Shown: piece after piece, positions 1-64,000 of the stretch
How the letters are laid out: the number at the start of each line of letters is the position of its first letter
How positions within the stretch are numbered: the stretch's first letter is position 1
DNA from: a virus
DNA length: 64,000 bases
Virus record (IMG/VR): IMGVR_UViG_3300011113_000664
Location: 1 to 64,000 of that record
Direction: 5' to 3' (one strand)
Position numbers and translations under genes: made by a program
The notes under the pieces: generated by a model
Database searches by the model: none
Told to the model about the DNA's origin: nothing
What the model saw: only the letters and a program-made list of their open reading frames with translations

Positions 1-3000
1 AATCTAATACTAATTCTTTATCTACTGATTGTGGGTCCATTAAACTGTTAAAAAATACTGTTACTTTTGGTCCTTTCACATAACTAATATCACCTGTTTC
101 TAATATCTTTAATGCTTTATCTATATTTCTACCATAAGCATTAATTTTAATATCAAGTAATGGGTCATTAAATTTTTGTATTACTTTTTCAGCAGCATAT
201 AAATTACCTAACCATTTATTACCGGGAGATAATACAGCAACAACTGCTGCTGCTATTCTAAAATCTATATTAAATTTATTTGATAATGTATTTACATCTT
301 TATTTGCATGATTATACCATTTGCCCCAATAATCTTTTTCTTCATCATCTGCCTCATTATATACTGCAATAATATTATCAACACCTTTTCCTTCATCAGT
401 TGAAATACCTAAGTCTAAAGTTGTTTTAGGTTTAGGTCTTTTAGGTTCTAATAAATACTCATCTTCATTTAATGATTCTTGATACTTATCAATCCATGCT
501 TGTAATTCATGAACATCAGGTGCATAATCTTTACCCTTTCTTCTTGTAATTGCATCATGCGCTTTTTTAATTAATTCTTTAGGATAGTTGTCTAATAAAT
601 ATTCATCTTCATTTAATTCTTTCCCAAAATCCTCTATATCTTTTTTTGATTTAATAGTTTGCACATTATAACCAAATTTATTTAAGGCTTTATCTCTTAA
701 TATTTTATAATCTGAATATTTCATCAAATAAGAATCATCGGGTACAACACAATCATTAGTTTTACAAGCACTTTCAATATATTTTATTAAATCAGAATAA
801 ATCAATTTAAATTGCTCTTGGTAAGGAATTTTTTTAACTCCACTAACATAGCTATCCTTTTTTAAATTACTGTATGAAAAATCAATTTTATATGGCTGAC
901 CTTCTGAATCAAGATAAAAATATTTTCTTGTTATACCATGTCTATATTGGAAAACTTCTAAATTATTAAAATCTTCTATTATATATGATGCATAAAACAT
1001 ATAACCATCAGCAGCCTGTTTATATTTTTCCCCAAATATACTTTTCAAAAATTCATATAATGGTTGCCATATAGGTTTATCACCTTTAACAATATCATTT
1101 GTTATTAACATACCATTGAAATATTTATCATCACTATTTTCACTTTCCTCTTCATTTAATCCTTTCCAAATTTTACCTTGTCTGCATTTCACAACAGCAC
1201 CAGAAGCATAAGCACTAGGCCATACATCATATTTTCTTTTAGCAATCCTAGTACATCTATCACCTTTACTTTTTTTACGAAGTTTTGTTCTTGCTTTCTT
1301 TGCTTCTTCTAATTCACCTTTGGTGATTTCTTCCATAAAGTTTGCATCTTCAGCATCCTCTTTTAATTTCTTTGGATTGTTCATCCAATTTTGAATTAAA
1401 TCTTTTTTACTTACTTCCATTTCTTCTAATTGTGTTTGTTTTTCTATACTAACCGCATTTTCATCAAATACGACATAATTAAATCCTCTTGCAGTATCAC
1501 TTGTTGCACCTCTTGCTATACTTTCAGCAGGATATTTAATACCATCTATACCTGCACGAAGTAAAAATAATGATGCTTCTTTATCAGAATTTAATATTTT
1601 AGAAATATTTTTATATACATTTTCTCCAGTTTGATTTCTTCTATTAAAATCTTTAGCAATCATTTCAAGCATTATATTACCAATTAATTTTGCTTGGTTA
1701 GCTATTTTATCAAAAATATTATCACTTACTTGTCTATCCCACTCTAACCAAGTATATTGTTCAGGTGTTTTGCCTTTGTGAAGACTTACTTTATAAAGAT
1801 TGCGTTTTATATCTATTTTAATTTTTGGGTTCTTTTCTAAAAATGCGATAGCTTTTTTTCGTTTTTTTGTTGTTACATTTTCAGGAAACCCTTCTTCTGC
1901 TTTTTGAATCTCTTTCAATTCGGTTAAAACAGCATTTACATCTCCATTTGCTTTCAATAAAAAATTTTGGTAATAAAATAATGGATGATTAGGAGAATCT
2001 ATTTGTCTTTTGTTTACATAAACTTTTGCATCTATTTCACCAAGTTTTTGTGCATAATCTCTTGCAATACTTTCCAAATCTGTAAAATACAATCCCCATC
2101 CAAAAGCCTGTGCGCCTTCACCTGTACCCATATGTTGAGTTGAAAATTTATCAAATGAATGTGGTGAACCATGATAAGCAGTAACTTCTTCATCTTGAAG
2201 TTCCATCCCTTCTTTAATTAAAGAATTACCAACAAATTTTTTGAATCCTTCTATATCTTGTTTAGAACCTAAGATATGTATATTATTTGAATCATATACG
2301 ACATATTGTAAAGGTGTAGAATGTTCATAATAATCAATTACACCATCATTATATAATTCTACATAAGCAGTAACACCATAGTTTTTATTTTTTCTAATAA
2401 AATCTTGAAAATCTTTTGAATCTCTATCTTTAGGGTCTATAAATGGATTATTAATATTTAATTTTACTGCAAGTATATTATTAGTTGGGTTTTTTAGTGC
2501 ATTTGCATTCCAAACATTTTCAACCTTTTCTAAAGGTGCAAAATAAAAAGCTTTACCATAATCACCGAAATCTTTTGCGAAAGATAAATCAAACTTTTCA
2601 AAAGGAACTTTAGATTTTGTTCTATGAAAAACGATATCTTTAACTTTACTAGTAGGAAATATAGTATCAAGATATTGTGAATATTCTTCTTTTGTTCCTA
2701 TTTTTGCTAATTCAAGATTAGATTTAAAAACAAAATCAACATCAGTTGGGGTATAGTTTTCTTGTAATTGTGTTTGTTTATTTCTATTAACAAAGTTTTT
2801 GAATCCTTCTATGTCTTTTTCAGAACCCAATCTTAAATAATTTTTTGAATCAAAAACAACCATTTGATATATTTTATTATTTCTTGTTGGTTCAATAATA
2901 CCATCATGCCTAGTTTTTATATAATTTTCAAATTCACCAATATCCATATTATCAATTTCTTCTGCTGATGGGTTATTAAGTGATAATTTAAAATCATTAA

Positions 3001-3703
3001 TAAGTTTATCTCTATTATCTGGTATATAATCTGGTGGTATTTCATAAAGTGACTCATAATCGTTATGGTCCTGCCTTTCTAGAAAATAATTTGAACTAAT
3101 ATAAGGATTAGTAATATTAACTTTAAAATATAAAGGCTCCCCCATAATGTTTCTAGTCCATAATTTTTTACTAGTAGTTAAATATAGATATCTACCAAGG
3201 TCAGAACCATTTCCTTTTCTTTTAGATATATCATAAATATCAAAAACATCTTGACTTAAATGTATATAAATATCTTTATATTTGCTACTTGGGAATACGG
3301 TTTTTAAATACTTACTATATTCTTGTTGTGTACCAATAAGTTCTAATTTTGAATTTTGTTTAAAAATTTGATTAATTATATTGTTTTCATATTCTTCTTT
3401 AATTAAAGATTTCTTTTTGATTTCTATATTTTCCTTAATTAAAATATTTAAATCACTTCTACCTTTAAGAACTCTATGATATGTTTCTTTGGGAATGAAT
3501 AGTTCAGTTCCTTTTTTTAATCTGATAGGTAATTCATTATCCATTTGAAATCCCCAATCGGATTCATTTAATACTTTAACATATCTATCTTCTTTATCCC
3601 TATGCCAAGCTAAAGATTGAGGGTCAGTATTACTATCAAATTTCCTTATAAAAGTATTTTCTTTTAAGTTTTTTTGTGTAAATGGTAAGTTATTTGATTT
3701 CAT
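1..3703 (-). CDS. Large multidomain virion-cargo-like polyprotein (>1230 aa, runs off the window): N-terminal cupin-like domain, three ADP-ribosyltransferase-like (ART-PolyVal-type) domains, small Cys domain, C-terminal HhH-glycosylase-like domain
   Basis: Missing from the ORF track because it has no stop in the window. Hand translation from ATG at 3703 (MKSNNLPFTQ...WHRDKEDR) stays open to base 1 (...KELVLD). Motifs: AYHGSPHSFDKFS..GTGEGAQAFGWGLYFT, IVFHRT..FEKFD..GDYGKAFYF, YVVFD, YDVWPSAYASGAVVKCR, WYNHA..AAAVVAVLSPGNKW. Confidence 0.85.
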   Translation of the reverse strand, partial: MKSNNLPFTQKNLKENTFIRKFDSNTDPQSLAWHRDKEDRYVKVLNESDWGFQMDNELPIRLKKGTELFIPKETYHRVLKGRSDLNILIKENIEIKKKSLIKEEYENNIINQIFKQNSKLELIGTQQEYSKYLKTVFPSSKYKDIYIHLSQDVFDIYDISKRKGNGSDLGRYLYLTTSKKLWTRNIMGEPLYFKVNITNPYISSNYFLERQDHNDYESLYEIPPDYIPDNRDKLINDFKLSLNNPSAEEIDNMDIGEFENYIKTRHDGIIEPTRNNKIYQMVVFDSKNYLRLGSEKDIEGFKNFVNRNKQTQLQENYTPTDVDFVFKSNLELAKIGTKEEYSQYLDTIFPTSKVKDIVFHRTKSKVPFEKFDLSFAKDFGDYGKAFYFAPLEKVENVWNANALKNPTNNILAVKLNINNPFIDPKDRDSKDFQDFIRKNKNYGVTAYVELYNDGVIDYYEHSTPLQYVVYDSNNIHILGSKQDIEGFKKFVGNSLIKEGMELQDEEVTAYHGSPHSFDKFSTQHMGTGEGAQAFGWGLYFTDLESIARDYAQKLGEIDAKVYVNKRQIDSPNHPLFYYQNFLLKANGDVNAVLTELKEIQKAEEGFPENVTTKKRKKAIAFLEKNPKIKIDIKRNLYKVSLHKGKTPEQYTWLEWDRQVSDNIFDKIANQAKLIGNIMLEMIAKDFNRRNQTGENVYKNISKILNSDKEASLFLLRAGIDGIKYPAESIARGATSDTARGFNYVVFDENAVSIEKQTQLEEMEVSKKDLIQNWMNNPKKLKEDAEDANFMEEITKGELEEAKKARTKLRKKSKGDRCTRIAKRKYDVWPSAYASGAVVKCRQGKIWKGLNEEESENSDDKYFNGMLITNDIVKGDKPIWQPLYEFLKSIFGEKYKQAADGYMFYASYIIEDFNNLEVFQYRHGITRKYFYLDSEGQPYKIDFSYSNLKKDSYVSGVKKIPYQEQFKLIYSDLIKYIESACKTNDCVVPDDSYLMKYSDYKILRDKALNKFGYNVQTIKSKKDIEDFGKELNEDEYLLDNYPKELIKKAHDAITRRKGKDYAPDVHELQAWIDKYQESLNEDEYLLEPKRPKPKTTLDLGISTDEGKGVDNIIAVYNEADDEEKDYWGKWYNHANKDVNTLSNKFNIDFRIAAAVVAVLSPGNKWLGNLYAAEKVIQKFNDPLLDIKINAYGRNIDKALKILETGDISYVKGPKVTVFFNSLMDPQSVDKELVLD

Positions 3704-3705
3704 AT

Positions 3706-4377
3706 TTATTTTTTTCTAAATTCTTTTTTTAATCTTCCCTCAACATAATTTTTAGGTATTATATCTGTTGTTTTAAAATATTTTTCTTTACCTTCTTCTA
3801 TTGAATGATACCATTTCATTCCTAACACATTTACTTTACCTAATGCACCTATTTTAACCCTACCTAACTTCCATCCATCAGGTATATCACCTAATATCAT
3901 TTTTGATTCGTTTGTTAAAATATTTGTAATCCATTTTTTATTATAATTATGATTTAATTCACCATCTTGTTTCCTATTAATTTTTTCACCATTTAAATCT
4001 CTTAAAATTTTTTTATATTTTTTAGTTTCAATTCCTTTATTTATGGTATCTAAAGATTTAGGTCTTTTCCACATTTCCATGCAAAGATTTTTAGCATATT
4101 CATATTCTCTAGATGATACTATATAATCTCTTTTTGTTTTTTGATTACACATTCCCCAAAAAGCATATTTAAGTTTTTCATTATTAGGATATAATTCACA
4201 TAATATTTTATGACAAATAAAATGTTCCTTTGCTGTTAATATTGTCAAATTATTTTTTTGATTTGTACCACCCATACATCTAGGAATAATATGATGCTTT
4301 TCTTTATAGATTGAATTATCTATAATCCTATTTTGACCTCTTTCACAAATTTTATTATATATTAGTAATAAATCCAT
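3706..4377 (-). CDS. HNH homing endonuclease
   Basis: EKHHIIPRCMGGTNQKNNLTILTAKEHFICH HNH motif, followed by NUMOD-like KWITN..GWKLGR repeats. Confidence 0.85.
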   Translation of the reverse strand: MDLLLIYNKICERGQNRIIDNSIYKEKHHIIPRCMGGTNQKNNLTILTAKEHFICHKILCELYPNNEKLKYAFWGMCNQKTKRDYIVSSREYEYAKNLCMEMWKRPKSLDTINKGIETKKYKKILRDLNGEKINRKQDGELNHNYNKKWITNILTNESKMILGDIPDGWKLGRVKIGALGKVNVLGMKWYHSIEEGKEKYFKTTDIIPKNYVEGRLKKEFRKK

Positions 4378-4398
4378 AATATAAATATAATAAATTGA

Positions 4399-5802
4399 TT
4401 ACCAATAACCTCCAGTTGAGGAAAGGCCGAGGCTGCGTGCCACAGATGGTAATCTGCACGACCAATATCCACTTGTGGTTCTATCTTTCTTTTGTGGGCA
4501 ATTATGTCTTGCTGAGAATGATTTCTTAGCTTTAGGGTCTCTAAGTTTAACTGCAAGATTGTGTCCACCACCTGCTGCACCGAAAGATACTTTTTTTACT
4601 TTACCTGTCTTTGGATTTCTCACATAAACATAAAATTTTTTTCCACTTGAACCGCCACGCTTTGGTTTACCTAATTGAACTTTCTTACCTTTATATACCG
4701 CTTCAGATAAAAGTTCTTCATCAGATTGAAACTCTTCTTGAATTAAACCAAGATATACTTCACCAATACCTTTAATCTTTACAGGAGTTGGGTCAAACTC
4801 ATCAACAATGAAAGCATCAGCTTCATTTAATGAAATAAGACCTTTATTATAAAGTTCTTTAACTTCCTTTATAAGTTCAATATGTTTATGTGAACCATAT
4901 CTGAATTCAGATTCACATAAAGGAATATTTTCATCTAAATGATGTTTTAATTCTTTAGAAACGAAAGCCTTTTTTTTTAGTTTCATTCCTTCGTTAATAC
5001 TAGGTAGATTTTTATTTAAACTATCATCAAAACCACGACTTTTTAAAAATTCTTGTTCTTTACCAAGTGCTTTTGCTTTAAAATATTCTACAAAATCATC
5101 ATTTGATAGTTTTGATGTTACAAATTCTCTCTTTTTTCTAATACCGATATGTGTAGGATTTTTTAATCTTGCATCTTCAGGTGAACCTAATGTATCATCT
5201 TCTTCATACATCATTTCTTCATCATCCTCATCTTCTTCTTCACCCCAAGAATCATCTTCACCTTGACCATGCATTTCACCCATAATGAAATCAAATACTT
5301 GGTCCATATTATTCTTTGCTTCAGCAATATGGTCAGCAGCCCAATCATGTCCATTATTCAAAAGGTCTTCAAGCATATCTTCATCCATTTGAAGAAGCAT
5401 TCTTGCTTGACGCATCATTTGTTCTAGGTTTGAAAAGAACATATATCTTGTGTCGTTAGGCTCTTCAGAACCACCACAACCACAATCACTTTCATCCAAT
5501 TCAACACCTCTACCTTTTAATATATCTGCTCTAGTTACTTTTCCATCACTTGTTAAATCAGGGAATGATTCTTTTTCATGTAATTTCTTTTTAGATTTCT
5601 TCTTAGTAATCTTTCTCATGGCTCTTAAATCAGCCATATCATCGGCTTCAATATCACCATCATTATCTACATCAAAAGTACGAAGTTGTTTTTTAGTTAG
5701 TTTTTTCTTTTCATCAATTACCTCATCTTTTTTTATTTCTTTAGTTTCATTGATGAAGTTTTTGATTCTATCAAATTGATTTTTACTTATAACTGCTTTC
5801 AT
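4399..5802 (-). CDS. Multidomain late protein, probable capsid-internal cargo
   Basis: 467 aa; CTATTTAT upstream; N-terminal tag MKAVISKNQFDRIKNFINE; DxDxDG motifs; basic C-terminal domain with ARHNC..YWSC. Confidence 0.7.
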   Translation of the reverse strand: MKAVISKNQFDRIKNFINETKEIKKDEVIDEKKKLTKKQLRTFDVDNDGDIEADDMADLRAMRKITKKKSKKKLHEKESFPDLTSDGKVTRADILKGRGVELDESDCGCGGSEEPNDTRYMFFSNLEQMMRQARMLLQMDEDMLEDLLNNGHDWAADHIAEAKNNMDQVFDFIMGEMHGQGEDDSWGEEEDEDDEEMMYEEDDTLGSPEDARLKNPTHIGIRKKREFVTSKLSNDDFVEYFKAKALGKEQEFLKSRGFDDSLNKNLPSINEGMKLKKKAFVSKELKHHLDENIPLCESEFRYGSHKHIELIKEVKELYNKGLISLNEADAFIVDEFDPTPVKIKGIGEVYLGLIQEEFQSDEELLSEAVYKGKKVQLGKPKRGGSSGKKFYVYVRNPKTGKVKKVSFGAAGGGHNLAVKLRDPKAKKSFSARHNCPQKKDRTTSGYWSCRLPSVARSLGLSSTGGYW

Positions 5803-5828
5803 AGATTATGATTTTATATAAATAGTTT

Positions 5829-8213
5829 TTATTGATTATTTTTCCTCTTTTTAATGAAGTTTTGAACCTTCATTAAGTTAGTTTCCTTTATGGTTACTTT
5901 TCTTTGCTCAGTTAACTCTTCTTGCAATGAAGTTAATGAATTAAAGATTTCATTCATTGGTGTTGTGGTTTCTTCTTTTGGAAGTTTTCCGTATTTTTGT
6001 AATATTTGTTTAATCTTTTCAGGGTTTGATGAAAACTTTAATAAATATTCAATCTCATCTGAATATAAATATTCAGATTTAGATTCAAATGAATCTATAT
6101 TCATTATAAAATTTTTACCTTTATTATTACCATATTTATTTAATATATCAATAATCTTATCAGGTTCTTTGGAATATCTTAATAAGGTTTCAATATCATA
6201 ATTATCTATATTCATTATAAATTTTTTACCTTTATTATTACCATATTTATTTAATATATCAATAATCTTATCAGGTTCTTTGGAATAATTTAATAAGGTT
6301 TCAATACCATCTGAATCTAAATTCATTATAAATTCTTCACCACGAATATCAAATAACATATCAATAATCTTATCAGGTTCTTTGGAATATTTTAATAAGA
6401 TTCTAATACCATAATTATCTAAATTCATTATAAATTCTTTACCACCATTATTTATTAACATATTATTAATAATATCAAAACCACTAGTACTACCGTTCCG
6501 AATATAACCTGATGAAGTTTTTAAAATTTCCATAATTTTTTCACCATTTAAATTAATTACAAGTTCTTTTCTTTTATTTTCAGGTAATATTAAAAGTTCA
6601 CTATAATTAAATTGTATATTTGAATTTTCATTTTTTAGATATATTTCAACTTTTTTTTCTGTTATTTGTTGATATCTTTTTAATAAATTTTTATTTGATT
6701 TAATTAACTCAAATTGACCTTCTGTTAAACCAACCCCAAATCCAATATATAAATTCATTAAATCTTCAGGTAAACATTTAAACTGTGTATCTGTTAATAA
6801 CTTTTCAGGTGGCATTACATAAACATCCAAATATCTTCTTTTTGAAACATAATCTAATTTACAAAAAGTTTCATCATCTGTTCCATCTTTAAATCTTTCA
6901 TAAAATTCTTTATCTTCAGGTGATAATTCAACAGGTTTAAATATTTTTTGTAAATTCGCTATTCTAGGCTCTATTGCAACTATTTCATCCCATGACATAT
7001 CTATATCACCCTCATTCATTGCTGAAGTTACAATGTATTGTTTTGTTGTTGTATCTCCAATTCTAGCACCTTTTAAAACTTGCAAAACAAAAAAATGATA
7101 TTTGTCTTTAAATTGACCATTAAAGACATTACCAACCATACTAAATAATCCTAATTCTTTTTTGGTTCTATCTTTTATTTTAACAAAATAAAATGCAGGT
7201 TCATGTTCTTTAAATCTATATGTATAAAACATATTAGATGAATCACTTCTTGATACACACCAACCATAAGGAATATTTCCTTTATATTTTATACACGCTC
7301 TTGGAGAATCAGCATAGTATATTTGAAATACATCATCTTCATATATTGGTTTAGCATCAATTTCAATATCCTTACCAAGTGAAGTGCCAGCTAAATCTAT
7401 CTGACCTCCAACATAATCAACAATAGTTTCAAGTTCTTTAAAAGTCTTGTATGAATCTATATTTTTTCTATCTCTAACATTTTCAAGACCACCAATTTGG
7501 TCATTAAGTTGTCTATAATTTTTATCTCTAATTTTCCTAAATCTTTCAATATAGGTTTTAACAATTTGTGGGTCATTACCTTGATTGATATAATTTTGTT
7601 CTTGAGATTTAAAGTCTTCATTTATAAATCCTTTTTTTTCCAATAAGAATTGTTTAACTTTTTCTAGATTCTTTTGTTTAAGATTTTGCTCATTTAATTC
7701 TTTTTGCAAAGAAGTTAAGGATGGTTTACCAAGCAAGTCTTCAACGGCTTTTACAAGGTCTGGATTTGACCCATCATTTTTGGCAGCGTGATAGGCTTCG
7801 GATATTTCTTCCAATGTTTTATAACCACCTCTATAACCCATTTCCCCCGATATATAATCAATAGCCCTTGTTGTATTTTTTTGAGATGGTGTATGAGATG
7901 GTGAATGACCTATATCAAAACCAAGTTTTTTAATTAACCTATTACGAGCATGTCTCATTTTTTGATGAGAAGAAATGCTTCTTCCCCCTGTTTCATCGCT
8001 AAAATTTTGGCCCACAGAAGTAAAAAAGTCATCCATAATGTACGATAACGCTTTAGCCGTAGCCTCAACGGATGAGTAAATACCTTCTGCATCAAACTTT
8101 TCTAATAAGAATTGTTTAACTTTTTCTAAGTTTCTTTGTTTAAGATTTTGCTCATTTAATTCTTTTTGCAAAGAAGTTAAAGATTTAAAGATTTCATTTA
8201 CAGGTGAATTCAT
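5829..8213 (-). CDS. Repeat-containing late protein, probable capsid-internal cargo
   Basis: 794 aa; CTATTTAT upstream; SLTSLQKELNEQ-type segment three times; roughly 37-40 aa repeats LLxYSKEPDKIID. Confidence 0.75.
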   Translation of the reverse strand: MNSPVNEIFKSLTSLQKELNEQNLKQRNLEKVKQFLLEKFDAEGIYSSVEATAKALSYIMDDFFTSVGQNFSDETGGRSISSHQKMRHARNRLIKKLGFDIGHSPSHTPSQKNTTRAIDYISGEMGYRGGYKTLEEISEAYHAAKNDGSNPDLVKAVEDLLGKPSLTSLQKELNEQNLKQKNLEKVKQFLLEKKGFINEDFKSQEQNYINQGNDPQIVKTYIERFRKIRDKNYRQLNDQIGGLENVRDRKNIDSYKTFKELETIVDYVGGQIDLAGTSLGKDIEIDAKPIYEDDVFQIYYADSPRACIKYKGNIPYGWCVSRSDSSNMFYTYRFKEHEPAFYFVKIKDRTKKELGLFSMVGNVFNGQFKDKYHFFVLQVLKGARIGDTTTKQYIVTSAMNEGDIDMSWDEIVAIEPRIANLQKIFKPVELSPEDKEFYERFKDGTDDETFCKLDYVSKRRYLDVYVMPPEKLLTDTQFKCLPEDLMNLYIGFGVGLTEGQFELIKSNKNLLKRYQQITEKKVEIYLKNENSNIQFNYSELLILPENKRKELVINLNGEKIMEILKTSSGYIRNGSTSGFDIINNMLINNGGKEFIMNLDNYGIRILLKYSKEPDKIIDMLFDIRGEEFIMNLDSDGIETLLNYSKEPDKIIDILNKYGNNKGKKFIMNIDNYDIETLLRYSKEPDKIIDILNKYGNNKGKNFIMNIDSFESKSEYLYSDEIEYLLKFSSNPEKIKQILQKYGKLPKEETTTPMNEIFNSLTSLQEELTEQRKVTIKETNLMKVQNFIKKRKNNQ

Positions 8214-8259
8214 TTTAAAACATTTTCTATAAATAGTTTCTATTTATGAAAAAGGGGAA

Positions 8260-8445
8260 ATGAAGAAGATATTGTTGTTAATCGTTATGTTAAGTTGTAA
8301 GACAGAATATTATAATCCTGGTCCATTGAAAACAGAATTAGATTCAAGATACAATGTCAAGAAAAGAACAAAGCAAGATGATGAATATCAAAGCTATTTT
8401 TACAATTCCCGACAATATAAAAATTTAAGAAAAAAGCCTAAGTAA
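8260..8445 (+). CDS. Small putative lipoprotein
   Basis: MKKILLLIVMLSC lipobox-like signal; CTATTTAT at 8240. Confidence 0.55.
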   Translation: MKKILLLIVMLSCKTEYYNPGPLKTELDSRYNVKKRTKQDDEYQSYFYNSRQYKNLRKKPK

Positions 8446-8478
8446 TAAAAAAATTCCCTATATTTGCATTACCAATTT

Positions 8479-8552
8479 GTTCTCTTAGCTCAATCGGTTA
8501 GAGCAACTGACTCATAATCAGTAGGTTACAGGTTCAATTCCTGTAGGGAACA
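8479..8552 (+). tRNA. tRNA with CAT anticodon (Ile2-like or Met)
   Basis: Cloverleaf: acceptor GTTCTCT/AGGGAAC, anticodon arm ACTGA-CTCATAA-TCAGT, T arm ACAGG-TTCAATT-CCTGT; TATATTTG promoter at 8459. Confidence 0.92.
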
Positions 8553-8568
8553 CTAAATTTCATACATA

Positions 8569-8748
8569 ATGTTACAAACTATTTTTAATTTCATCGCAAT
8601 TGTTTATTTTATTTTATCATCAGTGCATTTGATTTGGCAATTTTCAAATGTTCCTAAAGAAATTAAAGAACTTAGAACTCAGATTGTTATTGCACTTTTG
8701 ATTAATTTAATTCTATTATCTCTTGGAATATTTCTTATTTTCAAATAA
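8569..8748 (+). CDS. Small membrane protein (59 aa)
   Basis: Hand-translated MLQTIFNFIAIVYF...; two hydrophobic stretches. Confidence 0.5.
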   Translation: MLQTIFNFIAIVYFILSSVHLIWQFSNVPKEIKELRTQIVIALLINLILLSLGIFLIFK

Positions 8749-8766
8749 AAAACATATATTTGTACT

Positions 8767-9003
8767 ATGAAAAATTTTAAAAATTACTTGCCGACATGGA
8801 GGACAATAAAAATGTTCTTAAACATTGTTTATTATGTAGGATTCATCTTTTGGTTTTTAAGTAGAATCTATGTGATGGTATTTAAACCTATAGGTTCTTT
8901 TGCTACCATTATAACCAATGATGATATATTTATAGCTTTAATATTTATAACATTCTTTATTCTTGATATTAAAGAAGAAATACATAAGAAAAAAACAAAT
9001 TGA
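8767..9003 (+). CDS. Small membrane protein
   Basis: Two hydrophobic segments; TATATTTG-N4-ATG host-type promoter. Confidence 0.65.
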   Translation: MKNFKNYLPTWRTIKMFLNIVYYVGFIFWFLSRIYVMVFKPIGSFATIITNDDIFIALIFITFFILDIKEEIHKKKTN

Positions 9004-9024
9004 ATATTGCATATTATAAAAATT

Positions 9025-9057
9025 AAAACCCATTGGATATTCTGATGGGTTTTTTTT
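9025..9057 (+). terminator. Intrinsic terminator
   Basis: AAAACCCATTGG-atatt-CTGATGGGTTTT followed by a T run. Confidence 0.7.
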
Positions 9058-9079
9058 ACTATTTATAATAAAATAAATA

Positions 9080-9730
9080 ATGATGAAGTTCATACTTACT
9101 GAAAGTCAATTAGAAAAATTAAAATTCTTTCTAAAAAATAAGAAAGAAGCGGTGAAACTATTGGAATCAAAACTAAAAGATAAAGTTGAATTAAAAACTC
9201 CTGAACCTTTAGGTACAAAGAAAGATGATAAAAAAGAAGAGAAACCAATAAAAAGAGAACCAAAGATTGATAATAGTAAATTAAAAATTGATTCTGTATC
9301 TCAATTAGAGAAAGTATTACAAGTTGTTGGTGACCATAACAAAGGTTTAAAAGTACCAACAAGAATTAAATCAAAATTTGAAAAGGAAATTAAATTCTCT
9401 AGTGACATTGTTAGTGATTTAAAAACTAAGTTAGAGAAACTTATTAAAACTACAAGTGGTGTTGACCACAATGTTAATGAAGCTAAAAAATCTGTATTCA
9501 TTGCCACTAAAAATAAAACAGATAATACAGGTAAATTAAAATCATCTTCTTTTAAAGCAGAACTAAAAAAAGTATTAAAAGTTAAATCACTTGATTTACC
9601 TTTATCTGAAGTTGAAATTGATAGACAAGTGGTTAAAGATTTTTTACATAAAGTTACCCAAGATTATTCATCTAACTTTGCAATTCAAAGAGCAGAAGGT
9701 GGGAAAAATAACTTGGTTTACGGAAAATAA
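9080..9730 (+). CDS. Late protein with ITESQL-type N-terminal tag
   Basis: MMKFILTESQLEKL; CTATTTAT at 9059. Confidence 0.7.
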   Translation: MMKFILTESQLEKLKFFLKNKKEAVKLLESKLKDKVELKTPEPLGTKKDDKKEEKPIKREPKIDNSKLKIDSVSQLEKVLQVVGDHNKGLKVPTRIKSKFEKEIKFSSDIVSDLKTKLEKLIKTTSGVDHNVNEAKKSVFIATKNKTDNTGKLKSSSFKAELKKVLKVKSLDLPLSEVEIDRQVVKDFLHKVTQDYSSNFAIQRAEGGKNNLVYGK

Positions 9731-9795
9731 TTACATACTTTTTTCATGTTAAAGGGCTACATTATTGTAGCCTTTTCTATTTAAAAGAAAATACT

Positions 9796-10674
9796 ATGAA
9801 AAAATTATTAGCAATCTTTTTAATAGGTTTATTTCTTTTGTCCTGTAAAAAAGAAGATTCAATAACACCTATAAATCAACAAGATACAACTAAACAAGTT
9901 GATATTAGTAATGCAAGAATTGCAACTGATAATTTGTTAATGGGTAATCCAAGTAATGCAAGTACATTGTCTACAACAAATTATTTAATGCAGAAAATGA
10001 CTTACACATTATCATATAATTCTACACAAGGTAAACCTAATTGGGTATCTTGGCATTTAGATAATACTTGGTTAGGTTCAGCAACAAGATGTGATTGTTT
10101 TGCATCAGATGTATTATTACCATCAGGTGTTTATAGAGTATCATCTTCATCATATACTAATTCAGGATTTGATAGAGGTCATAATTGCCCATCAGGTGAT
10201 AGAACATTCTCTTCAACTGATAATAGAGAAACATTTTTAATGACTAATATGATGCCACAAGCACCAACAAATAATCAACAGACTTGGGAAAACTTAGAAT
10301 CATATTGTAGAAAATTAGTTTCACAAGGGAGTGAATGTTATATTATTTGTGGTTCATATGGACAAGGTGGAACAGGTTCAAAAGGTGGAACAACATTAAC
10401 TATTGATGCAGGTAGAGTTACAGTTCCAAATAGAATATGGAAAGTAGTATTAGTATTACCAAATGGAACAAATGATATTTCAAGAGTAACAACATCAACA
10501 AGAGTTATTGCAGTTAACACACCTAATATTAATTCAATTAATACTAATTGGGGTGTATATAGAACATCAGTTGATGCTATTGAAACTGCAACAGGTTATG
10601 ATATACTTTCAAGTCTTCCCGATGCTATTGAAGCAACATTAGAATCCGTAGTAGATAATGGTCCAACACAATAA
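9796..10674 (+). CDS. Lipoprotein DNA/RNA non-specific endonuclease (NucA/EndA family)
   Basis: Lipobox LLSC; DRGH catalytic motif; TFLMTNMMPQ..NNQQTWENLE; VPNRIWKVV. Confidence 0.9.
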   Translation: MKKLLAIFLIGLFLLSCKKEDSITPINQQDTTKQVDISNARIATDNLLMGNPSNASTLSTTNYLMQKMTYTLSYNSTQGKPNWVSWHLDNTWLGSATRCDCFASDVLLPSGVYRVSSSSYTNSGFDRGHNCPSGDRTFSSTDNRETFLMTNMMPQAPTNNQQTWENLESYCRKLVSQGSECYIICGSYGQGGTGSKGGTTLTIDAGRVTVPNRIWKVVLVLPNGTNDISRVTTSTRVIAVNTPNINSINTNWGVYRTSVDAIETATGYDILSSLPDAIEATLESVVDNGPTQ

Positions 10675-10700
10675 TTTAAACTATTTATAATTAAAAAGCA

Positions 10701-10994
10701 ATGAAATATTTAATCACAGAAAAGCAATTAAAAACATTGAGAAAGTATATGAAATCTTTTATCAATGAAGACATTAAAATATTTGCACCTCAAGAAAGAA
10801 TGAAATCAAAAGGTAGTTCTTATGGTCATACTGCAATTGGTTATGAATTTGCACCTGAAGGTTTATCTGATGAAGAAGCAGAATCATTTTTAAGAGAAAG
10901 ATTTAAAGGTTATCCTATGTGGGTTCTTGATATTTTAAAAGACCCAAATACAGGAAAAGTATATGCTTATTATGAATATGATACTAGTGATTAA
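10701..10994 (+). CDS. Late protein with ITEKQL N-terminal tag
   Basis: MKYLITEKQLKTLRKYMKSFINED; CTATTTAT at 10681. Confidence 0.7.
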   Translation: MKYLITEKQLKTLRKYMKSFINEDIKIFAPQERMKSKGSSYGHTAIGYEFAPEGLSDEEAESFLRERFKGYPMWVLDILKDPNTGKVYAYYEYDTSD

Positions 10995-11231
10995 TTTTTT
11001 TAACATTTATTAACAAAAAACTTTATCAAATAAGGGTGTTTTTATCAACATCCTTATTTTTTTGTACTATATATAAGAAATATCTATAACCTATTCGGTA
11101 TAGTTTCTATAATTAATCTCCCCATTTTGTATTGTTTATATAAAATTATTTCTTATCTGAAATAATCGCAGAGTGTTTTTGTGGTTTTATTAAAAAACAA
11201 TAAAACAAAAACAATAAAAACAAAAAACAAA

Positions 11232-11675
11232 ATGAAAAGAAGAATCGGTTTAATCATCGCAGCAATCATTAGTATCGTTATACTAATGACACAAACTAGT
11301 TTCGCACAATGTGATACTAAAACAATAAGAAAAAATGTAAATTTTTCTTTGGATGAATATATCTTTGAATCTCTTGCTTATGAATCATACAATCAATTTG
11401 AAAACAAAGAGGTTGTAAGAGCAACTTTTGATTTATTTAAAAATGAACAATATAGATTAGTTGATGTATCTGATAATTTTGAAGGTAGAGTAATAATTAA
11501 TCTTTATGATTCTAAATTTAGATTATTTGCATCTAATGTTTATATGGGAGATGGTAAAATATTTGACTTCACCGCAAAGTATTCAGGTGAATATATGATT
11601 GAGTACATTTTTGATAAAAAAGATATAAATAACCCAAACAACAAATGTGTTGCATTTGGTTTAGGTTACAAATAA
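11232..11675 (+). CDS. Secreted hypothetical protein
   Basis: Start reassigned to ATG 11232 after an A-rich leader; signal peptide MKRRIGLIIAAIISIVILMTQTSFA-Q. Confidence 0.65.
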   Translation: MKRRIGLIIAAIISIVILMTQTSFAQCDTKTIRKNVNFSLDEYIFESLAYESYNQFENKEVVRATFDLFKNEQYRLVDVSDNFEGRVIINLYDSKFRLFASNVYMGDGKIFDFTAKYSGEYMIEYIFDKKDINNPNNKCVAFGLGYK

Positions 11676-11735
11676 TATTTATAAAAATAAATTTAAAAAT
11701 CCCTGTCCTTTGATGGGGATTTTTTTATTTTCTAA

Positions 11736-11868
11736 ACATTGTTTTTAGGGTAACATTGTTTTTTAACTAACATTGTTTCAGAGAGTTACATTGTTTTCCA
11801 ACTGACATTGTTTCAGAGGTAACATTGTTTTTAGGGTAACATTGTTAAAAAAAATTTGCAACATTGTT
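11736..11868 (+). repeat. Eight direct ACATTGTT repeats with about 17 bp period
   Basis: Starts at 11736, 11753, 11770, 11788, 11805, 11822, 11839, 11861. Confidence 0.9.
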
Positions 11869-11888
11869 TTTTTTGTTAATTTTGCAAA

Positions 11889-12203
11889 ATGGAAAGACAA
11901 AATTTAATTGAAGAAATACAGGAAATCATAACCAATCACGGTTCTTTGCATTGTTATGAGGATATTATTGGAAATTGCATGCCACCAAGACCTGCTCACT
12001 TAAATTTAGGTGTTACAAAGGTTGTTGATGGCGTATTTTATGATGATACATTGAAAAAAGGTTTTATACAAGGATTTCATTTAAATTATGTAACTGTGGT
12101 TAATTATAGAAGTGGTAAACCTTTTGATACATTCTCATTAAGTTATGAATGGTTATCTGTAAAATATTTAACTGAATGTTTAAACTTTTTAAGAAGAAAA
12201 TAA
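11889..12203 (+). CDS. Hypothetical protein
   Basis: TAATTTTG-N4-ATG host-type promoter; weak similarity to 20667..20975. Confidence 0.65.
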   Translation: MERQNLIEEIQEIITNHGSLHCYEDIIGNCMPPRPAHLNLGVTKVVDGVFYDDTLKKGFIQGFHLNYVTVVNYRSGKPFDTFSLSYEWLSVKYLTECLNFLRRK

Positions 12204-12204
12204 T

Positions 12205-12411
12205 ATGAAAGTAATTCTTGAATTTGATGGAGTTGAAGAGCAAGAACAATATAACAATGCTCTTAATGGTTGGAGATACAGAGCAATCATATATGATATA
12301 ACTCAAATGATTCGTTCTAAAGATAAATATCTTGATGAAGAATCAATATCATTGGATGAACTTAGATTATTCATTGCCGATAAAGCAAATGAATATGAAG
12401 TATCATTATAA
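12205..12411 (+). CDS. Hypothetical protein
   Basis: ORF abuts the previous gene; plausible composition. Confidence 0.65.
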   Translation: MKVILEFDGVEEQEQYNNALNGWRYRAIIYDITQMIRSKDKYLDEESISLDELRLFIADKANEYEVSL

Positions 12412-12840
12412 CCCTATAATGTCTTCTATTTGTGTTAAGTCTTCTAATTTTATAAAACCACTTTCATAGAAGTTTTCTAATATATCTTTAACAACTAAAA
12501 CATCATCACTACTGATTCCCCATTTATCGGTATCACCATATTTTGTAAATTTTACATTTGTTAATTTGGCTAATCTTTTTGGGCTACCTTTAGTTTTAGC
12601 AATTTGCATTACATATCTCATTATTAGTTTATGTGATGGTTTACTTACAACAATGTTTACAAGTTCACCACCTGTTTCTAATCTTGGTCTATTCTTTATG
12701 GGTAAATTTGGGTCAGTATAAATATCTTTATCTTCTTGTGATGGAAAATATGGATTAAAATCTCTTAATCTACCACTTGCATCAACATATGCTTCTAATA
12801 TTAACTCTTTAATTATACTTTTCAAATTAGAATGTTTCAT
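12406..12840 (-). CDS. Late protein with IIKELILE N-terminal tag
   Basis: MKHSNLKSIIKELILEA; CTATTTAT at 12854-12861 (minus strand). Confidence 0.7.
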   Translation of the reverse strand: MKHSNLKSIIKELILEAYVDASGRLRDFNPYFPSQEDKDIYTDPNLPIKNRPRLETGGELVNIVVSKPSHKLIMRYVMQIAKTKGSPKRLAKLTNVKFTKYGDTDKWGISSDDVLVVKDILENFYESGFIKLEDLTQIEDIIGL

Positions 12841-12940
12841 AATATACTTTTAGATAAATAGTTTGTTCTAAAATTTTTTGCTTATATTTGTAAGATTCTT
12901 TAACTGATTTGATATACTAAGGTATTAAAATTAAAATTTT

Positions 12941-13621
12941 ATGAAAAAAATTCTAATTGCGTGTGAAGAATCTCAAGCCATTACATTGGCTTTCAGAAAG
13001 TTAGGGTTTGAAGCCTATTCTTGCGACCTACTTCCTTGTAGTGGTGGTCATCCCCAATGGCATTACCAAGATGATGTATTCAATGTTATTGAAAAGGAAG
13101 ATTGGGATATGATGATTGCCCATCCTCCTTGCACATATCTTACAAGTAGTGGGGTACAATGGTTATCACATCCCGAAGATAAAGATTTACCTTTTGAGCA
13201 GCGCAGACCTCATCCAAAATACCCTAACAGAAGAAAAGATATGTTAGATAGTATTGAATTTGTTAAAACATTGTTTGATTGTAAAATATCAAAAGTTGCG
13301 ATAGAGAATCCTATTGGTATATTATCTACAAAGTGGAAAAAACCTGACCAAATCATACAACCTTATATGTTTGGGGATGAAGCTACAAAATCAACTTGCT
13401 TTTGGTTAAAGAATCTTCCACAACTTACACCAACAAACATTGTTTCTAAAGGTGAGTATGTTACATATTCAAGTGGTAAAAGAATGCCTAAGTGGTATGC
13501 TGATGCACTAACTAATGCAAAAACTGATGCAGAAAGAAGAACATTGAGAAGTAAAACCTTTCAAGGTATAGCTGATGCCATTGCTAAACAATGGGGTGAT
13601 ACACTACTTAATATAAAATGA
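12941..13621 (+). CDS. DNA cytosine methyltransferase-like protein
   Basis: ILIACEES (motif I-like), HPPC (motif IV), ENP (motif VI); short phage-type C5-MTase-like family. Confidence 0.7.
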   Translation: MKKILIACEESQAITLAFRKLGFEAYSCDLLPCSGGHPQWHYQDDVFNVIEKEDWDMMIAHPPCTYLTSSGVQWLSHPEDKDLPFEQRRPHPKYPNRRKDMLDSIEFVKTLFDCKISKVAIENPIGILSTKWKKPDQIIQPYMFGDEATKSTCFWLKNLPQLTPTNIVSKGEYVTYSSGKRMPKWYADALTNAKTDAERRTLRSKTFQGIADAIAKQWGDTLLNIK

Positions 13622-13775
13622 AAAAGTTATTTATTATAAGTATAATTTTTATTTTATTTTATGCGTGTTCTGCACCAAAAAGTTGCCCAACTTACTCAAA
13701 AATTCTTGAAAAAAAATGTAAGATTTGACTTACCGCTTGATATATTAGGGTATAACTTTATTAAATTTAATTTTT

Positions 13776-14168
13776 ATGAAAAGAGCATTTGATTTATTAG
13801 CATTGCTAAACGATGTTTGTGTTGAATCTTATCAAGATGAAAATTCAGCACAAGAAACAAAAAAAACTTTTGAGGATATGCACAAACTACTAATGATGGT
13901 AGAAAATATACTCATATCTTGGTCTAATACAAACTACTTTATGGTTAAAGCAGTTACACAAAATCAAGATAAAGAACCTATTATTGAAGCAAGGTCTGAT
14001 TTAGGTGAAGATGGGTTAATTATGCTATCTGATGAACTAACACAAGAGTTTGAAGATGAATATTGTGATGGTGGTTTAAAATCTGTTGATAGTTGGGATA
14101 GTAAAGAATACATAGAAAAAATTGTAAAATTTGTCTATGATAAAAACTTTACATTTAAAAGATTTTAA
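13776..14168 (+). CDS. Hypothetical early protein
   Basis: Follows promoter 13717; N-terminus paralogous to 15167..15322. Confidence 0.7.
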   Translation: MKRAFDLLALLNDVCVESYQDENSAQETKKTFEDMHKLLMMVENILISWSNTNYFMVKAVTQNQDKEPIIEARSDLGEDGLIMLSDELTQEFEDEYCDGGLKSVDSWDSKEYIEKIVKFVYDKNFTFKRF

Positions 14169-14249
14169 ATTAATTTGAAATCCCATTAAATTTTTTTGTA
14201 AGATTCTTAAACTCGTTTGATATATTAAGGTACAACAAAATAATTTATT

Positions 14250-14564
14250 ATGGAAACAATCACATTGGATAAATTCTTTTCAGAATACAAACCTCAAATC
14301 AATCATATTGTGAGGGCAAAAACAAATTCAGATATTGCTGATGAAGATATTGCACCTTGGTCGGGTTGTATGTATGAAACCTATGGTGAAGAATATGATT
14401 ATGTTCTTAAACAAATCTATGCAAATAGAAACAATCATATTTGGACTATTATGGAAAATGATGATGAACTTGTACTCGTTGCAGGTCATTCTTTTATTAA
14501 TCGTATGGGTTATGTCATTACCGAAAAAGGTTGGGAAAGTAAATTTGTAATTGTAGAAGATTAA
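14250..14564 (+). CDS. Hypothetical early protein
   Basis: Follows promoter 14197. Confidence 0.7.
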   Translation: METITLDKFFSEYKPQINHIVRAKTNSDIADEDIAPWSGCMYETYGEEYDYVLKQIYANRNNHIWTIMENDDELVLVAGHSFINRMGYVITEKGWESKFVIVED

Positions 14565-14576
14565 AATTAAAATAAA

Positions 14577-14795
14577 ATGGAAAAGATTTTCATGATTAAA
14601 GACAAGTCAGGAAGGGCAGAGCCTTTCACTACTACTGAAACTCATATCAGAAAGTATTGGGATTTAAATGATACTGATGATAATGAAATCGTATTAAATG
14701 ATTTCTTAAATGAATGTGATAGAGGTAGTTGTTGGGAAACAAGTTCAGAGAAAATAATGTATATTGATTTTAATATTAATTTAATTTATGGATAG
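14577..14795 (+). CDS. Hypothetical early protein
   Basis: TAAAATAAAATG start context. Confidence 0.65.
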   Translation: MEKIFMIKDKSGRAEPFTTTETHIRKYWDLNDTDDNEIVLNDFLNECDRGSCWETSSEKIMYIDFNINLIYG

Positions 14796-15036
14796 TACAG
14801 AAAAACATTGGAGTAATTATGCTAAGAATAATCTTATTGGTAAAACAATTAAATCAGTAAGATATATGACCCAATCCGAAGCAGATAATATGGGTTGGCA
14901 TTCAAGACCTATTGCTATATTCTTTACTGATGGTTCATTTATATTCCCATCTATGGATGATGAAGGTAATGATGGTGGAACATTATTTGGAAAAAATACA
15001 AATGGAGAAGATATAACTTTTCCAACTTTGTCTTAA
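14788..15036 (+). CDS. Hypothetical early protein
   Basis: Overlapping start; DDEGNDGG motif. Confidence 0.7.
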   Translation: MDSTEKHWSNYAKNNLIGKTIKSVRYMTQSEADNMGWHSRPIAIFFTDGSFIFPSMDDEGNDGGTLFGKNTNGEDITFPTLS

Positions 15037-15073
15037 AGATTTCCTTGATAGTCATATCTTATTTTTTGAAAAG

Positions 15074-15102
15074 TCCTCCCAAAATTTGGGGGGATTTTTT
15101 TT
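15074..15102 (+). terminator. Intrinsic terminator (long-stem class)
   Basis: TCCTCCCAAAATTTGGGGGGA plus T run; near-identical copy at 27338. Confidence 0.75.
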
Positions 15103-15166
15103 ATCTTTTTTGTAAGATTCCTTAAATCGTTTGATATATTAATGTGTAACAAAACTTAAAAACAAA

Positions 15167-15322
15167 ATGGAAAAAATATTTGATTTGCTTAATATCCTCA
15201 AAATGAGTTGTGAGGAAGGTTTGGATGGTTCTTGGGATTGTTCAACCGAAGAAGGTAGAAAAGCCTTTGGAGATATGATTGATATAATTGAAATGATTGA
15301 AGAAAAACTAAAACAAAAATAA
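15167..15322 (+). CDS. Hypothetical early protein (51 aa)
   Basis: Hand-translated MEKIFDLLNILKMSCEEG...; follows promoter 15111. Confidence 0.65.
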   Translation: MEKIFDLLNILKMSCEEGLDGSWDCSTEEGRKAFGDMIDIIEMIEEKLKQK

Positions 15323-15323
15323 A

Positions 15324-15521
15324 ATGGATTTAAAATATCTTAGAACTTTCATCAAAGAAAAGATTCAGGAATTTCCTGACCTTAAAAGTCGAATGGTTGG
15401 ATTATATGAACTCTGTTTGCAAGAAATTGAAGATGGTGATTCAGAAAGTCATCAAGTAAATTTCTGCATCTTTGATATTAATGAATTGATTGAAGAATAC
15501 CTTGAAGAAAACAAAAAATAA
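15324..15521 (+). CDS. Hypothetical early protein
   Basis: Coupled to the previous ORF. Confidence 0.65.
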   Translation: MDLKYLRTFIKEKIQEFPDLKSRMVGLYELCLQEIEDGDSESHQVNFCIFDINELIEEYLEENKK

Positions 15522-15522
15522 A

Positions 15523-15819
15523 ATGAAAACAAAATCAGATAACGAAGTAGTAAAAAGTTACGAAAACGAATTTTACTTTAATGATGAACCTTATTATATT
15601 CATTATGACATCACTTGGCATTGCTATATGGATGGCATTGGTTCTTATGAATATTGGGGTCGGAATTGTTATGATGAAGGAAAGTTTTGTACTGACCTTT
15701 TAGATATTAACATTACCAAAGTATATGAATTTGAAGGTAATGAAATTGAAATCTCTGATGAAATGAGAAAGCATTTTGAAGAACGAATTGAAAAGTATGC
15801 CGAATATGGTGATGATTAA
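15523..15819 (+). CDS. Hypothetical early protein
   Basis: Start reassigned to ATG 15523 (TAAAATG). Confidence 0.65.
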   Translation: MKTKSDNEVVKSYENEFYFNDEPYYIHYDITWHCYMDGIGSYEYWGRNCYDEGKFCTDLLDINITKVYEFEGNEIEISDEMRKHFEERIEKYAEYGDD

Positions 15820-15830
15820 ATAAAATAAAA

Positions 15831-16034
15831 ATGAGAAACAAATTTGATGTAATTAGCCCCGATGGATTTTCCATTCATTTCTCTGATGTTTATTCATCAA
15901 AGAAAGAAGCAATAAAGGCTTTTCAAGAATGGAAGAAAAGATATGAAAGGCAAGGGTATTATTCTTCAACAAATTATGGAAGAATACCTTTGGATGAATT
16001 AGAAAATTATTGTAGTATCATTAAATTAAAATAA
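15831..16034 (+). CDS. Hypothetical early protein
   Basis: A-rich start context. Confidence 0.65.
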   Translation: MRNKFDVISPDGFSIHFSDVYSSKKEAIKAFQEWKKRYERQGYYSSTNYGRIPLDELENYCSIIKLK

Positions 16035-16036
16035 AA

Positions 16037-16279
16037 ATGACAAATAAATTAATTGAAATGTTTGATATTGATGAAGTATTAAAACAAATCAAAAATTGCC
16101 CTAAAGATGAAGTTGTTATTCTTCTTCCGCATTATTCAATTAACAAATATAACTACTCACAAGAAAACCCCGAAGATGAAGATTGGGATTTCTTTGAATT
16201 TGAAGAAAAACTTAATTGTCCATTGTCTGTAACAGATTATGATGATTTGGTTGCCGACCCACACGGAATTTTAAATTAA
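16037..16279 (+). CDS. Hypothetical early protein
   Basis: Followed by a terminator. Confidence 0.65.
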   Translation: MTNKLIEMFDIDEVLKQIKNCPKDEVVILLPHYSINKYNYSQENPEDEDWDFFEFEEKLNCPLSVTDYDDLVADPHGILN

Positions 16280-16283
16280 ATTA

Positions 16284-16310
16284 TGGGGAAAGAAATTTCC
16301 CCATTTTTTT
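16284..16310 (+). terminator. Intrinsic terminator (GAAA-loop class)
   Basis: TGGGGAAA-GAAA-TTTCCCCA plus T run; identical copy at 18834. Confidence 0.8.
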
Positions 16311-16371
16311 TGTAAGATTCCTTTGCTGATTTGATATATTAAGATGTAACAAATTTCAAAACAAAATAATT

Positions 16372-16899
16372 ATGTTTAAATTAAATGCAATAGATGGTCA
16401 GTTAGACCTTTCAACCTTTGACTTGAAAGCCTTAACAAACAAGGCAAATCAAACTGCCAAAGAAATTCAAGAACATAATAATCAAGTTGCACAAAAGTTT
16501 GTGGAATTGATTAAGGATTACATTTACAAAATCAATGATGTAATGATTGATGAACTTGAATTACTATCATTCAAGTCGGTTAATAAACACATTGGAGATT
16601 GGTATCTTAGCAGAGAATCAAATGGTTTGTCAATGACCTTTGAATTTGGACACGGAAGAGCATCCATTACAATTAATTTCTTTTGCCCAAGAGAAGGAGA
16701 AAAACTTACCTATGATTTTAGTGGTAAAATAATTGTTTGGAAGAATTGGAAAGATAACTATGCCAAAGAAGTATATCCTTTGGAATCAGTTGCACAAGTC
16801 TTTGAAGTTGGTGCTGATGTAATTAAAGTACATATCATTGATAGGGATGTTAAAGACTATACAAGGAAAATGGAATTAGAAAAAATGTTGGATTATTAA
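16372..16899 (+). CDS. Hypothetical early protein
   Basis: Follows promoter 16311. Confidence 0.7.
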   Translation: MFKLNAIDGQLDLSTFDLKALTNKANQTAKEIQEHNNQVAQKFVELIKDYIYKINDVMIDELELLSFKSVNKHIGDWYLSRESNGLSMTFEFGHGRASITINFFCPREGEKLTYDFSGKIIVWKNWKDNYAKEVYPLESVAQVFEVGADVIKVHIIDRDVKDYTRKMELEKMLDY

Positions 16900-16911
16900 T
16901 TTAAATAAAAA

Positions 16912-17142
16912 ATGATTTACAATTTAGATAATCAAGAAGAAAGAAACCTCTATGCTATGAGCAATGAAGAAAAATTAAATCTTTTTCCAAAACTTGTAAC
17001 TATCTTAAAAGATATACAAGATGATGTAAAAGATTACCAAACCGAAAATGGTATCGGAATGATGGATGATATTCAATGGCAACAACTATTAGTTGAAAGA
17101 ATTATTGCATCAGTAGAATCGTTTAACTATAATTTAAATTAA
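16912..17142 (+). CDS. Hypothetical early protein
   Basis: Operon position, A-rich start. Confidence 0.65.
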   Translation: MIYNLDNQEERNLYAMSNEEKLNLFPKLVTILKDIQDDVKDYQTENGIGMMDDIQWQQLLVERIIASVESFNYNLN

Positions 17143-17148
17143 AATAAA

Positions 17149-17412
17149 ATGGAAAAAGATTTTATTGAAAAGATAGAACAACAAAATAAGAAACATATTT
17201 CTTATGTTGTAAGGTGTGATGATAAAAATGCTCCTAAAGAAGTAAAACCCGACACCTTTTTTCGTTTGTGGGAGTTTGAAAACTTATCTAAATTCATAAA
17301 GTTGTGTGAAGAACATAATTTAAAATATGATTTAGTTATTCAAGAATTTAATACTGAAAATGATTCAGTTGAATGTGAAATTGATATTGTTAGTAATAAT
17401 TATTTAAATTAA
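17149..17412 (+). CDS. Hypothetical early protein
   Basis: TAAAATAAAATG junction. Confidence 0.65.
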   Translation: MEKDFIEKIEQQNKKHISYVVRCDDKNAPKEVKPDTFFRLWEFENLSKFIKLCEEHNLKYDLVIQEFNTENDSVECEIDIVSNNYLN

Positions 17413-17418
17413 AATAAA

Positions 17419-17655
17419 ATGGAAAAGTTTACTTGTGAATTTATATTAGCATCTGACCTATTTCGTGGTCTTAATGATTTGTTTGGTGAATTATCAGATT
17501 CGGGTAGAGTTACTTGGGGTGATTCACATAGAACATTGATAACTGCTCAAAGAGTTTTAGATGATTTGTATGATACTGAAAATACAGAAGAATTAGAAAT
17601 TCTTAAAAATAGAATTGGAAATGATTTAAATATATTTGTTGATTTAGAAAATTAA
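17419..17655 (+). CDS. Hypothetical early protein
   Basis: TAAAATAAAATG junction. Confidence 0.65.
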   Translation: MEKFTCEFILASDLFRGLNDLFGELSDSGRVTWGDSHRTLITAQRVLDDLYDTENTEELEILKNRIGNDLNIFVDLEN

Positions 17656-17661
17656 TTAAAA

Positions 17662-17952
17662 ATGGAAAACAGATTTGTATTTAATGCTGATGCTGAAAAA
17701 GCAAAAGTTCAAAGTATCTTTGATGATGTTATGAATGAGATTGAACATAGTCTTAAACAAGGTAATAGAAAAACATTCATCAGAGTTCCATCTGAATATG
17801 GAAGTGAAATAAGACAAATGATTGAAAATGTATTGTTTGTTGGTAATCATCTGTTTGGTTGGAAGTCTTATGGTTCAAGTGGTAGTGGAAGTAAAATCTC
17901 TGAAACTTGGAATGGTATAAGAGAATACACATTAGTCTATTATGGTGATTAA
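17662..17952 (+). CDS. Hypothetical early protein
   Basis: Last gene before the terminator at about 17994. Confidence 0.65.
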   Translation: MENRFVFNADAEKAKVQSIFDDVMNEIEHSLKQGNRKTFIRVPSEYGSEIRQMIENVLFVGNHLFGWKSYGSSGSGSKISETWNGIREYTLVYYGD

Positions 17953-18088
17953 ATTTTAGTACAGGGTTTAATTTCATGTAAATTAGGTTGGAAAATCCCT
18001 CTGAAATTTGGAGGGATTTTTTTTATCTTTTTTGTAAGATTTCCTTACTGATTTGATATATTAAGGTGTAACAAAACTTAAAAACAAA

Positions 18089-18361
18089 ATGATTGATATT
18101 TTCAAAAAACTTGGTGATTATTTTAATCCCAAACAAGAAGAAGTAAAACAAGAAGAAGAAATCAAAGTAATTGGTTTCTATACTCGCAATGGTGATTTGT
18201 TTCTTTACAATTCATTTGATGACCGCTTTGATAATTTTATCAAAGTAGATTTATCCGATTCCGCTTTCAAATACAAAAACAATACCATTGAAGAAGCAGA
18301 AGTATGTATGCAAATTGAAGGTAATGTAGGGGATTTAATGGAACTTACTTTATTTGTATAA
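18089..18361 (+). CDS. Hypothetical early protein
   Basis: Follows promoter 18033; paralog of 39765..39977. Confidence 0.7.
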   Translation: MIDIFKKLGDYFNPKQEEVKQEEEIKVIGFYTRNGDLFLYNSFDDRFDNFIKVDLSDSAFKYKNNTIEEAEVCMQIEGNVGDLMELTLFV

Positions 18362-18399
18362 AAAAAAAATAGTTAAAGAGTTTATAAATTAATTTTATT

Positions 18400-18828
18400 A
18401 TGGGAACAAGAAGTTTAACAAAGTTCATCAGTCAGCACGATGATGAGAAATTCACAATTACTTGTGTTTATCGTCAATATGATGGTTATCCATCAGCACA
18501 TGGTAGAGAACTTGCAGAGTTCTTAATGTCAGGAAAAATGGTTCATGGCTTTGTTCAAAGCGAAGAAAGACAATTCAATGGAATTGGATGTCTTGCTGCT
18601 CAATTCATTGCCGATTTCAAAAAGGGTGTAGGTAATATCTATATCCATGAACCAAATTCAAAAGATTGTGGGGAGGAATATGTATATGAAGTAATTTACA
18701 AATACCCCAAAAGTTTTGGTAAAGTAGATGAAGATTCCCTTACAATGTCTTGCTATGATGTTTACAAAAAGGAAACAATTTTTGAGGGTAATCCAAAGGA
18801 TTTTCACAAAATATTTGAAACTGCATAA
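18400..18828 (+). CDS. Conserved phage protein (MGTRS..YDGYP family)
   Basis: MGTRSLT, YRQYDGYPSAHG, EYVY motifs seen in many phage small proteins. Confidence 0.75.
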   Translation: MGTRSLTKFISQHDDEKFTITCVYRQYDGYPSAHGRELAEFLMSGKMVHGFVQSEERQFNGIGCLAAQFIADFKKGVGNIYIHEPNSKDCGEEYVYEVIYKYPKSFGKVDEDSLTMSCYDVYKKETIFEGNPKDFHKIFETA

Positions 18829-18921
18829 AATTATGGGGAAAGAAATTTCCCCATTTTTTTTGTAAGATTCCCTTACTGATTTGATATATTAAGGTGTAAC
18901 AAATTTTAAAACAAAATAATT

Positions 18922-19254
18922 ATGAACTTTACAGACAAAATTATCGAACTTGAAGCAGAAGCAAAGAAATTTATTCTTTCCAAAGTAAAGGATGGAGAAA
19001 GACTTGAACTTATCTCAAAAGAAGAATTGGATAATATCGAAGATGATGAAATACTTTGGGATTTACCCAATGTTGAATTAAGTAATAAGTATAATGAATT
19101 AATTACTTATGCAATCATTTCCCTTGACAGGAAAGGAGAAAGTCTTGACCTATATGGTTATGCTCTTGGTGAATATCTTGGAGATAAATATATCTTTACT
19201 CCTTATGAACTTACCGCTAATCAAATTTGTAACCTTGCTGATTATCTAAAATAA
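18922..19254 (+). CDS. Hypothetical early protein
   Basis: Follows promoter 18861; paralog of 39988..40329. Confidence 0.7.
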   Translation: MNFTDKIIELEAEAKKFILSKVKDGERLELISKEELDNIEDDEILWDLPNVELSNKYNELITYAIISLDRKGESLDLYGYALGEYLGDKYIFTPYELTANQICNLADYLK

Positions 19255-19255
19255 A

Positions 19256-19459
19256 ATGAATACTTACTTAGGGCAAATAGAAAATGGCAAACATAAAGTA
19301 ATGGTCTATTCCAATGATAATGGTTATGTACTAACATTCCATACTAATGGTAATCAATTATCATATCTTGAATTATTTGATGATGACCATATAATAAGAG
19401 AATTAAGACATCTTGGCTATTTACAATCCTTTATTGATGTTGTACTTTCAATGCTTTAA
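19256..19459 (+). CDS. Hypothetical early protein
   Basis: Coupled start. Confidence 0.6.
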   Translation: MNTYLGQIENGKHKVMVYSNDNGYVLTFHTNGNQLSYLELFDDDHIIRELRHLGYLQSFIDVVLSML

Positions 19460-19463
19460 TACA

Positions 19464-19679
19464 ATGAGAAATGGTGTGTATTATTTAAATAATTCGGGAA
19501 GTAGATGGGTTATCTTTAATAATGGTGTTAAAGATAAAAGAACTTTTAAAACTAAATCAAATAAAGAAATTGAAAGAACTATTCTTTATTATGAAAGTTT
19601 TGGAAACTTCGCTTCCGCTTGTATCTGCTATAAAGGAAAAAAAATAAATGTTCTACTTGATACTATCTTAGAAGATTAA
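19464..19679 (+). CDS. Hypothetical early protein
   Basis: Start reassigned to ATG 19464. Confidence 0.6.
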   Translation: MRNGVYYLNNSGSRWVIFNNGVKDKRTFKTKSNKEIERTILYYESFGNFASACICYKGKKINVLLDTILED

Positions 19680-19683
19680 TCCT

Positions 19684-19899
19684 ATGTCAAAACTAATCGG
19701 TTATCAAATAGTAAGTAATGATGGTAAAAATGAATTACCTCAATGCTTTTATTCCTTTGAAGTTATTGATGATTTTTCCGTTGCTGAAAAATGGTTGATA
19801 ATGGAAAAGAAAAATTCTGAAAATGGATTATTCAGATGGGTTGTTTTACCTATCTTTGAAGGTGATGTTGAAGAACCTACATTCATTGATTCAATTTAA
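19684..19899 (+). CDS. Hypothetical early protein
   Basis: Operon position. Confidence 0.6.
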   Translation: MSKLIGYQIVSNDGKNELPQCFYSFEVIDDFSVAEKWLIMEKKNSENGLFRWVVLPIFEGDVEEPTFIDSI

Positions 19900-19911
19900 A
19901 ATAAAAACAAA

Positions 19912-20121
19912 ATGAGTACCGCTAATCTTTGTAAATGTAATAATTGTGATTCTATCTTAATTGATAATAACCCACAAATAAATGCTAAAGAATATTCATT
20001 GAAAGGTATTGAATTAGATATGCAATTCTTTGGTGGTGGTGTAAAAGATAAATATAATAAAGATGATAATTATTGGGGTTGTCCTATTTGTTTAACTGAT
20101 GAATATTTAACCGATATTTGA
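19912..20121 (+). CDS. Small zinc-ribbon protein
   Basis: CxxC (CNNC) ... CPIC. Confidence 0.65.
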   Translation: MSTANLCKCNNCDSILIDNNPQINAKEYSLKGIELDMQFFGGGVKDKYNKDDNYWGCPICLTDEYLTDI

Positions 20122-20122
20122 T

Positions 20123-20326
20123 ATGTATAGAAATGTAAATGAATTAAATCAAAACGAATTAGAAGAATTAAGAAGCAGATATTATTATCAAGCACTTGAT
20201 GATGGTTCGTTAAATGAAGTTATGGGTAAAGAAATTCATTCAGAAGAAGAAATACCTATGGACTTAATTAAAAACCATTATGCAGATTATTCTTTTGTTG
20301 TTGAAGATTTCTTTTGTAATATTTAA
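20123..20326 (+). CDS. Hypothetical early protein
   Basis: Coupled start. Confidence 0.65.
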   Translation: MYRNVNELNQNELEELRSRYYYQALDDGSLNEVMGKEIHSEEEIPMDLIKNHYADYSFVVEDFFCNI

Positions 20327-20332
20327 AATAAA

Positions 20333-20506
20333 ATGAAAAACATTAACCTTACTGAATTTGAAATTAGTTTTATAACAGAATCATTAAAGAACTATACAAA
20401 ATTAGTTCAAGATGATTTAGTAAAAACTTCTGCCCCTAAAGACTTTGTTCTTTCAAGAGTTGATAATTTAATTGAAAGAATATCATCATTACAAAAAGTA
20501 AAGTAA
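20333..20506 (+). CDS. Hypothetical protein (57 aa)
   Basis: Hand-translated MKNINLTEFEISFITESL...; TAAAATAAAATG junction. Confidence 0.6.
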   Translation: MKNINLTEFEISFITESLKNYTKLVQDDLVKTSAPKDFVLSRVDNLIERISSLQKVK

Positions 20507-20666
20507 CATCTTTGTCTTGTTTTATTTGTTTAGACCTATCGGTGATTAGTTTGCCGATAGGTTTTTTTATGCCCAATCTTGTAAAATATTATTTTATTTT
20601 TACTATTACATTCATTTTTAAGCGGTTTTCAAACTATTTATACTAAATAAATACACTTATACTTAA

Positions 20667-20975
20667 ATGAAAAGAATAGATTTAGTGAATGATATTAGAT
20701 ATATCATTTCAACATACAAGGTTCATTCCACCATTGAAGTGGATGGTACTACTATTCTTTATCTTTGTTGGAACAAATGTAAAAACCATATTCAAGTTGA
20801 AGGATTTGATACAGAAAACATCTATACCATAAAATATGTAAACTTTAAAGAAGTTACAAGTAACAAAATAATTAAATTAGAAAATTCTCCTTATAAATTA
20901 TTGAGAAAATTGCACGATTTCCTTGCATTGCACTACAAACTACCTTTGAAGAAAAGCGATGAAAAATACAATTAA
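20667..20975 (+). CDS. Hypothetical protein
   Basis: CTATTTAT at 20634. Confidence 0.6.
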   Translation: MKRIDLVNDIRYIISTYKVHSTIEVDGTTILYLCWNKCKNHIQVEGFDTENIYTIKYVNFKEVTSNKIIKLENSPYKLLRKLHDFLALHYKLPLKKSDEKYN

Positions 20976-21438
20976 AAATATAATAAAAAATATTATATTA
21001 GAAGAACTACAATCTAATTCTAAGTTATTTCAAACTATCAATAATTTGAAATATGATTTAATAAATGCTGCCCAAAAAGTGTATAACCAATGGGAACAAG
21101 ATGAAGAAGGTTATGATGAAGTTTATGGTTCGGGTGGTATATGTGATGATATTGCTGAAGCAATGTGTGATATAATTAATAACAAAACACAATATGGTTG
21201 CTTTCACCTTTATAATGAATATGATTGTCATACCTCAATCTATGTTTATGATATAAATACAAAAGAACTCTTTAATGTAGATATTCCTCCTTATGTTTAT
21301 GAAAGAGGTAATGCTTATACTTGGAAAAAAATACCTAATGTCCAATTCTCACAAAATAATATTATCATCAATAATATGTCAAGTGATTATGATGACTATA
21401 TTGATGAAAATGGTAATGTGAAAGATAATTTTTATTAA
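20959..21438 (+). CDS. Late protein with IIKNIILEE tag
   Basis: MKNTIKNIIKNIILEELQ; GGICDDIA..H motif. Confidence 0.7.
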   Translation: MKNTIKNIIKNIILEELQSNSKLFQTINNLKYDLINAAQKVYNQWEQDEEGYDEVYGSGGICDDIAEAMCDIINNKTQYGCFHLYNEYDCHTSIYVYDINTKELFNVDIPPYVYERGNAYTWKKIPNVQFSQNNIIINNMSSDYDDYIDENGNVKDNFY

Positions 21439-21439
21439 T

Positions 21440-22057
21440 ATGATTAATTTAATTAAACAAATTATAAAAGAAGAATTAGAAGATTATAAAGGTTTACATA
21501 AAGCACCAACAAAAGAGTATGGTGCATCAATGGATAATCTAAGTAACATTTATCCAAATGATATTTATTCAGATAAAGCAGTTAGATACTATGGGGATGG
21601 TTATTCTTATGATAGAATAGCAATAGCAATAATGCAAGGGGCAAAAGATAAACCAAATAAACTAATAAAGATATACAGAGCAGTTCCTGACTTTAACTAT
21701 GAAATAAAACAAAAGATAAAGGAATTGCTAAAGATAAATCAATACTATGATAAGTTTAATTTCTTACCCATTAATAATAATATTGTAAATAATTTAAAAG
21801 ATAAATACCCAATAGATAAATATTCATTTGACAAGCAAACTCAAATGATACTACAAGATGTATTCAATCAAGTAAATGAATTAAAAAATAAAATCAATAA
21901 TAATAAGATAGGTATTAATAGCGGTGATTGGGTTACTATAACTCCTTTGTATGCTAAAGAACATGGACAAGCACATTTAAGTAATAAATATAAAATAGTT
22001 TCTAAAGTGGTTAATGCTTCCACACTTTATACGGATGGTAATTCAATTCACGAATGA
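21440..22057 (+). CDS. Late protein with IIKEE tag; domain of the type found in polyvalent proteins
   Basis: MINLIKQIIKEELE; IYRAVP..INSGDWVT..YAKEHG..DGNSIHE; TGA stop followed in frame by GYNP-TAA (22072). Confidence 0.7.
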   Translation: MINLIKQIIKEELEDYKGLHKAPTKEYGASMDNLSNIYPNDIYSDKAVRYYGDGYSYDRIAIAIMQGAKDKPNKLIKIYRAVPDFNYEIKQKIKELLKINQYYDKFNFLPINNNIVNNLKDKYPIDKYSFDKQTQMILQDVFNQVNELKNKINNNKIGINSGDWVTITPLYAKEHGQAHLSNKYKIVSKVVNASTLYTDGNSIHE

Positions 22058-22089
22058 GGATATAATCCTTAATACTAAAAAATAATACT

Positions 22090-22302
22090 ATGAAAACTCT
22101 TTTACTTTTAACTCTATTATCTGTAAACAATCCTATATCTGTAAACAACCTTAAAGATACTACTACAACTTGTATTAAAAAGAAATCTTGTTGTAAACAT
22201 AAACTAAATGATTCTTTTAAATATTGTGTAGGTCTTATTAGTAATGATACTACTAAAACAGAAAAAAAACACACTAACAAAAACAAAAAGAATATAAAAT
22301 AA
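22090..22302 (+). CDS. Small hypothetical protein with signal-like N-terminus
   Basis: MKTLLLLTLLS... Confidence 0.4.
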   Translation: MKTLLLLTLLSVNNPISVNNLKDTTTTCIKKKSCCKHKLNDSFKYCVGLISNDTTKTEKKHTNKNKKNIK

Positions 22303-22330
22303 TATCTTATTTATAAGAAATATATCTGTT

Positions 22331-22375
22331 TTGGAGCATTGTGGGGGAAAGTGGGAAGGTGTGGTAAATAATGGG
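22331..22375 (+). promoter_or_regulatory. MraZ-box-like array (nTGG at exact 10 bp period)
   Basis: TTGGA 22331, GTGGG 22341, GTGGG 22351, GTGGT 22361, ATGGG 22371. Confidence 0.5.
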
Positions 22376-22527
22376 GAAATAATGCTTGATTTATAGTAAT
22401 ATAGATGCTTTTATAAGTTCTATTATAAAAGGTTTATTTACAACAAGTTAGTGAGATTGATTGTCAATGAGTTATAGATGAAGTCATTGAAGATGATGTA
22501 AGTGATTGATATGATGGGTTTTAGGAT

Positions 22528-22905
22528 GACATTGTTTGGGTTTATTGTAAGCCACACATTTTCTAAAAAGAAAGCGACAATGCAATTTTTTTTCCAATCC
22601 TATCAATTATAAATAGTACATTTTATTTAAAGTGATTAAAAAAACATTCTTTTTTACATTATTTTTTTCTAATATTTAACATTGTTTAACATTTCCAATT
22701 ACATTGTTTCTAAAATGTGTATTTCTTGCTAACAATGTTCTAATACACAATGTTTTAACACACATTGTTTGTCAACAATGACAATGTTATCAAATTGTTA
22801 ATTTTTTGTTAACAATGTTTTATCTAAATAATACATTGTTTTAAAATAAAAAAAGGTCAACATTGTTTGTTGACCCTATATTGTTTAGAAAGACAATGTT
22901 TCTGT
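22528..22905. repeat. Cluster of ACATTGT/ACAATGT motifs in both orientations
   Basis: More than a dozen copies in a 600 bp non-coding gap. Confidence 0.8.
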
Positions 22906-22906
22906 T

Positions 22907-23332
22907 TTACTTTAAGAATCTAAGTTTGTACAATGTAGAATTAATCAATGCAGTTATTTCATCCAACTGATTTTGAATGTAAGTATCTTTGACAATACTA
23001 TAAACTGATGCAACATCATTTAACAATGTTTTAAAATAAACAATACATTGTTCTGTGGATTGATATTCTTCAGTAGAGAATGATTTCCATCCCGTAATGA
23101 TTCCAAATTTACCTTGATAGGATTCTACAAGTGAATCTACAATATCACCAATGGCATCATAATAATCTTGCAATGCTTTATGTTCAGCAAATGATTTTGT
23201 TTGAAGGTGAAAGATGTGAACTTGTCTTTGTGAATCAAGTAGTTTTGAAACCAATGACACAAAATTTATTTTAGATTCTTTTTGTTGTTTGATTTCTTCA
23301 AAGAGTTTTTCTTTAAGGGATTGTGATTCCAT
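22907..23332 (-). CDS. Ferritin/Dps-like four-helix protein
   Basis: Start reassigned to ATG 23332 (MESQSLKE); HIFHLQTKSFAEHKALQDYYD..D.LVESYQG..DEI..YKL; CTACTTAT upstream. Confidence 0.75.
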   Translation of the reverse strand: MESQSLKEKLFEEIKQQKESKINFVSLVSKLLDSQRQVHIFHLQTKSFAEHKALQDYYDAIGDIVDSLVESYQGKFGIITGWKSFSTEEYQSTEQCIVYFKTLLNDVASVYSIVKDTYIQNQLDEITALINSTLYKLRFLK

Positions 23333-23421
23333 AGATATATGTTTTCTATAAGTAGTAATTTTAAAAAAAATTATTTTAAAATGTTTTGTAAGATTGTTAT
23401 CTTGGTTTGATATATTAGGGT

Positions 23422-23634
23422 ATGAAATACAAGAAAGTAAAAAGTTTAACTGATATTGTTGCTGACCCACGAATTGAGAATTTCATTCGTGATTATGATG
23501 GTTATGGCAGACACATGGTAATGTGTAAAGATGGTTACCGATTTGAGAGTTGTAGCAGTACCATTGAGATTGGTAATATGAAAGAAATCTGCTATGAGAT
23601 AAATGAAAGGTTATATCAAGATTTGCAAAAATAA
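23422..23634 (+). CDS. Hypothetical early protein (leaderless)
   Basis: ATG at +1 of promoter 23387. Confidence 0.7.
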   Translation: MKYKKVKSLTDIVADPRIENFIRDYDGYGRHMVMCKDGYRFESCSSTIEIGNMKEICYEINERLYQDLQK

Positions 23635-23690
23635 TTTGTAAGATTTGGTAAGTGGTTTGATATATTAAGGTACAACAAACAAAATATGTT

Positions 23691-23984
23691 ATGAAAGAGA
23701 TTACTTACGAATGGTGCTACGAAATTGTGGATAAACACAATGACATTATTGATTCCCATTTTGCCGAAAGGTTGGCTGATTTAGGTCATCTTCATTATTG
23801 GGTTGAAAATAATGAAAGAATGGATGTATGTCTTGTCAGGTATGAATATACCAATAATATGGAAACTGACAGACATTGGGCATACATTAAGGATGGTATT
23901 TTATCTGATACCTTTAATGATGCTTATGGCAATCCTATCCATAAAGTACCTAAGAAATTTCATAAGGAACTGATTATTCATTAG
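23691..23984 (+). CDS. Hypothetical early protein
   Basis: Promoter 23637. Confidence 0.7.
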   Translation: MKEITYEWCYEIVDKHNDIIDSHFAERLADLGHLHYWVENNERMDVCLVRYEYTNNMETDRHWAYIKDGILSDTFNDAYGNPIHKVPKKFHKELIIH

Positions 23985-24094
23985 TTGTTTGAAAACCCCA
24001 TTGGTCTTACTGATGGGGTTTTTTTATTTTAAAATAATTTGTAAGATTTTATTCTTAGTTTGATATATTATAGTACAACAAAAAAATAAACAAT

Positions 24095-24304
24095 ATGAGA
24101 GTATCAAGTTTTGAACCGAATTGCGGAGAGTATTATGAGTTTTATGATTTGCGTGAAGCAAAGCGTGAAGCAAAGAAGTTTGCCAAAGAACTTAATAGAG
24201 AAATCTACCTTACACAGGTAATGAAGCCAAGCTATGCAATGAATTGGTTTATTGTATTTCCCGATGGCAAAGTAATTTGTACGGATAGGAATTTAAGACT
24301 TTAA
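24095..24304 (+). CDS. Hypothetical early protein
   Basis: Promoter 24040. Confidence 0.7.
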   Translation: MRVSSFEPNCGEYYEFYDLREAKREAKKFAKELNREIYLTQVMKPSYAMNWFIVFPDGKVICTDRNLRL

Positions 24305-24428
24305 AGAATATACACTTAGGTTTCAACTTGAAAACCCCATTGGTCTTACTGATGGGGTTTTTTTATTTTATTTTGTAAGATTTGATTATTCATTTGATAT
24401 ATTAAGGTATAACAAACAAAAAAAAGAT

Positions 24429-24629
24429 ATGGAAAGACAAGTTATTAAAGTAAAAGAAATCAAGAAGGGTGATAGGATTTTCCCTCAAGAAAATGGGTCT
24501 TGTAAATATATGGCTCATTCGGATTGTTACTATGATAATAGTGCAGGTGTATGGCGCATTGATATAGGTGATGGTTACACCTATGGGTTTACTGATAATG
24601 GAGAAAATGAAATAACAATTTTAAAATAA
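24429..24629 (+). CDS. Hypothetical early protein
   Basis: Promoter 24374. Confidence 0.7.
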   Translation: MERQVIKVKEIKKGDRIFPQENGSCKYMAHSDCYYDNSAGVWRIDIGDGYTYGFTDNGENEITILK

Positions 24630-24679
24630 TTTGTAAGATTTGATTTGTCGTTTGATATATTAAGGTATAACAAAAACAA

Positions 24680-24895
24680 ATGAGAGTAACAAATTATTAC
24701 GGAAATGTGCAGACTTGTGTGGTTTGCAAATCCGAAGAGATTGAAAGGTATTTTGTTTATACACCGCCTTTTGCTGATGCAATCAATAGCAGATGGGTTT
24801 GTGGCTGCAAAGACCATACAGAAGAAGCGCACAAAGAATATTTGAAAGCAACTTCACAAAGAATAGAAACTTTAATAATGAGTAGTGGGTCTTAA
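24680..24895 (+). CDS. Small putative zinc-binding protein
   Basis: Promoter 24632; CVVC...CGCKDH. Confidence 0.7.
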   Translation: MRVTNYYGNVQTCVVCKSEEIERYFVYTPPFADAINSRWVCGCKDHTEEAHKEYLKATSQRIETLIMSSGS

Positions 24896-24906
24896 ATTAA
24901 AATAGT

Positions 24907-25161
24907 ATGGAAGTAAAAGTAGTAAACACAGATGTAATCAGTACCTTAGTCATAATTGGTATTGATGTATGTATCACAAAGGATGGTATTGACCATGACC
25001 TTGAACTTAATGTTAGGTATGATAGTATGCCTAATATGGGAACAACGGAAATAGAATGGGATATTGTCGATGGTGATGATGAATTTCTTGATGATGATTT
25101 AAGAAACGAACTTGATGATTTTATTCAAGACTATGTTTCGCAAAACATTGGCAGGATGTAA
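24907..25161 (+). CDS. Acidic hypothetical early protein
   Basis: Asp/Glu-rich; followed by a terminator. Confidence 0.65.
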   Translation: MEVKVVNTDVISTLVIIGIDVCITKDGIDHDLELNVRYDSMPNMGTTEIEWDIVDGDDEFLDDDLRNELDDFIQDYVSQNIGRM

Positions 25162-25248
25162 AATTGTGGGAGTAGAAATACTCCCATTTTTTTTGTAAGA
25201 TTTGAAAGGTCATTTGATATATTATAGTACAACAAAACAAAACAAGTT

Positions 25249-25473
25249 ATGGTAGTAATCAATGCTTATGCCTTTGATAAAAATTCCTCTGCTCTTTGTG
25301 GGGAACAAATCACGGCAGAAACTAAGGAAGAGTTTAATGCTAAGATGAAGGAGTTTGAGGATTCCATTCCGTTCAGAAAGTATTATACGGAATTACTTTT
25401 TGATGCTGATGAACTTACAGAAGAGCAACAAAGTATCGTTGAAGATTATGAAGTTGTGAGTAAATTTTTTTAA
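25249..25473 (+). CDS. Hypothetical early protein
   Basis: Promoter 25194. Confidence 0.7.
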   Translation: MVVINAYAFDKNSSALCGEQITAETKEEFNAKMKEFEDSIPFRKYYTELLFDADELTEEQQSIVEDYEVVSKFF

Positions 25474-25546
25474 AATATTTTGTAAGATTTGAAAGGTCAT
25501 TTGATATATTATAGTACAAGTTAAATAAATAAGTTTTCTACAAATT

Positions 25547-25975
25547 ATGGCAAAGTCCAATTTAAAAGAGAGTGTAGTGTCGGGAGAGGCAACTACACCA
25601 CAGACCGAGGTTATCGTTAATGACTTCGTGGTTGAGCAGTATGATGATAGCATTCGCCCATCTCGTATTGTTAATAAGAAGGGTTCTCGCCCTCTTAGTC
25701 CAAGTGTTCAGGTTGTGTTTGACCGAGTTACATCTGCTATTGATTATGCAATCGCAAATGGTGGTAAGGCACAGATTTCGTTTGCCCATGAGAATTTTCC
25801 CCTAAAAGGAAGGTTTGCAAACAAGGACATTACCAATGCACTTGTATCGGGTAAGCGCAAGTTCAACAACATTTCATTCCAACTGATTGTGGATGCAGTC
25901 AATCGGGATGGTGTTAGACTGAACGCATCGGTTGTTCGTGTAAAGCTGAAAGAAGAAACTTCTTCTGAAGCCTAA
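25547..25975 (+). CDS. Hypothetical early protein
   Basis: Promoter 25481; terminator at 25983. Confidence 0.75.
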   Translation: MAKSNLKESVVSGEATTPQTEVIVNDFVVEQYDDSIRPSRIVNKKGSRPLSPSVQVVFDRVTSAIDYAIANGGKAQISFAHENFPLKGRFANKDITNALVSGKRKFNNISFQLIVDAVNRDGVRLNASVVRVKLKEETSSEA

Positions 25976-26079
25976 TAAATTAAGGGGAGCAGAAATGTTC
26001 CCCTTTTTTTTATTTAATTTCTTTGTAAGATTTTATTTCTTATTTGATATATTAAGGTACAACAAAACAATAAAATAAA

Positions 26080-26457
26080 ATGAAAAGAATTGCATTCACA
26101 CATTCGGCTCTTTACAACGAAGAAACAGAAGAGCAAATCATTCTTCACCTCCCATCAATGAGGGTTGTTTGCCCTACTTGTAATGGGTATGGTAATCATT
26201 TCCGTAAAGACCTTGATGAGAATGCTCTTATCAGAGAAATGCATGAAGAAGGAGATACAGAAGGTTTTCAAATGTATAGAGCAGGTTACTTTAATCAAAT
26301 CTGTACCCAATGTCATGGTGAAAAAGTAATTGACCAAATTGATTGGGAATACTTTCATTCTGAATACCCAAAGGAAGCCAAAGCAGTTTCAGAATATAAT
26401 CAGCAAGTAAGGCAATGGGAAGAAGAAAGCGAATGGGAACGAAGAATGGGAGCATAA
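26080..26457 (+). CDS. DnaJ-type zinc-finger motif protein
   Basis: CPTCNGYG and CTQCHGEK; promoter 26024. Confidence 0.7.
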   Translation: MKRIAFTHSALYNEETEEQIILHLPSMRVVCPTCNGYGNHFRKDLDENALIREMHEEGDTEGFQMYRAGYFNQICTQCHGEKVIDQIDWEYFHSEYPKEAKAVSEYNQQVRQWEEESEWERRMGA

Positions 26458-26468
26458 AATAAAATAAA

Positions 26469-26750
26469 ATGAAAACTTATAGGATAAATTATAACGATTT
26501 AACTGATTCACAAATCAAAGAGATTTATTTTGCATTTAAATTTTGTCGTGAGAATTTTGAATATGACGAACAAACTGAAATTTATGAATTCTTAAAAAGA
26601 AAATTAAATTTCTTGGGTGAAGACTTTCTTAATTCATTGGATGAAATTCACAATGATAAGGCATCATACAATAATGTCTATACCTCAATTGATTTTACAA
26701 GACTTAATTTATATCCCGAAATGGCAGAAAGATTTTCTAAATCTTTGTAA
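26469..26750 (+). CDS. Hypothetical early protein
   Basis: A-rich start context. Confidence 0.65.
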   Translation: MKTYRINYNDLTDSQIKEIYFAFKFCRENFEYDEQTEIYEFLKRKLNFLGEDFLNSLDEIHNDKASYNNVYTSIDFTRLNLYPEMAERFSKSL

Positions 26751-26802
26751 GATTCAAACAATGATTTGATATATTATAGTATAACAAAAAAAACAAATAC
26801 TT

Positions 26803-27297
26803 ATGCACAATTTACATTTAGTTAGAGTTAAAGCCAATTCAGGTGAAGAGGCTTGTAAAGAAGTTGAATCCGCAATAATGGATTTCGGCAATGAAAATAA
26901 TTGGCGATGTCTTTGCGGTGCTGTATCAGAAGATAATGAGGTCTATGATGCAGGTGAAGGTAGATACCGACCTGCGGAAAATGAATTAACTTCAATTCAG
27001 AAAATCAATGAAGCAGTCAATCGTTGGATTGGTGATTGCTTTTATGGTTCGGTTGCCAAAGAGAAATTAAATAAAAACGAAACTGATTTGAATGAATGGA
27101 ATGCTCACGAACTTTGGAGTTTATCCAAGTATGCTGAACATTTATCTGAAGCAGTTGAATACAAAGAAAAGTCATTCGATGTATTGAAAGATATATTCTT
27201 TTCGTATAAATACGATGAATGCGGTGTAACTGATTTGGAGTGGTCAATCGGTGATGGAGATAAGTATTGGATTGTCCTTGTTGATATGCATAGTTGA
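26803..27297 (+). CDS. Hypothetical early protein
   Basis: Promoter 26746; C-terminal VLVDMHS. Confidence 0.75.
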   Translation: MHNLHLVRVKANSGEEACKEVESAIMDFGNENNWRCLCGAVSEDNEVYDAGEGRYRPAENELTSIQKINEAVNRWIGDCFYGSVAKEKLNKNETDLNEWNAHELWSLSKYAEHLSEAVEYKEKSFDVLKDIFFSYKYDECGVTDLEWSIGDGDKYWIVLVDMHS

Positions 27298-27413
27298 TAA
27301 AGATTTGGATTATTAGTTGTGAACAATGATTGAAAAGTCCTCCCAAATTTTGGGGGGATTTTTTTGTAAGATTCAAACAATGATTTGATATATTATAGTA
27401 TAACAAAAACAAT

Positions 27414-27701
27414 ATGAACGCACACATTTTAATTACTTCTGAATATGGCTTTGACCATAATTGGACATTGGTTGTATCAACCAAAACAAAAACAAAATCA
27501 TTTTACTTAGGACAGGATGTAAAATTCTGTAACAGAGTATTGGGAATGACACCTGCCTACATTGTTTCTCAAATTGGTACAGGTTTGATTGGTGAAGGGG
27601 AAAAGGGAAATACATTGTTGGCTAAATTCATTTGCCAAACATTGGGTTTGAATGGTAGAAACATTGATAAGATTGAAAGTTGGGGATTGTGTTGTCAGTA
27701 A
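27414..27701 (+). CDS. Hypothetical early protein
   Basis: Promoter 27365; paralog of 31184..31495. Confidence 0.7.
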   Translation: MNAHILITSEYGFDHNWTLVVSTKTKTKSFYLGQDVKFCNRVLGMTPAYIVSQIGTGLIGEGEKGNTLLAKFICQTLGLNGRNIDKIESWGLCCQ

Positions 27702-27713
27702 AATTAAAATAAA

Positions 27714-28226
27714 ATGGGAGATAATAGTAACATTCTTGTAAATATTCATAATTTTAAAACATTCTTATCAAGATTCTACAAAGTGGATTTTGGTAAAATT
27801 AAGTTTATTAAATTCAATGACAATCATAACAGAAATCTGTATAGCAAATACAATTCCATTTCAGATTCAATGGAGAATGAATATCTTGTTGGTGTAAAAA
27901 TTAAAACCAATAATGTTGATTTAATTTTATTTGATGATTTTAATAACACCATTGTTGATGATATGAATACATCTTATGGACAATGTATTGGTAACTTTGT
28001 TGTAAACAAAAAAATCAAACCAAGTGATTATACATTGTTTCTAATCATCAATGAATGTGATAATGTTGTTGATAATGTTAATGTGTTAATAACACAATCA
28101 TTTAAAAACTTTCTAAAACAAGTAAACAAAAACATTCACCTTGATTTGCTTTCTGTTGATAAAAATATTGCCTATCTAAACCATTCCTACTTTGGCAATA
28201 TTGAAAATTGTTTTACTTTAAATTGA
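27714..28226 (+). CDS. Hypothetical early protein
   Basis: TAAAATAAAATG start. Confidence 0.65.
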   Translation: MGDNSNILVNIHNFKTFLSRFYKVDFGKIKFIKFNDNHNRNLYSKYNSISDSMENEYLVGVKIKTNNVDLILFDDFNNTIVDDMNTSYGQCIGNFVVNKKIKPSDYTLFLIINECDNVVDNVNVLITQSFKNFLKQVNKNIHLDLLSVDKNIAYLNHSYFGNIENCFTLN

Positions 28227-28334
28227 GTGTTTATTTGTTGTTTGTTGTTGTCAGAATCCCCATTCAGAAATGATGGGGATTTTTTATTTTAAAATAAATT
28301 GTAAGATTTTATTCTTAGTTTGATATATTAAGGC

Positions 28335-28619
28335 ATGACACACAAAACAGCAAGCGAAGTAGCATCGGTGATGACTGACTTCGTAAACAACTTCGGTTGT
28401 GATAAACAAGGATTTTTAGAAGCAATGGGTAGAGAGCATCGAACCTTGCAACAATCTTTTACAAGACTTTGTTTAAGGTGGATTGAGTATGTTGCATCTG
28501 ATGAATACCGCTTTGATGGTCGCAATCAATATTCTCACACTACTTGCAAACAAATGGTGGAATTGTTCAAAAAGGAGAATGATAATTTCTTTCCCTCTGA
28601 TTATCTTCCACTTATTTAA
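28335..28619 (+). CDS. Hypothetical early protein (leaderless)
   Basis: ATG at +1 of promoter 28300; HRTLQQSF..DGRN. Confidence 0.75.
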   Translation: MTHKTASEVASVMTDFVNNFGCDKQGFLEAMGREHRTLQQSFTRLCLRWIEYVASDEYRFDGRNQYSHTTCKQMVELFKKENDNFFPSDYLPLI

Positions 28620-28686
28620 TTTAAAATAATTTGTAAGATATGACAACTCGTTTGATATATTATCGTGTAACAAATTTTAAAACAAA

Positions 28687-29076
28687 ATGACAAAACAAGA
28701 AGTAATCGTAAAGGTGCAAGATTCGCTTGGAAGCCTCTTCACCAAAGATGATGTTGTAAACTGCCTTAATTTGGTTTCGGAAGAACCAAAGGTAGAAAAG
28801 CAATCTACGGATTCTGATAAGCTAATCCAAAGGATTAAGGATGGCCTCACCAAAGTAATGGATGAAATTGATTTCAATGATTCCGATAACTTTGAAATTG
28901 ATAATTTAGAATTTTCAATTGGCTATGGTAATACCATTGAATTGGATTCTTATGAGGTTTATGCCAATCAACTCAAAGACCTCGTGAGAGCTGAAATCAG
29001 AGATTTCCTTTCCACACTTAGGGAAGAAATCCAAGAAGAACAAGAGATTGTTGAAGAACATTCTGAAAGCAACTAA
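28687..29076 (+). CDS. Acidic hypothetical early protein
   Basis: Promoter 28632. Confidence 0.7.
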   Translation: MTKQEVIVKVQDSLGSLFTKDDVVNCLNLVSEEPKVEKQSTDSDKLIQRIKDGLTKVMDEIDFNDSDNFEIDNLEFSIGYGNTIELDSYEVYANQLKDLVRAEIRDFLSTLREEIQEEQEIVEEHSESN

Positions 29077-29159
29077 CTCAAAATCAAGGGAGGAAGAAAT
29101 TTCTCCCTTTTTTTTATTTATTTTTGTAAGATTAGGTAACTCGTTTGATATATTTGGGT

Positions 29160-29651
29160 ATGGAAACTACACTTCAAGTGCCAAGTGGCTTGTCGGGAGT
29201 GGCAAGTCGCTTTTTTAGCTGCAAAGGTCAATTCCTTTCAGCAGAGTTCATTTCTGATGTGAAGCCATCATCGGCTTTCAAAGGAAAAAAACTGACCAAA
29301 CATACCAAGGGTGTGTTTAGGGCAGGGGTAAATTATTCAAACCTCAAACCTGTTTTAGAAGGTATTGCAGAGGGAACAAGGGGTGAGGTTGGTTCACTAC
29401 CTTGGGGTAGGTGGGAACATTTCCCATATACCATTTTGCATACTCCCAAAAACGAAACGGAGGAGCAAAGGTACATTCGGCTTTATCCAACGGATAACTG
29501 CAAAATTGAGTACACCTTTTTTGTGGATGGTATTTCAGTTTCGGAAGAAACATTCAAAAAATACCTTACTCCATCGGATGCTGAAAAACTGACTAAGCAA
29601 TCTATGGTGGTTTGCCCCAAAGAAAGCAATATCATTAAGATTGGTGAGTAA
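29160..29651 (+). CDS. Hypothetical early protein (leaderless)
   Basis: Start reassigned to ATG 29160, +1 of promoter 29125; LPWG.WE..PY...H....Y.RLYP. Confidence 0.75.
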   Translation: METTLQVPSGLSGVASRFFSCKGQFLSAEFISDVKPSSAFKGKKLTKHTKGVFRAGVNYSNLKPVLEGIAEGTRGEVGSLPWGRWEHFPYTILHTPKNETEEQRYIRLYPTDNCKIEYTFFVDGISVSEETFKKYLTPSDAEKLTKQSMVVCPKESNIIKIGE

Positions 29652-29738
29652 GTGATTGAAAATCAAGGGAGGAAGAAATTTCTCCCTTTTTTTTAAAATA
29701 AATTGTAAGATATGGTTAGTGGTTTGATATATTAAGGT

Positions 29739-30620
29739 ATGACACGCAAATCAAATGCAGTCAAGGATTTCAAGGAAAGCCTTGGTTGGGAGGTGGAAAG
29801 ACACACACCTTACACACAAACAAAAAGTGGTCTTGTTCAGGAAGATAAGTATGTTGCGCTCAAAAGAAGCGACACACTTGAAACTCTTTCTCTGTTCCGT
29901 AATACTTACACGGAAACTAAGAATCGTTCATTTGAAGATTATGCAAGGCAACTTGCCGATGCTTCGGGTTATGAACTTGAAGGGTTTGCCGAATTTCGTG
30001 GCGGTACTAAGGTGCTTGCCTACTTAAAAGCTACCGATGACCTTGTGCATCAGTATCTTGGTCTGAAGTCTGAAAACTACTTGGTTTTCGGTAATTCACA
30101 CGATGGTACTACACCTTTGTTCGTGGGTTCTGTAAACATCTTGCTTCGTTGTTTCAACCAATGGGGTCGGGTTATGCAAGGGTTAAAGGTTCGGCACACA
30201 AAGAACCATAACTATAAAGTTGATATGTTTATCGACTTGGTTAAGGGTTTCCGTGCTGAAAAGGAAGCAGAGGCAATCATGTTTCAAAAGATGGCTGAAG
30301 TCAAAATTGACAGGTCTATTTTGGATGCTTTGGCAAATCGGTTGCTAAAGATTGACGAAACAAAGATTAGCGAAGGTGATATTCTTTCTGTAAGAATGGG
30401 TAACACTAAAGCAGCCCTTATGGATTCCCTTAACAAGGAAACAGCGGATTTGGGTATGAATCTTTGGGGTGCTTTCAATGGTGTAACACACTACACCACA
30501 CACACCAAATCTTCAACAGACACCTATGGCAATCTGTTGGGTGGTAATATGAAGTTCAACTCCGATGCACTTTCGTTCCTTACGGATGTTGCTGAAAAAC
30601 AAGGTCTTGTGCTTGTCTAA
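29739..30620 (+). CDS. DUF932-family protein (leaderless)
   Basis: NSHDGT, R.FNQ, VRHT, NLWGAFNGVTHYTTH; ATG at +1 of promoter 29704. Confidence 0.8.
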   Translation: MTRKSNAVKDFKESLGWEVERHTPYTQTKSGLVQEDKYVALKRSDTLETLSLFRNTYTETKNRSFEDYARQLADASGYELEGFAEFRGGTKVLAYLKATDDLVHQYLGLKSENYLVFGNSHDGTTPLFVGSVNILLRCFNQWGRVMQGLKVRHTKNHNYKVDMFIDLVKGFRAEKEAEAIMFQKMAEVKIDRSILDALANRLLKIDETKISEGDILSVRMGNTKAALMDSLNKETADLGMNLWGAFNGVTHYTTHTKSSTDTYGNLLGGNMKFNSDALSFLTDVAEKQGLVLV

Positions 30621-30714
30621 AAGAGAGGGGGCAGAAATGCTCCCTTTTTTTTTAAAATAAATTGTAAGATATGACAACTCGTTTGATATATTAAGGTACA
30701 AGAACAAAACAAGT

Positions 30715-30987
30715 ATGACACAATTCGAACAAGCGGTTGCTTCTGCAAGGTCGGGAGAACTGCAAACACCAAAGGTCTACATGGGTGAAAGAGAAATTGA
30801 TTACTTCGGTTATCAGTTAAACACCCACATCTTCCAAATGAAAATCCTTTCAAAGGGAATGACTTTCAAAGGAATTACTGCAAAGCAGATTAAAGACTAC
30901 TATGGTCTGAAATCAAAAAGGAATGCTGATGCTTTGAAAGAGTTGGAGAAAATACAAGAAAAGTACAAGGCAGAAAGAGGGTATTAA
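30715..30987 (+). CDS. Hypothetical early protein
   Basis: Promoter 30663. Confidence 0.7.
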   Translation: MTQFEQAVASARSGELQTPKVYMGEREIDYFGYQLNTHIFQMKILSKGMTFKGITAKQIKDYYGLKSKRNADALKELEKIQEKYKAERGY

Positions 30988-31009
30988 CCCTCTTTTTTTG
31001 CTCATACCT

Positions 31010-31074
31010 AAAAAAAAGTATGGGCGAAGTACAGGCGATTAACCTTCCCTTGAGTCGGGCTTCTGTATTGCTAC
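31010..31074 (-). ncRNA. Putative small RNA, copy 1
   Basis: Reversed promoter 31109, no ORF, conserved core GAAGCCCGACWCAAGGGAAGGTTAATCGC, U run. Confidence 0.7.
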
Positions 31075-31183
31075 ATCTTAATATATCAAATGATGGGTCA
31101 TTTCTTACATAAAAAATAAAATAAAATTTCTGTAAGATTTGGTAAGTGGTTTGATATATTAAGGTACAACAAACATATAAGAT

Positions 31184-31495
31184 ATGGTAGCACACATTTT
31201 TGAGTCAAACAACAGATGGGATTTAATCGTTGAGACTCCCAAAGGTAATTATCTTTTCATCTTAGGAGAGGTTTCTAAGTTTAGGGAAAAGTATAGGTTA
31301 GATGACCAATGGCTTATTCGTGAAGTCGGGTCACTTGACTTTTCGCCATCAGTTGAAACTGAAGGAGAGTGGAAAGGTTGTAATCTACCTAATAAGAGAA
31401 CCAAGAAGTTAGGTGAGTTGGTTTGTCGAATACTTGGTATCAATGGTCGAAATGTGGCAAAGACCGATGGTGTTTTTGCCTTTGCTGTAAAGTAA
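31184..31495 (+). CDS. Hypothetical early protein
   Basis: Promoter 31131; paralog of 27414..27701. Confidence 0.7.
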   Translation: MVAHIFESNNRWDLIVETPKGNYLFILGEVSKFREKYRLDDQWLIREVGSLDFSPSVETEGEWKGCNLPNKRTKKLGELVCRILGINGRNVAKTDGVFAFAVK

Positions 31496-31581
31496 AATTA
31501 AGGGAGTAGAAATACTCCCTTTTTTTGTAAGATTTCAATTCTAATTTGATATATTATAGTGTAACAAAACAACAAAATAAA

Positions 31582-31821
31582 ATGATTAAAGAAATGTTAT
31601 TATCTCTGCCGAAAGATTTGCAAAAGGAAATTCTTGCAGATGCTTGTAGAAAAAGTTTTGGGTTATTCTTTGAATTTGCAAAAATCTTATTGGATGCTCC
31701 TATTTCAGAAGGTGGTATGTCTACCGAAGAAGTTGAAGAAATCCACAAGACAACCTTTCAAGAAAAATTGAATCCATCAAATAGAATCGTTTGTTCAAAT
31801 AGTTTTAGTACAACAAAATAA
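31582..31821 (+). CDS. Hypothetical early protein
   Basis: Start reassigned to ATG 31582; promoter 31526. Confidence 0.65.
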   Translation: MIKEMLLSLPKDLQKEILADACRKSFGLFFEFAKILLDAPISEGGMSTEEVEEIHKTTFQEKLNPSNRIVCSNSFSTTK

Positions 31822-31822
31822 T

Positions 31823-31948
31823 ATGGAAGATTTCTTTAAGCAACAAAAAAGGCTAAATATGCTCTTTGATGTTATCGTGGTATTAGGCTTTGCCTTTACA
31901 CTATTCGTAATCATTTGTCGGTTACTAATTTTAGCAATTGGGTTATGA
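31823..31948 (+). CDS. Small membrane protein (41 aa)
   Basis: Hand-translated MEDFFKQQKRLNMLFDVIVVLGF...; ATGA overlap with the next gene. Confidence 0.5.
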   Translation: MEDFFKQQKRLNMLFDVIVVLGFAFTLFVIICRLLILAIGL

Positions 31949-32163
31949 AAAATATAGATTGGGTTAATGCAGGATTATTTCTCCTTGTTGCAATATGTTT
32001 TAGTTATATTCTTTACAGCATCATTGAATATCATCGTTCAAAAGATGAACCTCATGAAGGTTATCAAAGGACAATTGAGTATGTTGGCTTTGATGGTAAA
32101 AAACATCAGGCTATTGTACTAAAAACAGGAACAAATAATTGGGTATTGGTAGAAAAGAAATAA
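31945..32163 (+). CDS. Small membrane-anchored protein
   Basis: Start reassigned to ATG 31945; N-terminal hydrophobic helix. Confidence 0.6.
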   Translation: MKNIDWVNAGLFLLVAICFSYILYSIIEYHRSKDEPHEGYQRTIEYVGFDGKKHQAIVLKTGTNNWVLVEKK

Positions 32164-32205
32164 AATAATTTGTAAGATTTGACATTGTATTTGATATATT
32201 AAGGT

Positions 32206-32421
32206 ATGAAGACAAGAACACTAATAGCAATAGCAATCATCGGGATGATGACCTCTTGCACAGAAAACACAACCAAAATGGTTATTGCTCATCGTGTGGA
32301 TGGCAATGATACCACTACCTTGCACAAGGTTAAGGTGGATAGGGAGTTTAAAGCAGGTGAGATTGTTTACCCTATCAATCTTATGAATAAATTCAAGATT
32401 GTTAGAGAATGCAGAAGATAA
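32206..32421 (+). CDS. Small putative lipoprotein (leaderless)
   Basis: MKTRTLIAIAIIGMMTSC; ATG at +1 of promoter 32171. Confidence 0.65.
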   Translation: MKTRTLIAIAIIGMMTSCTENTTKMVIAHRVDGNDTTTLHKVKVDREFKAGEIVYPINLMNKFKIVRECRR

Positions 32422-32756
32422 TGTTTGTTGCGGTTCTATGTTTGTTTGCCTCATCTGTTATGGGGCAAACTAACTACAAGACTATAATGCGTTTGAAAAA
32501 AGATTCAATCCGTAAGGAAATAAATCTTCATTTGCAGAAAGCAAAGGTATTGGAAGGTACTTCTAAGGTTTTACAAGTCGCTGCTTTAGCTTCAGTAGTT
32601 GCCTCTTATCATATCTATAATAAAGAAGGTAATGGTAAACCAATGATTTTCATTCCTTTGACCATAGGTTTATCTGCTTTTGCAACTGATATTTTGGCTG
32701 AAAGGCAATACCAAAAGGCACAAGAAAAAAGAATTAAATTTATTTGTAAGTTTTAA
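32409..32756 (+). CDS. Secreted/membrane hypothetical protein
   Basis: Signal peptide plus two hydrophobic segments. Confidence 0.6.
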   Translation: MQKIMFVAVLCLFASSVMGQTNYKTIMRLKKDSIRKEINLHLQKAKVLEGTSKVLQVAALASVVASYHIYNKEGNGKPMIFIPLTIGLSAFATDILAERQYQKAQEKRIKFICKF

Positions 32757-32779
32757 TTACTAATTTGATATATTAAGGT

Positions 32780-32938
32780 ATGAGAACTTCAGCAACAACA
32801 ACACCCATTAACTATGGGAAAATAAAAAGAGATTTGTATCTGCGTGATACCAATGGTGATTCAAGGTTTACCACTAAGGTTGGTAAGGATGCCAAAAAGT
32901 ATAACAGAAACGCAGAGAAGCGAAAGGATTGGGATTGA
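32780..32938 (+). CDS. Small basic protein (52 aa, leaderless)
   Basis: Hand-translated MRTSATTTPINYGKIKRDLYLRD...KKYNRNAEKRKDWD; ATG at +1 of promoter 32745. Confidence 0.7.
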   Translation: MRTSATTTPINYGKIKRDLYLRDTNGDSRFTTKVGKDAKKYNRNAEKRKDWD

Positions 32939-33066
32939 GTGTTTATTTTGGTGTTTATTTTTCATGAGAAACCCTATCGGTCATATCGGTAGGGTTTTTT
33001 ATTTTAAAATAAATTGTAAGATTCGGTAAGCGGTTTGATATATTAAGGTATAACAAATAAACACTT

Positions 33067-33486
33067 ATGAAAAACTTAGTTCCAACAGAAGCACTTCTTT
33101 CTCTCCTTCAGGGCGATACTCAGTCAAATGGTGGAGAGTTTACCGCACTATCAAAAAGAAGCGGTAAAGACTTTACCTACAAGGTAAGTCGCAAGCAATT
33201 CAACGACAGATGGTACACCCACATCAAGGTGGAAACCAACTACCTTGATTGGCAATACCTTGGTTATTTTAAAGATGGCAAGGTTGTTCGCAAAGGTCAG
33301 GAAGTTGATTCACCTTCAGCAAAAGGCATTGCGTGGATTCTGCACAACATCCAACTTGGTAATCATCAGGCGGTTACAGACCAAGTTGAGGTGATGCACT
33401 TAGGCAAATGTCTAAGGTGCGGAAGACCTCTAACTGATTCAGATTCAATCAGTATTGGATTTGGGCCAATTTGCAGAGCAAAGTAA
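33067..33486 (+). CDS. DUF6011-like zinc-finger protein
   Basis: CLRCGRPLTDSDSISIGFGPIC; promoter 33015. Confidence 0.8.
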   Translation: MKNLVPTEALLSLLQGDTQSNGGEFTALSKRSGKDFTYKVSRKQFNDRWYTHIKVETNYLDWQYLGYFKDGKVVRKGQEVDSPSAKGIAWILHNIQLGNHQAVTDQVEVMHLGKCLRCGRPLTDSDSISIGFGPICRAK

Positions 33487-33628
33487 CAATCTTTAAAGGG
33501 GAAGCATAATGTTTCCCCTTTTTATTGATATTGTTGATAACATTGCGTACACATTGTAGATTGTTTTTTAAAATAAAATGTAAGATTGTCTTACTCGTTT
33601 GATATATTAAGGTATAATAAATAACACT

Positions 33629-33997
33629 ATGAAAAAGACATATGTAATAATTCCGACAGAGTGCAATTCAAACGATGCTTTGCTGCCTCTTTTTAAGAAA
33701 GAAAATCTTACCTATTCTCCTTGGCTGTATTTGCATGGGGAGTTGGAAAACGAATCTGTTCGCTTCGGTGGATGGGATAAGTTTAAATGGTTTGGTGATG
33801 AACCCACTAAGGGTGGAATCTTTGATTGCGTGGTTCTCATTGGGGATGACGATGCAAATATCAAAGTGGTTAAATCCATTGCTTATCTTTGGAAAAGCGA
33901 CTTTGGCAAACTCACAGGTCTTGTGGTTGCAGAGGATGACCAAAAGAGTGTTGATTATGCCCACAAGAATTGGGAAGAAAAGGCAACAATGATATGA
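33629..33997 (+). CDS. Hypothetical early protein
   Basis: Promoter 33579. Confidence 0.7.
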   Translation: MKKTYVIIPTECNSNDALLPLFKKENLTYSPWLYLHGELENESVRFGGWDKFKWFGDEPTKGGIFDCVVLIGDDDANIKVVKSIAYLWKSDFGKLTGLVVAEDDQKSVDYAHKNWEEKATMI

Positions 33998-34044
33998 CAA
34001 ATGGGGAAGATTTTCTTCCCCTTTTTTATTTAAAAATTATATAT

Positions 34045-34107
34045 AAAAAAGTATGGACAAGCTACCTGCGATTAACCTTCCCTTGTGTCGGGCTTCTGTA
34101 TTGCTAC
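34045..34107 (-). ncRNA. Putative small RNA, copy 2
   Basis: Reversed promoter 34142; same core; U run. Confidence 0.7.
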
Positions 34108-34218
34108 ATCTTAATATATCAAACCAATAAGCATTTCTTACATAAAAAATAAAATAATATTTCTGTAAGATTCAGTATGTCATTTGATATATTAAGGTAC
34201 AACAAACACGAACAGACT

Positions 34219-34377
34219 ATGAAACAATATCAAGTCGGGATGGTGGTGAGGTTCATCAATCAAGGTGATGACACACCTTACATAGGTAGAATCATCCAAA
34301 TTCGTAAAAACGAAGTTATCGTTTCATACGAAAGGGATGGTTTCAAACTATGGCAAGCCATCAGAGTCACACACTAA
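34219..34377 (+). CDS. Small KOW/SH3-like protein (52 aa)
   Basis: Start reassigned to ATG 34219; YQVGMVVRF..G.I; promoter 34164. Confidence 0.65.
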   Translation: MKQYQVGMVVRFINQGDDTPYIGRIIQIRKNEVIVSYERDGFKLWQAIRVTH

Positions 34378-34480
34378 GGGAGCAGAAATGCTCCCTTTTT
34401 TTTTAAAATAAATTGTAAGATTATCTTACTAATTTGATATATTATAGTGTAACAATTTTAAACTTTTAAACAATAACATT

Positions 34481-34849
34481 ATGACAAAAATTTTCAACGG
34501 CACACCGCACCCAATCAACATCGTAGAGGGTGCAACCTTCAACCCTCAAATCCGCAAATGGGTAGGAGGCCAAGTGGTAAGAGTAATTCCCTCAAACGGA
34601 ATGCTCAATGCCAAAATGAGCGTGGTAGACCTTCCTTCAACCGATGGAATCCCAACCTTTGGGAAATCATTTGAGGGTGTGGATGCCCTTCCCGATGGTT
34701 TTGACATCTTTATCGTATCTGCCCTCTTCTCATCTGCAATGCAGAAAATGGGTGCTGATATGTCAAAAATCTTCACCATCGGTGACCCTGTGATGTCAGA
34801 GGATGGTAACACCTTCGTTGGATGCAGAGGAATCTGCCCTGCTTTCTGA
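34481..34849 (+). CDS. Conserved phage protein (NxTPHxI family)
   Basis: NGTPHPINI, IVS, GC motifs; promoter 34414. Confidence 0.75.
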   Translation: MTKIFNGTPHPINIVEGATFNPQIRKWVGGQVVRVIPSNGMLNAKMSVVDLPSTDGIPTFGKSFEGVDALPDGFDIFIVSALFSSAMQKMGADMSKIFTIGDPVMSEDGNTFVGCRGICPAF

Positions 34850-34975
34850 TACAGAAAAGGATTTAGTTGTTAATATATGGAAACCCTATCGGTTATATCG
34901 GTAGGGTTTTTTTTATTTATTTCTGTAAGATTACCTTACTCATTTGATATATTAAGGTACAACAGATAAACACTT

Positions 34976-35335
34976 ATGAAAAAGCAATTCGTTATTACAC
35001 TTTCCGATGGAGGGCAAATGTGGGATTTCAAATCCAAATTAGTCATCTTGTCTGCTGATTTTATTGAACTCAGAAGCACTATGGCTGAGTGCGATTGGAG
35101 GCACAAGGCTATGGCTTGCAAGGCTGAATTCTTTACCACCAAAGCAGGTAGGGAAGCAATTCGCCTTGGTGTCGGTCATTCCCACAAGGTGCTGATTTCC
35201 ACCTTTAGTGGGTCAAAATCCTTTCGTAATTGGAATGAAAGGAAAGACCCTACTGCCCTTTTCGCTCACGCACTTGGTATATCCAATGGCGGTGGTTGTT
35301 GGGCAGAAATAACACTTAAAATCAATCAGCAATGA
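34976..35335 (+). CDS. Hypothetical early protein
   Basis: Promoter 34924. Confidence 0.7.
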   Translation: MKKQFVITLSDGGQMWDFKSKLVILSADFIELRSTMAECDWRHKAMACKAEFFTTKAGREAIRLGVGHSHKVLISTFSGSKSFRNWNERKDPTALFAHALGISNGGGCWAEITLKINQQ

Positions 35336-35412
35336 TTGGCTTTTTTTAAAATAAATTGTAAGATTACCTTACTCATTTGATATATTAAGGTACAACAAAA
35401 CCAATAAACAAA

Positions 35413-35769
35413 ATGGAAAATTTCAAAACAGCAATCTACGGAGGCGCAAGTACAATTGTAACAAAACTTAACGAAAAGGTAAGGTCAGGTGACAAAAGTT
35501 GGGAATTGGTAAATATTACCAAAGACCCTGAATACTATAACCAATCTTACGAAGTTCGCCACAATGGTGAATTTGTTATCCGAATTGATAGACTTTACGG
35601 ATTCGGTTTCGGGTCTAATGCTTGGTATCCATATCTAAATAAGGTGCAATTTAAGAAATTGGAAGAGTTGGGTGTTCCTGTTGAAGTGCAATTTAATTAT
35701 CGTGGGAAAAGTATGGAAGAGATAAGTGCTGAAATTAGGGCAATACACGAAATTCTTGAAAGAGAATAA
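35413..35769 (+). CDS. Hypothetical early protein
   Basis: Promoter 35357. Confidence 0.7.
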   Translation: MENFKTAIYGGASTIVTKLNEKVRSGDKSWELVNITKDPEYYNQSYEVRHNGEFVIRIDRLYGFGFGSNAWYPYLNKVQFKKLEELGVPVEVQFNYRGKSMEEISAEIRAIHEILERE

Positions 35770-35821
35770 ATTAATTGGGAAGAGAAATCTTCCCTTTTTT
35801 TATTTCAATATTTTTTATTTC

Positions 35822-35886
35822 AGTTTGGGTGAACTCCCTGCGATTAACCTTCCCTTGAGTCGGGCTTCTGCAACAATCTTTGCTAC
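35822..35886 (-). ncRNA. Putative small RNA, copy 3
   Basis: Reversed promoter 35921; same core; longer 5' hairpin. Confidence 0.7.
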
Positions 35887-35901
35887 ACCCTAATATATCA
35901 A

Positions 35902-36085
35902 ACACAATGTTAAATCTTACAATCTTTTTCAACATTGTCAATACATTCTAATAACATTGTGTATAAACCCACATTGTGTTTACATTGTATATACTTGTCA
36001 AAACACAAACAATGTAAAATAACACACAATACAGAAAGCCATACATTGTCAATACCATTACATTGTCTATCATTCACATTGTCAG
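35902..36085. repeat. Third cluster of ACATTGT motifs
   Basis: About nine copies between divergent promoters 35921 and 36105. Confidence 0.75.
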
Positions 36086-36139
36086 AAATTATTTTAAAAT
36101 AAAATGTAAGATTGTGTATGTAGTTTGATATATTAAGGT

Positions 36140-36373
36140 ATGACACACAGACCATTAAATGTCATTGCCTCCGAGGTTAGGAGGGATTGGCAAAAGGTGA
36201 ACTATGCAGCCAAGCCTTATTTGGATGCAATGAGTTCACTAAACAGCATCAACGATTCCTATGGATGGGATTCGGCAAAGTCAATAGTTTTGTATTTCCT
36301 TGGCAATGCCTCTACTTGGAAGGGAGAGAAGGCAAAGGAGATAAAGGCTGAACTGAAAGCCATGTGCAAGTAA
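36140..36373 (+). CDS. Conserved small phage protein (leaderless)
   Basis: AAKPYLDAM..Y..DSA..IVLYFL.NA..WKGE motif; ATG at +1 of promoter 36105. Confidence 0.8.
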   Translation: MTHRPLNVIASEVRRDWQKVNYAAKPYLDAMSSLNSINDSYGWDSAKSIVLYFLGNASTWKGEKAKEIKAELKAMCK

Positions 36374-36424
36374 GTTTGAAAAAGGCAGTCGGGAGTGGCT
36401 GCTTTTTTTTATTTTTAATTTTTT

Positions 36425-36478
36425 AAAAAAGTATGGACAAGCTACCTGCGATTAACCTTCCCTTGTGTCGGGCTTCTT
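36425..36478 (-). ncRNA. Putative small RNA, copy 4 (no adjacent promoter)
   Basis: Identical to copy 2 over about 50 nt but lacks the 5' hairpin and promoter. Confidence 0.5.
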
Positions 36479-36499
36479 CTTTTTTATTAAAAAAAGAAT

Positions 36500-36610
36500 A
36501 AAAAAAAATCCCTCTGAATTTCAAAGGGATTTTCTAATAAAAATTTATGAATGAAAAACGAAAAACGACCAAGAAACCATACCTGCAAAGCAACTATGCT
36601 TTCCCTCTCT
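36500..36610 (-). ncRNA. Putative small RNA, divergent variant
   Basis: Reversed promoter 36645 to terminator 36500-36535; no credible ORF; contains AGGGAA...GCAGGTA. Confidence 0.55.
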
Positions 36611-36969
36611 GCTATACTATATCAAATGACTTACCAAATCTTACAAAAAAATAAAATAAATTTTGATCCCTAAACCAAGGCCAGGTGAACCAGGGTTTTT
36701 GACTTTTCCAAATTTATTTTCAAATAACCTTACGCAAGATTTATTTTTTCTAATCCTTTGGTTTTTTGAATTATTTTCTGCATGGCAATTTTTGGGTTTT
36801 TCAGAATAGAGTTTTTGATATTTCCAAATTTATTTTCTACCAAGTTTTTTGGTAACCTTACCAAAATTATTAGAATGCGTTTTCAGCCTCATAACATTGC
36901 GTATAAGACACGATGTGCCTTTTTGGTACTCTGATATCAAAAAAAATAGTTATGCGAATACAAAGGAAG

Positions 36970-37237
36970 TCGCTGATTTTCAATGAGTTATGTCTGATCT
37001 CATAACATAGCTTATCTTATTGGAAATCAATCACTTACGGCTTAGATGTAAGATATGGGTAAGAAAAAATTAAAAATAAATTTTTTTGTTTGATTTGTTT
37101 TCTTTTATACACGCATACACATACGCACACACCACGCACCACATATACTGATTCCTGGGGCAAGTCGCTGGTTTTCAGTCAGTTACAAAATCTTACAAAA
37201 TTTTTGAAATTTTTTCTCGCTGATTATCAGTCAGTTA
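36970..37237 (+). promoter_or_regulatory. Cluster of IHF-like sites
   Basis: AATCAA-TCAC-TTA at 37025 matches WATCAANNNNTTR; TCGCTGRTTWTCARTSAGTTA at 36970, 37165, 37217. Confidence 0.55.
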
Positions 37238-37268
37238 TGATTTATTTTAAATTTATTTTTGTGTGAGA

Positions 37269-37301
37269 TTTGGTTGGTATTACTTCTTATGCCGATATTT
37301 G
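37269..37301 (+). promoter_or_regulatory. Bacteroidota housekeeping-type promoter for the sigma-like gene
   Basis: TTTG-N21-GATATTTG-N4-ATG; one mismatch to TAnnTTTG; same N4-ATG geometry as at 8767, 11889, 46773, 49647 and 54483. Confidence 0.6.
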
Positions 37302-37305
37302 CTGC

Positions 37306-38130
37306 ATGAAAAATCAAACCCCCTCCTCCGCAGTTACCGCAGGGATGCCTGTAACTGCCTCTGTTTCAACTACTTCAGTTGTTTCTGCACCTAAAAAGGT
37401 GCGGAAAGTTTCAGTCGCTAAATTCGTAAAGCGACTTGACCTTTGCCCGATGACACCAAAGGGCTTTGCCAAAAGGGCAAAGACAATGGGCAAAGTTATC
37501 TCCTTTATCATTACACGGCAGTTTCAGTATGCCGTTGATGGTAACAGAGTTACCGCCAAAGATGCCTCCGATTTCGTTCAGGATGGTATGTTGTCAATCC
37601 TGAATGGCAATCAGGTCGATATGTCTAATTTCACCTATGCAGGTGAGAAAATGACACAAGGGAAATTCTTTTCCCTTTGGCTGAAAGCCTCCTTTCAGCA
37701 GTGTCAGCGCAATGACCAATTCGGTAGAATTACACGGAAGTGTAAGGTTACCGGAAAGCGTGAGGTGGTTGGAAAAATTGCGGTTGGCAGCATTGCCACT
37801 ACCGACAATGAGGGTGCAATTTCTATCTCCAATGAGGTGGAAATCAAAGCACTCAAAAGGGGTGCTTCTGATAGCACTACCTATGCTCCGCTGAAAAAGG
37901 TGGAGCGCAAAATGATTGCGTTCTTCAATGAGGCCACCACCAAAGCCGACAAGCGGTTTTGGGCTAACGGCTTGAAAATGTTGCACATTGAGTGCAGCAA
38001 ACTTCCGGCAAAGGAAGCCTGTAAGCTACATGGCTTTGAGCCATCCGCTTACTATGTGATGAAAAAGCGGATGTTGGCTGATGACCGGATGCAGGTCTTC
38101 AGTAGGCTTCGGGAATTGGGGCAAATCTAA
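37306..38130 (+). CDS. Divergent ECF-type RNA polymerase sigma factor-like protein
   Basis: Start at ATG 37306. Region-2-like AKDASDFVQDGMLSIL and KFFSLWLKASFQQCQRND; region-4 HTH-like LPAKEACKLHGFEPSAYYVMKKRM. Recognised by eye only. Confidence 0.55.
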   Translation: MKNQTPSSAVTAGMPVTASVSTTSVVSAPKKVRKVSVAKFVKRLDLCPMTPKGFAKRAKTMGKVISFIITRQFQYAVDGNRVTAKDASDFVQDGMLSILNGNQVDMSNFTYAGEKMTQGKFFSLWLKASFQQCQRNDQFGRITRKCKVTGKREVVGKIAVGSIATTDNEGAISISNEVEIKALKRGASDSTTYAPLKKVERKMIAFFNEATTKADKRFWANGLKMLHIECSKLPAKEACKLHGFEPSAYYVMKKRMLADDRMQVFSRLRELGQI

Positions 38131-38148
38131 GCCCCGATTGCCGGAAAC

Positions 38149-38175
38149 AAGGGAGCAGAGATGCTCCCTTTTTTT
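38149..38175 (+). terminator. Intrinsic terminator
   Basis: AAGGGAGCA-GAGA-TGCTCCCTT plus T run. Confidence 0.8.
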
Positions 38176-38654
38176 ATGCCCTAATTTGAGCGCAACACAG
38201 CCTACAATCAACGCAGAATTTCCGGTGGTGTTCAGATACCATTTCAACCTTGCGTTTGTTGTAGAGCCTTGCAGATGCCTTAAATCGCATTCATTGTTTT
38301 GTCCTATAAATACTGGGAAAGTACAAATGTAAGATTCGTGTAAGAAAATCTGCAAATAGGTGTTGGAAATGTCAGGGAGACCCCCCTGACATACCCCCCC
38401 TCTGTATCCCCCTATAACACAGCCCACCCACCGGGGGTATAGCTGTGGGGCCTACATGCATGAATCTGCTACAAAAATTAGTTTCCAATCCCAATAAAAT
38501 TTTGTAAAAAAATTTCATTTTCAATGATAGATAAGACAATAAGATTTGCGACACAATTATTTTTATGTAAAATAAAATGTTTACAAAGTGTAAAATAAAA
38601 AAAACTCTGTGGGGTTTTTTATTTAAAAAGAGTAGGGTGGGTATAGAAAAATTT

Positions 38655-38915
38655 TTATAAATTTTTTGATTTAGAATCTTGGTAAGATTGTTTTATTTTT
38701 TCTTTATTTTGTTGGTAGTATGATTTAAGATAATCTTTTCTATTATCATTGACATTTTTATAATAGTTTTTATCAAAGGAGTATTTATCTTTATTATTTT
38801 CTCTAATGATTTTTTGGCAATGTTTACAATAGATTGATAGGTTATCTTTTTTAGATTTATCAATAGTGAAATTAGATTCAATTTTTGATAAGAGGCATTT
38901 ATTACAGATTTTCAT
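38655..38915 (-). CDS. Zinc-finger protein resembling the N-terminus of an HNH endonuclease (possibly truncated)
   Basis: MKICNKC..F..D.....YCKHC; no nuclease domain follows. Confidence 0.55.
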   Translation of the reverse strand: MKICNKCLLSKIESNFTIDKSKKDNLSIYCKHCQKIIRENNKDKYSFDKNYYKNVNDNRKDYLKSYYQQNKEKIKQSYQDSKSKNL

Positions 38916-38929
38916 ATAATATAAAATTG

Positions 38930-39505
38930 TTATAGATATCTACCATACCAAACAGGGAGATTATCTTTATTGTTTATAGTTCTGGGTTTAGAACCTGTAA
39001 TTGTATATTCTATATTTTTAACTTCTGAATAATTTCTCCAACGAATTATTCCAAGAAACCCTTCTAAATCACTATCCCTAGTAGAAGAGAATAGTTCTTC
39101 GCATTTAAATTGAGTTAATGCATCCAATGATTCTTTTCTTTTTAGTTTTGGTAATAAATCCAATCCTTCTAATACAGGTGAACCATTAAGAGGTAGATGA
39201 GCAAGGATGCGTTTTAAATTAAAATTTGGGTTAAGTTTTCTACCAATATATTTTTCATGTTTATCACAATGTTCATCACCTGAACATACCAAGTTTTCTT
39301 CTAAATGTATATCAGATATATTACCATGTGAAATATATTTACCATCTTTTGTTTTTCTTATTCTTTTTGTACATTTTAACACTAGGTGATTATCTTTAAG
39401 ATACCAATCATTTTCTCCTATATCTCCTACACCTTGTGCTAATACGATTAGATAGTTAGGGAGTTTAACTAAGTTATATTTTGCATATTTTCTAGTATAT
39501 ATCAT
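38930..39505 (-). CDS. Hypothetical protein
   Basis: Start reassigned to ATG 39505; ILAHLPLNGSPVLEGLDLLP. Confidence 0.65.
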   Translation of the reverse strand: MIYTRKYAKYNLVKLPNYLIVLAQGVGDIGENDWYLKDNHLVLKCTKRIRKTKDGKYISHGNISDIHLEENLVCSGDEHCDKHEKYIGRKLNPNFNLKRILAHLPLNGSPVLEGLDLLPKLKRKESLDALTQFKCEELFSSTRDSDLEGFLGIIRWRNYSEVKNIEYTITGSKPRTINNKDNLPVWYGRYL

Positions 39506-39515
39506 AGTATATATT

Positions 39516-39758
39516 TTATTTAAGGGGTTTAAAAGTATCGGTAATAATGAAGTAAGATTTTTTAGAATCGGCAATACCAATAATATTATAATTATTATTC
39601 GATAGATAATCAATAGCGATATCTATTATTGAATTAAATTTATAATCAAAGGGGATTGTAATGGAGTGATTAAATCTTTCAGAGAAGAGTTTAATTTTAG
39701 TACCATCAAAATCGGTTGGTCCGATATATTTTATTTTAATAATATGTAGATTTTGCAT
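39516..39758 (-). CDS. Hypothetical protein (KYIGPT..G..IK family)
   Basis: Operon position. Confidence 0.65.
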   Translation of the reverse strand: MQNLHIIKIKYIGPTDFDGTKIKLFSERFNHSITIPFDYKFNSIIDIAIDYLSNNNYNIIGIADSKKSYFIITDTFKPLK

Positions 39759-39764
39759 ATTGTT

Positions 39765-39977
39765 TTAAAATTCAATAACAATTTCGGTTAAGTCTTTAAC
39801 TTTATCAATATCATTAAGTGTCATACAGATTTGAGCATCTAATAATGATGCATCTTTGTATTTTTCAAAATCAACATTTATGTAAGCGCAATTATCGAAT
39901 CTATTTTCAATAGTATTATAGAGATGTAATTCTGCTTTTTTGTTAGCAAAGCCAATGCATTTAAATACTTTTTTCAT
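39765..39977 (-). CDS. Hypothetical protein
   Basis: Paralog of 18089..18361. Confidence 0.65.
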   Translation of the reverse strand: MKKVFKCIGFANKKAELHLYNTIENRFDNCAYINVDFEKYKDASLLDAQICMTLNDIDKVKDLTEIVIEF

Positions 39978-39987
39978 AGAATATATT

Positions 39988-40329
39988 TTAGTTTAAATAA
40001 TCAGCGATTAAATCAGCGATATCAGATAGGTTACCTTCATCAATATGTGCCATTTCAAAGATATGTGTTTTACCGAAGTAATTTCCTTTACCTGTACCAT
40101 TAAATGCTATACCATCTTCATTTTTTGTTACGGAAACAATATAGAATTCAGTAAATAAATTTTTATCCACATAATATGATGCAGTTGGTAGAAAGGCATT
40201 AATTAATGTGGTTTTATCTTTCATATCTAAATCTGAGATAAAGGTAATTGTTTGTCCAACATTCATTGAATCAAAAATGAAATTGTAGGCATTTTTATAA
40301 ACCTGGTTTGTTTGTTCTGAAAAATTCAT
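39988..40329 (-). CDS. Hypothetical protein
   Basis: Paralog of 18922..19254; TATATTTG promoter at 40352-40359. Confidence 0.7.
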   Translation of the reverse strand: MNFSEQTNQVYKNAYNFIFDSMNVGQTITFISDLDMKDKTTLINAFLPTASYYVDKNLFTEFYIVSVTKNEDGIAFNGTGKGNYFGKTHIFEMAHIDEGNLSDIADLIADYLN

Positions 40330-40525
40330 AAATTTTTATTTTTTCTTTCTACAAATATAGAATTTTTTTTTCAAAATTCAAGGGGAAAATTTTGGAATAT
40401 CCAAAAATGACTATAGATGATAAAGGATGATAAAGGATGATAGAAAAAAAAATTATTTTTCTTTTTTGGAGAGCATTGTTAATGGGAGAAAAACAATGAA
40501 TAGAATTAAGATAAAGGTTTCCATA

Positions 40526-42943
40526 CTACTTTTTTAATTTAACGCAGTTAGGGTATTGTTTACCGAACATTGTTTTCATACCTTTTTGTGTATAACCTTT
40601 CCAACATTTTTCATTTAGAATATCTTTATCTTTCCAATATTTTCTCCAATACATTTTAATAACTGGTATATGAGTAAATCCAAGTTCAAGTGAAGCCAAA
40701 AGTCTATGTCTTCCGCTTATTAATGAATATTCATTATAATAATCAGATTTACCTTGTCTCCAAACAACAACAGGTAATATTGGTTTATTTGCTAACATTG
40801 ATTTTTTAAATCCATCAACAATTTTTCTACCTCGTATTCCTTGTTTATCTATCATTTTTTTAATACCATCAATAAGATTTTTATTGGCTATATCAGAAAT
40901 TAACATTATCTCTGGGTTTTTATAATCACCAAATAAATCTTCATTTTCATCATCAGGTCCTAAAAATTGTTGTTTTTCCCCTTGTGCATCATACAATTCA
41001 TCTTCTAAGTTTTCAGGAGAAACATCTGGCTTATAATGGTTTAAATTTTCATTTAATGTTTTTGGATTACATTCATGGCAAGTATAAGGGTCATCACCAC
41101 CATCTTTTAAATACCATTGATGACCACATTTTTTACATGTGATTATTGTATTATCTAATTCTTCTTTTAATTTTTTTGGTTTATAAATTATATCTAATAA
41201 ACTTTTTTCAATTGAGTTAAGAGAATCAGGGGTATAATTATCTGCTTTAAATTTAATTGATTTGGCTATATCATTTAAAAGGTTTAATTTTTTATATACA
41301 TTTAAATCATCCAATGACAATTGATTTTTTTTAAAGAATGGTAATAAGTTTTTATAATGTTTTTCTATTATGTTTTTATAACCATTATCAATTGCATATA
41401 TAACTTCAGGATAAGACATATTAAAGTTTCCACCATTTCTAATTGCAGCTAGTTTATTTTGGATAATTGGTTTAAGATTTTCACCTTTTTTGGAAAGCAT
41501 TGAAAACTCTGTGTCACTTAGATTTTTATTTTCTTTAGATTTTTTAAGTTGCGATAATTTAAGTATATCTACATTATTATTTTTTAAGAAATAGAATAAA
41601 TCAAACTTTGTTTGGTTATTAAGTTTAATATCTGATAAATATATTTTTTTAATTACTTTTATAAAGTTTTCTTTTGATATAGATTTGGAATTCAAATTAT
41701 CAAAATTATTTAATAAGTAAGAAATCATATTAATTTTTTTATAGTTTTTTATAACTTTATATGTCTTTTCATCATATGCATTTACAAAAAATTGTTCAAA
41801 TTTTTCTATAAATAAATCCAAATGATTTTTAAAATTAACTTCTTTACTAGACAATAAGTATAAAATATCATTACATATATTATTTAATACACTTTTATAA
41901 TTTTTTTGTTGTTGTTCATATGGTTCTCCTTTTATATCATAACGAATACGAATTATTTGTTCATCATAATCAAGAGGTAATTTTTTATCTATGTTTGATA
42001 AATTTTTATGTATCATTTCTCTTGAGTTTATTAAAAAGACTTTATCTTTGATACCTAATTTTTCTAAATATTCAATTGGGTTATTAAAGACTGCATCATA
42101 TCTGTCATGGGATGCCGTTACTTCATTTTTATCATTTAAAGTAAATGCAATCATATTTAAATTTGATGGTATATTTCCATTAAAATTAAAAAAGAAATAT
42201 TGATTATTTTCACCATTTTTTGTATAATTATTAAAAGTTTCCGCATCCCCTACAATACACCATGACTTACTTCCTAATTCATAAGATGCGCTATAATCAA
42301 TTATTCTTGCTAAAATCATATTTTTGTTAGCATAAAGTAATTTAATTGCGTACTTATTCATTTTATTGATAGTATTTAATACATTATCAAAATAGAAACC
42401 TATTTTATGATTTTCAATAAAATATTTTAAATCATAATAAAAACTATCTATATCATTATATTTGTCTGTTTTTCTTAAAAATTCTTTTTGGTCAGTACTT
42501 TGAATATTATTTAGAAAATAATCAATATTATCCATAGTACTATTGTTTGGTAAATTATTTAATAATTCTTTGATAAGTGATTTATTAGTTAACTTGTTTG
42601 TTAATTTTTTTACTAAACGATAATTAGACATATTATCAATATCATCTTTTAATTCATTAAGACTATTATATGATGATATTTGTTTTGGTAATGATTTAAT
42701 TAAATCTTTATTATTAAGAATAAATTCTGCTGTTGATTTAAAATCATTAACTGAACGTGATAATCTTACGATTTCCCCTAAGAAACCAATTGAATTATTT
42801 TTCAATAAATAATTTTTAATATCTAAATAATTAGGATTATCTAAAGGTATATTTTTAGAATTAAGTATTTTTTCAGCTAGTTTTACATCTTCACTTAAAA
42901 TACTAAATTCTTCCTTTATAATTCTTTTAATTAGGTGTAACAT
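40526..42943 (-). CDS. Multidomain late protein with IIKEE tag, zinc ribbon, ParB-like domain and C-terminal CWKGY module
   Basis: Start at ATG 42943 (MLHLIKRIIKEEF); SWCI domain; CKKC..CHEC; ISGRHRLLAS; KCWKGY..PNCVK. Confidence 0.75.
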   Translation of the reverse strand: MLHLIKRIIKEEFSILSEDVKLAEKILNSKNIPLDNPNYLDIKNYLLKNNSIGFLGEIVRLSRSVNDFKSTAEFILNNKDLIKSLPKQISSYNSLNELKDDIDNMSNYRLVKKLTNKLTNKSLIKELLNNLPNNSTMDNIDYFLNNIQSTDQKEFLRKTDKYNDIDSFYYDLKYFIENHKIGFYFDNVLNTINKMNKYAIKLLYANKNMILARIIDYSASYELGSKSWCIVGDAETFNNYTKNGENNQYFFFNFNGNIPSNLNMIAFTLNDKNEVTASHDRYDAVFNNPIEYLEKLGIKDKVFLINSREMIHKNLSNIDKKLPLDYDEQIIRIRYDIKGEPYEQQQKNYKSVLNNICNDILYLLSSKEVNFKNHLDLFIEKFEQFFVNAYDEKTYKVIKNYKKINMISYLLNNFDNLNSKSISKENFIKVIKKIYLSDIKLNNQTKFDLFYFLKNNNVDILKLSQLKKSKENKNLSDTEFSMLSKKGENLKPIIQNKLAAIRNGGNFNMSYPEVIYAIDNGYKNIIEKHYKNLLPFFKKNQLSLDDLNVYKKLNLLNDIAKSIKFKADNYTPDSLNSIEKSLLDIIYKPKKLKEELDNTIITCKKCGHQWYLKDGGDDPYTCHECNPKTLNENLNHYKPDVSPENLEDELYDAQGEKQQFLGPDDENEDLFGDYKNPEIMLISDIANKNLIDGIKKMIDKQGIRGRKIVDGFKKSMLANKPILPVVVWRQGKSDYYNEYSLISGRHRLLASLELGFTHIPVIKMYWRKYWKDKDILNEKCWKGYTQKGMKTMFGKQYPNCVKLKK

Positions 42944-42979
42944 TGATATTTTTCTATATATAGAACTCAATGTTTAAAA

Positions 42980-43453
42980 TTACAATTTCATTTTTTTCCA
43001 ATTACCTTTTTGATTTTTGTAAAAGAGTTGGCATTGTGCTTTAGGTATATCGATAAAATCTTCTAGGTAGGTATTAACGCATTTAACATTAACAATGTTA
43101 TCAATGTGTTTATTAATTACTGAGTAGGGTATAAGGAAGAATTCTGTCATTTGGGTATTCCAAACGATATAATAATCTGCTTTTGTATTTTTCTTTCTTA
43201 TGGGGATATGGATTGTATTATAGGATGATTTAATTTTATCAAAATTAATTCTTGTTTCATTTTCAAAGGCTAGTATTTTGTCTGATTTATTATCTTTAAA
43301 TAATAAATCATATTTTTTATAATGTTCCTCATTTATATCACCCATAAGGGAATATCCTTTTTTTTCCATTATGTTTTTCAATTCTAATTTATTAGAATGG
43401 TCATAGGTATCATAAGCTTGTTTATTAAATTTTCTTTTAGGTGAAGAATTCAT
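42980..43453 (-). CDS. Putative PD-(D/E)XK-like nuclease
   Basis: YDLLF...ENETR spacing; weak. Confidence 0.45.
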   Translation of the reverse strand: MNSSPKRKFNKQAYDTYDHSNKLELKNIMEKKGYSLMGDINEEHYKKYDLLFKDNKSDKILAFENETRINFDKIKSSYNTIHIPIRKKNTKADYYIVWNTQMTEFFLIPYSVINKHIDNIVNVKCVNTYLEDFIDIPKAQCQLFYKNQKGNWKKMKL

Positions 43454-43758
43454 TTCTTATGATTATTTGTGATATATTCATGCAATGATTCTAAATCTTG
43501 GCATATAAGATTTTTGTTTTCATCCCATGCCTCTAGCTTTCTTTTTCCGTAATCTGTTTCAAAGATAAACCAATTAATCCAATCAACACCTTGCTCTGTA
43601 TAATGGGATGAGAATGTTATATCAATAATTTTATCAACATCAGATATTAGTTGATATTTACCTTCATAAAAATCAAACCCCATATCATGCAATTCAGCTA
43701 TTTTATCTGAGAATGATTTAAACTTTTCTAGTAGGCTTTGAAACTCGTTTAGTTGCAT
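43450..43758 (-). CDS. Hypothetical protein
   Basis: Start reassigned to ATG 43758; DWINWFIFETDYG. Confidence 0.7.
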   Translation of the reverse strand: MQLNEFQSLLEKFKSFSDKIAELHDMGFDFYEGKYQLISDVDKIIDITFSSHYTEQGVDWINWFIFETDYGKRKLEAWDENKNLICQDLESLHEYITNNHKK

Positions 43759-43918
43759 TTTTTCTTTCGTATCTTTTTTTAGCTTGTTTTTTAAAATTTG
43801 TTTTTGAATTGAATCTTTTATCATACATTTCAATAACGAATTTAATAATTAAAATTCCTGAAATTAATAAGATAATTGATATTACTATTAGAAAAAAAAG
43901 AAATAGGTATGTATTCAT
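43718..43918 (-). CDS. Small membrane protein
   Basis: N-terminal hydrophobic helix, basic tail. Confidence 0.5.
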   Translation of the reverse strand: MNTYLFLFFLIVISIILLISGILIIKFVIEMYDKRFNSKTNFKKQAKKRYERKNATKRVSKPTRKV

Positions 43919-43999
43919 TTTTTATTTTTAATTAAATCGTAAAATAAAAGATATGATATAATAGATAATACGAATATAGTTAATAGTATTAAATATGAT

Positions 44000-44818
44000 T
44001 TAATCAATAGAGCCATTTAGTTTTAATGCTCTAGCCATTCTTGTCATTCCTATACCACCACCAAATCTTTCAAAGAAATCATGAGAGAAGAAATCTTCCA
44101 ATTCTTTTTCTACTCTATCTTTACCGAAGAGTTCAAATAATTTTTGTGAGTATGCTCCACCTTCAATAGTATAGAACATTTCTCTCATTTTTTCAACATC
44201 ACAGCTTCTTTCGGCAGAGCCAATGGTTTCTTGACCATAAAGGATAACATCAACTTTATTAAAGATACCATTATCGTTATGTTGCATATTCCAAAATGGG
44301 TTTGTTCTTAAAGGAAAGTTTTGTAAAGATACAACAGGACCTTTTTCTTCCCACATTCTTGTTTCATGTTCGTTTTCAAGAATTTCAACTCCACCATATT
44401 CTTGACAAACATCATCATAGTTTACTTCGATTGGTTTATCAAATCCAAGATGCTCTAGTAGTTCAGCTTCAAGTTGAAGCATATCTTTCATTGTGCCTTT
44501 GCTTTCAAATTCAAACATAGGGAAGATAAGTTCATGTCTACCTTGAATTGGATTTTTTTCTTGCCTATATGAAGTTGATACGCAAAAACATCCTTCCCAA
44601 GATGGATTAGTTAATAATCTTTCTTCCAAAATCATTTGTCCTGTTTGCGGAAGAGGCCAAATTTGATTTACATATTCAAATTGGGTTATTGAGTGAGGGT
44701 TTTCACATGCTGCTAATATTGATAGGCAAGATTGTGTTGGTACTTCAATGAAGTTTTTCTTTTGAAAAAATGTTCTTAGTTTGTTTACCGATTGATGGTA
44801 TTGATATGCGTCTTTCAT
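44000..44818 (-). CDS. Stand-alone class II (Asp/Asn/Lys) aminoacyl-tRNA synthetase catalytic-domain homolog
   Basis: Motif 1 FIEVPT, motif 2 YRQE..GRH..F.MFEFE, ETIGSAER, motif 3 GGGIGMTR; no anticodon-binding domain. Confidence 0.8.
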   Translation of the reverse strand: MKDAYQYHQSVNKLRTFFQKKNFIEVPTQSCLSILAACENPHSITQFEYVNQIWPLPQTGQMILEERLLTNPSWEGCFCVSTSYRQEKNPIQGRHELIFPMFEFESKGTMKDMLQLEAELLEHLGFDKPIEVNYDDVCQEYGGVEILENEHETRMWEEKGPVVSLQNFPLRTNPFWNMQHNDNGIFNKVDVILYGQETIGSAERSCDVEKMREMFYTIEGGAYSQKLFELFGKDRVEKELEDFFSHDFFERFGGGIGMTRMARALKLNGSID

Positions 44819-44824
44819 ATTTTT

Positions 44825-45640
44825 TTAATTAAGTTTTTTAATAGAGATTAATTGGAAATTTTTTGATTTTCCTTTATTTATTATTGATTCGTAACTGACA
44901 CGATTTGGTCCTGTCAGATTGTTTTCTTTGTTAAATATATCAGTAAAAATTTTTAATTCTGTTCTTCCATTAAAAAATAAAATTTCTTTATCTTTTTTTA
45001 TTTCATAAATTTTAGAATTAGAATTATTTATACCTTGTCTTTTATTAGACATTTTTAATTTACTTTCCTCTGTATGTTTTCTAGCACCATAAATTTTATT
45101 TCTATATTTAATTGATTCACTAATTTTTCTTTTAGTTTCTTCATCTCTAGAAATTCCTTTACCATAACCTTCATGACCAATCAAAGATTCACTTAATTTC
45201 TTTCTATAGTCTTCTGATTTCATAGTTTGTTTCCATTGTTCATTTTCTAATAATGATTTGGAAATTTTACTTTTTGTTTCTTCTTTGTGTTTATAACCTG
45301 ATTGACCTTCACCACCATCGCTATGGTTTAAAAGTGTACCACCATTTTCAACTCTACCGATTAATTTAATTATATCTTTTTCCTCTTGAAAAGATTGCTC
45401 TTCTAATAAATCTTTTTTTAATATTTGATATAATGGTTTATATCCTTGATTTATAATTGAATTTAATTTTTGGTAAAATCTATTATCAAGTTTTTTGTAT
45501 AAACTAAGATGCCTTTTTGGTCTATCTGATTTACCTTTACCAACATAAATGGGTTCATATTCAAATGTTAAATTATTAAATATATAATTACCTTTTTTTC
45601 TTGGGTCTAGGTAAATATATACACAATAATTAGATAACAT
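44825..45640 (-). CDS. GIY-YIG homing endonuclease with NUMOD3 repeats
   Basis: VYIY..IYVGKG..R..H; LLNHSDGGEG; HKEETKSKIS repeats. Confidence 0.85.
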   Translation of the reverse strand: MLSNYCVYIYLDPRKKGNYIFNNLTFEYEPIYVGKGKSDRPKRHLSLYKKLDNRFYQKLNSIINQGYKPLYQILKKDLLEEQSFQEEKDIIKLIGRVENGGTLLNHSDGGEGQSGYKHKEETKSKISKSLLENEQWKQTMKSEDYRKKLSESLIGHEGYGKGISRDEETKRKISESIKYRNKIYGARKHTEESKLKMSNKRQGINNSNSKIYEIKKDKEILFFNGRTELKIFTDIFNKENNLTGPNRVSYESIINKGKSKNFQLISIKKLN

Positions 45641-45787
45641 TTAATTTTATATTATTTTGTTATATGTAAATAGAGATTTATTAAGGTTATCAAAAAATTT
45701 ACTATGGAAAAAATCAATAGTACATTATCTTTCTTTAAGGTTTTGTATTCACCCTTATAAATATTCCAATTATATTCAAACCAAAAA

Positions 45788-46369
45788 CTATTCTTCATCT
45801 TCTTCCTCTTCTTCGCTATGATATTCGTTCCAAATTTCCATTACTTTATCCATATCCACCTTATCGGTTAGATTGTTTTCTTCTAAGAATTCATCAAGGT
45901 CATCAAGATATTCTGCACTATATGCAAATTCATCATAGAAGTTACCTTGTTTGAATTGCCATTCCCAATAAGTGTATTCATCATCAAGAGTACATACACC
46001 ATCAGCACCATATTCTTGCTCACCTGCAAAGTTCATTCCTTGTTCATCATAGGTAATTCTTGAACTTACTTTATATACATGACTAATAATACCTGTAAGT
46101 TCAGTAACAGGAGTCCAAGCTGAATCTCCTTGAATGATTAGTTGATTATCATCAATAAAAGGTTCTTCAGGAGTAAACCATTTTGGGTGTTCATCTCTAA
46201 AGTCATAGTCCTCATAACTTTCAATGAAAATTGGTTCATTAGCAAAAAGGTCTTTATAGTTTTCATAGTTAAGACCTGTCTCTAGTAAAGACATAAATAC
46301 ATCCTTAATTTTATTAAGGGTTTCGATATCACCTTCAAGTGTGATAATGTTGTAACAGTTATTTGCCAT
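45788..46369 (-). CDS. YubB/DUF1281-like ferredoxin-fold protein
   Basis: MANNCYN, SAWTP, YDEQGMNFAG. Confidence 0.65.
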   Translation of the reverse strand: MANNCYNIITLEGDIETLNKIKDVFMSLLETGLNYENYKDLFANEPIFIESYEDYDFRDEHPKWFTPEEPFIDDNQLIIQGDSAWTPVTELTGIISHVYKVSSRITYDEQGMNFAGEQEYGADGVCTLDDEYTYWEWQFKQGNFYDEFAYSAEYLDDLDEFLEENNLTDKVDMDKVMEIWNEYHSEEEEEDEE

Positions 46370-46473
46370 TTTTAATTATAAATTTATTATGTTCTTCTAT
46401 TGTTAAGTATTGCGTATCTCCATTATCAACTTGGATTAAAACACCTATGATTTGTCCTTTTTCTTTAATTAAA

Positions 46474-46773
46474 TTAATTATTTGACAATCCATAATCTAG
46501 CATTTCTAGAATTTTATTTTTTGATTGATTCCCTGTCAATCTTTTATATTCTTTTCCTTCTTTAAAGGAAATAATTGTTGGTACTGACCTAATACCATAT
46601 TCAATACATAATTCAGGTTCAGAATCAGCATCAACTTTATAAACATCAACTTCAGTAATTGTTTCAAGAGTTGGTGTTAACATTTTACATGGACCACACC
46701 ATGAAGTGCTAAAACTAACTATGCAATCTTGATTAATTAAATTTTTAAATTCTTCGGAATTAACAATTTTCAT
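46474..46773 (-). CDS. trxA: Thioredoxin
   Basis: WCGPC; IRSVPT. Confidence 0.92.
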   Translation of the reverse strand: MKIVNSEEFKNLINQDCIVSFSTSWCGPCKMLTPTLETITEVDVYKVDADSEPELCIEYGIRSVPTIISFKEGKEYKRLTGNQSKNKILEMLDYGLSNN

Positions 46774-46795
46774 ATCTCAAATATAATACGTTTTT

Positions 46796-47335
46796 TTATT
46801 CCCAATAAATATTTTCTCCTCTTTTATAATATTTTAGATTCTCTCTTGCTTTTTCATCAACAAAATGTTTATCACTATAGATAACATAATTGTTTGGTAA
46901 TAGAGCAAATTGACCTGAATCTAATTGTATAAGATTTAATGGTTTATGTTCTTGTGGATATCTTGAATAACCATCTGTCCAATCAATAACAATACCTGTG
47001 TGTCTACCTTTTGTTTTTATTGGTCTTAAAGTTTCAGCTTGAAGACCTTCAAGCATGGTTGAATAAAATGTTTCCATATTATCACCCATTGATGTCCAAG
47101 GCATTAAATCTTTTCTATCAATAGAAAAATCTTCAGTTGTAGATAATGCGTGAATAGGTAAACCACTCCAATTAGCACCTGACTCTAAAAGTACATGGCA
47201 CATTAATGTTTGATATTCCCTACAGTATATACCATGCCAAACACCTTTAGTATAACCTTTAGGCATATTTGAACCTAAAAATTCATTCTTTACATTTACA
47301 TAAAAATGAAAAGGTAGGTTTGCGTGTTTACCCAT
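46796..47335 (-). CDS. Conserved hypothetical phage protein
   Basis: LPIHAL, EHK, GQFALLPNN. Confidence 0.7.
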   Translation of the reverse strand: MGKHANLPFHFYVNVKNEFLGSNMPKGYTKGVWHGIYCREYQTLMCHVLLESGANWSGLPIHALSTTEDFSIDRKDLMPWTSMGDNMETFYSTMLEGLQAETLRPIKTKGRHTGIVIDWTDGYSRYPQEHKPLNLIQLDSGQFALLPNNYVIYSDKHFVDEKARENLKYYKRGENIYWE

Positions 47336-47337
47336 AT

Positions 47338-47805
47338 TTAAAATGGCACATATTTAGTTCCAAGAACCCCTTTTTTTGCTCTTAGAATTTGACCTCTTTG
47401 TGTACCATCTACTTTATATGAAACATGAACCCAATCAGGATTTGTTTCATTACCGAACTCCCAAATGAGTTGGTCAAACTTTAAATTGTCTTTAATCCAA
47501 TTAAAGATTTCAGTATTAGTAACTTTAGAACCTGTATTATCCATATCAATATCCATAGCTTCTCCTGACGAATGTTGAGATGTTTTGGATGCTCCTGGAG
47601 TTACTTTATTTAAAGCAGCACTTCTATATCCTGATGAGATATAGATTGGTGAATTGAAATGTCTTCTGATAGGTTCAAATATTTTTTCAGCCAATACTTT
47701 CATATTTTCAATGTGTTGTTCTGTTGGTTGATTACTGACACCTTTTCTTTTTGCTGTTTCACTCCTTGTCATTTCATGGAGTGTTAAGTGTTTAGATAAA
47801 TTCAT
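47338..47805 (-). CDS. Peptidase M15A (candidate endolysin)
   Basis: SSGYRS..N...SQH..GEAMD...WVHVS; CTACTTAT upstream. Confidence 0.85.
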   Translation of the reverse strand: MNLSKHLTLHEMTRSETAKRKGVSNQPTEQHIENMKVLAEKIFEPIRRHFNSPIYISSGYRSAALNKVTPGASKTSQHSSGEAMDIDMDNTGSKVTNTEIFNWIKDNLKFDQLIWEFGNETNPDWVHVSYKVDGTQRGQILRAKKGVLGTKYVPF

Positions 47806-47834
47806 AACTTTTATATAAGTAGTTATGAATTATT

Positions 47835-48041
47835 TCATACTTTACCTTTGATTAATACTAATCTTTCATATAAACATTTTAAATAAGTTTCCATAGCGGA
47901 TAATTGTATTTGTAATAAACCTTGCTGATGGAAATCAAGTTGATTAAATGCTCCTGTAAATAAAAATATTTTAAGTTTTTCAACTTTTTCTTCTAATGAA
48001 ACTTTTTCATCAAGAAGTCTTGTATAAAAATTATTTTCCAT
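47835..48041 (-). CDS. Small coiled-coil phage protein (crAss001_48-like)
   Basis: LLQIQLSAMETYLKCLYERL. Confidence 0.65.
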   Translation of the reverse strand: MENNFYTRLLDEKVSLEEKVEKLKIFLFTGAFNQLDFHQQGLLQIQLSAMETYLKCLYERLVLIKGKV

Positions 48042-48180
48042 ATAGTTTTCTTTTAATGTATTTTTTAATACCTAAACATTTAATCACATAGAGTTCAATA
48101 CGAAACCATCTCTTTAACTTAACCGACCAATGCTCTTTTTTCATTTGGTCAAGTATGCTTTGAAATGTTTCGTTTCTCAT
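48031..48180 (-). CDS. Hypothetical protein (49 aa)
   Basis: Start reassigned to ATG 48180, just after the tRNA-like gene. Confidence 0.5.
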   Translation of the reverse strand: MRNETFQSILDQMKKEHWSVKLKRWFRIELYVIKCLGIKKYIKRKLYGK

Positions 48181-48183
48181 TTG

Positions 48184-48274
48184 TTGGTAGGATGGGATTT
48201 GAACCCATATCATTGTTGAGCCTCTTTTCTAAAGTTTTTTTGAGTCAACCGCTTCGCCATTCAGCCACCTACCA
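48184..48274 (-). tRNA. tRNA-like gene with a 25 nt anticodon loop
   Basis: Acceptor TGGTAGG/CCTACCA, T arm ATGGG-TTCAAAT-CCCAT, anticodon stem GTTGA/TCAAC. Confidence 0.7.
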
Positions 48275-48276
48275 AT

Positions 48277-48386
48277 TTGCTTGTCTTTCCAAGCGGTCAT
48301 CTGTTTTCCCCTATTAGCCCAAATCATCAAAGGGGTATGAAATGGATTTTGTTTGGTGCTTTCGCTTTCCACAGAAAACCAACACA
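48277..48386 (-). ncRNA. Putative structured RNA within the tRNA cluster
   Basis: GGTTTTCTGT/ACAGATGACC stem, GC-GAAA-GC, CCCCT/AGGGG, 3' GCTTG-GAAAGA-CAAGC. Confidence 0.5.
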
Positions 48387-48387
48387 G

Positions 48388-48485
48388 TAGCCTCGCTAGG
48401 AATCGAACCTAGAAGAATTGCTTCTCTCTCCATTCCTCAGAATGGAATGAGAAGGCAATCAGTATATCCATTTACTTACAAGGCC
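48388..48485 (-). tRNA. tRNA-Arg(TCT)-like gene with a 26 nt hairpin insertion in the anticodon loop
   Basis: Acceptor GGCCTTG/CGAGGCT, D arm AGTA/TACT, ATTGC-CTTCT[26 nt]AA-GCAAT, T arm CTAGG-TTCGATT-CCTAG. Confidence 0.75.
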
Positions 48486-48490
48486 ATTAG

Positions 48491-48574
48491 TATCAGGAGA
48501 GGGAGTCGAACCCTCACGGCATTGCTGCCAATGGATTTTAAGTCCATAGTGTCTACCTATTCCACCATCCCGAC
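48491..48574 (-). tRNA. tRNA-Leu(TAA)
   Basis: ATGGA-CTTAAAA-TCCAT anticodon arm, long variable arm GGCA-GCAA-TGCC, GAGGG-TTCGACT-CCCTC; TATATTTG promoter at about 48592. Confidence 0.92.
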
Positions 48575-48637
48575 ATATTGTTTTCACAATTCAAATATAA
48601 GACTTTTTTTTGATTCTAACTATTTAAAGAAAAAAAG

Positions 48638-48979
48638 ATGAAAAAAGTTTTAGTTACTGAATCTCAATTAAGAACAATGGTTCGTAAAATGTTAATGGAA
48701 CAACCTGCAATGGGTGGTACACCTGTTGGTGGTACAGGATTTGCAGGAACTTCAAGTTTAACAACTAATGCTGCTAAACAATCTACCACATTACAATCTC
48801 AAAGAAATAAACAACAACAAACTACGTTATCAAATGTTAAAAACCTTAATCAACTTAACGGTCAGTTTTTAAACTTAATGAATGGTGTTAGTAAAGATAC
48901 ACTTGGTCCTGGAAAAATGACTAAACAAACTTTGATTACTAATTTTGGTAAATTACTTACAGATTTAGGTTATAAGTAA
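48638..48979 (+). CDS. Late protein with VTESQL tag
   Basis: MKKVLVTESQLRTMVRKMLME; CTATTTAA at 48620. Confidence 0.75.
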   Translation: MKKVLVTESQLRTMVRKMLMEQPAMGGTPVGGTGFAGTSSLTTNAAKQSTTLQSQRNKQQQTTLSNVKNLNQLNGQFLNLMNGVSKDTLGPGKMTKQTLITNFGKLLTDLGYK

Positions 48980-49647
48980 TCAAAACTATGACCATTATGG
49001 ACAAATGGTAGATTTTCCCCATCCTTAACGCAGGATACATTTGCAAATATTGTTTTATATTCTACAAATTTAAATGTACCATTATTTAGATTATCTTGAT
49101 TATCATGGATATGACCAAATATGTGATATTTAGGTTGTATCTTTAATACTCTTTTAAGTAATGCAGAACAACCTACATGTTCACTTACATGTCTATCTCT
49201 TGATGCGGAATCTAATATACCTTTAGGAGGACCGTGTGTAATTAAAATATCAATATCATCAGGTATTGTATCCCAAATTCTTCCAATTTTATTTCTTGCA
49301 CGATTAAATGCCCAATTACAAAACTCAGGAGTATAAGGAGAACCAAATATTTTAATTCCTTCTATCTCAACTAATTCATGTTCAAGATAAATAATATTTC
49401 TATTTTTAAAATCTTCTTTGTTAATGAATCTACTTTCAATAGAAGTATCATGATTACCTGCAATAATCACTTTATATTTAACAGGTTGTTGTTCTAACCA
49501 AATTAAAAATAAATTAACTTCATTATGATTTAATGCAGGACTTTTTACATTTGAAAAATCTCCTGCATGAATAATCATATCCGTACCTTCAGGTATTTGA
49601 ACCTGCTCATGTCTTCCATGAGTGTCTGAGACTGCAAAAATTTTCAT
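48970..49647 (-). CDS. Calcineurin-like metallophosphoesterase
   Basis: SDTH, HAGD, GNHD, THGPP, GHIH. Confidence 0.9.
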   Translation of the reverse strand: MKIFAVSDTHGRHEQVQIPEGTDMIIHAGDFSNVKSPALNHNEVNLFLIWLEQQPVKYKVIIAGNHDTSIESRFINKEDFKNRNIIYLEHELVEIEGIKIFGSPYTPEFCNWAFNRARNKIGRIWDTIPDDIDILITHGPPKGILDSASRDRHVSEHVGCSALLKRVLKIQPKYHIFGHIHDNQDNLNNGTFKFVEYKTIFANVSCVKDGENLPFVHNGHSFDYL

Positions 49648-49690
49648 AAAGCAAATATAACTTAACTATTTATAAAAAAATAAAGTTTTC

Positions 49691-49933
49691 ATGAAAAAAG
49701 TAAGAATTACAGAATCTCAATTAAGAGGATTGGTTAGAAGAATGATTAAAGAAGAAAGATATCCAAATATGTGGTATGATAATTTATTAGGTGTAGAAAA
49801 TTTAAATAAATATCCACAAGATTTTATTGATTGGTTAAATCAAGAAGATACTTGGGCTGAGACTTATGTTCAAAAATACAGAATAAAAAAACTTATAGAT
49901 TTATTTGATATGTGGGTTAATGAAAGATATTAA
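49691..49933 (+). CDS. Late protein with ITESQL tag (tandem copy 1)
   Basis: MKKVRITESQLRGLVRRMIKEE; CTATTTAT at 49667. Confidence 0.8.
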   Translation: MKKVRITESQLRGLVRRMIKEERYPNMWYDNLLGVENLNKYPQDFIDWLNQEDTWAETYVQKYRIKKLIDLFDMWVNERY

Positions 49934-49938
49934 ACCAT

Positions 49939-50001
49939 TTAAAACGGATTACCAATATACTCAACAACTTCATGAGTATCTGAGATTGCAAAGATTTTCA
50001 T
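49939..50001 (-). pseudogene. Chimeric 20-codon junction ORF (duplication scar 1)
   Basis: MKIFAISDTH-EVVEYIGNPF = start of 49647 fused to end of 51392. Confidence 0.8.
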
Positions 50002-50042
50002 AATGCAAATATAAATTAACTATTTATAAAAAAGAAATTTTT

Positions 50043-50627
50043 ATGAAAAAAGTAAGAATTACAGAATCTCAATTAAGAGGATTGGTTAAGAAAATGATTA
50101 AAGAAAATGTAGAAACATCAAGTATACCCACAATAATTAAATATTATAACCAAAGCGATAATAATACACTTAAACAAAAAATATCAAATTATGGTAACTC
50201 AAGATTGCCTGAAAATCCTAATCATAAACAGTTATATGATTTTTTAAATAAAATTGGTGATAAGAATAAATTAGAAATTATAAAAAAGATGTTAGAAAGG
50301 GATATTCAAAAGAAATCTATCACAGAATCTCAATTAAGAGGAATTGTTAAAAGAATGATTAAAGAAGAAATGTCTGAAGAAATATTAACTGAGGGAAATT
50401 GGTCAAAAATTATGAAAGGTGTAAGAAATGGGGAAGCCCCTTTTTCAATTATTGCATTTGAAAATAATTGGCCTAAACCAAAAATTTTAGGTCAAGAAAT
50501 TGGTATTCAAATTATTGATGCAATACCTGCTTATTATGAAGAAATGAAAAGAAAATATCCTAAAGCTAGTAAAATTTCTATTGAAGATGGGGGTGGGCAA
50601 GTTGTTTATGTAGAAAAACTTTATTAA
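50043..50627 (+). CDS. Late protein with two ITESQL tags (tandem copy 2)
   Basis: Tag at the N-terminus and again internally (SITESQLRGIVKRMIKEE). Confidence 0.8.
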   Translation: MKKVRITESQLRGLVKKMIKENVETSSIPTIIKYYNQSDNNTLKQKISNYGNSRLPENPNHKQLYDFLNKIGDKNKLEIIKKMLERDIQKKSITESQLRGIVKRMIKEEMSEEILTEGNWSKIMKGVRNGEAPFSIIAFENNWPKPKILGQEIGIQIIDAIPAYYEEMKRKYPKASKISIEDGGGQVVYVEKLY

Positions 50628-50686
50628 AACGGATTATCTAAATACTCAACAACTTCATGAGTATCTGAAATTGCAAAAATTTTCAT
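50624..50686 (-). pseudogene. Chimeric 20-codon junction ORF (duplication scar 2)
   Basis: MKIFAISDTH-EVVEYLDNPF. Confidence 0.8.
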
Positions 50687-50729
50687 AATGCAAATATAAC
50701 TTAACTATTTATAAAAAAATAAATTTAAT

Positions 50730-51389
50730 ATGAAAAAAGTAAGAATTACAGAATCCCAATTAAAAGGATTGATTAGAAGAATGATTAAAGAAGAAACTAA
50801 AAAAAACTTAATAAGTGAAGTTTATTTTAGTGATACTGATAGAGCATATATAGGTAGAACTGATGCTTATTATTCAGATGAAGACGATGAATCGGTATAT
50901 TCACCTGATTATTGGACATATTCAACTGATATGAATGATAGTGATTTTGCACAAGATGGTGACCTTTATCAATTAAGTAATGCTGGTAAAGAAATTATTA
51001 ATTCTTGGTTGGAATATAAAGGGTACAATGAATACCAAAGAATGAACGCTAGAAGGAGTGGTGCATCTAATCCTATTATGAGTATGAGTAATGAACAATT
51101 GTGGGATTATTTAACAACAGACAGAAGATATTCAAAGCAACTTAGAAAGGGATATATTGGAGAAGAAATGGAAATGTCTCAAAAGCCTGAAAAATTTATG
51201 AGTTTAAAAATAAAAGGTAATAAAATTATGGCTCACGAACCTTATTTTGGAAAAGATACATGGGTTGCAAGCATATATCATGACCAAAAAAGAATTAAAC
51301 CTACTCATGGTTATTTCATGCCTCATAAATATGGCAAAATGAGTAAAAAATATGCCGATAGTATTGGTTATGAATTTGACAATAGTTAA
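50730..51389 (+). CDS. Late protein with ITESQL tag (tandem copy 3)
   Basis: MKKVRITESQLKGLIRRMIKEE; CTATTTAT at 50705. Confidence 0.8.
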   Translation: MKKVRITESQLKGLIRRMIKEETKKNLISEVYFSDTDRAYIGRTDAYYSDEDDESVYSPDYWTYSTDMNDSDFAQDGDLYQLSNAGKEIINSWLEYKGYNEYQRMNARRSGASNPIMSMSNEQLWDYLTTDRRYSKQLRKGYIGEEMEMSQKPEKFMSLKIKGNKIMAHEPYFGKDTWVASIYHDQKRIKPTHGYFMPHKYGKMSKKYADSIGYEFDNS

Positions 51390-51391
51390 TT

Positions 51392-52780
51392 CTAAAACGG
51401 ATTATCTAAATACTCAACAACTTCATAGTTATGTTCACCAAAAGGGTCATTTGTTGACCCTTTTATTTTGCTTATATATTTCTTTTCTTTTTTATTTACC
51501 TCATTTATAGCATCCTGCAACTTAGTCATAAGTTCATTTGGTACACTTGAGTTAGCATAACCTTTGAATTGGTTTATTCTATAAATTTCTTTATTATAAT
51601 CATCAAGCCAATTATATTTACCAAAACTTATTTCAGCAGTATATCTTTTTTCATTATACTCTGTTGTTAAGATACAACAATCGCCTCTATTGATATTATC
51701 TGAATAGGAGTTAACGCAATGCTTTTGAGTAAGTCCTTCAAATAAAAGGTCTTTACCATCTTTAATCATTTTAAATTCTTTTGGTAAATACTTTTCCAAG
51801 ATAAGATATTTATCATCAACATGGATTTCTTTTACTTTCATTTTATCAAGATTTTCCAATAAGATTCTATCATGTTGTTCTTTGATATTATCTTTATTCA
51901 AAGAGAAGTTAATCTTTTGACCAACATCATTTGCCATCTTGATTAAATCATCAAAATATGTTTGATAATCAGTAGTTTTCTTTGCTATGTTTTTATATTC
52001 TAAAAATTTATCAACATAATTGATTGGGTTTTTAAATATAGGTGCAACTGACATTATCTCATAGATATCATCAAAGGATAAACCTGCAAATTGTTTATGT
52101 GATAATGGTTCATCAATTGTTTTAATTTTATTAATAAACTGTTGAAGACTTGAGCAAGAACCATATGATGATTTGGAAAAGTTATTTTGAGAAGTTAATG
52201 CTGTATTATTTCTTGCTTTTTTTCTTTCCAAATGATTTTCACACCACTCATTCTTTTTATTATTAAAAAGAAGTTTTTTACTTAAATTAATAATATCATT
52301 ATTTATATTGATACCAAAATAATTAAAAGGGAATTTTTTAATATTTGATAATGAAAGCCATACTGCTTTATTCGATGTTGGTAGATTAAATTTTATTGCA
52401 CCACTTGGTGAAATAAATACAAATGAAACATTCTTTTTGCTAGGATAGCAGAGATATTCATAACCTTGTTTTCTCATTTGAAGATGTTCACCTGCAAAAG
52501 AAAGTCTTTTCATTTTAAACTGTGTTATAGTTAAAATAATTGAATATCCCTTTTCAGTTACATTGCAAAATGCACTATAAAAAATATTATGAGTATTATC
52601 TTCACCAATCTTTAAATATTTTTTATAATTATTATATCTTAACTCATACTTATTAGTTTCATCAATAATAGTTACATCATCATTAATCGCATTTGTATTT
52701 GCTTCTTTAGCAAAATTATACATGCGACCATAGAGTTCAAAAGCAAGGTCTGAAATTGGAAAACGAAGGTTATTGTTCAT
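51392..52780 (-). CDS. PcfJ-domain protein
   Basis: Y.D...MA, HD, EGLTQKHCVNSY, QFKGYAN; start reassigned to ATG 52780. Confidence 0.75.
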   Translation of the reverse strand: MNNNLRFPISDLAFELYGRMYNFAKEANTNAINDDVTIIDETNKYELRYNNYKKYLKIGEDNTHNIFYSAFCNVTEKGYSIILTITQFKMKRLSFAGEHLQMRKQGYEYLCYPSKKNVSFVFISPSGAIKFNLPTSNKAVWLSLSNIKKFPFNYFGININNDIINLSKKLLFNNKKNEWCENHLERKKARNNTALTSQNNFSKSSYGSCSSLQQFINKIKTIDEPLSHKQFAGLSFDDIYEIMSVAPIFKNPINYVDKFLEYKNIAKKTTDYQTYFDDLIKMANDVGQKINFSLNKDNIKEQHDRILLENLDKMKVKEIHVDDKYLILEKYLPKEFKMIKDGKDLLFEGLTQKHCVNSYSDNINRGDCCILTTEYNEKRYTAEISFGKYNWLDDYNKEIYRINQFKGYANSSVPNELMTKLQDAINEVNKKEKKYISKIKGSTNDPFGEHNYEVVEYLDNPF

Positions 52781-52846
52781 AGGATTTTTAAGTTTATGCA
52801 AAGATAAAAAAAGCCTCTGAAATTTTCAAAGGCTTTGTAAAAAAAA

Positions 52847-53053
52847 TTAAACTTTTAATATAGTGTACCTTCTTCTATAGACTAAAACTGAATTTGACCT
52901 TTCATCAAGTTCATAATATCTTTCACCATTTGTGGTAACACAAGAACCTGTAAATTCATCATCTTCTCTTATAAAATTTTTTATTTTGGGTCGAAGATTA
53001 TTTTTTATAATTCCTTGTCTACCTAATATTCTTGATATAGTAAGTAATTTCAT
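52847..53053 (-). CDS. Hypothetical protein
   Basis: Overlapping operon position. Confidence 0.55.
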   Translation of the reverse strand: MKLLTISRILGRQGIIKNNLRPKIKNFIREDDEFTGSCVTTNGERYYELDERSNSVLVYRRRYTILKV

Positions 53054-53601
53054 TCACCTTCAAGCCTTTTTCTTTCGCTTTCTAAATCCCTGTTGATAGC
53101 TTTATCAGTATCAAACTTTTCAGGATAACGAACCATTAGTTTATTAATATTATTTGTTAATGATTGATAGAAGTCAAAGTTAAGATAAGTAGATAGAATA
53201 AATATTTTAATAATTATCATTGGAATATTCTTTTTCGGTTTCAATGATAATTTCATTAAATCAATTAAAATATTTACATACCCTTCATCTGTATAAGATG
53301 GTTTTTGGCTTTCTAATAATGCTTCAGGCATTACAGGTAAAGCTATCTTATTGATTCTGCAATAGTTAACTGCGTAAAAAAGCGTGTCTCCGATTAACTC
53401 TTCTTGAAGATTCACATAATCAATATCCTTTTTATATGCAATCTTTTTCTTATACACATCAATTGCTTCAGCAAGTTCTGTAATCAACCCCATTTTCATG
53501 TGGAGATTATTTAGTTTTTTCTTACCCAAATCAGCGCAAGTTCTTGCTGCAAATTTTTGATACTGCTTTAAAGAAGAGATTTTGTTTTCTAGTTTATTCA
53601 T
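53050..53601 (-). CDS. MazG-like nucleotide pyrophosphohydrolase
   Basis: GLITELAEAIDVYKK, EELIGDTLFY, NINKLMVRYPEKF. Confidence 0.8.
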   Translation of the reverse strand: MNKLENKISSLKQYQKFAARTCADLGKKKLNNLHMKMGLITELAEAIDVYKKKIAYKKDIDYVNLQEELIGDTLFYAVNYCRINKIALPVMPEALLESQKPSYTDEGYVNILIDLMKLSLKPKKNIPMIIIKIFILSTYLNFDFYQSLTNNINKLMVRYPEKFDTDKAINRDLESERKRLEGE

Positions 53602-53845
53602 TTTCTTTTAATTTATTTAATACGAAATCAATTGTTAAAAAATCATCCACAATAACTTTTTTAACTTGTTTATCTTTTTTCATATAAACAATATAAAGTT
53701 GGTGGTTTATTACATCGTTAAATATACGACAATAAATTTTATTATCATCCAATTTTTCAGGACTTGTTATTTTATAAAGGGAAGTTGGGGAAACCCAATA
53801 GTATTCCCCAATTTTTATTTCTCCTGAATTTTTTAGTTTTTCCAT
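53594..53845 (-). CDS. Hypothetical protein
   Basis: Operon position. Confidence 0.6.
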   Translation of the reverse strand: MEKLKNSGEIKIGEYYWVSPTSLYKITSPEKLDDNKIYCRIFNDVINHQLYIVYMKKDKQVKKVIVDDFLTIDFVLNKLKENE

Positions 53846-54483
53846 TAAAAACCAAATGCAGCAAGGCTATGTTGAAATGGATTTTCCTCAATGTTTTTAA
53901 CGCACTCAAGCATTTCTGCTACCACTTCTCTTGTTTCTTGTTGAGCATCCGGTTTTAATCTAAGATTACAAAGGTGAACAAATGCTTGAAAAGAACCTGT
54001 CCAAATAAATGTAGTATTCAAATTCAATGGTAAGATTGTTCTTGCCTGTTCTTTTGAAGTTCCAAGTTCAATAAGTTTTTCATAAGCCTTTTTACAACGG
54101 TCAATAATATCAGCTTCAATAATAGAAGCCATTTCTTGGTTCTCAATAACACCTTCACTACCTTGTTTAGAAGATGTAGATTGTTTTCTCCATTCTGTTA
54201 CGGTTGTATATGTATCAGAAAAATCTACATATCTACCTGAAATAGAATTAGCTGCCCAACCAACCTGATGTTTAAATAATTGTCTTTCAACATAGATTGG
54301 ACAATTAATTCTAAATTGTAAAGTACAATGTCTAAATGGTGAAGTATGACCATGTTTGACAAGATAATTAATTAATTTAATATCTTTTTCGGTGAATTCA
54401 TCAACCTGTTTTCCATAACTTACTCTCGCTGTGTTAGTTATGGTCAAGTCACTTCCAAAGTGGGATAGGAGTTCTGCTTTCAT
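53845..54483 (-). CDS. thyX: FAD-dependent thymidylate synthase
   Basis: ARVSY, HTSPF, RQLFKHQ..NSISGRY, EQARTILP, LR...AQ.E.R. Confidence 0.92.
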   Translation of the reverse strand: MKAELLSHFGSDLTITNTARVSYGKQVDEFTEKDIKLINYLVKHGHTSPFRHCTLQFRINCPIYVERQLFKHQVGWAANSISGRYVDFSDTYTTVTEWRKQSTSSKQGSEGVIENQEMASIIEADIIDRCKKAYEKLIELGTSKEQARTILPLNLNTTFIWTGSFQAFVHLCNLRLKPDAQQETREVVAEMLECVKNIEENPFQHSLAAFGF

Positions 54484-54532
54484 AATGCAAATATAAAAGA
54501 AACCTCCTGATTTTTCAAGAGTTTTTAAAAAA

Positions 54533-54883
54533 TTAGTTCATAATATTTTCTTTAAAATTTAAAAAACTATTATACAAGTCATTGGTTGTATATTTTTTTA
54601 AGATTTTATATGGTTTTCTTTTGTCGATTTCAATCAATTCAGATACTGACCAAGGATTTGGTATATTAGGTTTGCCTTGTTTATTAAATTCTAAAAAACA
54701 ACTAAAGATAATTGGTTTTTCTGATAAATATGTAAAATGAAATTGTCTTGGTCCAACTTGTTTAAAAGACCAATCTTGTTCTTGGTCTACAATTTGTTTA
54801 ATTTTTCTAACATCTTGTATTGCATCATATGTTGTATATTCCAATTCTTCTTTAATTATTTTTTTTATAATTGATTTAATCAT
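54533..54883 (-). CDS. Late protein with IIKEE tag
   Basis: MIKSIIKKIIKEELE; CTATTTAC upstream. Confidence 0.7.
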   Translation of the reverse strand: MIKSIIKKIIKEELEYTTYDAIQDVRKIKQIVDQEQDWSFKQVGPRQFHFTYLSEKPIIFSCFLEFNKQGKPNIPNPWSVSELIEIDKRKPYKILKKYTTNDLYNSFLNFKENIMN

Positions 54884-54946
54884 AAATATTTTAATGTAAA
54901 TAGATTAGGATAACAAATAAAATACGCTATTTATGAAAAAAGATAA

Positions 54947-57900
54947 ATGGCTGAAATCTCTCAGGTTTTACAAATTGGTAATAGTAGAAGACCCGAATCA
55001 TTACAAAGAAATCTTTATAAGATTAATTCACCTTATGATTTAACAGATGATGTAGTAACTAAAAGTTTAAATTTACTACAAGCTATAACAGGATATGATT
55101 ATAGAGCAAATCCTGTTGTTGATATTATTGAAAGATTGGTTGATTCTCAGAATAGTGAATTAGTTAAAATAGGCGGTGAAAGATTACTTGTTGAATTTGG
55201 TAGGAGAGCAGGAAATAATGTATTGGGTAAGTTTATACCAAGTCCAACAAACTTAATAGGTGATTTAATAAGTATATTTAAAGGTGATTTTAAAAAAACT
55301 GATGCAAGTATTACCGATTTAAGTAAAGACCCTAATAAGTCATTTTTTGAAGAATTATTTGATTCATTACAAACAAGTATTGGTTATAGAAGTAATGAAA
55401 ACTTTTTAGATAAAGAATATGGTAAACTTGATAATACAAAAACATCTGATGTAAATTTTACTTTTTCAGGTGATATGATTAAAGAGAAAATACAGCAATT
55501 AAATAAAAAATCTGTATTTTCAACTTATAACACTATATCATCAAAAATTGAATTTGAAAAACAATCTTTAGTATTTAGAAATACATATAGTAAAAATTTA
55601 TTACCTACTTTGGAGGTAGAAAACAAATTAACTACAACATTTACAAAAAGTTACTTTCAACCTTTTGTAAAGGAAGATGATAAATTATTAAAAAATTATG
55701 ATTTAGAAACTAAAGGTATAGAAAAAGACCAAGGTTTTGGTTCTTTAGGTAAAATGGATGAATTTAGAACAGATAGAACTGAGTTGACCATACCTAAAAC
55801 ATTATCTGTTGAAAATATTAATACTTATGTTTATGATACAGATACAACAAAGCAAGATAGTCTTAATACAAGATTTGGTGTAAGAAGAGGTCTTGTTTAT
55901 TTTACATCTAAATTAGCAAAAGAAAATCCAACTATTTCACATAATCAAAAATTAATTAAAACTGATACTACTGTTACCCCTAACATTGCTTATTACAAAG
56001 GTAATGGTGAATGTAGAACTTTTACAATTTATGACCAATATGATAATTATGATAGACTTATTAAATTCCTTGGTAATAATGAAAAAAATTCAGTATTAAG
56101 AAATAGTGTTTTACCAAGAATTGCACCAACTGTTGATGATATTGATGCGGATAAATATAATTACTTTTTTACAATGGAGAATCTTGCATTAAAAGATTCA
56201 GTTGATGATTGTGAAAAAGGACCAAACGGTGGTAGATGGATGTGGTTTGCACCATATAATGTAAAAATATCTGATAATAATTCAGTTAATTGGTCTGATA
56301 TGAATTTTCTTGGAAGACCTGAACCAATATTTTCATATCAAAACACAGTAAGAACTTTAAGTTTATCATTTAGTCTATTAATTGATACCGTAAAAGAAAT
56401 ACAAGATATCGAACCAACTATTCAAAATTATTATAATTATCTTTATCAATGTGGATTAATAGCAGAAAAGCAAACAACTAAAAATAATGGAGAAAATATA
56501 GTTCCAACAGGAGAAACTAAACCAAAAAATTCAACAAAAGAAGAAAAGAAATTTGGAAAAAAATTAGAATATTATTTTAAAAATGAAGGTTATGTAATAA
56601 ATTCTATATACCCTGTTTATTCAACAGGTAATGAATTAGAAAGTGCGTCAACAATTAATAATAATTTTGTAAGTGGACTTAATGATGCTGCTGATTTTTT
56701 AGTACAATATATGGGTGATAAAGGTTGTAAAGAAATTACAATGACATTTAATGGTTTTACTACAGGATTAATAACACAAACAGCAACAACTGATTTTGCA
56801 ACGAGTTATAATTATGCATTAGGTATGAGAAGAGCATACAATTTAATGACAACTACAATAGGCAAATATGAATTAATAAAAGGTAATTTACAAAGTATTA
56901 GTTTATCAAATTTTACACCTCCTTTGCCTACTTCTGCTATACCTGATTTAGATACAGGTACAGTTACTGTAAAAGATAAAAAAAGAACATATACTCAACA
57001 ACTTACAAATGGTATAAATATAACAATTGTGCTTGAGTCAAATCCAAATACTCAAGTTGATAAATCAGACCCAAACGAATTAAAGGTTAATCAAGCCAAT
57101 AAAATATCACAGAGATATGCTAAAGTTGAATCAATTGTTGCAATGGTTGAAACTATTCAAGAAGATAGGAAAGTTGAAACTACAAAAGAATTAAATGTTC
57201 CTCCGGTTGTAAATAATGATGAGGTAACACAAAAACCTCAACCTTGTGATGAAGATAAAAATTTACAATTTGAAAGCTTGGAATTTTATAACAAATTCCC
57301 AACAGGATTTGAAAAACTAAATGTATTTACACCATCATTTAATAGTCAAACACCATTTGATTTTACAAAGCGTTATGTGTTTTTACATCAATTAACTAGA
57401 CCTTCAAAATTAAATAATATAAATAAAGCTAATGCGGATAATACTGTATTTGGTAGAATGCCTGTATTTGTTATTAGATATGGTGATTTTATTTATTCAA
57501 AAGCAATTGCAAGGTCAATTAACTTTGATATAAGTGAGTCAACATGGGATTTAAATCCTGAAGGTATGGGTGCTATACCATTGATGTGTACTGTAACAAT
57601 GGATTTAACTCTTATTGGTGGTCAATCTCTTGCAGGTCCAATTGATAGAATTCAAACTGCCAATGATTCTAACTTTATTGCCAATTCTACATTCAATACA
57701 GGTTATTATGCTAACAACAAAACATTTGAAAAGGCAAGACAGCAAGAAGGGGTACAATGGCCTAAATTTGCAAGTGGTGAAAAACCAAATCCTAGAAGAA
57801 AACCTTCTAGTGGAAATAAACCTGAAGATGCATCTCTACAAGGTATTCCAAAAGTAGATGTTAGACCAACGCTTACACCTTTTAAAGCACCTACTCTTGA

Positions 57901-58012
57901 TTCTTATCAATTCAAAAGAGCAGAATTGGTAGATTTACCTGAAACAATCGATGCAGATGCTGCATTAAGATTTATACAAGAACAAGAAGCATCATTTGGA
58001 AAAGGTTTATAA
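54947..58012 (+). CDS. Large late protein, probably virion structural (baseplate/tail-tube-like segments)
   Basis: 1021 aa; CTATTTAT at 54927; W....F.GR.EPIFSYQNT.R.LSLSF and P.....GD.......S....WD segments resemble tube-initiator folds. Confidence 0.55.
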   Translation: MAEISQVLQIGNSRRPESLQRNLYKINSPYDLTDDVVTKSLNLLQAITGYDYRANPVVDIIERLVDSQNSELVKIGGERLLVEFGRRAGNNVLGKFIPSPTNLIGDLISIFKGDFKKTDASITDLSKDPNKSFFEELFDSLQTSIGYRSNENFLDKEYGKLDNTKTSDVNFTFSGDMIKEKIQQLNKKSVFSTYNTISSKIEFEKQSLVFRNTYSKNLLPTLEVENKLTTTFTKSYFQPFVKEDDKLLKNYDLETKGIEKDQGFGSLGKMDEFRTDRTELTIPKTLSVENINTYVYDTDTTKQDSLNTRFGVRRGLVYFTSKLAKENPTISHNQKLIKTDTTVTPNIAYYKGNGECRTFTIYDQYDNYDRLIKFLGNNEKNSVLRNSVLPRIAPTVDDIDADKYNYFFTMENLALKDSVDDCEKGPNGGRWMWFAPYNVKISDNNSVNWSDMNFLGRPEPIFSYQNTVRTLSLSFSLLIDTVKEIQDIEPTIQNYYNYLYQCGLIAEKQTTKNNGENIVPTGETKPKNSTKEEKKFGKKLEYYFKNEGYVINSIYPVYSTGNELESASTINNNFVSGLNDAADFLVQYMGDKGCKEITMTFNGFTTGLITQTATTDFATSYNYALGMRRAYNLMTTTIGKYELIKGNLQSISLSNFTPPLPTSAIPDLDTGTVTVKDKKRTYTQQLTNGINITIVLESNPNTQVDKSDPNELKVNQANKISQRYAKVESIVAMVETIQEDRKVETTKELNVPPVVNNDEVTQKPQPCDEDKNLQFESLEFYNKFPTGFEKLNVFTPSFNSQTPFDFTKRYVFLHQLTRPSKLNNINKANADNTVFGRMPVFVIRYGDFIYSKAIARSINFDISESTWDLNPEGMGAIPLMCTVTMDLTLIGGQSLAGPIDRIQTANDSNFIANSTFNTGYYANNKTFEKARQQEGVQWPKFASGEKPNPRRKPSSGNKPEDASLQGIPKVDVRPTLTPFKAPTLDSYQFKRAELVDLPETIDADAALRFIQEQEASFGKGL

Positions 58013-61000
58013 TTAAACCTCTTTAATGATATCTAAAATACCATTATCAACTTTAGCAATAAAGAATTTATTTGTTTCAGTTATCTTTTTAGATTTAGTG
58101 ACTGAATATATTTTATATAATTCTTTATAATTTGATATAGGTAAGTAAACATTTTCAGTACCAAGATATTTACTATATTTTAAATCAATTATTTCATTAT
58201 CTATGGAATAAGCTTTTTTAAGTAATAATACGATATCACCATTTTTATAGTTTTGATGTTGCATTCTTAATCTGCTTGTAATACCTACTGATTTCATTTT
58301 ATTTCTTATTTCAATATACTTATCATAATATTCTTGTGACTTGAGTTCGTAATCACATTTATAGTCTGTAAATATATCATCAGGTCTAAGTCCTGTCCTA
58401 TTCCAAAACTTAACTTCTTTTTCTTCTAAGTAAAAGAAATCCTCAATTGAATCTCTATCAAAGTTTACCAATTGGATTTCATTATCTGCATAATGTTCTC
58501 TATCCATTGGTTTTTCTTTGATAAGAGTATTCCTTATTTTTTCAGGAAATACAGTTAGTAATGCAGTAACACGCTTATTAAAATTATTAACATAACGAGC
58601 AACATTATATTCACCAAGCATATCAGGATTATTTTTTAATTCAGTCTCAGTAATGACATATGAATTATACATTCCTGTCTTTTTATTGATAGATACATCA
58701 CCATGAGATTTGGCAGTACCATTATTTACATAATAAATAAAATCCATACCGCTTGTATTAATGTTATGTGCAATAACAAGTTCCATGTGTGCTTGTTTTG
58801 CTTTTGCTTTACCATTAATATCTGTACCTCTTTTTTGGTAATCTTCTATTGTTTGTTTTAATCTTGATTTAGATGCAATCTTTTTAATCGGTATTTGTTT
58901 ACAATAAATCTTTGTTAAGTATTCGTAATAGAATTCTATAAACTCTTTTGGTTTGTTAGTAAGAATAAGTTTAATTCCTTCGTTGACAAAATCCTCAATA
59001 TATTCCGACATGGTTTTTGATTTGATTGTATTTCCTGTAACCTTTGGCTTTGACCTTTTAATTTTGAGATTCTTATTAGCTTCTCCCAAGTAAGAGTTCT
59101 TCTCTGCGTATTCTTTAAGATACTCATCTTCTTTTCCTAAATATTGTTTTGGAATATTAAATATTTTTTTCTTATTCTTATCTTCAAGTGTGGAATATTC
59201 AAGATTTGCATAATTCTTTCTTGAAAAGTTAGCAGCAGATATCCACATACCATCATTATCAAGTTTCATATATTGACCTGCAATGATTTCATTATTAAAC
59301 TTTTCAACCATTGCATCAACACCTTTATATACCACACCTTCATATTCATAAATTAAATCATCAATTCTAATTGGTGTTGATAACTTATTAAAATTCAAAT
59401 CAACATTTGTATATTCGGGTACAGAGAAGTTGCAACCATCAGTATCTTCTGTAATTGGTATAGCACCAAATTTCATAAAATAATCAATCATTCTTCTCAA
59501 GTATTGTCTACCTGTACAAGTAATGCGTTCAGCACAATCAAAGTCTGCCCAATTAAAATATTCAGAACCAAACGCACCAAAGTTTGAGTTGTTAAGAATT
59601 TTAATTGGTAGTTGTAGAGCATCATAAAACTTCCTTTCTGATTCAGGAAGTGTTTCATCTTTTGCCCATTTTTTATATTTATCTCTTGTAAACTTAAAGT
59701 AACTCAATAACCTAAAAAGAATATTAGTTACATCATGTCTTGGAAATACACGATGTTCAAGTTGTATTGATGGATACAGACCTGCATAGTCTTCTTTATA
59801 AATATTTTCAAAATATCCAACTTTAAATGTTCTTGAAAGACCGCCTGTAAATTCTACTTTATTGGGTGTGTATGGTATAGCAAGGTCATTCTCATAACTC
59901 CAAGCAGTCATAATAAGATTCCATGAACCTGCCCCACCAATTGTTGCAGTTCTTTCAAGTGATGTTGGAAGAAGTTTTGAAAGCATGAATGTAGATTCAT
60001 TATATACTTTATCAACTTGTAATGTTTCCCATAAATCATCTTCAAGATATTGTTCAATGATTTCACTTCCTGTTATTACTTTATCATAATCAGGATTCAT
60101 TTCAAGATATTCAATAGCTTTATCTTGATAAGAATCGGGTATTAATTTATATTCATTATTTTCAGATTTATTGATATAGAATTTATCTTCTTTCCACATC
60201 TGATAAATCTTAGCACCATTCTTAACATACATACGATTAGGTTTAGCAATACCTGCAAATTTACAGACATATTTCAAACCTGCTTCTTTCATGTTAGAAT
60301 TAATTGCTTGTGTTTTCCACACGGCATGAATAATATCCAAAACATTATATCCAAACATAGATGTTTTAGTATAATATTTTGTTTCGTTACCAACTTTAAG
60401 ACTTGAATTTTCTAGTCTTCTTATACCTTTAGAATCAACATAAGTTGTTTTTAATGAATCAACATCTAATCCTAATTTTTCTGCTCTTCTAAGAATAAAG
60501 TTGAAATCAAAATCTTCACTATTATATCCAAATATGATTGCAGGTTTTAGTTTATCAATATTTTTAAAAAGATTAATAATTAATCTTCTTTCTTCCTCAT
60601 CATTTATTTCATTTACAAAGTCAATTGAAACAAAATTACGATTATCTTTAGAACCAATAGCGAAGATTCTATCCTTATTAGGGTTTAAACCTGTTGTTTC
60701 AATGTCAAATACAAACTTATGTACATCATCGTATGTTTTATAACCATTAAACATACGGACACCTTTTTGAATTAAATACTGTTCTTCAGATTTAAGTGTG
60801 TAAAATAAATTTCTATTACTTAAATCATAAGAAATGTCTATTTTCTCACCTTCTTTTAACTTATCTATGAAAATGATTCGATATACATTTTCACTTTCAT
60901 CATGAAAAATTTCATAATTGTGAAATAATTTTAACTTTTTTAATACACCACTTGTATTTACTTCTACTTTTTTCTCTTCTATTGAATCTTCAAAGAAATC

Positions 61001-61645
61001 ATCTTCTTCATTAATTTCTTCTTTAAATTCACCTGAATATTTTATTTGAATTGAATTATAAACTACTCTGTTTATATCTCTAATAATGATTTCATAATTT
61101 TCTGAAATTTTATTATAAATAACTCTATCATTATTAGGGTCAAACAAAAAGCAGTCTTTCTTATTTAAATCGGGAGCAAATAACTCTGATGTAAATGCTT
61201 CATTTGCTTTCCAATAAATATCAACACCGCCTTGATTAAAAAAGGCTCTCAAATCCCTCATCCCATAAGGAGAATCGGTATACATGATAAACTTGTAACC
61301 GTTTTCAAGTCTATCAACTATAGCACCATTATTATCTTTTGTTTTTAAAGTTTTAAAGGATATATGATATTTCTTCATATTATCCTTATATTCTTGCAGT
61401 CTACCTTTATAAAAGGGAATACCAAGTTTTTTTAAATCTTTAACATAGATAAATGGTCTATATTCTTCTGTCTTGATATATTTCTTTTTAGTTTCGGGGT
61501 CATCAATAACTAATTGAACAACATTAGAATGTGAACTACCTTCAATACATACAATATGTTTTTGATTTAAATTTCTCCCATTTAAAAACCTTTCTACATC
61601 TTCATCTTTAAATGTTTTGTAGGTAATCTTTTCTTTTATTGCCAT
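58013..61645 (-). CDS. Family B DNA polymerase
   Basis: Exo I FDIETTG, Exo II GYNSEDFD, motif A DYAGLYPS, motif B KILNNSNFG, motif C DTDG. Confidence 0.93.
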   Translation of the reverse strand: MAIKEKITYKTFKDEDVERFLNGRNLNQKHIVCIEGSSHSNVVQLVIDDPETKKKYIKTEEYRPFIYVKDLKKLGIPFYKGRLQEYKDNMKKYHISFKTLKTKDNNGAIVDRLENGYKFIMYTDSPYGMRDLRAFFNQGGVDIYWKANEAFTSELFAPDLNKKDCFLFDPNNDRVIYNKISENYEIIIRDINRVVYNSIQIKYSGEFKEEINEEDDFFEDSIEEKKVEVNTSGVLKKLKLFHNYEIFHDESENVYRIIFIDKLKEGEKIDISYDLSNRNLFYTLKSEEQYLIQKGVRMFNGYKTYDDVHKFVFDIETTGLNPNKDRIFAIGSKDNRNFVSIDFVNEINDEEERRLIINLFKNIDKLKPAIIFGYNSEDFDFNFILRRAEKLGLDVDSLKTTYVDSKGIRRLENSSLKVGNETKYYTKTSMFGYNVLDIIHAVWKTQAINSNMKEAGLKYVCKFAGIAKPNRMYVKNGAKIYQMWKEDKFYINKSENNEYKLIPDSYQDKAIEYLEMNPDYDKVITGSEIIEQYLEDDLWETLQVDKVYNESTFMLSKLLPTSLERTATIGGAGSWNLIMTAWSYENDLAIPYTPNKVEFTGGLSRTFKVGYFENIYKEDYAGLYPSIQLEHRVFPRHDVTNILFRLLSYFKFTRDKYKKWAKDETLPESERKFYDALQLPIKILNNSNFGAFGSEYFNWADFDCAERITCTGRQYLRRMIDYFMKFGAIPITEDTDGCNFSVPEYTNVDLNFNKLSTPIRIDDLIYEYEGVVYKGVDAMVEKFNNEIIAGQYMKLDNDGMWISAANFSRKNYANLEYSTLEDKNKKKIFNIPKQYLGKEDEYLKEYAEKNSYLGEANKNLKIKRSKPKVTGNTIKSKTMSEYIEDFVNEGIKLILTNKPKEFIEFYYEYLTKIYCKQIPIKKIASKSRLKQTIEDYQKRGTDINGKAKAKQAHMELVIAHNINTSGMDFIYYVNNGTAKSHGDVSINKKTGMYNSYVITETELKNNPDMLGEYNVARYVNNFNKRVTALLTVFPEKIRNTLIKEKPMDREHYADNEIQLVNFDRDSIEDFFYLEEKEVKFWNRTGLRPDDIFTDYKCDYELKSQEYYDKYIEIRNKMKSVGITSRLRMQHQNYKNGDIVLLLKKAYSIDNEIIDLKYSKYLGTENVYLPISNYKELYKIYSVTKSKKITETNKFFIAKVDNGILDIIKEV

Positions 61646-61650
61646 TATTG

Positions 61651-62739
61651 TTATTTATGAAATCTCCTGAATGAATTTTCGGTGATAAAGACAAAGGTAG
61701 CCTTTTCTTTTAATTCTTTCAAATCAACACAATTTAAATAACTCATTGTGCTTTTCAAATAATCATTAAAGTTTTCAATCCAACCATCAAAAGTATATTC
61801 AATTTTATTCCATTTAGCAATACCTTCGGATGTTTTGAGTTTGTAATTACCCCAAATCTTTTGAATTTCTTTTGTGGACATACCAACATGCCTCTTGTAT
61901 AAAGAGAATTTGTTCTTATACAGCCATTTGGCTAAATCCATATTGGTAATCTTGATTTTTTTCCAAAGATACGGATAAGAATCGGAATCCAAACATTTAT
62001 TTAAGATTCCACCGAGCATAACATAATCTGCACCAAGAGCAAGTGCTTTAATAATATCAGCAAAGTTTTTAAAACCACCATCTGCAACAATTAAAGATTT
62101 ATGTGCGTTAGCTTGCCTTATTTGATTACATTCATAAATCAATGATGCCATTGGGTAATGTATTGAGGCATTGGCACTTGTAGTACAAACACTTCCACCA
62201 CCAATACCAATGCGACAATAATGGACACCAATTTTAGAAAATTCATCATATGTATGTGGATTAGCAATATTACCAATCATTAACTTCTTATTCTTAAACT
62301 TTTTAATAAATATTTTAGATAAGTCAAGAAGTTTCCACATATGTCCATTTGCAATATCAACTAAGACACATTCAGAATCTAATATTAAATTTTCAAAAGC
62401 ATTAAAATCAGTTTCAATTAATCTAAATTCTTGTAATGATATTGATTTAAACATTATTTTATTTAAACTACTAAGTTTAAATAATTCAGTATAAACGCTG
62501 TATTCATAATTTCTTGGAACACAGACCATCATTTGTTTAAGTAATTGATTTAAAAACTCTTCATGAAATCTGTTTTCTTTTTTAATAGAAAGTACAGAAT
62601 TCATTGGAGATGCCATCAATGGTAGAAGTGATGGTAAATTAATTTCACTTCGTGATTCTACTTTTGATAGTACGGATGGTACTAAAGCGATATCATGGAA
62701 ATCAAACTTAGGTGTTTCCAAATTATTTAAAAATGTCAT
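61651..62739 (-). CDS. GMP reductase / IMP dehydrogenase family protein
   Basis: DIANGH, GIGGGSVCTT, VADGG, ALALGADYVMLG, GMST. Confidence 0.88.
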   Translation of the reverse strand: MTFLNNLETPKFDFHDIALVPSVLSKVESRSEINLPSLLPLMASPMNSVLSIKKENRFHEEFLNQLLKQMMVCVPRNYEYSVYTELFKLSSLNKIMFKSISLQEFRLIETDFNAFENLILDSECVLVDIANGHMWKLLDLSKIFIKKFKNKKLMIGNIANPHTYDEFSKIGVHYCRIGIGGGSVCTTSANASIHYPMASLIYECNQIRQANAHKSLIVADGGFKNFADIIKALALGADYVMLGGILNKCLDSDSYPYLWKKIKITNMDLAKWLYKNKFSLYKRHVGMSTKEIQKIWGNYKLKTSEGIAKWNKIEYTFDGWIENFNDYLKSTMSYLNCVDLKELKEKATFVFITENSFRRFHK

Positions 62740-62900
62740 TATTCTTCAGTTTGAGGAATTTGAGATTGATTTTTAGTTTCCATGATTTTACGATAGTTTT
62801 CTAAAAACTTTTTAGAAAGCCTTTTTGCATCATCTTTCAATCTTGCTGTTCTAGCAATACTTTTCTTTTTCTGAGTTTTTCTTTGTTTGGAGACAGGCAT
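62739..62900 (-). CDS. Small basic protein (53 aa)
   Basis: Hand-translated MPVSKQRKTQKKKSIAR... Confidence 0.55.
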   Translation of the reverse strand: MPVSKQRKTQKKKSIARTARLKDDAKRLSKKFLENYRKIMETKNQSQIPQTEE

Positions 62901-62930
62901 AATATTAAAATTTATGCCCTAAATATAGAA

Positions 62931-63137
62931 TTAAAATCCTAAAGTTTTCAAGATTTTTTTGAAAAAATTTTTATTTTCTCTGTTTTTCAGAGTTTTAAAT
63001 TTTTCAACTTCCTCAAAAATATTCTCAGAGCGAACCTGCTCTTTTAATTTATTTGAATAACCTTTCCAAAATCTCTCTTCTTTTAGTTCTTCCTCTTTAA
63101 GAAGATTGATTTCATTTTGTTCTTCTTTAGAAGTCAT
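62931..63137 (-). CDS. Hypothetical protein
   Basis: Operon position; start uncertain. Confidence 0.55.
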   Translation of the reverse strand: MTSKEEQNEINLLKEEELKEERFWKGYSNKLKEQVRSENIFEEVEKFKTLKNRENKNFFKKILKTLGF

Positions 63138-63390
63138 CTTTATCAAAATAATTTTTAAGTTCTTCTAGTTTATCCAAATATTCTTGTATTTGGAATGTTT
63201 CAATTTGACCACTTGAGTACGCACTATCTCTATCATCAACAATAATAACATCAGGATTAGTTGACCACTTTTCATTGACTTCCTTTAAAAATTCTTCATT
63301 TGTTAAAGTTGGATAAGCACCTGCTTTAATATCAGTTAAATAGTAAACTGCTTTTGGTTTTAATTCATAAGTAAAATATCTTGCTTTCAT
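63127..63390 (-). CDS. Hypothetical protein
   Basis: Operon position. Confidence 0.65.
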   Translation of the reverse strand: MKARYFTYELKPKAVYYLTDIKAGAYPTLTNEEFLKEVNEKWSTNPDVIIVDDRDSAYSSGQIETFQIQEYLDKLEELKNYFDKDDF

Positions 63391-63394
63391 AACA

Positions 63395-63829
63395 TTATTT
63401 TTTAAAAAATAGAAAATATAAATTTAAAAATTCTTTTAATTCCTGTGGATTTTTTTCTTTGTAAATATAAAATCTTTCTTTTATAACTTTTACAAGTTTA
63501 TCAATAAAAATATTTAATTCAACATCTTTTGTTAGTATTTCATTTGAATATGTTGTAAAATACAATAATAGTTTATTGTTTTGACTAAAATCAAAATTAT
63601 AAATATTTTTATATTCTTCTGATGTTTTATTAAAGCACCATTTAATATAATCATCTATTTGTTGTTGATTTTCAAAAGCATCAAAACCTAAAAAAGAGTT
63701 TATGAATAACTTTGTATAGTCAATCATAAACTCTTTACATATTTCAACTTTTTGATAATCTACATTTTCTGTAAATAAAAGATAATAATTATCTTTGGAT
63801 ATTTTATCTTTATCTTTTAAACTCATCAT
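63395..63829 (-). CDS. Hypothetical protein
   Basis: Operon position; WCF motif. Confidence 0.65.
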   Translation of the reverse strand: MMSLKDKDKISKDNYYLLFTENVDYQKVEICKEFMIDYTKLFINSFLGFDAFENQQQIDDYIKWCFNKTSEEYKNIYNFDFSQNNKLLLYFTTYSNEILTKDVELNIFIDKLVKVIKERFYIYKEKNPQELKEFLNLYFLFFKK

Positions 63830-63830
63830 A

Positions 63831-64000
63831 TTAAACTAAGAATACTTTTTTACTTTCTGGTGAGTAAAGAAGTTTCTTGTTTAAAACCCTACTTTTAAAA
63901 TCTTCAGACAAAGTTTGACCCAAACCTTTATATATCAATTCTTTACAACCAACAAGTTTATTTTCATTGATTTTTTTCATTTCAATGACATTATTTGAAT
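63831..64000 (-). CDS. C-terminal part of a gene entering from beyond the window
   Basis: Open frame ...LLYSPESKKVFLV-TAA ending at 63831. Confidence 0.6.
   Translation of the reverse strand, partial: SNNVIEMKKINENKLVGCKELIYKGLGQTLSEDFKSRVLNKKLLYSPESKKVFLV

What the first reader, a model, noticed from the sequence alone, without database searches (positions are those of the whole stretch)
12889..38130. Divergent ECF-like sigma factor with a 37-promoter regulon: a three-tier transcription cascade readable from sequence
Seen: 37 copies of TGTAAGA-N12-TTTGATATATT with invariant spacing, confined to 12.9-36.6 kb. Immediately to the right is an isolated GC-richer gene (37306-38130) that lacks this promoter and instead has a TTTG-N21-GATATTTG host-type promoter. 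Known: Bacteroidota primary sigma reads TTTG-N19-21-TAnnTTTG. The 19 nt gap between TTGTAA and TATATT is too long for a standard sigma70 promoter. The protein has segments resembling ECF region 2 (DAxDxVQ, FxxWL) and a region 4 HTH. Inference: host sigma transcribes the phage sigma, which fires about 60 small takeover genes and several small RNAs, and a CTATTTAT class follows late. This would also be an orthogonal expression system for Bacteroidota.
Basis: partly seen in the sequence, partly recalled or inferred. Interest (0 to 1): 0.85.

Follow-up and report, generated by a model that had tools for sequence, protein, structure and literature searches.

The report
Phage sigma-like gene and private promoters
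An uncultured T4-type phage that probably infects Bacteroidota runs about 60 small genes and four small RNAs from 37 near-identical promoters unlike the host's, and the gene next to them folds like a very divergent sigma factor that most likely reads them, though the same phage has two ordinary sigma genes elsewhere.

Summary
There are 37 copies of TGTAAGA-N12-TTTGATATATT, always with N12, all at 12,889-36,645 and none elsewhere in the 170-kb contig. They behave as promoters: all 33 plus-strand copies are followed by an ORF starting 0 nt (7 leaderless) or 13-32 nt after one predicted start base.

ORF 37306-38130 has no Pfam or PHROG match. Two AlphaFold models place ECF sigma factors at the top of two structure searches, with a sigma-2 and a sigma-4 domain in order, but Z is only 5-6.5. 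Its own promoter is host-type (TTTG-N21-GATATTTG-N4-ATG) and is conserved in relatives.

In four relative lineages the gene sits beside such an array. The motif changes with lineage, and an inverted -35 half-site upstream of the gene changes with it.

The first is a real rival reader. The link from this gene to these promoters is therefore inferred, at about 0.5.

The closest published cases are the sigmas of phages 7-11 and phiEco32, and the PeSL cassettes of T4-type phages. Unchecked notes of this scan describe similar phage sigma regulons on other DNA.

The parts
12889..36645 (.). Array of 37 E-class promoters (33 +, 4 -). Extended consensus: ttTGTAAGATT-N10-rTTTGATATATTAAGGTA(+1). About 60 small ORFs lie in the array.
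12889..12918 (+). First E promoter, 17-nt leader to a DNA methyltransferase-like gene (12941-13621)
29704..29733 (+). E promoter with ATG exactly at the predicted +1 (leaderless DUF932 gene, 29739-30620)
36105..36134 (+). Last plus-strand E promoter, leaderless ORF 36140-36373
31080..31109 (-). Minus-strand E promoter with no ORF behind it; drives a repeated small RNA (…CAGAAGCCCGAC.CAAGGGAAGG…)
34113..34142 (-). Minus-strand E promoter, same small-RNA family
35892..35921 (-). Minus-strand E promoter, same small-RNA family
36616..36645 (-). Minus-strand E promoter (1 mismatch). A different transcript of about 110 nt would end at the terminator 36535-36503.
36650..37268 (.). Conserved non-coding region upstream of the sigma-like gene. 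It is 78.5% identical to L017 against 67.7% for the ORF DNA, and 36870-36979 is 100% identical.
37190..37197 (-). Isolated inverted -35 half-site (TGTAAGAT on the minus strand), 109-116 nt before the ATG. No -10 box follows it. It co-varies with the array's -35 box in relatives.
37269..37301 (+). Host-type (Bacteroidota sigma-A-like) promoter of the sigma-like gene: TTTG-N21-GATATTTG, 4 nt before the ATG (leaderless)
37306..38130 (+). Sigma-like gene, 274 aa. Residues 1-35 are disordered. A sigma-2-like domain spans about 36-141, a beta-rich linker about 141-190, and a sigma-4-like HTH domain about 190-271.
38149..38176 (+). Intrinsic terminator of the sigma-like gene (AAGGGAGCAGAGATGCTCCCTT + T-run)

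Best explanation
The contig is a T4-type phage of a probable Bacteroidota (or FCB-group) host, and three promoter classes can be read in it. Host-type promoters (TTG-N19-21-TAnnTTTG) precede replication genes, the operon with the two ordinary phage sigma genes, and ORF 37306-38130. That ORF encodes a very divergent two-domain member of the sigma-70 superfamily, with sigma-2 and sigma-4 and no sigma-3, as in ECF sigmas. Once made from its leaderless host-type transcript, it binds host core RNA polymerase. It then directs the polymerase to the 37 E promoters, read as TGTAAG-N16-GATATA with the start 7 nt further on. This turns on about 60 small cassette genes and four small RNAs as a second tier. 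A CTATTTAT(A) class follows, probably read by the gp55-like sigma. Shown here: the motif, its geometry and its promoter behaviour; the host-type promoter of the gene; the sigma-like fold; synteny and motif co-variation in relatives. Inferred: binding to core polymerase, which sigma reads which class, and the timing.
For: Promoter behaviour:
- 37 sites against 0.86 expected, and only N12 spacing.
- Every plus-strand site is followed by an ORF at 0 nt (n=7) or 13-32 nt from one predicted +1, never at 1-12 nt. The 4 minus-strand sites have no ORF.
- Terminators are enriched: 29 against 7.2 expected.

Not host-type:
- E lacks the TTTG of the -7 box.
- Good TTG-N19-21-TAnnTTTG sites sit just upstream of five genes (the 280-aa sigma and thymidylate synthase among them), and a sixth lies 47 nt before DNA polymerase.
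- E. coli-type promoters are not enriched: 38 against 37.5.
- Only 2 of 112 ORFs have a Shine-Dalgarno core, as in Bacteroidota (PMC6847099, PMC9723704).

Sigma-like fold:
- The second model has pLDDT 71.
- By VIA-align, 15 of the top 20 chains are sigma factors. For sigma-2, Z is 5.4-6.5 with rmsd 2.4-3.9 Å over 64-86 residues. Sigma-4 gives Z 5.2. Full-length ECF sigmas span both domains.
- Foldseek's top hits are M. tuberculosis SigH (E 0.11, probability 0.66) and chain F of 9m7y, the phiEco32 gp79-dependent promoter open complex.
- hhalign against both a SigA-like and an ECF alignment aligns only DASDFVQDGML to region 2.1/2.2.
- Complex prediction of the N-domain with F. johnsoniae beta' 180-420 gave weak support: score 0.42, best control 0.00. 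That mark was reached by 58 of 80 solved complexes and 2 of 110 mismatched pairs, but scores of 0.60 or under are more often wrong than right unless the guess was likely beforehand. The runs agree in at least 92% of contacts and the partner's pLDDT is at least 66.

Relatives:
- The gene lies beside such an array in five lineages, at 21-64% protein identity.
- The motif keeps its register while its sequence changes: A TGTAAGA…GATATATT, B AAAGTGTAAGA…GGATATAT, D TGTTAGA…CGATATATT, C TGTTATT…GTATATTTG.
- B and D lack the TG, which argues against an extended -10 reading.
- The inverted half-site upstream of the gene changes with its lineage: ATCTTACA, ATCTAACA, ATCTTACACTTT.
- The gene's own promoter is host-type in A, B, D and E.

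Precedent: the sigma of phage 7-11 reads GTAAtg-(16)-aCTA, with starts 6-9 bp downstream (PMC8948821).
Against: - There is no Pfam or PHROG sigma match for the ORF or its distant relatives.
- Profile-profile probabilities are only 2% and 17%.
- Z of 5-6.5 is in the range the tool calls common for helical domains.
- The contig has a full primary-like sigma (r1.2-r4.2, E 1e-29 to SigA structures), also behind a host-type promoter. It could read TG-n-TATATT in this lineage.
- In lineages C and E the arrays carry host-like TATATTTG boxes. In C the sigma-like gene's own promoter has the array's upstream block. There the host sigma may read the array, and the protein may only assist.
- Adjacency and co-variation do not separate this gene from any other co-evolving factor.
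- The contig may be incomplete (CheckV 52%), so a phage polymerase elsewhere is not excluded.
Confidence: 0.5

Rival explanations
1. The 280-aa primary-like phage sigma (contig 103736-104578, outside the window) reads the E promoters as extended -10 promoters (TG-n-TATATT). ORF 37306 would then be something else, for example a regulator or a sigma mimic.
For: It is a Pfam-positive sigma with r2 and r4. It aligns over regions 1.2-4.2 to SigA structures at 1e-29 and so has the sigma-3 domain that reads a TG. It has a perfect host-type promoter 14 nt before its ATG. In this lineage the E motif contains TG-A-TATATT.
Against: In lineages B and D the TG or the TAnnnT register is lost (TGGATATAT, CCGATATATT), while GATATAT and its distance to the start are kept. 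The 280-aa sigma family returned far more relatives than the ORF family: over 80 clusters at 50% identity or more, against about 25 proteins in all for the ORF. It also lies 66 kb from the array. With a 17-nt spacer the -35 would be GTAAGA. Its nearest cellular relatives are FCB-group primary sigmas, so it may simply read the host-type class.
Confidence: 0.15
2. ORF 37306 is not a sigma. It is an activator that binds the upstream box (TGTAAGA) and recruits polymerase carrying the host sigma-A or the 280-aa sigma, which reads TATATT. This would work like T4 MotA at middle promoters.
For: The upstream box spans about -35 to -27, close to where the MotA box sits (own knowledge of T4). In lineage C the array keeps a host-type -7 box and adds a conserved upstream block. 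An isolated half-site with no -10 box lies upstream of the gene and co-varies with the array's box, as an operator would. The C-terminal domain is a confident HTH.
Against: The N-terminal domain matches sigma-2, the part that binds core and melts the -10, and full-length ECF sigmas align over both domains. In lineages A, B and D the -10 block (GATATAT) also differs from the host box.
Confidence: 0.15
3. The E promoters are read directly by a host factor, either sigma-A tolerating TAnnTT-AA with a 22-nt spacer or a host ECF sigma. Their uniformity then reflects cassette shuffling, as with the PeSL units of T4-type phages, and not a private sigma.
For: The layout of terminator, promoter and small ORF is that of PeSL cassettes (PMC2839356, PMC4122927), and the phage is T4-type. 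TATATT sits where TAnnTT of the host box would sit, and TTTG often precedes TAAGA. In lineages C and E the arrays have true TATATTTG boxes.
Against: E lacks the TG of the -7 box, and its TTG-to-TA spacing is 22 against 19-21 in the host-type sites of this genome. The motif occurs nowhere else in the contig, and the replication genes use the ordinary box.
Confidence: 0.15

Closest known systems
Sigma factors of Salmonella phage 7-11 (gp47) and coliphage phiEco32 (gp36) (PMC8948821, PMC12276001)
   Same: A phage-encoded, very divergent sigma is made from host-sigma promoters and redirects host core polymerase to a private promoter class. The 7-11 promoters are bipartite, GTAAtg-(16)-aCTA, with the start 6-9 bp downstream. 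That is the same geometry and GTAA core as GTAAGA-(16)-ATAT here. Chain F of the gp79-dependent phiEco32 promoter complex (9m7y) was Foldseek hit 2.
   Different: Those sigmas drive 6-8 middle or late promoters of structural genes in small podoviruses of enterobacteria. Here there are 37 promoters in front of small accessory cassettes and small RNAs in a T4-type phage of a probable Bacteroidota host. No sequence relationship was found.
PeSL (promoter-early stem-loop) cassettes of T4-type phages (PMC2839356, PMC4122927)
   Same: The phage is T4-type (gp23). Small variable genes are each bracketed by a terminator stem-loop and a near-identical promoter. Identical promoter copies repeat, for example at 25194/25481 and 26746/27365.
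   Different: PeSL promoters are host sigma-70 early promoters. The E motif does not fit the host-type box used elsewhere in this genome.
T4 MotA/AsiA middle promoters and the SPO1 gp28 to gp33/34 sigma cascade (own knowledge; the SPO1 cascade is named in PMC13401047)
   Same: An early phage product retargets host polymerase to a second promoter class, and a late class follows. Here a gp55-like sigma and a TATAAATA-like late box (CTATTTATA) are present.
   Different: No MotA-like chain was among the top 50 of either structure search. Unlike the SPO1 sigmas, this protein escapes the Pfam sigma models.
Bacteroidota sigma-A promoters, -33 TTTG / -7 TAnnTTTG (PMC9723704)
   Same: The sigma-like gene's own promoter and those of the replication genes fit this class. 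Leaders lack Shine-Dalgarno sequences.
   Different: The 37 E promoters do not fit it. 7 of 33 E transcripts (21%) would be leaderless, against 5.5% in F. psychrophilum.

Membership tests
Sigma-70 family, group 4 (ECF-like) | Match to the sequence profiles Sigma70_r2 (PF04542) and Sigma70_r4 / r4_2 (PF04545, PF08281) | tested here: not met
   No Pfam hit at E up to 10 for the ORF, and none at E up to 1 for 7 distant relatives. The two other sigma genes of the contig do match.
Sigma-70 family, group 4 (ECF-like) | Sigma-2 helical domain followed by a sigma-4 HTH domain in one chain | tested here: met
   Two models were searched. 15 of the top 20 VIA-align chains are sigma factors, with Z 5.4-6.5. 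Full-length SigH and SigL span residues 48-272. Foldseek's top hits are SigH and a chain of a phiEco32 polymerase complex. The Z values are modest, so this is fold-level support only.
Sigma-70 family, group 4 (ECF-like) | Region 2.1/2.2 core-binding motif | tested here: inconclusive
   hhalign aligns only DASDFVQDGMLSIL to region 2.1/2.2 of both a SigA-like alignment (probability 2%) and an ECF alignment (E 0.0015, probability 17%). D89 is invariant in the family.
Sigma-70 family, group 4 (ECF-like) | Binds the RNA polymerase beta' clamp helices | tested here: inconclusive
   The complex prediction gave weak support: 0.42 against a best control of 0.00. The polymerase was a stand-in host (F. 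johnsoniae) and nothing was measured.
Sigma-70 family, group 4 (ECF-like) | Cognate bipartite promoter with a spacer of about 16 nt and the start 6-9 nt after the -10 box | tested here: met
   The geometry is TGTAAG-N16-GATATA-N7-A(+1). It is fixed in 37 sites and in lineages A, B and D. The start is supported by 7 ATGs lying exactly at +1. That this protein reads these sites is not shown.
Sigma-70 family, group 4 (ECF-like) | Holoenzyme initiates at the cognate promoter | not testable with these tools
   This needs in vitro transcription or a reporter assay.
T4 MotA-type activator | MotA N-terminal domain and double-wing DNA-binding domain | tested here: inconclusive
   No MotA chain is among the 50 rows listed by either search. 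Absence from a list does not exclude the family.
PeSL cassettes of T4-type phages | T4-type phage with small variable genes bracketed by a terminator stem-loop plus a conserved promoter | tested here: met
   gp23 at E 9.5e-59. 29 terminators against 7.2 expected. 25 of 37 sites have a T-run within 45 nt upstream.
PeSL cassettes of T4-type phages | The promoter is a host primary-sigma early promoter | tested here: not met
   E lacks the TAnnTTTG box used by the host-type sites in this genome.
Bacteroidota sigma-A promoter (for the gene's own promoter) | -33 TTTG, 19-21 nt, -7 TAnnTTTG | tested here: met
   The window has TTTG-N21-GATATTTG, with the first T replaced by G. Relatives: L017 TTTG-N21-TATATTTG, L101 TTTG-N19-TACCTTTG, L336 TTG-N21-TACATTTG.

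The most novel reading that the evidence does not exclude
The ORF founds an unannotated family of phage sigma factors that has co-evolved with private promoters across at least four lineages. The promoters range from host-like boxes (TATATTTG) to fully distinct ones (TGTAAGA / GATATAT, TGTTAGA / CGATATAT). The sigma also feeds back on its own gene through an inverted -35 half-site. That would be a natural series of orthogonal sigma-promoter pairs for Bacteroidota. It would also be a case where the 'early' cassette region of a T4-type phage runs on a phage sigma, not the host sigma.
Probability: 0.35. Interest if true: 0.7.

Novelty: new variant of a known kind. Interest (0 to 1): 0.55.

Why it matters
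Phage-encoded sigma cascades are textbook for Bacillus and enterobacterial phages. I found no published transcription programme for a T4-type phage of Bacteroidota, a phylum whose promoters and translation signals differ from the model bacteria.

If the assignment holds, this is a sigma family invisible to sequence profiles, with a very clean two-box promoter. It would also show that the shuffling 'early' cassettes of T4-type phages can run on a phage factor.

The lineage series (A, B, D, C) gives ready-made variant pairs to test specificity. It could also supply expression parts for Flavobacteriia and Bacteroides, where tools are scarce.

The principle is known. Unchecked notes of this scan describe similar regulons in other jumbo phages. 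The key link is untested.

Tried and rejected
- Nothing useful came from tblastn of the ORF against 50,697 phage records, an hmmsearch of the family profile against PDB sequences, or Rfam on the window and on 30.5-38.7 kb, which gave only tRNAs and sub-threshold hits.
- Scanning IMG/VR and the metagenome collection for the exact motif gave almost only single chance hits. Only two short contigs of one sample held 3-5 copies.
- Five IMG/VR relatives that carry the 280-aa sigma are 6-23% fragments. They hold neither the motif nor the ORF, so they are not informative.
- Whole metagenome records behind the relatives could not be searched. I therefore could not test whether the 280-aa sigma varies with the motif.
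- Cluster names and a genome scan with the 280-aa sigma did not identify the host. The best cellular relatives are about 30-37% identical and are FCB-group and spirochaete primary sigmas.
- No RNA polymerase beta/beta' was found in the contig. The T7-type search matched nothing even in the controls, so it shows nothing. No bS21 was found.
- I looked for a match between the recognition helix of the sigma-4 domain and the -35 variants. I dropped it because the helix varies as much within lineage A as between lineages.
- The 100%-conserved block 36870-36979 shows no significant RNA fold on either strand: z -1.7 and +0.5.
- The minus-strand TGTAAG…TGTAAGAAA pair at 38328-38345 turned out to be part of a host-type promoter, not E half-sites. 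It stays the same in lineage C, where the array box differs.

Full report
**1. The observation**

The pattern TGTAAGA-N12-TTTGATATATT has 37 matches in the window, 32 exact and 5 with one mismatch. Dinucleotide-preserving shuffles gave 0.86 on average.

The window is the first 64 kb of a 170,056-bp virus contig with 27.7% GC. In the whole contig, all sites with at most one mismatch lie at 12,889-36,645. The only other hits are four 3-mismatch chance matches. No copy has any spacing other than N12.

**2. They behave as promoters with a fixed start**

Take the A six bases after the motif as +1. Every one of the 33 plus-strand sites is then followed by an ORF of at least 51 codons. The ATG lies at 0 nt in 7 cases, including the DUF932 gene at 29739. 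In the other 26 it lies at 13-32 nt (median over all 33, 19 nt). It never lies at 1-12 nt.

The four minus-strand sites have no ORF. Three of them precede copies of one conserved sequence (…CAGAAGCCCGAC.CAAGGGAAGG…), which are likely small RNAs.

Intrinsic terminators are enriched, 29 against 7.2 expected in 28-39 kb. 25 of the 37 sites have a T-run just upstream. The region is therefore a chain of terminator-promoter-gene cassettes.

Most products have no known family. The exceptions are DUF932, DUF6011 and a methyltransferase-like protein.

**3. The genome and host**

The contig encodes a gp23-type capsid protein (E 9.5e-59), a family-B DNA polymerase, thymidylate synthase, PhoH and homing endonucleases. 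It is a distant T4-type phage.

Only 2 of 112 ORFs of 150 codons or more have a Shine-Dalgarno core at -20 to -4, and G is depleted upstream of starts. Bacteroidota are known to lack Shine-Dalgarno sequences (PMC6847099, PMC9723704).

E. coli-type promoters are not enriched. Sites of the Bacteroidota sigma-A type, TTG-N19-21-TAnnTTTG, sit directly upstream of:
- the 280-aa sigma gene
- thymidylate synthase
- the genes at 51392-52780 and 39988-40329
- the gene at 161500

A further site lies 47 nt before DNA polymerase, inside the preceding gene. Several of these sites have the box ending 4 nt before the ATG.

A third class, (a)CTATTTAT(a), is the most enriched 8-mer upstream of ORFs. It precedes about 45 ORFs, the gp23 capsid gene among them, and usually ends 10-17 nt before the ATG.

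So three classes can be read: H (host-type), E (the 37) and L (late-like). No host could be named.

**4. The neighbouring gene**

ORF 37306-38130 (274 aa) lies in the GC-richest kilobase of the window. It has no Pfam hit and only noise in PHROGs.

It is a real conserved gene. There are 15 close homologues and about ten more distant ones, all metagenomic and unannotated.

Its promoter is TTTG-N21-GATATTTG-N4-ATG. The homologous position in relatives reads:
- TTTG-N21-TATATTTG-N4-ATG in L017
- TTTG-N19-TACCTTTG-N4-ATG in L101
- TTG-N21-TACATTTG-N8-ATG in L336

**5. Is it a sigma?**

By sequence profiles it is not. Pfam is negative for the ORF and for seven distant relatives. hhalign against a SigA-like alignment gives a probability of 2%. 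Against an alignment of 23 ECF sigmas from two FCB-group genomes it gives 17%.

In both comparisons, however, the single aligned piece is DASDFVQDGMLSIL against region 2.1/2.2.

By fold the answer is more positive. Two AlphaFold models were made, with pLDDT 62 and 71 and confident domains at about 36-141 and 190-271. With VIA-align against 48,161 representative chains:
- 15 of the top 20 hits for the second model are sigma factors, among them EcfG-type RpoE, SigC, SigH, CnrH, BldN, SigL, SigW and AlgU.
- For the sigma-2 domain, Z is 5.4-6.5 and rmsd is 2.4-3.9 Å over 64-86 residues.
- Full-length ECF sigmas align across both domains.
- A sigma-4 domain (3mzy) matches 187-271 with Z 5.2.

Foldseek ranks M. 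tuberculosis SigH first (E 0.11, probability 0.66). Second is chain F of 9m7y, the gp79-dependent promoter open complex of phage phiEco32.

The Z values are in the range the tool calls common for helical domains. The weight therefore lies in the concentration of one family at the top, in two aligners and two models.

A complex prediction of residues 35-145 with F. johnsoniae beta' 180-420 gave weak support:
- The score was 0.42 and the best control 0.00.
- The mark was reached by 58 of 80 solved complexes and 2 of 110 mismatched pairs. A pass at 0.60 or under is more often wrong than right unless the guess was likely beforehand.
- The runs agree in at least 92% of contacts, and the partner's pLDDT is at least 66.

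I read the protein as a two-domain sigma-like protein with a beta-rich insert as linker. This is fold-level support only.

**6.

Outside the window the contig has two Pfam-positive sigma genes.
- One, at 103736-104578, is 280 aa. It aligns over regions 1.2-4.2 to primary sigmas of known structure at 1e-29. It belongs to a large phage family found on contigs of up to 244 kb. Its nearest cellular relatives are 30-37% identical primary sigmas of FCB-group bacteria and spirochaetes.
- The other, at 102236-102757, is 173 aa with region 2 only. It is the likely counterpart of T4 gp55.

They lie in one gene string with a primase and PhoH, behind a perfect H-type promoter.

The phage therefore has three sigma-like proteins and two private promoter classes. 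The tidy assignment is:
- the 280-aa sigma reads H-type promoters
- the 173-aa sigma reads L
- ORF 37306 reads E

The 280-aa sigma remains a genuine rival reader of E, because in this lineage E contains TG-A-TATATT, a classical extended -10.

**7. Relatives**

The ORF family sits beside an array of small cassette genes in five lineages. The arrays often include DUF932 and the same small-RNA sequence.

Aligned in one register:

| Lineage | Locus and sites | Identity to ORF | Array motif |
|---|---|---|---|
| A | window, 37 sites; L017, 22 sites | 64-100% | TGTAAGATT…TTTGATATATTAAGGTA |
| B | L101, 10 sites | 39% | AAAGTGTAAGAT…ATTGGATATAT |
| D | L336, 21 sites | 32% | TGTTAGATT…TcCGATATATTATA |
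| C | L103, 12 sites | 26% | TGTTATTATTTGA…TGTATATTTG |
| E | L334 | 21% | ordinary TATATTTG boxes, no fixed upstream block |

Three points follow.
- The part kept in A, B and D is GATATAT at a fixed distance from both the upstream box and the start. The TG is not kept. This argues against an extended -10 reading. It fits a two-box geometry of TGTAAG-N16-GATATA-N7-+1, the same as the GTAAtg-(16)-aCTA promoters of the phage 7-11 sigma (PMC8948821).
- An isolated inverted copy of the upstream box lies about 95-121 nt before the sigma-like gene, at a homologous position in each lineage. It has no -10 partner and it changes with the lineage's array box: ATCTTACA at 37190-37197 in A, ATCTAACA in D, ATCTTACACTTT in B. 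Whatever reads the upstream box therefore probably also acts at this gene.
- In C and E the arrays carry host-like -7 boxes. In C the gene's own promoter has the array's upstream block. In those phages the host sigma may read the arrays. This weakens the private-sigma reading, or else shows an earlier stage of its evolution.

**8. Verdict**

- The motif is a promoter class: about 0.95.
- It needs a phage-specified factor: about 0.75.
- The ORF is sigma-like: about 0.7.
- The ORF reads the E promoters: about 0.5.

The rivals are the 280-aa sigma, an activator role for the ORF, and direct reading by a host factor. I put each at about 0.15.

The timing is inferred. If the model holds, E is a second tier (delayed early), not the first.

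The array layout matches the PeSL cassettes of T4-type phages (PMC2839356, PMC4122927), except that the promoter is not host-type. Earlier unchecked notes of this scan describe similar phage ECF-sigma regulons on other DNA, for example TGTAAC-N16-CGTATAAC in a 328-kb phage. I used these as leads only.

Noticed in passing
window 31010-31080, 34040-34113, 35820-35892 (minus strand); also L101, L103, L336: Three minus-strand E promoters drive copies of one sequence with no ORF (…CAGAAGCCCGAC.CAAGGGAAGGTTAATCGC…). The same core follows array promoters in lineages B, C and D, so this is a small-RNA family conserved across the phage group. There is no Rfam match.
   Followed up: partly
window 36650-37268: The non-coding stretch upstream of the sigma-like gene is better conserved with L017 (78.5%) than the gene's DNA (67.7%). 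It contains a 110-nt block (36870-36979) that is 100% identical, a direct repeat TTTTTGA..TTTCCAAATTTATTTTC at about 36696 and 36813, and a CA-rich tract at 37100-37140. No significant RNA fold was found.
   Followed up: partly
window 37218-37235: A palindrome, CTGATTATCAG, lies between the inverted half-site and the gene's promoter. It is kept in lineages A, B and D (CTGAGTATCAG, TGATTATCAG, CTGATTATCAA). It looks like an operator for a dimeric regulator.
   Followed up: no
window 38150-38356 (minus strand): A host-type promoter on the minus strand (TTG-N21-TACATTTG, ending at 38324) points at the 3' end of the sigma-like gene. With the shared terminator at about 38150 it would give a GC-rich transcript of about 170 nt with no ORF. 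The promoter sequence is conserved in L101 and L103. A C-rich tract follows at 38370-38450.
   Followed up: partly
contig 101477-104578 (outside the window): A gene string encodes a 280-aa primary-like sigma, a primase, a 173-aa gp55-like sigma and PhoH, behind one perfect host-type promoter. The 280-aa sigma family is widespread in large uncultured phages, on contigs of up to 244 kb.
   Followed up: partly
window 8767, 11889, 46474, 48970, 53845; contig 135250, 144746, 167214: Many genes have a TAnnTTTG box ending exactly 4-5 nt before the ATG. Leaderless transcripts therefore seem common from the host-type class too, more than the 5.5% reported for F. psychrophilum.
   Followed up: no
window 25194/25481, 26746/27365, 34924/35357, 28632/30663, 23637/31131, 24040/28300: Pairs of E promoters share identical 12-nt spacers. 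This suggests recent duplication or recombination between cassettes, as proposed for PeSL units.
   Followed up: no
L334 10700-12750: The lineage-E relative carries a run of small genes built from a repeated GYWE…NG…KG motif (MORN-like repeats) within its cassette array.
   Followed up: no

Follow-up and report, generated by a model that had tools for sequence, protein, structure and literature searches.

A structured phage RNA family without a match in Rfam

We found that a small phage RNA of about 55-65 nt, composed of a variable 5' hairpin (P1), a 3-bp helix (P2) and a 25-nt 3' module, forms a real structured multicopy family, and covariance searches showed that its helix-plus-module is spread over phages of unrelated families whose hosts belong to two phyla. 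The existence of such a family had been proposed from the DNA of a single phage, and is borne out by compensatory helices and by G-U pairs on the strand that the promoters transcribe. The Rfam scans suggested at the time (Rfam 15, gathering and E-value thresholds) gave no match.

In the window analysed, a stretch of 64,000 nucleotides from a 170-kb phage genome, the RNA occurs four times on the minus strand (Table 1), and the predicted 30-nt core is repeated exactly in all four copies against 0.00 expected in 100 shuffles. No fifth copy was found when the whole 170-kb genome was searched. The carrier is a Bacteroidota-type phage, in which the RNA genes sit amid tiny genes of the host-takeover type. 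First, the 5' hairpins, tails and U-runs matched their first description, except that copy 3 has no U-run; this copy may end at a hairpin near 35773-35800. Second, the core described as invariant is so inside this genome but not among relatives, where P2 varies freely. Third, copy 4, described as promoterless, indeed has no adjacent promoter, but it lies downstream of a fourth minus-strand promoter, past the terminator of an ORF-less transcript unit whose sequence differs from that of the RNA family. This arrangement is repeated, with the spot kept, in three relatives (L078, L084 and L104).

Table 1. Positions of the RNA copies, their promoters and associated features in the window
Feature	Position	Strand	Details
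RNA copy 1	31010..31076	-	P1 hairpin 31065-31074; core 31035-31064; 66.8 bits (covariance model); 5' end approximate
RNA copy 1, 3' side	tail to 31018; U-run 31010-31017	-	
Promoter of RNA copy 1	31079..31109	-	phage array-type motif
RNA copy 2	34045..34109	-	P1; linker 34093-34097; core 34068-34097; U-run; 73.8 bits
RNA copy 2, helix P2 and module	34090-34092 pairs with 34080-34082; 25-nt module 34055-34079	-	
Promoter of RNA copy 2	34112..34142	-	
RNA copy 3	35823..35887	-	longer P1 35870-35886; core 35840-35869; no U-run; 63.7 bits
Promoter of RNA copy 3	35891..35921	-	
RNA copy 4	36425..36498	-	core 36448-36477; no adjoining promoter; A/U-rich hairpin replaces P1
Fourth minus-strand promoter with ORF-less transcript	36500..36645	-	promoter 36615-36645; terminator ~36500-36532
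Sigma-factor-like ORF	37306..38130	+	274 aa; feature matches to sigma-70 clusters; no Pfam match

Compensatory pairing and a constrained tail

A variable P1 hairpin was present in 45 of 45 copies, with 52 G-U pairs in total, and the opposite strand usually folds more weakly. P2, closed on a GA-NNN-AA loop, is fully compensatory (0/500 shuffles reach it); its 21 two-sided covariation cells (0/500), a count inflated by relatedness among the copies, include a complete flip to GGR/YCC. The 25-nt module follows the consensus AAGRUKNAUCG-NNN-GKA-RYWYGYCY. Its conserved positions are mostly unpaired, and whole-RNA folding is no better than that of shuffles.

The tail carries mainly the tetramers CUUG (19 copies), UUCG (17) and CACG (3), with anticorrelated positions. 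We also observed that tail positions alternate between C and U. The proposed pairing of the tail back to GGGAAG found no support, since its covariation was no better than shuffled (425-466/500) and the GGG is locked in P2. A tail:GGGAAGGU helix was rejected, and a tail tetraloop hairpin did not rise above shuffles. An AGAAG:YGYCY helix is a candidate for closing the module, with 57% canonical pairs and a single compensatory case. An H-type pseudoknot is unsupported in this form of the RNA.

A base-pairing sRNA resembling FopS/GibS or PreS, whose module or tail would pair with a host or phage mRNA, appears unlikely. FopS and GibS of Bacteroides thetaiotaomicron are likewise small RNAs encoded in several copies behind Bacteroidota promoters and have one phage occurrence on record, and genes running from promoter to U-run in several copies are typical of Bacteroidota sRNAs (PMC11697453). 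The C/U alternation could also mean G-U wobble on a G-rich target, but the anticorrelation within the tetramer argues against independent wobble. Moreover, complements in the phage genome did not exceed 11-14 nt, rRNA operons (the other target scanned) gave nothing above shuffles, and one mRNA target conserved from Bacteroidota to Enterobacterales would be improbable. FopS is chromosomal, is in Rfam and consists of a single-stranded seed and a terminator hairpin (PMC11697453), whereas the phage RNA begins with a hairpin rather than a single-stranded seed, contains an internal helix that covaries, lacks a terminator hairpin, and was found in phages only, with no paralogues in the chromosomes scanned. 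The original idea of a scaffold plus variable seed was not supported, given the constrained tail (mostly CUUG or UUCG) and the lack of a target in these scans.

Spread among phages of Bacteroidota and Gammaproteobacteria

We collected 45 distinct copies from 11 phage sequences, with 1-10 copies each. The carriers include two distant jumbo phages (terminase 28% identical), in which only 10-29 ORFs of this genome were matched. Copies lie in either orientation at scattered sites, usually antisense to neighbouring genes, and the RNA is missing from partial loci of some close relatives (L081, L100 and L101). Exact-pattern scans with this genome's own core returned only chance matches and L042, and BLAST matched no cultured Bacteroidota phage.

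When trained on these copies alone, a covariance model recovered the same helix and module in Gammaproteobacteria phages that have been cultured, with 42.8 bits in ABPH49. We found relatives in ~200-247 records, including phiTE, CR3, PVP-SE1, BASEL Bas61 and Aeromonas phages, from Vequintavirinae, Stephanstirmvirinae and Plateaulakevirus. The enterobacterial form is a single copy of ~100 nt, with a predicted sigma70 promoter and a predicted 5' pseudoknot lying outside the shared module. It occupies a fixed non-coding hub in ~200 enterobacterial phage records, which stem from phages grown in the laboratory on bacteria of the E. coli type and carry the 25-nt core unannotated. In Bas61 (MZ501063) it lies at about 78300-78400. 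Since its carriers infect E. coli, Salmonella, Klebsiella and Pectobacterium (e.g. BASEL Bas61 and phiTE), an observation made in an uncultured phage becomes testable in laboratory strains.

The single copy at a fixed hub would suit an RNA that works as subunit or cofactor of a protein made by the phage. We consider this quite improbable: among the 10-29 ORFs matched in the jumbo carriers there is no obvious RNA partner, and the presence of as many as 10 copies in a Bacteroidota phage suggests titration instead. A Y RNA was rejected as well, as a TROVE/Ro60 gene was detected in 0/4 phage records (3 incomplete) while controls were detected, and neither ARAGORN nor Rfam called a tRNA-like domain or anything else at the RNA sites. 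The hub, together with the antisense position of most copies, could also point to a cis element (a DNA site, an origin primer or an insulator of convergent transcription), but compensatory and G-U pairs on one strand, and copies scattered in both orientations, make this very unlikely.

Comparison with known RNAs

No description of this RNA was found in the literature searched. A pattern scan of GTDB gave 13 matches, none with helix, tail and promoter. In Bacteroidota chromosomes, the model matched 2/151 genomes, both weakly and unrelated to the family (one apparently within a gene, the other at what seems to be the 3' end of an SRP RNA), and the pattern matched 2/401 against 1 in the control; E. 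coli genomes and plasmids gave no meaningful match. Mimicry of rRNA or antisense to it, considered for resemblances to the GTPase centre, h45 and the anti-SD, was rejected because matches stayed below shuffled maxima. Hairpin, pistol and twister ribozymes were rejected by inspection. The searches run did not support a likeness to CRISPR repeats, tracrRNA, ToxI or rRNA, and no host RNA template resembling the family was found in Rfam, chromosomes, Cas9 loci, ydaO loci, E. coli or rRNA.

Bacteroidota and Gammaproteobacteria hosts differ in CRISPR types, and an RNA spanning both is hard to reconcile with an RNA anti-CRISPR that structurally mimics crRNA or tracrRNA. Such a role seems highly improbable, even if the AAG-R-loop-UCG element bears a loose likeness to the nexus of Bacteroidota II-C tracrRNAs and rAcrVIA1 reportedly acts with negligible sequence similarity. 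The P2 sequence flips freely, the model gave 0 matches in 30 Cas9 loci, and the RNA has neither 3' hairpins nor the ~14-bp repeat:anti-repeat duplex and three homologous tracr stem-loops of rAcrIIA1. Racrs, rAcrVIA1 and rAcrIIA1 are likewise 60-110 nt long and transcribed from promoters in phage intergenic regions, and their proposed action is to occupy a host protein (bioRxiv 10.64898/2026.06.03.729762), but our RNA differs from them by lacking repeat or tracrRNA homology (Rfam CRISPR repeats; 151 Bacteroidota genomes by model), sgRNA architecture and an identified adjacent acr gene.

The words GGUKAAUC and then GUAG are shared with the conserved junction of c-di-AMP (ydaO) riboswitches (RF00379), which would fit a small-molecule sponge, an aptamer that sequesters cyclic dinucleotides or another defence signal. 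A high dose, an early position and broad horizontal spread would agree with it, as they do with known protein sponges. However, the RNA is half the size of RF00379, lies outside 5' leaders and lacks the two three-way junctions with their closing helices; the covariance model matched none of eight ydaO loci, Rfam gave no match, and we estimate the similarity (~15 bits) to be within look-elsewhere chance. We hold a sponge of this kind to be quite unlikely.

A proposed decoy for a conserved host protein

We give even chances to a decoy that works by dosage and whose host target is a conserved RNA-binding or defence protein. This role, already suggested in the original prediction, fits the data best, and we infer rather than observe it. 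Because the RNA occurs in distant jumbo phages as well as in Vequintavirinae, Stephanstirmvirinae and Plateaulakevirus, its partner is expected to be host-encoded, and the mostly unpaired conserved positions, with folding no better than shuffles, suggest a protein-bound surface. Each unit would be a stand-alone gene for a trans-acting RNA of ~55-65 nt, whose 5' part (Bacteroidota hairpin or enterobacterial pseudoknot) may serve as a stabilising cap that can be exchanged. Together, the short helix and the conserved, weakly paired module would bind a protein that Gammaproteobacteria share with Bacteroidota; the likeliest candidates are an RNA-handling enzyme and a defence effector that binds RNA. 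Soon after infection the RNA would titrate this protein stoichiometrically, with dose and breadth set by its copy number (1-10) and its subtypes A, B and C.

Few cases of phage RNA counter-defence are known, each copying a host RNA, and the resemblance of known phage RNA decoys to a host RNA counts against the decoy reading here. Yet this family is kept over host phyla and phage families and amplified up to tenfold with no recognisable template. It is possible, if doubtful, that a signalling molecule or defence protein of wide occurrence is neutralised by a portable 25-nt module that looks like no host RNA and has passed between unrelated families of Bacteroidota and Gammaproteobacteria phages. 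If so, the module would do as an RNA what phage sponge and anti-defence proteins do, unannotated in ~200 cultured-phage records. The target of the family may be a conserved host factor against which no RNA-based attack is yet known.

Precedents for RNA decoys are rAcrIIA1 (bioRxiv 10.64898/2026.06.03.729762) and the pseudo-ToxI of phiTE, likewise a phage non-coding RNA with proposed dose-dependent action (PMC3475682). Besides pseudo-ToxI, the phiTE genome contains our RNA in its long form. Pseudo-ToxI, at 106.7 kb, repeats a ToxI-like unit in tandem (PMC3475682), whereas our RNA lies apart from that escape locus, at 39.7-39.8 kb, with no host template known. Type III antitoxins are tandem repeats cut into monomers; here the units are single and dispersed.

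Promoters and timing

On the plus strand there are 33 occurrences of the promoter motif TGTAAG-n14-TTTGATATA, and on the minus strand four (31109, 34142, 35921 and 36645); the first three of these drive RNA copies 1-3, and, as first noticed, none of the four minus-strand copies has an ORF behind it. The sigma-like protein encoded at 37306 is probably the reader of these array promoters, judging from its sequence. The RNA had been called early, which is uncertain in this genome, as its promoter type probably needs this phage protein. In relatives, unlike in this genome, the RNA is driven from host-type promoters; the promoter type (phage-type motif, TAnnTTTG or sigma70) follows the host type while the module stays constant. 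Finally, an AUG-UAG start-stop lies at the 5' end of the RNA, and the same is seen after protein-gene promoters.

Four RNA copies, three with their own reversed promoter

The minus-strand RNA of the window belongs to a genuine family of phage RNAs that is not catalogued; its module is conserved across host phyla, and some of its carriers are cultured. First, its 30-nt core occurs in four exact minus-strand copies (expected number 0.00), and a fifth is absent from the whole 170,056-nt genome (GC 27.7%). Second, the array promoter motif has 33 plus-strand occurrences, every one preceding a small gene, and four on the minus strand, three of them directly 5' of an RNA unit. These results bear out the original prediction of a multicopy RNA with its own reversed promoters; the units, whose family the prediction could not name, match nothing in Rfam at any threshold. 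A cis or origin role for the RNA is very improbable. The fourth minus-strand promoter leads to a separate ORF-less transcript, with a terminator just upstream of RNA copy 4. This transcript has a small hairpin followed by GCAGGUA; it is similar in loci L084 and L078 of other phages and more diverged in L104, and may be a further small RNA or a decayed copy of the family.

Coordinates of features in the window, the phage genome and compared loci (L-numbers)
Sequence	Position	Strand	Feature
Window	31035-31064	-	core, copy 1 (promoter 31109)
Window	34068-34097	-	core, copy 2 (promoter 34142)
Window	35840-35869	-	core, copy 3 (promoter 35921)
Window	36448-36477	-	core, copy 4
Window	36540-36612	-	second ORF-less transcript (promoter 36645)
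Window	36650-37300		AT-rich block (repeats at 36967, 37162, 37214)
Window	37306-38130	+	sigma-70-like ORF
Window	48184-48574	-	tRNA genes
Window	8479-8553	+	tRNA genes
Window	9796-10674; 44000-44818		genes like those of G002/G003
Genome	150219; 162837		genes like those of G002/G003
L079	4061-4210; 11911-12060		convergent subtype pairs
L085	458-625		convergent subtype pair
L081	11758	+	other ORF-less unit
L100	11969	+	other ORF-less unit
L101	9793	+	other ORF-less unit
L102	9590	+	other ORF-less unit
L104	6703	+	other ORF-less unit
L218	3140-3190		AT-rich palindromic boxes

Distribution in Bacteroidota-type phages

Scanning metagenomes turned up a single true relative, L042, whose four copies each stand behind a canonical Bacteroidota TAnnTTTG promoter; further relatives were found via the neighbouring DUF932 gene and looser patterns. 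In all, 11 phage sequences carry the family, with 45 distinct copies between them (window 4, L042 4, G001 5, L074 4, L078 5, L079 10, L084 4, L102 3, L104 4, G002 1, G003 1); it is absent from three close relatives, judged on partial loci. Promoters and SD-less starts point to Bacteroidota as the host phylum. There are three subtypes: A, that of the window; B, with the internal helix flipped and a different linker; and C, a single copy in G002, convergent with that phage's A copy. Tail-to-tail convergent pairs (A/B, A/C) occur in two distant phages.

The window phage is only remotely related to G002 (178 kb) and G003 (465 kb), with just 10 and 29 matching ORFs and a G003 terminase of 28% identity. 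Some of its genes are nevertheless 65-80% identical to those of these jumbo phages, suggesting that phages infecting one host group have exchanged genes recently; the ORF at 44000 has a tRNA-synt_2 gene as its syntenic counterpart in L081. Other promoter-driven ORF-less units include ones in relatives without the RNA family, and L081, L100 and L101 have one in common, with a purine-rich hairpin terminator. A 120-nt-period repeat in two unrelated metagenome contigs (L041, L052) has 18 nt in common with the core, without the module, and was taken as chance.

RNA structure

The 5' hairpin (P1) begins near the inferred +1, forms in 45 of 45 copies though their sequences are unrelated (G-U in 52 of 313 pairs). 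In most cases its folding is stronger on the strand that the promoter drives than on the opposite one. The internal helix (P2) has 3 bp around a GA-N3-4-AA loop, and all three pairs vary on both sides, with 21 two-sided cells against 0/500 shuffles (also for type A alone), a count that includes inherited changes and probably reflects a handful of independent events. The module follows 3' of P2, as AAGRUKNAUCG-NNN-GKA-RYWYGYCY; within it a two-pair hairpin (G-C, R-U around UKNA) fits all copies, with one-sided support. The predicted pairing of the tail with GGGAAG did not hold up, scoring no better than shuffles. Of two other tail pairings, a tetraloop hairpin did not exceed shuffles and an AGAAG:YGYCY closing helix was 57% canonical, with one compensatory case. 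The whole-molecule folding energy is likewise no better than shuffles, so that tertiary contacts or a binding partner probably keep the conserved part in shape. A sponge for a small molecule and a cofactor of a phage protein are both improbable roles for the RNA.

Searches for a cellular template gave no convincing match in GTDB (by pattern), sampled Bacteroidota genomes (n=151 and n=401), E. coli genomes and plasmids, rRNA operons, ydaO loci or 30 Cas9 loci. CRISPR mimicry is very improbable. The Ro60 gene was not found in four carriers, and we found no description of the family in the literature.

The module in cultured Gammaproteobacteria phages

When one window copy was compared with cultured phages by BLAST, it matched an intergenic site that carries no annotation in Acinetobacter phage ABPH49 and in Serratia phage Kashira (E 4e-3). 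Model R2, trained on Bacteroidota-phage copies only, assigned these two matches scores of 42.8 and 41 bits, P2 being intact in both (roughly E 1e-5 when scaled to the collection, a rough calibration). The site has a promoter, TTGACA-17-TATTCT, and is opposed in direction to the adjacent small genes; AT-rich palindromic boxes lie downstream of the RNA in both phages.

Relatives of this locus number 199-247 records, some of them duplicates. Carriers of the long form include Certrevirus (phiTE, CR3), Seunavirus, Mydovirus, Avunavirus, Henunavirus, Justusliebigvirus (BASEL Bas61), Phapecoctavirus and Aeromonas Plateaulakevirus. This form is single-copy and ~100 nt long; it shares the module but has a longer P2 and a pseudoknot at its 5' end, and its structure covaries (30 two-sided cells, 0/500 shuffles). 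Under a weight matrix built from Bacteroidota copies only, its modules score 12-40 bits (median 29). Across IMG/VR, a common 24-nt pattern designed from both groups found 21 loci and no stray match; 19 of these loci have the enterobacterial form, and two belong to a Bacteroidota phage. Short and long forms are homologous only at the base of P2 and in the 25-nt module, whose final 8 nt have diverged in phAPEC8. Two Aeromonas-type phages (L230, L247) have a ~45-nt insertion in the pseudoknot linker, both stems being intact.

Possible mode of action and timing

The function of the RNA, like its transcription, timing and target, is inferred. The apparently interchangeable 5' cap, host-following promoter, copy number of 1-10 and mostly unpaired conserved letters fit a trans-acting RNA that would bind a conserved host partner stoichiometrically, a reading to which we give an even chance. 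Regulation by base pairing is unlikely. The RNA may work like pseudo-ToxI (PMC3475682) or RNA anti-CRISPRs, but the family lacks those membership features of either that were checked; in phiTE, pseudo-ToxI is at a separate locus from the long-form RNA. It also differs from FopS/GibS.

The sigma-70-like ORF adjoins the promoter array. Among relatives, the identity of its homologues declines from 63% to 27%, and the consensus of the array promoter shifts along with this divergence; relatives farther removed have host TAnnTTTG promoters instead, and the G001 fragment has no match to the ORF. The RNA promoter type of this genome may depend on this ORF, and the RNA may therefore be delayed-early here. 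The AT-rich non-coding block, conserved at 76-81% in relatives, also has a GT-rich tract and host-type -33 elements and is a candidate origin or control hub. Rfam finds four tRNA genes in the window, of which ARAGORN calls only two.

What the first reader, a model, noticed from the sequence alone, without database searches (positions are those of the whole stretch)
48184..48274. tRNA-like gene with a 25 nt anticodon loop
Seen: perfect acceptor, T and anticodon stems, but the loop is CTCAAAAAAACTTTAGAAAAGAGGC, 18 nt too long. It begins like a CAA loop, yet there is no Leu-type variable arm. Intact stems argue against simple decay. Inference: an intron-containing tRNA, or a non-decoding tRNA mimic such as a decoy for anticodon nucleases or tRNA-sensing defences.
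Basis: partly seen in the sequence, partly recalled or inferred. Interest (0 to 1): 0.7.

Follow-up and report, generated by a model that had tools for sequence, protein, structure and literature searches.

The report
Insert-bearing leucine-type phage tRNA gene
A large uncultured bacteriophage carries a well-formed leucine-type tRNA gene with 18 extra bases in its anticodon loop; the insert fits no known tRNA-splicing signal, so the RNA is either cut and rejoined by an undescribed route or kept as a tRNA-shaped RNA that no longer decodes.

Summary
Window 48184-48274 (minus strand) is a tRNA gene (Rfam 51 bits) with perfect stems and a 25-nt anticodon loop. The window is part of a 170-kb phage record, probably from a Bacteroidota phage.

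The D arm, A73 and the anticodon stem plus first seven loop bases (GGUUGA-CUCAAAA-UCAAC) match genuine tRNA-Leu(CAA). The long Leu variable arm is missing, and 18 nt sit between the loop and the 3' strand of the stem. The insert has no bulge-helix-bulge motif, ribozyme or long helix.

Three other metagenomic contigs carry the identical gene; one has a compensatory acceptor pair. One relative has an ordinary tRNA-Ile(UAU) at the same site, and others lack the gene.

The neighbouring tRNA-Arg(UCU) carries an invariant 26-nt hairpin insert exactly between positions 36 and 37. Four of eight alleles have it, and its junctions have RNase III-like geometry. Precise anticodon-loop inserts therefore exist in this lineage.

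No ligase or endonuclease gene was found in the fragments held.

My odds:
- Spliced intervening sequence: about 0.4.
- Unspliced, non-decoding tRNA-like RNA: about 0.35.
- Dead allele: about 0.2.

This scan has noted similar insert-bearing phage tRNAs on other DNA. The only published precedent I found is the 'enigmatic introns' of Lak megaphages.

The parts
48184..48274 (-). tRNA1: the flagged 91-nt tRNA gene, a tRNA-Leu(CAA)-derived body with a short variable region and a 25-nt anticodon loop
   Evidence: Rfam RF00005 51.4 bits. Identical on L083, L271 and L267.
48238..48244 (-). First seven loop bases, CUCAAAA: a complete, canonical tRNA-Leu(CAA) anticodon loop
   Evidence: The same GGUUGA-CUCAAAA-UCAAC arm is found in 18 bona fide class II tRNA-Leu(CAA) genes of bacteria and phages.
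48220..48237 (-). The 18 extra bases, AAACUUUAGAAAAGAGGC. By comparison with Leu(CAA) loops they lie at 38/39; ARAGORN's equally long placement is 37/38. The segment is A-rich; only a 3-bp CUC/GAG extension of the stem or a 4-bp mini-hairpin is possible.
   Evidence: Sequence. Fold. No bulge-helix-bulge candidate. Unique in the 170-kb record.
48209..48214 (-). Six-base variable region AAUGAU, where a tRNA-Leu would have a long extra arm
   Evidence: cmscan alignment. Comparison with class II Leu(CAA) genes.
48275..48387 (-). Conserved structured RNA of about 110 nt between the two insert-bearing tRNAs. Its 3' end abuts the 5' end of tRNA1. It is present wherever tRNA1 is present.
   Evidence: 91-96% identical among relatives, with compensatory changes in an internal hairpin. 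No Rfam family.
48388..48485 (-). tRNA2: tRNA-Arg(UCU) with a 26-nt hairpin insert
   Evidence: Rfam 46.3 bits. An allele series with and without the insert.
48424..48449 (-). The 26-nt insert of tRNA-Arg(UCU), CAUUCCAUUCUGAGGAAUGGAGAGAG, lying exactly between U36 and A37
   Evidence: Empty-site alleles have the loop CUUCUAA (L083, L271, L004, L007). The insert is identical in four alleles on three different tRNA bodies. The fold shows a continuous helix with the two junctions staggered by 2 bp.
48490..48574 (-). Ordinary class II tRNA-Leu(UAA), the first gene of the cluster
   Evidence: ARAGORN and Rfam, 55 bits.

Best explanation
This is a maintained phage tRNA gene derived from tRNA-Leu(CAA). 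It has lost the long variable arm and carries an 18-nt intervening sequence in its anticodon loop. As transcribed it cannot decode.

I think it most likely belongs, with the neighbouring tRNA-Arg(UCU) gene, to the class of short, ribozyme-free intervening sequences seen in large-phage tRNA genes. On this reading the primary transcript is trimmed by RNase P and 3' processing. The 18 nt are then cut out by protein enzymes of the host or of the unsequenced half of the phage. The ends are rejoined by an RNA ligase, giving a type I tRNA that reads UUG.

Shown here: the gene, its Leu(CAA) ancestry, its recurrence on other contigs, the absence of known splice signals, and the precise mobile insert next door.

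Inferred: that this insert is removed at all, where the cuts fall, and which enzymes act.
For: 1. It has a full tRNA architecture with every stem intact and the conserved core bases present (U8, A14, GG in the D loop, T loop UUCAAAU). It scores 51.4 bits.

2. The D arm, A73 and the anticodon stem plus first 7 loop bases are those of genuine tRNA-Leu(CAA). The extra 18 nt therefore look like a discrete addition to an intact loop.

3. The identical gene lies on three other contigs (L083, L271, L267). Their neighbouring endolysin gene is only 82-98% identical at the nucleotide level, with about 75% identity at third codon positions for L271. Substitutions occur at positions -1 and -3 and again 11 nt after its 3' end, but none inside the gene, apart from one compensatory acceptor pair, U4:A69 to C4:G69.

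4. The adjacent tRNA-Arg(UCU) serves the phage's main Arg codon (AGA is 75% of Arg codons). It carries a 26-nt insert with exact boundaries. The insert is present in 4 of 8 alleles, on three tRNA bodies that differ by compensatory changes. Anticodon-loop inserts in this lineage are therefore compatible with continued selection on tRNA structure.

5. A natural bacterial type I tRNA-Leu(CAA) that LeuRS charges is known (PMC6614811). The missing variable arm is therefore not fatal to a decoding role.

6. Lak megaphage tRNAs have conserved 'enigmatic' introns (PMC6784885).
Against: - The insert has no structure that a known enzyme would recognise. There is no bulge-helix-bulge, no ribozyme and no long helix like the Arg insert.
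- No insert-free allele of this tRNA body was found in IMG/VR, in the GTDB genomes or among cultured phages. The boundaries are therefore inferred, not observed.
- No Rnl1, Rnl2, RtcB, RNase III or Sen/EndA gene was found in this record or in four related fragments. All of these records are incomplete.
- UUG is only 10% of Leu codons, and a tRNA-Leu(UAA) is present. The decoding benefit is therefore small.
- The same study (PMC6614811) indicates that ordinary LeuRS enzymes charge only type II tRNA-Leu.
- Identical alleles in otherwise diverged genomes are common in this recombining cluster. Arg allele B1 is 100% identical between the window and L002, and Leu(UAA) is identical between L001 and L083. 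The invariance of the insert is therefore weak evidence of selection.
Confidence: 0.4

Rival explanations
1. The RNA is not spliced. It is kept as a tRNA-shaped RNA that no longer decodes. Its acceptor/T-arm/D-arm half serves as a handle for RNase P and 3'-end processing. That processing releases the conserved 110-nt RNA just upstream and the small-protein mRNA that starts 4 nt downstream. The handle could also serve other tRNA-binding proteins. The enlarged loop still displays an intact host-like Leu(CAA) anticodon arm, so it could act as bait for an anticodon-loop nuclease or a tRNA-sensing defence.
For: - The gene departs from a decoding tRNA-Leu in two independent ways, a lost variable arm and an enlarged loop, yet no stem mismatch has accumulated.
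- tRNA1 and the upstream structured RNA occur together in 5 of 5 contigs (window, L001, L083, L271, L267). Both are absent in L002, L268 and L269.
- More distant relatives carry tRNA-like genes with a conserved acceptor stem, a Leu-type D arm and a T arm, but no anticodon arm at all. They sit next to the same structured RNA or to other structured spacers (L005:2247-2353, L084, G004).
- No unknown enzyme needs to be postulated.
- The anticodon arm is identical to that of widespread bacterial Leu(CAA) tRNAs.
Against: - A processing handle does not need an intact anticodon stem or a canonical CUCAAAA loop.
- The co-occurrence with the spacer RNA may only reflect one indel cassette.
- In L001 the same position is held by a normal tRNA-Ile(UAU), so a decoding tRNA does the job as well.
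- Nothing here links the RNA to any defence nuclease.
Confidence: 0.35
2. It is an inactive allele. A recombination accident between tRNA genes left a Leu(CAA)-type middle without its variable arm and with junk in the loop. The allele persists by hitch-hiking in a cluster whose tRNA cassettes are shuffled among co-infecting phages.
For: - The cluster is a mosaic. Leu(UAA) has at least three alleles, two of them only about 81% identical, and Arg(UCU) has three bodies.
- tRNA1 has two unrelated middles, M1 (window, L083, L271, L267) and M2 (L001), inside the same acceptor and T arms. The alleles are combined differently in each contig.
- The locus is dispensable: it is absent in L002, L268 and L269.
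- The codon need for it is low.
- All four M1 copies are nearly identical, so there is little evolutionary depth to show selection.
Against: - Two large lesions without a single stem-breaking substitution would be unusual for decay.
- Both acceptor haplotypes are fully paired.
- Between the window and L271 the flanks differ right up to the gene borders, and synonymous-type sites in the next gene differ by about 25%, yet the 91 nt are identical.
- The allele is found in three different upstream contexts.
Confidence: 0.2
3. It is an archaeal or eukaryotic type of tRNA intron, cut at a bulge-helix-bulge motif by a splicing endonuclease, because the virus infects an archaeon or a eukaryote.
For: The insert length and a possible 37/38 position are typical of such introns.
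Against: - No bulge-helix-bulge can be drawn.
- The virus has phage genes and a peptidoglycan peptidase (Peptidase_M15_3) endolysin.
- No endonuclease family match was found. In the control genomes that family is found only in archaea.
Confidence: 0.03

Closest known systems
'Enigmatic' introns of Lak megaphage tRNA genes (Devoto et al. 2019, Nat Microbiol, PMC6784885)
   Same: Oversized tRNA genes in a large, AT-rich uncultured phage. The extra sequence lies in the anticodon loop and is seen only when intron-tolerant settings are used. The insert sequence is identical between variants. The mechanism is unknown.
   Different: At least the Lak tRNA-Tyr intron is far longer (93 nt), and one Lak intron is itself predicted to encode a tRNA. 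Neither insert sequence of this cluster occurs in their Table S6. This phage is unrelated to Lak (PolB about 23% identical to any cultured phage) and uses the standard genetic code.
Protein-spliced tRNA introns of archaea and eukaryotes (bulge-helix-bulge, position 37/38; review PMC4090602)
   Same: A short, non-catalytic insert in the anticodon loop of an otherwise complete tRNA. A 37/38 placement is possible.
   Different: There is no bulge-helix-bulge. The host is bacterial. No splicing endonuclease family match was found.
Group I introns in bacterial and phage tRNA anticodon loops (for example tRNA-Leu(UAA); review PMC3984707)
   Same: A tRNA gene interrupted in the anticodon loop, in the bacterial and phage world.
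   Different: 18 nt cannot hold a ribozyme, and there is no Rfam intron match.
Intervening sequences of bacterial 23S rRNA removed by RNase III (my own knowledge; not searched)
   Same: Sporadic, strain-variable, conserved hairpin inserts in a stable RNA, cut out by a host enzyme. This is a good match for the neighbouring Arg(UCU) insert: a continuous helix with junctions staggered by 2 bp.
   Different: The flagged insert has no such helix. The rRNA pieces are not rejoined, whereas a tRNA cut in its anticodon loop would need ligation to decode.
Type I (short variable loop) tRNA-Leu(CAA) of Streptomyces coelicolor (Fan et al. 2019, PMC6614811)
   Same: A bacterial-world tRNA-Leu(CAA) without the long variable arm, shown there to be leucylated.
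   Different: That tRNA has a normal 7-nt loop. Charging needed a special feature of the Streptomyces LeuRS.
Phage tRNAs that counter anticodon nucleases (for example the tRNA that neutralises PARIS; commentary PMC11455837)
   Same: A phage-encoded tRNA with an altered anticodon loop, possibly relevant to tRNA-targeting defence.
   Different: Those tRNAs still decode and differ by point changes. Nothing here shows any interaction with a nuclease.

Membership tests
tRNA (Rfam RF00005) | Cloverleaf with acceptor, D, anticodon and T arms, scoring above the gathering threshold | tested here: met
   51.4 bits against a threshold of 29. The model is matched over positions 1-71, with 20 extra bases placed in the anticodon loop.
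tRNA-Leu (bacterial, class II) | Discriminator A73 and a Leu-type D arm and anticodon arm | tested here: met
   A73 is present. The D arm is GCUGAAUGGCGAAGC. The arm GGUUGA-CUCAAAA-UCAAC is identical to that of 18 genuine tRNA-Leu(CAA) genes.
tRNA-Leu (bacterial, class II) | Long variable arm | tested here: not met
   The variable region is 6 nt, AAUGAU.
tRNA-Leu (bacterial, class II) | Leucylation by LeuRS | not testable with these tools
   Needs an aminoacylation assay. A type I Leu(CAA) precedent exists (PMC6614811).
Archaeal/eukaryal protein-spliced tRNA intron | Bulge-helix-bulge (two 3-nt bulges separated by 4 bp) spanning the splice sites | tested here: not met
   An exhaustive search of the anticodon region found one 4-bp candidate, with 0 of 2 outer and 1 of 2 inner flanking pairs, and it uses bases of the anticodon stem.
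Archaeal/eukaryal protein-spliced tRNA intron | Splicing endonuclease (PF01974) available | tested here: not met
   No match in this record or in four related fragments. Among the control genomes only archaea match. The records are incomplete.
Group I intron in a tRNA gene | Ribozyme core of a few hundred nucleotides | tested here: not met
   The insert is 18 nt. No intron or ribozyme family matches at E up to 1 in 48100-48700.
Short conserved intervening sequences of large-phage tRNA genes (Lak-type 'enigmatic introns') | Extra sequence in the anticodon loop of an otherwise complete phage tRNA gene, with an invariant sequence among variants | tested here: met
   The phage origin is shown. The insert is identical on four contigs.
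Short conserved intervening sequences of large-phage tRNA genes (Lak-type 'enigmatic introns') | An allele of the same tRNA without the insert, which defines the boundaries | tested here: not met
   None was found for tRNA1. The feature is met for the neighbouring Arg(UCU) gene.
Short conserved intervening sequences of large-phage tRNA genes (Lak-type 'enigmatic introns') | Removal of the insert from the RNA | not testable with these tools
   No RNA data. As far as I found, this has not been shown for the Lak cases either.
RNase III-excised intervening sequence | Continuous helix of about two turns, with the two junctions staggered to leave 2-nt 3' overhangs | tested here: not met
   tRNA1 forms only a 3-bp CUC/GAG extension. 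The Arg(UCU) insert next door does meet this feature.
Decoy for anticodon nucleases or tRNA-sensing defences | Binding to, or cleavage by, a defence nuclease, with protection of the phage | not testable with these tools
   The only support is that the anticodon arm matches bacterial Leu(CAA).

The most novel reading that the evidence does not exclude
Phages of this lineage, or their Bacteroidota-type hosts, have a protein-only tRNA cut-and-rejoin pathway that needs neither a ribozyme nor a bulge-helix-bulge. It handles inserts as different as the 26-nt RNase III-shaped hairpin in tRNA-Arg(UCU) and this unstructured A-rich 18-mer in a type I tRNA-Leu(CAA). The inserts could then act as switches that keep phage tRNAs inactive, or shielded from anticodon nucleases, until they are processed.
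Probability: 0.25. Interest if true: 0.85.

Novelty: new variant of a known kind. Interest (0 to 1): 0.55.

Why it matters
Bacteria and their viruses are held to splice tRNAs only through self-splicing group I introns. The short, conserved, ribozyme-free inserts reported in megaphage tRNAs in 2019 remain unexplained.

This cluster offers a compact test case with two differently shaped inserts side by side. One of them has natural insert-plus and insert-minus alleles and a geometry that points to a specific enzyme, RNase III.

If the flagged RNA is spliced, a new processing route exists in bacteria. If it is not, it is a clean example of a phage keeping a tRNA shape for a purpose other than decoding, such as an RNA-processing handle or a decoy. 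Either result bears on how phage tRNA sets should be annotated and interpreted.

Tried and rejected
- **Suppressor tRNA or recoding.** The loop contains CUUUAGA (a UUA anticodon in a 7-nt frame), but no stem presents it. Reading TAG or TGA as sense barely changes the ORF map.
- **Bulge-helix-bulge intron.** None can be drawn.
- **Group I intron or small ribozyme.** No Rfam match at E up to 1.
- **RNase III-type helix for this insert.** Absent.
- **Splicing or repair genes.** No PF09511, PF09414, PF14622, PF01139 or PF01974 match in the record, and none of the families searched in four related fragments. All records are incomplete, and PF09511 matched nothing even in the control genomes.
- **The insert as a repeat or mobile unit.** It is unique in the 170 kb.
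- **More relatives or an insert-free allele.** Nothing in IMG/VR, in cultured phages or in GTDB genomes. The five matches are chance matches and not tRNAs.
- **Shine-Dalgarno reading.** AAAGAGG lies 7 nt before an in-frame AUG, which makes gene callers predict a 60-aa ORF starting inside the tRNA. I rejected this reading for three reasons. Only 1-2% of this phage's genes have such a motif upstream. The motif is not rare genome-wide. Relatives start the ORF at the conserved ATGAGAAGC after the tRNA.
- **Same sequence as Lak introns.** No.
- **Lead from earlier notes that hairpin inserts split the only Arg(UCU) gene of some bacteria.** My one pattern search found only an assembly artefact containing Ns. 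The lead is neither confirmed nor refuted here.
- **Invariance of the insert as proof of selection.** Withdrawn. Ordinary tRNA alleles are also shared unchanged between diverged genomes in this cluster.

Full report
**What is there.** Read on the minus strand, window 48184-48274 is a 91-nt tRNA gene:
- Acceptor stem UGGUAGG/CCUACCA, 7 of 7 pairs; discriminator A.
- D stem GCU/AGC plus G.A, with loop AAUGGCGA.
- Anticodon stem GUUGA/UCAAC.
- A 25-nt loop, CUCAAAAAAACUUUAGAAAAGAGGC.
- A 6-nt variable region, AAUGAU.
- T arm AUGGG-UUCAAAU-CCCAU.

The Rfam tRNA model scores it 51.4 bits against a threshold of 29 and places the surplus bases in the anticodon loop. ARAGORN misses it by default. With introns allowed it calls tRNA-Leu(caa) with an 18-nt intron.

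**Whose gene it is.** The window is the first 64 kb of a 170-kb IMG/VR virus record, 27.7% G+C, estimated to be about half complete.
- It encodes a family B DNA polymerase, a Peptidase_M15_3 endolysin, ThyX, MazG, thioredoxin, an ART-PolyVal protein and a GIY-YIG homing endonuclease. It is therefore a large bacteriophage, not an archaeal or eukaryotic virus.
- No stop-codon reassignment is needed to read its genes.
- Only 1-2% of its genes have a Shine-Dalgarno-like motif upstream, and it has a crAss001_48-family protein. I read this as a Bacteroidota-type host; that is an inference.
- The polymerase is only about 23% identical to that of any cultured phage.

**The cluster.** The record has four tRNA genes. 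Three lie head to tail on the minus strand:
- tRNA-Leu(UAA), normal, at 48490-48574.
- tRNA-Arg(UCU) with a 26-nt insert, at 48388-48485.
- A conserved structured RNA of about 110 nt, at 48275-48387.
- The flagged gene, here called tRNA1.

A small ORF starts 4 nt after tRNA1.

**Ancestry of tRNA1.** I searched IMG/VR and the GTDB genomes for its anticodon arm closed by a normal loop. This returned 18 genuine class II tRNA-Leu(CAA) genes, all carrying the same anticodon stem; 17 also have the same 7-nt loop, GGUUGA-CUCAAAA-UCAAC. tRNA1 also has A73 and a Leu-like D arm. It is therefore a tRNA-Leu(CAA) derivative with two departures from the norm. The long variable arm is replaced by 6 nt. Eighteen nucleotides (AAACUUUAGAAAAGAGGC) follow an intact CUCAAAA loop. 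A 37/38 placement of the same length is equally possible.

**Signals in the insert.** The insert can form only a 3-bp CUC/GAG extension of the stem or a 4-bp mini-hairpin. It has no bulge-helix-bulge, matches no Rfam ribozyme or intron family and is unique in the genome.

**Relatives.** I used the neighbouring endolysin, a 20-mer of the spacer RNA and the small downstream protein as handles. This recovered ten related stretches.
- tRNA1 with exactly the same 25-nt loop lies on L083, L271 and L267.
- The only internal difference is U4:A69 versus C4:G69, a compensatory pair.
- Between the window and L271 the endolysin is 81.6% identical, with about 75% identity at third positions of conserved codons. 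The spacer RNA is 93% identical, and substitutions lie 1 and 3 nt before and 11 nt after tRNA1. The 91 nt themselves are identical.
- L001 has a 74-nt tRNA at the same locus, between the same acceptor and T arms, but with different D and anticodon arms and a normal loop with anticodon UAU.
- L002, L268 and L269 lack both the spacer RNA and tRNA1.

**How much that conservation means.** The cluster is a mosaic. Leu(UAA) alleles that are 81% identical, three Arg(UCU) bodies and two tRNA1 middles are combined differently in each contig. Identical alleles of ordinary tRNAs are shared by genomes that are otherwise about 80% identical. The perfect conservation of tRNA1 could therefore reflect allele shuffling as much as selection. 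I do not count it as proof of function, although it argues against slow decay.

**The neighbour as a guide.** Eight Arg(UCU) alleles align cleanly.
- Four have the loop CUUCUAA.
- Four have the same 26 nt, CAUUCCAUUCUGAGGAAUGGAGAGAG, inserted exactly between U36 and A37. These sit on three bodies that differ from each other by compensatory stem changes.
- In the fold the insert continues the anticodon stem as one helix. The two junctions are staggered by 2 bp, so the excised hairpin and the exon ends would each carry 2-nt 3' overhangs. That is the signature of RNase III.
- AGA is 75% of the phage's Arg codons. A dead Arg gene in half of the relatives is therefore unlikely.
- I reached this reading before seeing that earlier notes of this scan say the same.

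This shows that precise, intron-like inserts in anticodon loops are tolerated in this lineage. It does not carry over mechanically to tRNA1, whose insert lies at a different position and has no helix.

**Enzymes.** No T4-type RNA ligase 1 or 2, RtcB, RNase III or splicing endonuclease family matched this record, and none of the four families searched in the related fragments (Rnl2-type ligase, RtcB, splicing endonuclease, plus tRNA as a control) gave an enzyme match there. All records are incomplete, and host enzymes remain possible. RNase III and RtcB families are found in the Bacteroides control genome.

**Explanations.** The evidence does not choose firmly between them.
- *Spliced intervening sequence, about 0.4.* This puts tRNA1 in the same class as its neighbour and the Lak megaphage 'enigmatic introns' (PMC6784885). 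It also explains why a complete Leu(CAA) loop and all stems are kept. A type I tRNA-Leu(CAA) can be a LeuRS substrate (PMC6614811).
- *Unspliced, non-decoding tRNA-like RNA, about 0.35.* It needs no unknown enzyme and accounts for the two independent departures from a decoding tRNA-Leu. It fits the strict pairing of tRNA1 with the upstream structured RNA, whose 3' end RNase P would make by cutting at the 5' end of tRNA1. It also fits the tRNA-like genes of more distant relatives, which keep the acceptor stem, a Leu-type D arm and the T arm but have no anticodon arm at all (L005, L084, G004).
- *Dead, hitch-hiking allele, about 0.2.* The locus is dispensable, and UUG is a minor codon already covered by tRNA-Leu(UAA).
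- *Archaeal-type intron.* Essentially excluded.

**Comparison with what is known.** I found no paper describing short ribozyme-free tRNA inserts in phages other than the Lak report. The inserts here share no sequence with the Lak introns. Earlier notes of this scan list similar insert-bearing phage tRNAs on other DNA: hairpin mini-introns, tRNA-shaped inserts and a 68-nt insert in a Leu-like gene. I treat those as leads only. I therefore class the finding as a new variant of a known but unexplained kind.

Noticed in passing
window 48388-48485 (-); L083:1171-1243, L271:1253-1327, L001:3115-3215, L002:3881-3979, L268:35-133: The tRNA-Arg(UCU) gene has an invariant 26-nt hairpin insert exactly between U36 and A37. 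The insert is present in 4 of 8 alleles, on three tRNA bodies. The junctions are staggered by 2 bp in a continuous helix, which is RNase III-like. This is the best-supported intron-like element of the cluster.
   Followed up: yes
window 48275-48387 (-): A conserved RNA of about 110 nt lies between the two insert-bearing tRNAs. It has a closing stem, an internal hairpin with compensatory changes (CCAUUUCAU/AUGAUUUGG; CCAAUUUAU/AUAAAUUGG; CCAUUCUAC/GUGGAAUGG), a possible CCCCU/AGGGG pseudoknot and a 3' hairpin. It matches no Rfam family. It is also found in distant relatives (L084, L088), there flanked by a tRNA-like gene and tRNA-Leu(UAA).
   Followed up: partly
L005:2247-2353 (same in L006), L084 about 4340-4430 (same in L088), L117 (G004:4010-4122): Related phages carry tRNA-like genes with the acceptor stem AGUCAGG/CCUGACU, A73, a Leu-type D arm and a normal T arm. 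In place of the anticodon and variable arms they have 40-55 nt of variable, poorly structured sequence. These are apparently anticodon-less Leu-like tRNA mimics.
   Followed up: partly
L004:3162-3250, L005:2569-2659: A deviant tRNA-Thr(UGU)-like gene has a complete AUUGUAA loop followed by a 15-nt GNRA-capped mini-hairpin before the 3' strand of the anticodon stem. The layout is the same as in tRNA1: an intact 7-nt loop and then the insert.
   Followed up: no
window 44000-44818 (-): A 272-aa protein consists only of a class II (Asp/Asn/Lys-type) aminoacyl-tRNA synthetase catalytic core, without an anticodon-binding domain (PF00152, E 3e-11). It has weak matches to AsnS, EpmA/GenX and archaeal asparagine synthetase A. 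It lies 3.4 kb from the tRNA cluster.
   Followed up: partly
window 44825-45640 (-): A free-standing GIY-YIG plus NUMOD3 homing endonuclease (Seg-like) lies 2.7 kb from the tRNA cluster. It could drive the cassette-like shuffling of tRNA alleles seen among relatives.
   Followed up: no
window 48575-48600 (-) and the same place in L001, L002, L083, L271: The conserved sequence TATATTTGAATTGTGAAAAC lies just upstream of tRNA-Leu(UAA). It contains TAnnTTTG, which I recall as the Bacteroidota -7 promoter motif. Together with the near absence of Shine-Dalgarno motifs, this points to a Bacteroidota host.
   Followed up: partly
window 48031-48213 (-): Gene callers predict a 60-aa ORF that starts at an AUG in the variable region of tRNA1, 7 nt after AAAGAGG in the insert. 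Relatives without tRNA1 start the same protein at the conserved ATGAGAAGC, so the extension is an annotation artefact.
   Followed up: yes
L272:2859-2896 (Ruminococcaceae MAG DBRF01000005.1): An apparent insert in a bacterial tRNA-Arg(UCU) gene is a duplicated AAGCAGT around two Ns. It is an assembly artefact, not an intron.
   Followed up: yes

Follow-up and report, generated by a model that had tools for sequence, protein, structure and literature searches.

Hairpin inserts in the anticodon loop of phage and bacterial tRNA-Arg(UCU) genes: candidate introns for excision by RNase III and sealing by an ATP-dependent RNA ligase

A tRNA-Arg(UCU) gene interrupted by a 26-nt hairpin between U36 and A37 was identified in a phage genome, and inserts of the same class were found in freshwater jumbo phages, in Aeromonas phages Aeh1, Ah1, PX29 and AsFcp, in metagenome contigs and in termite-gut Treponema bins. 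Comparison of these sequences makes it probable that the insert is spliced by some route. The best reading, which we hold to be somewhat better than an even bet, is that host RNase III would excise the insert and that an ATP-dependent RNA ligase of the Rnl type would reseal the tRNA.

The window, that is, the whole 64,000-nt stretch analysed here, covers the opening 64 kb of a linear virus record of 170 kb, with a GC content of 27.7% and an estimated completeness of 52%. The record belongs to a freshwater jumbo phage with T4-like head, terminase, portal and sheath genes, whose capsid protein is less than 45% identical to that of every cultured phage. Sequencing runs containing the tRNA region were of freshwater origin, and one contig of a source run, possibly the window's own sample, covers 48296–48574 with zero differences at a depth of 18. 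AGA is the main arginine codon of the phage (74% of its Arg codons). The tRNA cluster comprises the following features:

48592–48599, minus strand: TAnnTTTG box at −25 relative to tRNA-Leu, both in the window and in seven relatives
48491–48574, minus strand: canonical tRNA-Leu(UAA) gene, first in the cluster, always preceding the Arg slot in relatives
48388–48485, minus strand: interrupted tRNA-Arg(UCU) gene, 98 nt (Rfam tRNA match, 46.3 bits)
48450–48485, minus strand: its 5' exon, tRNA positions 1–36, with anticodon U34-C35-U36 at 48452–48450
48424–48449, minus strand: 26-nt hairpin insert (candidate intron) between U36 and A37, first base C, ending in AG
48388–48423, minus strand: 3' exon, from A37 to discriminator A73, CCA not encoded
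48275–48387, minus strand: conserved, structured non-coding spacer RNA, 113 nt, between the Arg gene and the third slot, conserved in L671 and L672
48184–48274, minus strand: tRNA-shaped Leu(CAA)-like gene, its anticodon loop 25 nt long and its variable arm short, in a variable cassette slot
47338–47805, minus strand: peptidase M15 gene, conserved downstream marker of the cluster

The TAnnTTTG motif precedes 25 of 154 ORFs, as against 8.7 in shuffles, and matches what we take to be the −7 element of Bacteroidota sigma-A. It is likely to be the promoter of the tRNA cluster and, because it is kept in seven relatives and enriched before ORFs, it suggests a Bacteroidota host. Elsewhere in the window, 44000–44818 (minus strand) encodes a 272-aa class II tRNA-synthetase-like catalytic domain lacking an anticodon-binding domain, with weak matches to AsnRS/AspRS and EpmA, which lies near the tRNA cluster in relatives too. 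A free-standing GIY-YIG/NUMOD3 homing nuclease gene is found at 44825–45640 (minus strand), 2.7 kb from the cluster; it is missing from the corresponding place in L665, L669 and L671. Outside the window, the same genome (G000 67675–70380 = L169 3675–6377) encodes a 901-aa protein in which a CCA-adding enzyme, an HD domain, DUF5661 and a second nucleotidyltransferase domain are fused, possibly a tRNA repair protein.

Excision of 48424–48449 yields a 72-nt cloverleaf with the anticodon loop CU-UCU-AA, in which the invariant bases of the D and T arms are kept together with C35, U36, A37 and A20, the Arg identity base in the D loop of the 5' exon. The joined exons are identical at 60 of 72 bases (83%) to the uninterrupted phage tRNA-Arg(UCU) of L117, L122 and L125, the D loop, anticodon arm and T arm being common to both. 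In sisters L636 and L672 an uninterrupted Arg(UCU) gene occupies the equivalent slot; sister loci were retrieved through the neighbouring peptidase M15 gene. The Arg(UCU) identity, the 26-nt insert and the restored CT-TCT-AA loop, all proposed earlier from the letters of the window, were thus borne out by these intron-less homologs, which also set the insert at position 36/37. Its boundaries cannot slide, because it begins with C after U36 and finishes with G before A37. Five registers are possible, of which 36/37 alone gives back the parent sequence; this register has a 2-nt 3' stagger, where 35/36 would give blunt junctions. The Rfam tRNA alignment leaves an unmodelled stretch in the anticodon loop, and a plain ARAGORN run fails to call the gene. 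With introns allowed, ARAGORN returned Leu(UAG) interrupted at 34/35; this reading, and one as Arg(UCG) interrupted at 35/36, were rejected because the intron-less homologs give Arg(UCU) and 36/37.

In the MFE fold, the anticodon arm forms five base pairs, an A.A mismatch, eight further pairs and a tetraloop, with one bulged C (−22 kcal/mol, z = −4.65; 0 of 200 shuffles equally stable). The insert's own stem spans 10 positions, including one A.A mismatch, and is closed by the tetraloop. In the predicted precursor the final two bases of the insert pair with C35 and U36, and A37 and A38 pair with U34 and U33. Both pairings named in the earlier note, and the masking of the anticodon in a long stem, were recovered in this fold. 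Contigs of four sequencing runs contained no joint skipping the insert, a result that speaks neither for nor against expression. Contig X20 (depth 3.7) carries two changes in the insert that would be compensatory, too weak to use.

The same insert, identical at 26 of 26 positions, is carried by six phages (the window genome, L001, L133, L665, L669 and L670) in three different tRNA bodies, and L636 and L672 are without it. Capsid proteins of the insert-sharing phages diverge by about 20%. Such identity indicates recent spread by recombination and provides little information on selection. The exons are intact in five of the six carriers, and L664 has a decayed copy of the interrupted gene. A 15-mer scan of viral contigs returned L001 plus chance matches only, and BLAST of the tRNA cluster or of L134 against cultured phages returned no close relative of the window insert. 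The presence of one insert in three tRNA bodies and in phages with diverged capsids, the decayed copy, and the GIY-YIG or LAGLIDADG genes near the cluster in the window, L133, L665 and L669 would fit an insertion of selfish or homing-related nature that knocks out a dispensable phage gene, for instance as immunity to a homing nuclease that cuts tRNA-Arg, and that spreads by recombination. We consider this improbable, given that no single nuclease family is consistently beside the insert and that intact exons in most carriers, compensatory changes across the family and sole copies in bacteria all tell against it. Homing could explain the spread without excluding splicing.

The earlier note had seen in two such genes side by side the suggestion of a system. 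For the Arg gene and its Leu(CAA)-like neighbour this was not supported: in the latter, the 18-nt extra stretch shows neither a significant fold (z = −0.57) nor an RNase III-like helix, and in L672 an identical copy stands beside an uninterrupted Arg gene. Moreover, the contents of the third slot swap, being tRNA-Ile(UAU) in L133 and L670, with acceptor and T arms nearly the same as those of the Leu(CAA)-like gene, and other aberrant tRNA-like genes in L669 and L671. Outside the hairpin-intron class, the Leu(CAA)-like gene resembles a tRNA mimic cassette and provides no evidence for a splicing system shared with the Arg gene. Oversized tRNA-shaped genes with unrelated middles and intact acceptor and T arms are swapped in one slot among sister phages, and a similar 120-nt tRNA-shaped gene lies 3.5 kb from an Rnl1 gene in Chitinophagaceae bin G042; this set comprises window 48184–48274 (minus strand), L669 2104–2428, L671 160–520, L710 and L706 6315–6435. 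The spacer RNA (48275–48387) has no Rfam family at threshold, and its fold by itself is not significant (z = −1.08). In the window, L671, L672 and L669 its last element is a CTTGGAAAGACAAG hairpin, which is found again ahead of tRNA-like genes (in L671, two times).

Pattern scans in which the insert sequence was left unspecified, and which were in that respect unbiased, revealed hairpin inserts of 23–43 nt at Arg(UCU) 36/37, most commonly of 28 nt. When 185,579 species genomes were scanned at the end, the only additions were a Chitinophagaceae bin (27 nt) and a plasmid-like contig (23 nt), so that cellular members of the class are rare. The unbiased scans gave 21 distinct inserts, 20 of which end in AG, versus 6.5% in shuffles; selection for a plain continuous helix would also produce this end. 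Two further inserts, from a scan that required AG, brought the set to 22 AG inserts in 12 clusters at 70% identity, a count of clusters that are not independent because they may share ancestry. All 22 fold with a common geometry, versus 7% of shuffles: a five-pair anticodon stem, a bulged C32, U33:A38, U34:A37, C35 and U36 paired with the terminal AG, and the insert stem. In a gapless alignment of five 28-nt inserts from three lineages, 91% of cells were paired, versus 37–54% in slid controls, and eight pairs were changed on both sides; this covariation is support and not a p-value, as relatedness is left out of account in the shuffles and these very sequences had served to derive the structure. 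The covarying inserts that had been suggested as a check are therefore present across the family and absent within the window's own lineage, where the insert is identical in six phages. The insert is neither unique to the window genome nor unstructured in relatives. The Arg(UCU) loop appears pre-adapted to such hairpins, because U33-U34 can pair with A37-A38 and a hairpin ending in AG completes the helix. A generic stagger scan of other tRNA types among the fetched loci, in which bulge–helix–bulge (BHB) helices give false positives at 34/35, returned nothing credible.

Other disruptions of Arg(UCU) genes came to light in these surveys. In L193 (597–703), L228 (1796–1902) and L194 (12575–12667), a 5' half of tRNA-Arg(UCU) is broken after U36, the same 36/37 site, and is followed by a complete other tRNA (nested or replaced). 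L201 (~3430–3970), L253 and L261, one of which is in a phage, contain anticodon-loop inserts of 226–521 nt ending in CT, below Rfam thresholds. Two Arg(UCU) inserts fall outside the class, one of 36 nt ending in TT in a Deinococcales bin (L525) and an AT-rich one of 15 nt in a phage (L165 9530–9619), beside a tRNA-Ala with a 22-nt insert.

A case for splicing comes from carriers in which the interrupted gene is the sole copy, as it is, among UCU genes found, in three of the four bacterial carrier genomes. Treponema bins G003 and G004 yielded no other Arg(UCU) gene; in both, the interrupted gene matches the single intact gene of seven sister bins in every exon base and in synteny, its locus being flanked by an ATP synthase subunit C-family gene on one side and a RelA/SpoT-domain TPR gene on the other. 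Bin G042 yielded 56 tRNA matches and no intact UCU gene. The fourth, G002, has two interrupted copies and one intact copy and is probably a mixed bin. AGA accounts for 12–32% of Arg in sampled genes of G003, G004 and G042, and to our knowledge this codon is read by the UCU anticodon only. It follows that the insert must be excised in those bacteria, which are metagenome bins from two lineages only, unless a second copy was lost from each bin. In the complete genomes of Aeh1, Ah1 and PX29 the interrupted gene is the only Arg tRNA gene among 23–24 tRNA genes. The Aeh1 tRNA list of Nolan et al. is without any Arg tRNA, and in GenBank the gene is misannotated as tRNA-Glu in Aeh1 and as tRNA-Lys in PX29. 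In Aeh1 and PX29 it immediately follows gene 57B (Pfam Acb1, anti-CBASS; L175 5485–5979 and 6004–6108).

The earlier note had offered two readings of the insert, a caged tRNA activated by cleavage and ligation, or a nuclease-resistant mimic. Sole copies in bacteria and Aeromonas phages, together with the covarying inserts, make the former likelier and the latter less so. An unspliced look-alike would act as a decoy for anticodon nucleases or other tRNA-binding defence proteins, its hairpin hiding the anticodon. Phage tRNAs are dispensable, the third slot of the cluster holds other non-decoding tRNA-shaped RNAs, the genome and fragments of this phage clade yielded no ligase, and the AG end is explained by a continuous helix, which hiding of the anticodon favours too. 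We find a decoy doubtful, however, as it fails to explain why a single chromosomal housekeeping gene has been replaced in Treponema and Chitinophagaceae with its exons letter-perfect, and leaves the fixed 36/37 site, the length floor and the U.G/U-A pairs ten bases from the junction unaccounted for.

In the favoured reading, excision by RNase III followed by ligation, the insert would be a minimal protein-spliced tRNA intron. From the predicted precursor we infer the following course of transcription, cutting and ligation. The insert would extend the anticodon arm of the transcript to a helix of about 20 bp with C32 bulged, in the order U33:A38, U34:A37, C35 with the last G of the insert, U36 with its second-last A, and then the insert stem. 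Host RNase III would cleave one strand behind U36 and the other behind the last G of the insert, the 2-nt 3' stagger being the usual one for this enzyme, and would so release the hairpin and leave exon ends with 3'-OH and 5'-phosphate. The cloverleaf would hold the tRNA halves together after cutting, until an ATP-dependent RNA ligase of Rnl1, Rnl2 or Rnl5 type, from phage or host, joined them into a normal tRNA-Arg(UCU) reading AGA. Because RNase III leaves 5'-phosphate and 3'-hydroxyl ends, an ATP-dependent ligase would be needed, and not RtcB.

The predicted fold places both junctions within the helix, and cutting at them would give every product a 2-nt 3' overhang. Products of RNase III carry 2-nt 3' overhangs and 5'-P/3'-OH ends (PMC1540722), and about 90% of its in vivo targets show pairing at the two positions that separate the cuts, with G-C preferred (PMC6212723). 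Throughout the family these two positions are always paired, as C35-G and U36-A, so that the predicted fold of the window insert displays both the stagger and the paired intervening positions of an RNase III substrate. The hairpin released from the minimal E. coli substrate measures 28 nt and has an 11-bp helix, and a model substrate shorter by 1 bp is cut 50-fold more slowly. No family member is under 23 nt, and the commonest length, 28 nt, is that of the minimal E. coli product. Against a helix of about 11 bp on at least one side of the cut, most family members have at least 11 and the window insert has 10 positions, mismatch included. The distal box was placed, by our own choice, at stem positions 9–10 on the basis of a 22-bp symmetric model (PMC3867540); in the numbering as we read it, the E. 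coli optimum is UG then UA going outward. Pair conservation in the family is highest at positions 9–10 (U.G in 13/22 and U-A in 15/22 inserts), and U.G at 9 with U-A at 10 occurs in 6 of 12 clusters, the background of U.G being 5%. At proximal-box position 3, G-C is rare (8% versus 27%); the E. coli rules bar G-C from positions 2 and 4 of that box.

The window insert is itself a poor fit to the E. coli rules. It departs from the E. coli RNase III boxes, as does the L134 group; the window insert has U-A/C-G instead of UG/UA in the distal box, and a C-G pair adjacent to the cut, which is a catalytic antideterminant of RNase III (PMC1540722). As judged from its predicted pairs it is among the least canonical of the family for the E. 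coli enzyme, which lowers confidence for this gene. The distal box is not conserved across species, and RNase III preferences are species-dependent. Only one strand might be cut because of the bulge at C32, which is two pairs away from the cut site.

ATP-dependent RNA ligases are encoded by all bacterial and all complete phage carriers. An Rnl5-type ligase was found in 4/4 bacterial carriers (3/3 Treponema) versus 12/80 sampled family members, and an Rnl1-type ligase in 3/4, including G042, versus 2/80; Aeh1, Ah1 and PX29 have both Rnl1 and Rnl2. Intron-less Treponema sisters have a ligase in 3 of 7 cases. Since only three independent lineages are involved, and the ligases of G042 lie in RNA-repair-like neighbourhoods, with a kinase-like gene beside Rnl1, the ligase is best seen as a permissive background and not as a dedicated partner. 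The insert is probably an optional, near-neutral passenger that persists where a ligase is at hand. The distance between a ligase gene and rnc is no more than about 2 kb in 4/6 termite Treponema bins, versus 1/12 other strong-ligase family members (within 1.5-kb flanks), which is local synteny and not general linkage. As to gene order, the Rnl5-type gene adjoins the RNase III gene in termite-gut Treponema L611, L614, L615 and L610, and the CCA-adding enzyme gene in L612 and L613. In L606–L609 an Rnl1-type gene stands between a citrate synthase-like gene before it and an RNase H-like gene after it, and in L709 (1102–5662; G042 C7) an Rnl5-type gene stands between a putative TROVE/Ro60-looking gene and a six-tRNA array, in an RNA-repair-like operon.

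A search for RtcB or Rnl ligases had been proposed as a check, and in the phage itself it came back empty: no Rnl1, Rnl2/Rnl5, RtcB, RNase III or EndA gene was found in the window genome, which at 52% completeness gives no proof of absence, and no Rnl1, Rnl2/Rnl5, RtcB or RNase III gene was found in fragments of 17 relatives. RtcB was absent from the complete Aeromonas phage carriers and from Treponema bins G002 and G003, and present in G004, making it unlikely as the sealing ligase. PF01974 (EndA) was detected in none of 12 carrier or related records and in 4 archaeal controls. The RNase III gene was present in 10/10 Treponema bins.

Another nuclease, a phage or host enzyme or Mini-III, might make the cuts, with end-healing and ligation by Rnl1 or RtcB. 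The sole-copy arguments require splicing and name no enzyme, the window insert and the L134 group deviate from the E. coli boxes, and a kinase-like gene by Rnl1 in G042 and RtcB in G004 are components of the expected kind. Even so, we rate such a route as unlikely. Carriers are found among phages of Gammaproteobacteria, in Bacteroidota and in spirochaetes, a spread for which a near-universal nuclease is to be expected; RNase III is in every Treponema bin, the geometry, length floor and distal-box pairs agree with it, and RtcB was not found in the complete phage carriers or in G002 and G003.

In the prevailing view, the tRNA introns of bacteria are ribozymes that splice themselves, and tRNA splicing by proteins belongs to archaea and eukaryotes. 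Introns of archaea and eukaryotes (EndA/TSEN) are likewise short, lie in the anticodon loop, pair with the anticodon and need a nuclease and a ligase. They differ in their 37/38 site and 3-nt bulges, where the hairpin family has a 36/37 site and junctions inside a helix, and in leaving cyclic phosphate and 5'-OH ends, where 3'-OH and 5'-P are predicted for the family. No register of the window insert yields the 4/4 central helix of a BHB, and the sole relaxed fit (37/38, 3/4) would leave C37, contradicting the intron-less parent. In a control, the BHB test was positive in 115 of 158 inserts, and 142 archaeal-type 37/38 inserts from the same scans form a separate class.

Group I introns of bacterial tRNA-Arg share the 36/37 site, a 5' exon ending in U and an insert ending in G. 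By contrast, they are 200–290 nt long with a catalytic core, whereas the window insert has 26 nt and no core, and no U.G pair at its 5' junction. It has no Rfam intron match, whereas true group I introns here score 63–72 bits. On the strength of the common site (L209 and L271 in bacteria) and of the U and G at the junctions, the insert might be what is left of a group I intron, with a ribozyme core from another locus splicing it in trans. This is very improbable: the partner of U36 is A, not the G of a P1 wobble, and neither a core within the 64-kb window (Rfam) nor P9.0/P10-like elements were found. For Aeh1, no group I core is reported (PMC1524935).

Introns in phage tRNAs were first described, as "enigmatic" non-ribozyme inserts, in Lak megaphages (Devoto et al. 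2019, PMC6784885, Table S6). These resemble the hairpin inserts in being non-ribozyme, optional inserts in the anticodon loops of jumbo-phage tRNA genes, often identical between distant samples. Those we read from that source differ in being of 79–114 nt, in Tyr, Phe, Thr and Gly tRNAs, and tRNA-shaped with their own T arm; the hairpin family consists of plain 23–43-nt hairpins in Arg(UCU), which form pairs with the anticodon and have members in bacterial chromosomes as well. The window insert, a single hairpin and not a tRNA or mini-tRNA with a T arm and CCA-like end, was rejected as a Lak-type intron. Intervening sequences of 23S rRNA (PMC8708148) are also optional hairpins in a stable RNA gene, removed by RNase III, but they are 100–200 nt long and leave the rRNA fragmented, whereas a tRNA anticodon loop must be religated. 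By analogy, the window insert would work most like an RNase III-excised rRNA intervening sequence followed by religation.

T4 Pnkp/Rnl1 repairs tRNA-Lys cut by PrrC. Rnl1 and Rnl5 join 3'-OH and 5'-P RNA ends in an ATP-dependent manner, Rnl1 in a broken anticodon loop, as proposed here; the T4 Pnkp/Rnl1 and Rnl5 systems repair damage, however, and remove no intron. Rnl5 enzymes are nick-sealing ligases whose physiological substrates are described as uncharted (PMC5397189). No paper on RNase III-spliced tRNA introns was found in the literature searched, which left out most subscription journals.

That bacteria and phages possess a further class of intron, anticodon-loop hairpins cut by RNase III and sealed by an ATP-dependent ligase, is to us an evenly balanced proposition. 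If true, the route through RNase III and an RNA ligase would be a splicing chemistry new for bacteria, orphan bacterial Rnl1/Rnl5 ligases would gain a natural substrate, and one class of unexplained phage tRNA inserts would be accounted for. The cultured phage Aeh1 would be a textbook example of this class, whose hairpin-interrupted tRNA genes annotation tools overlook or miscall. An essential tRNA would in some bacteria depend on RNase III plus Rnl1/Rnl5, and the maturation of a phage tRNA could be coupled to the expression of a ligase.
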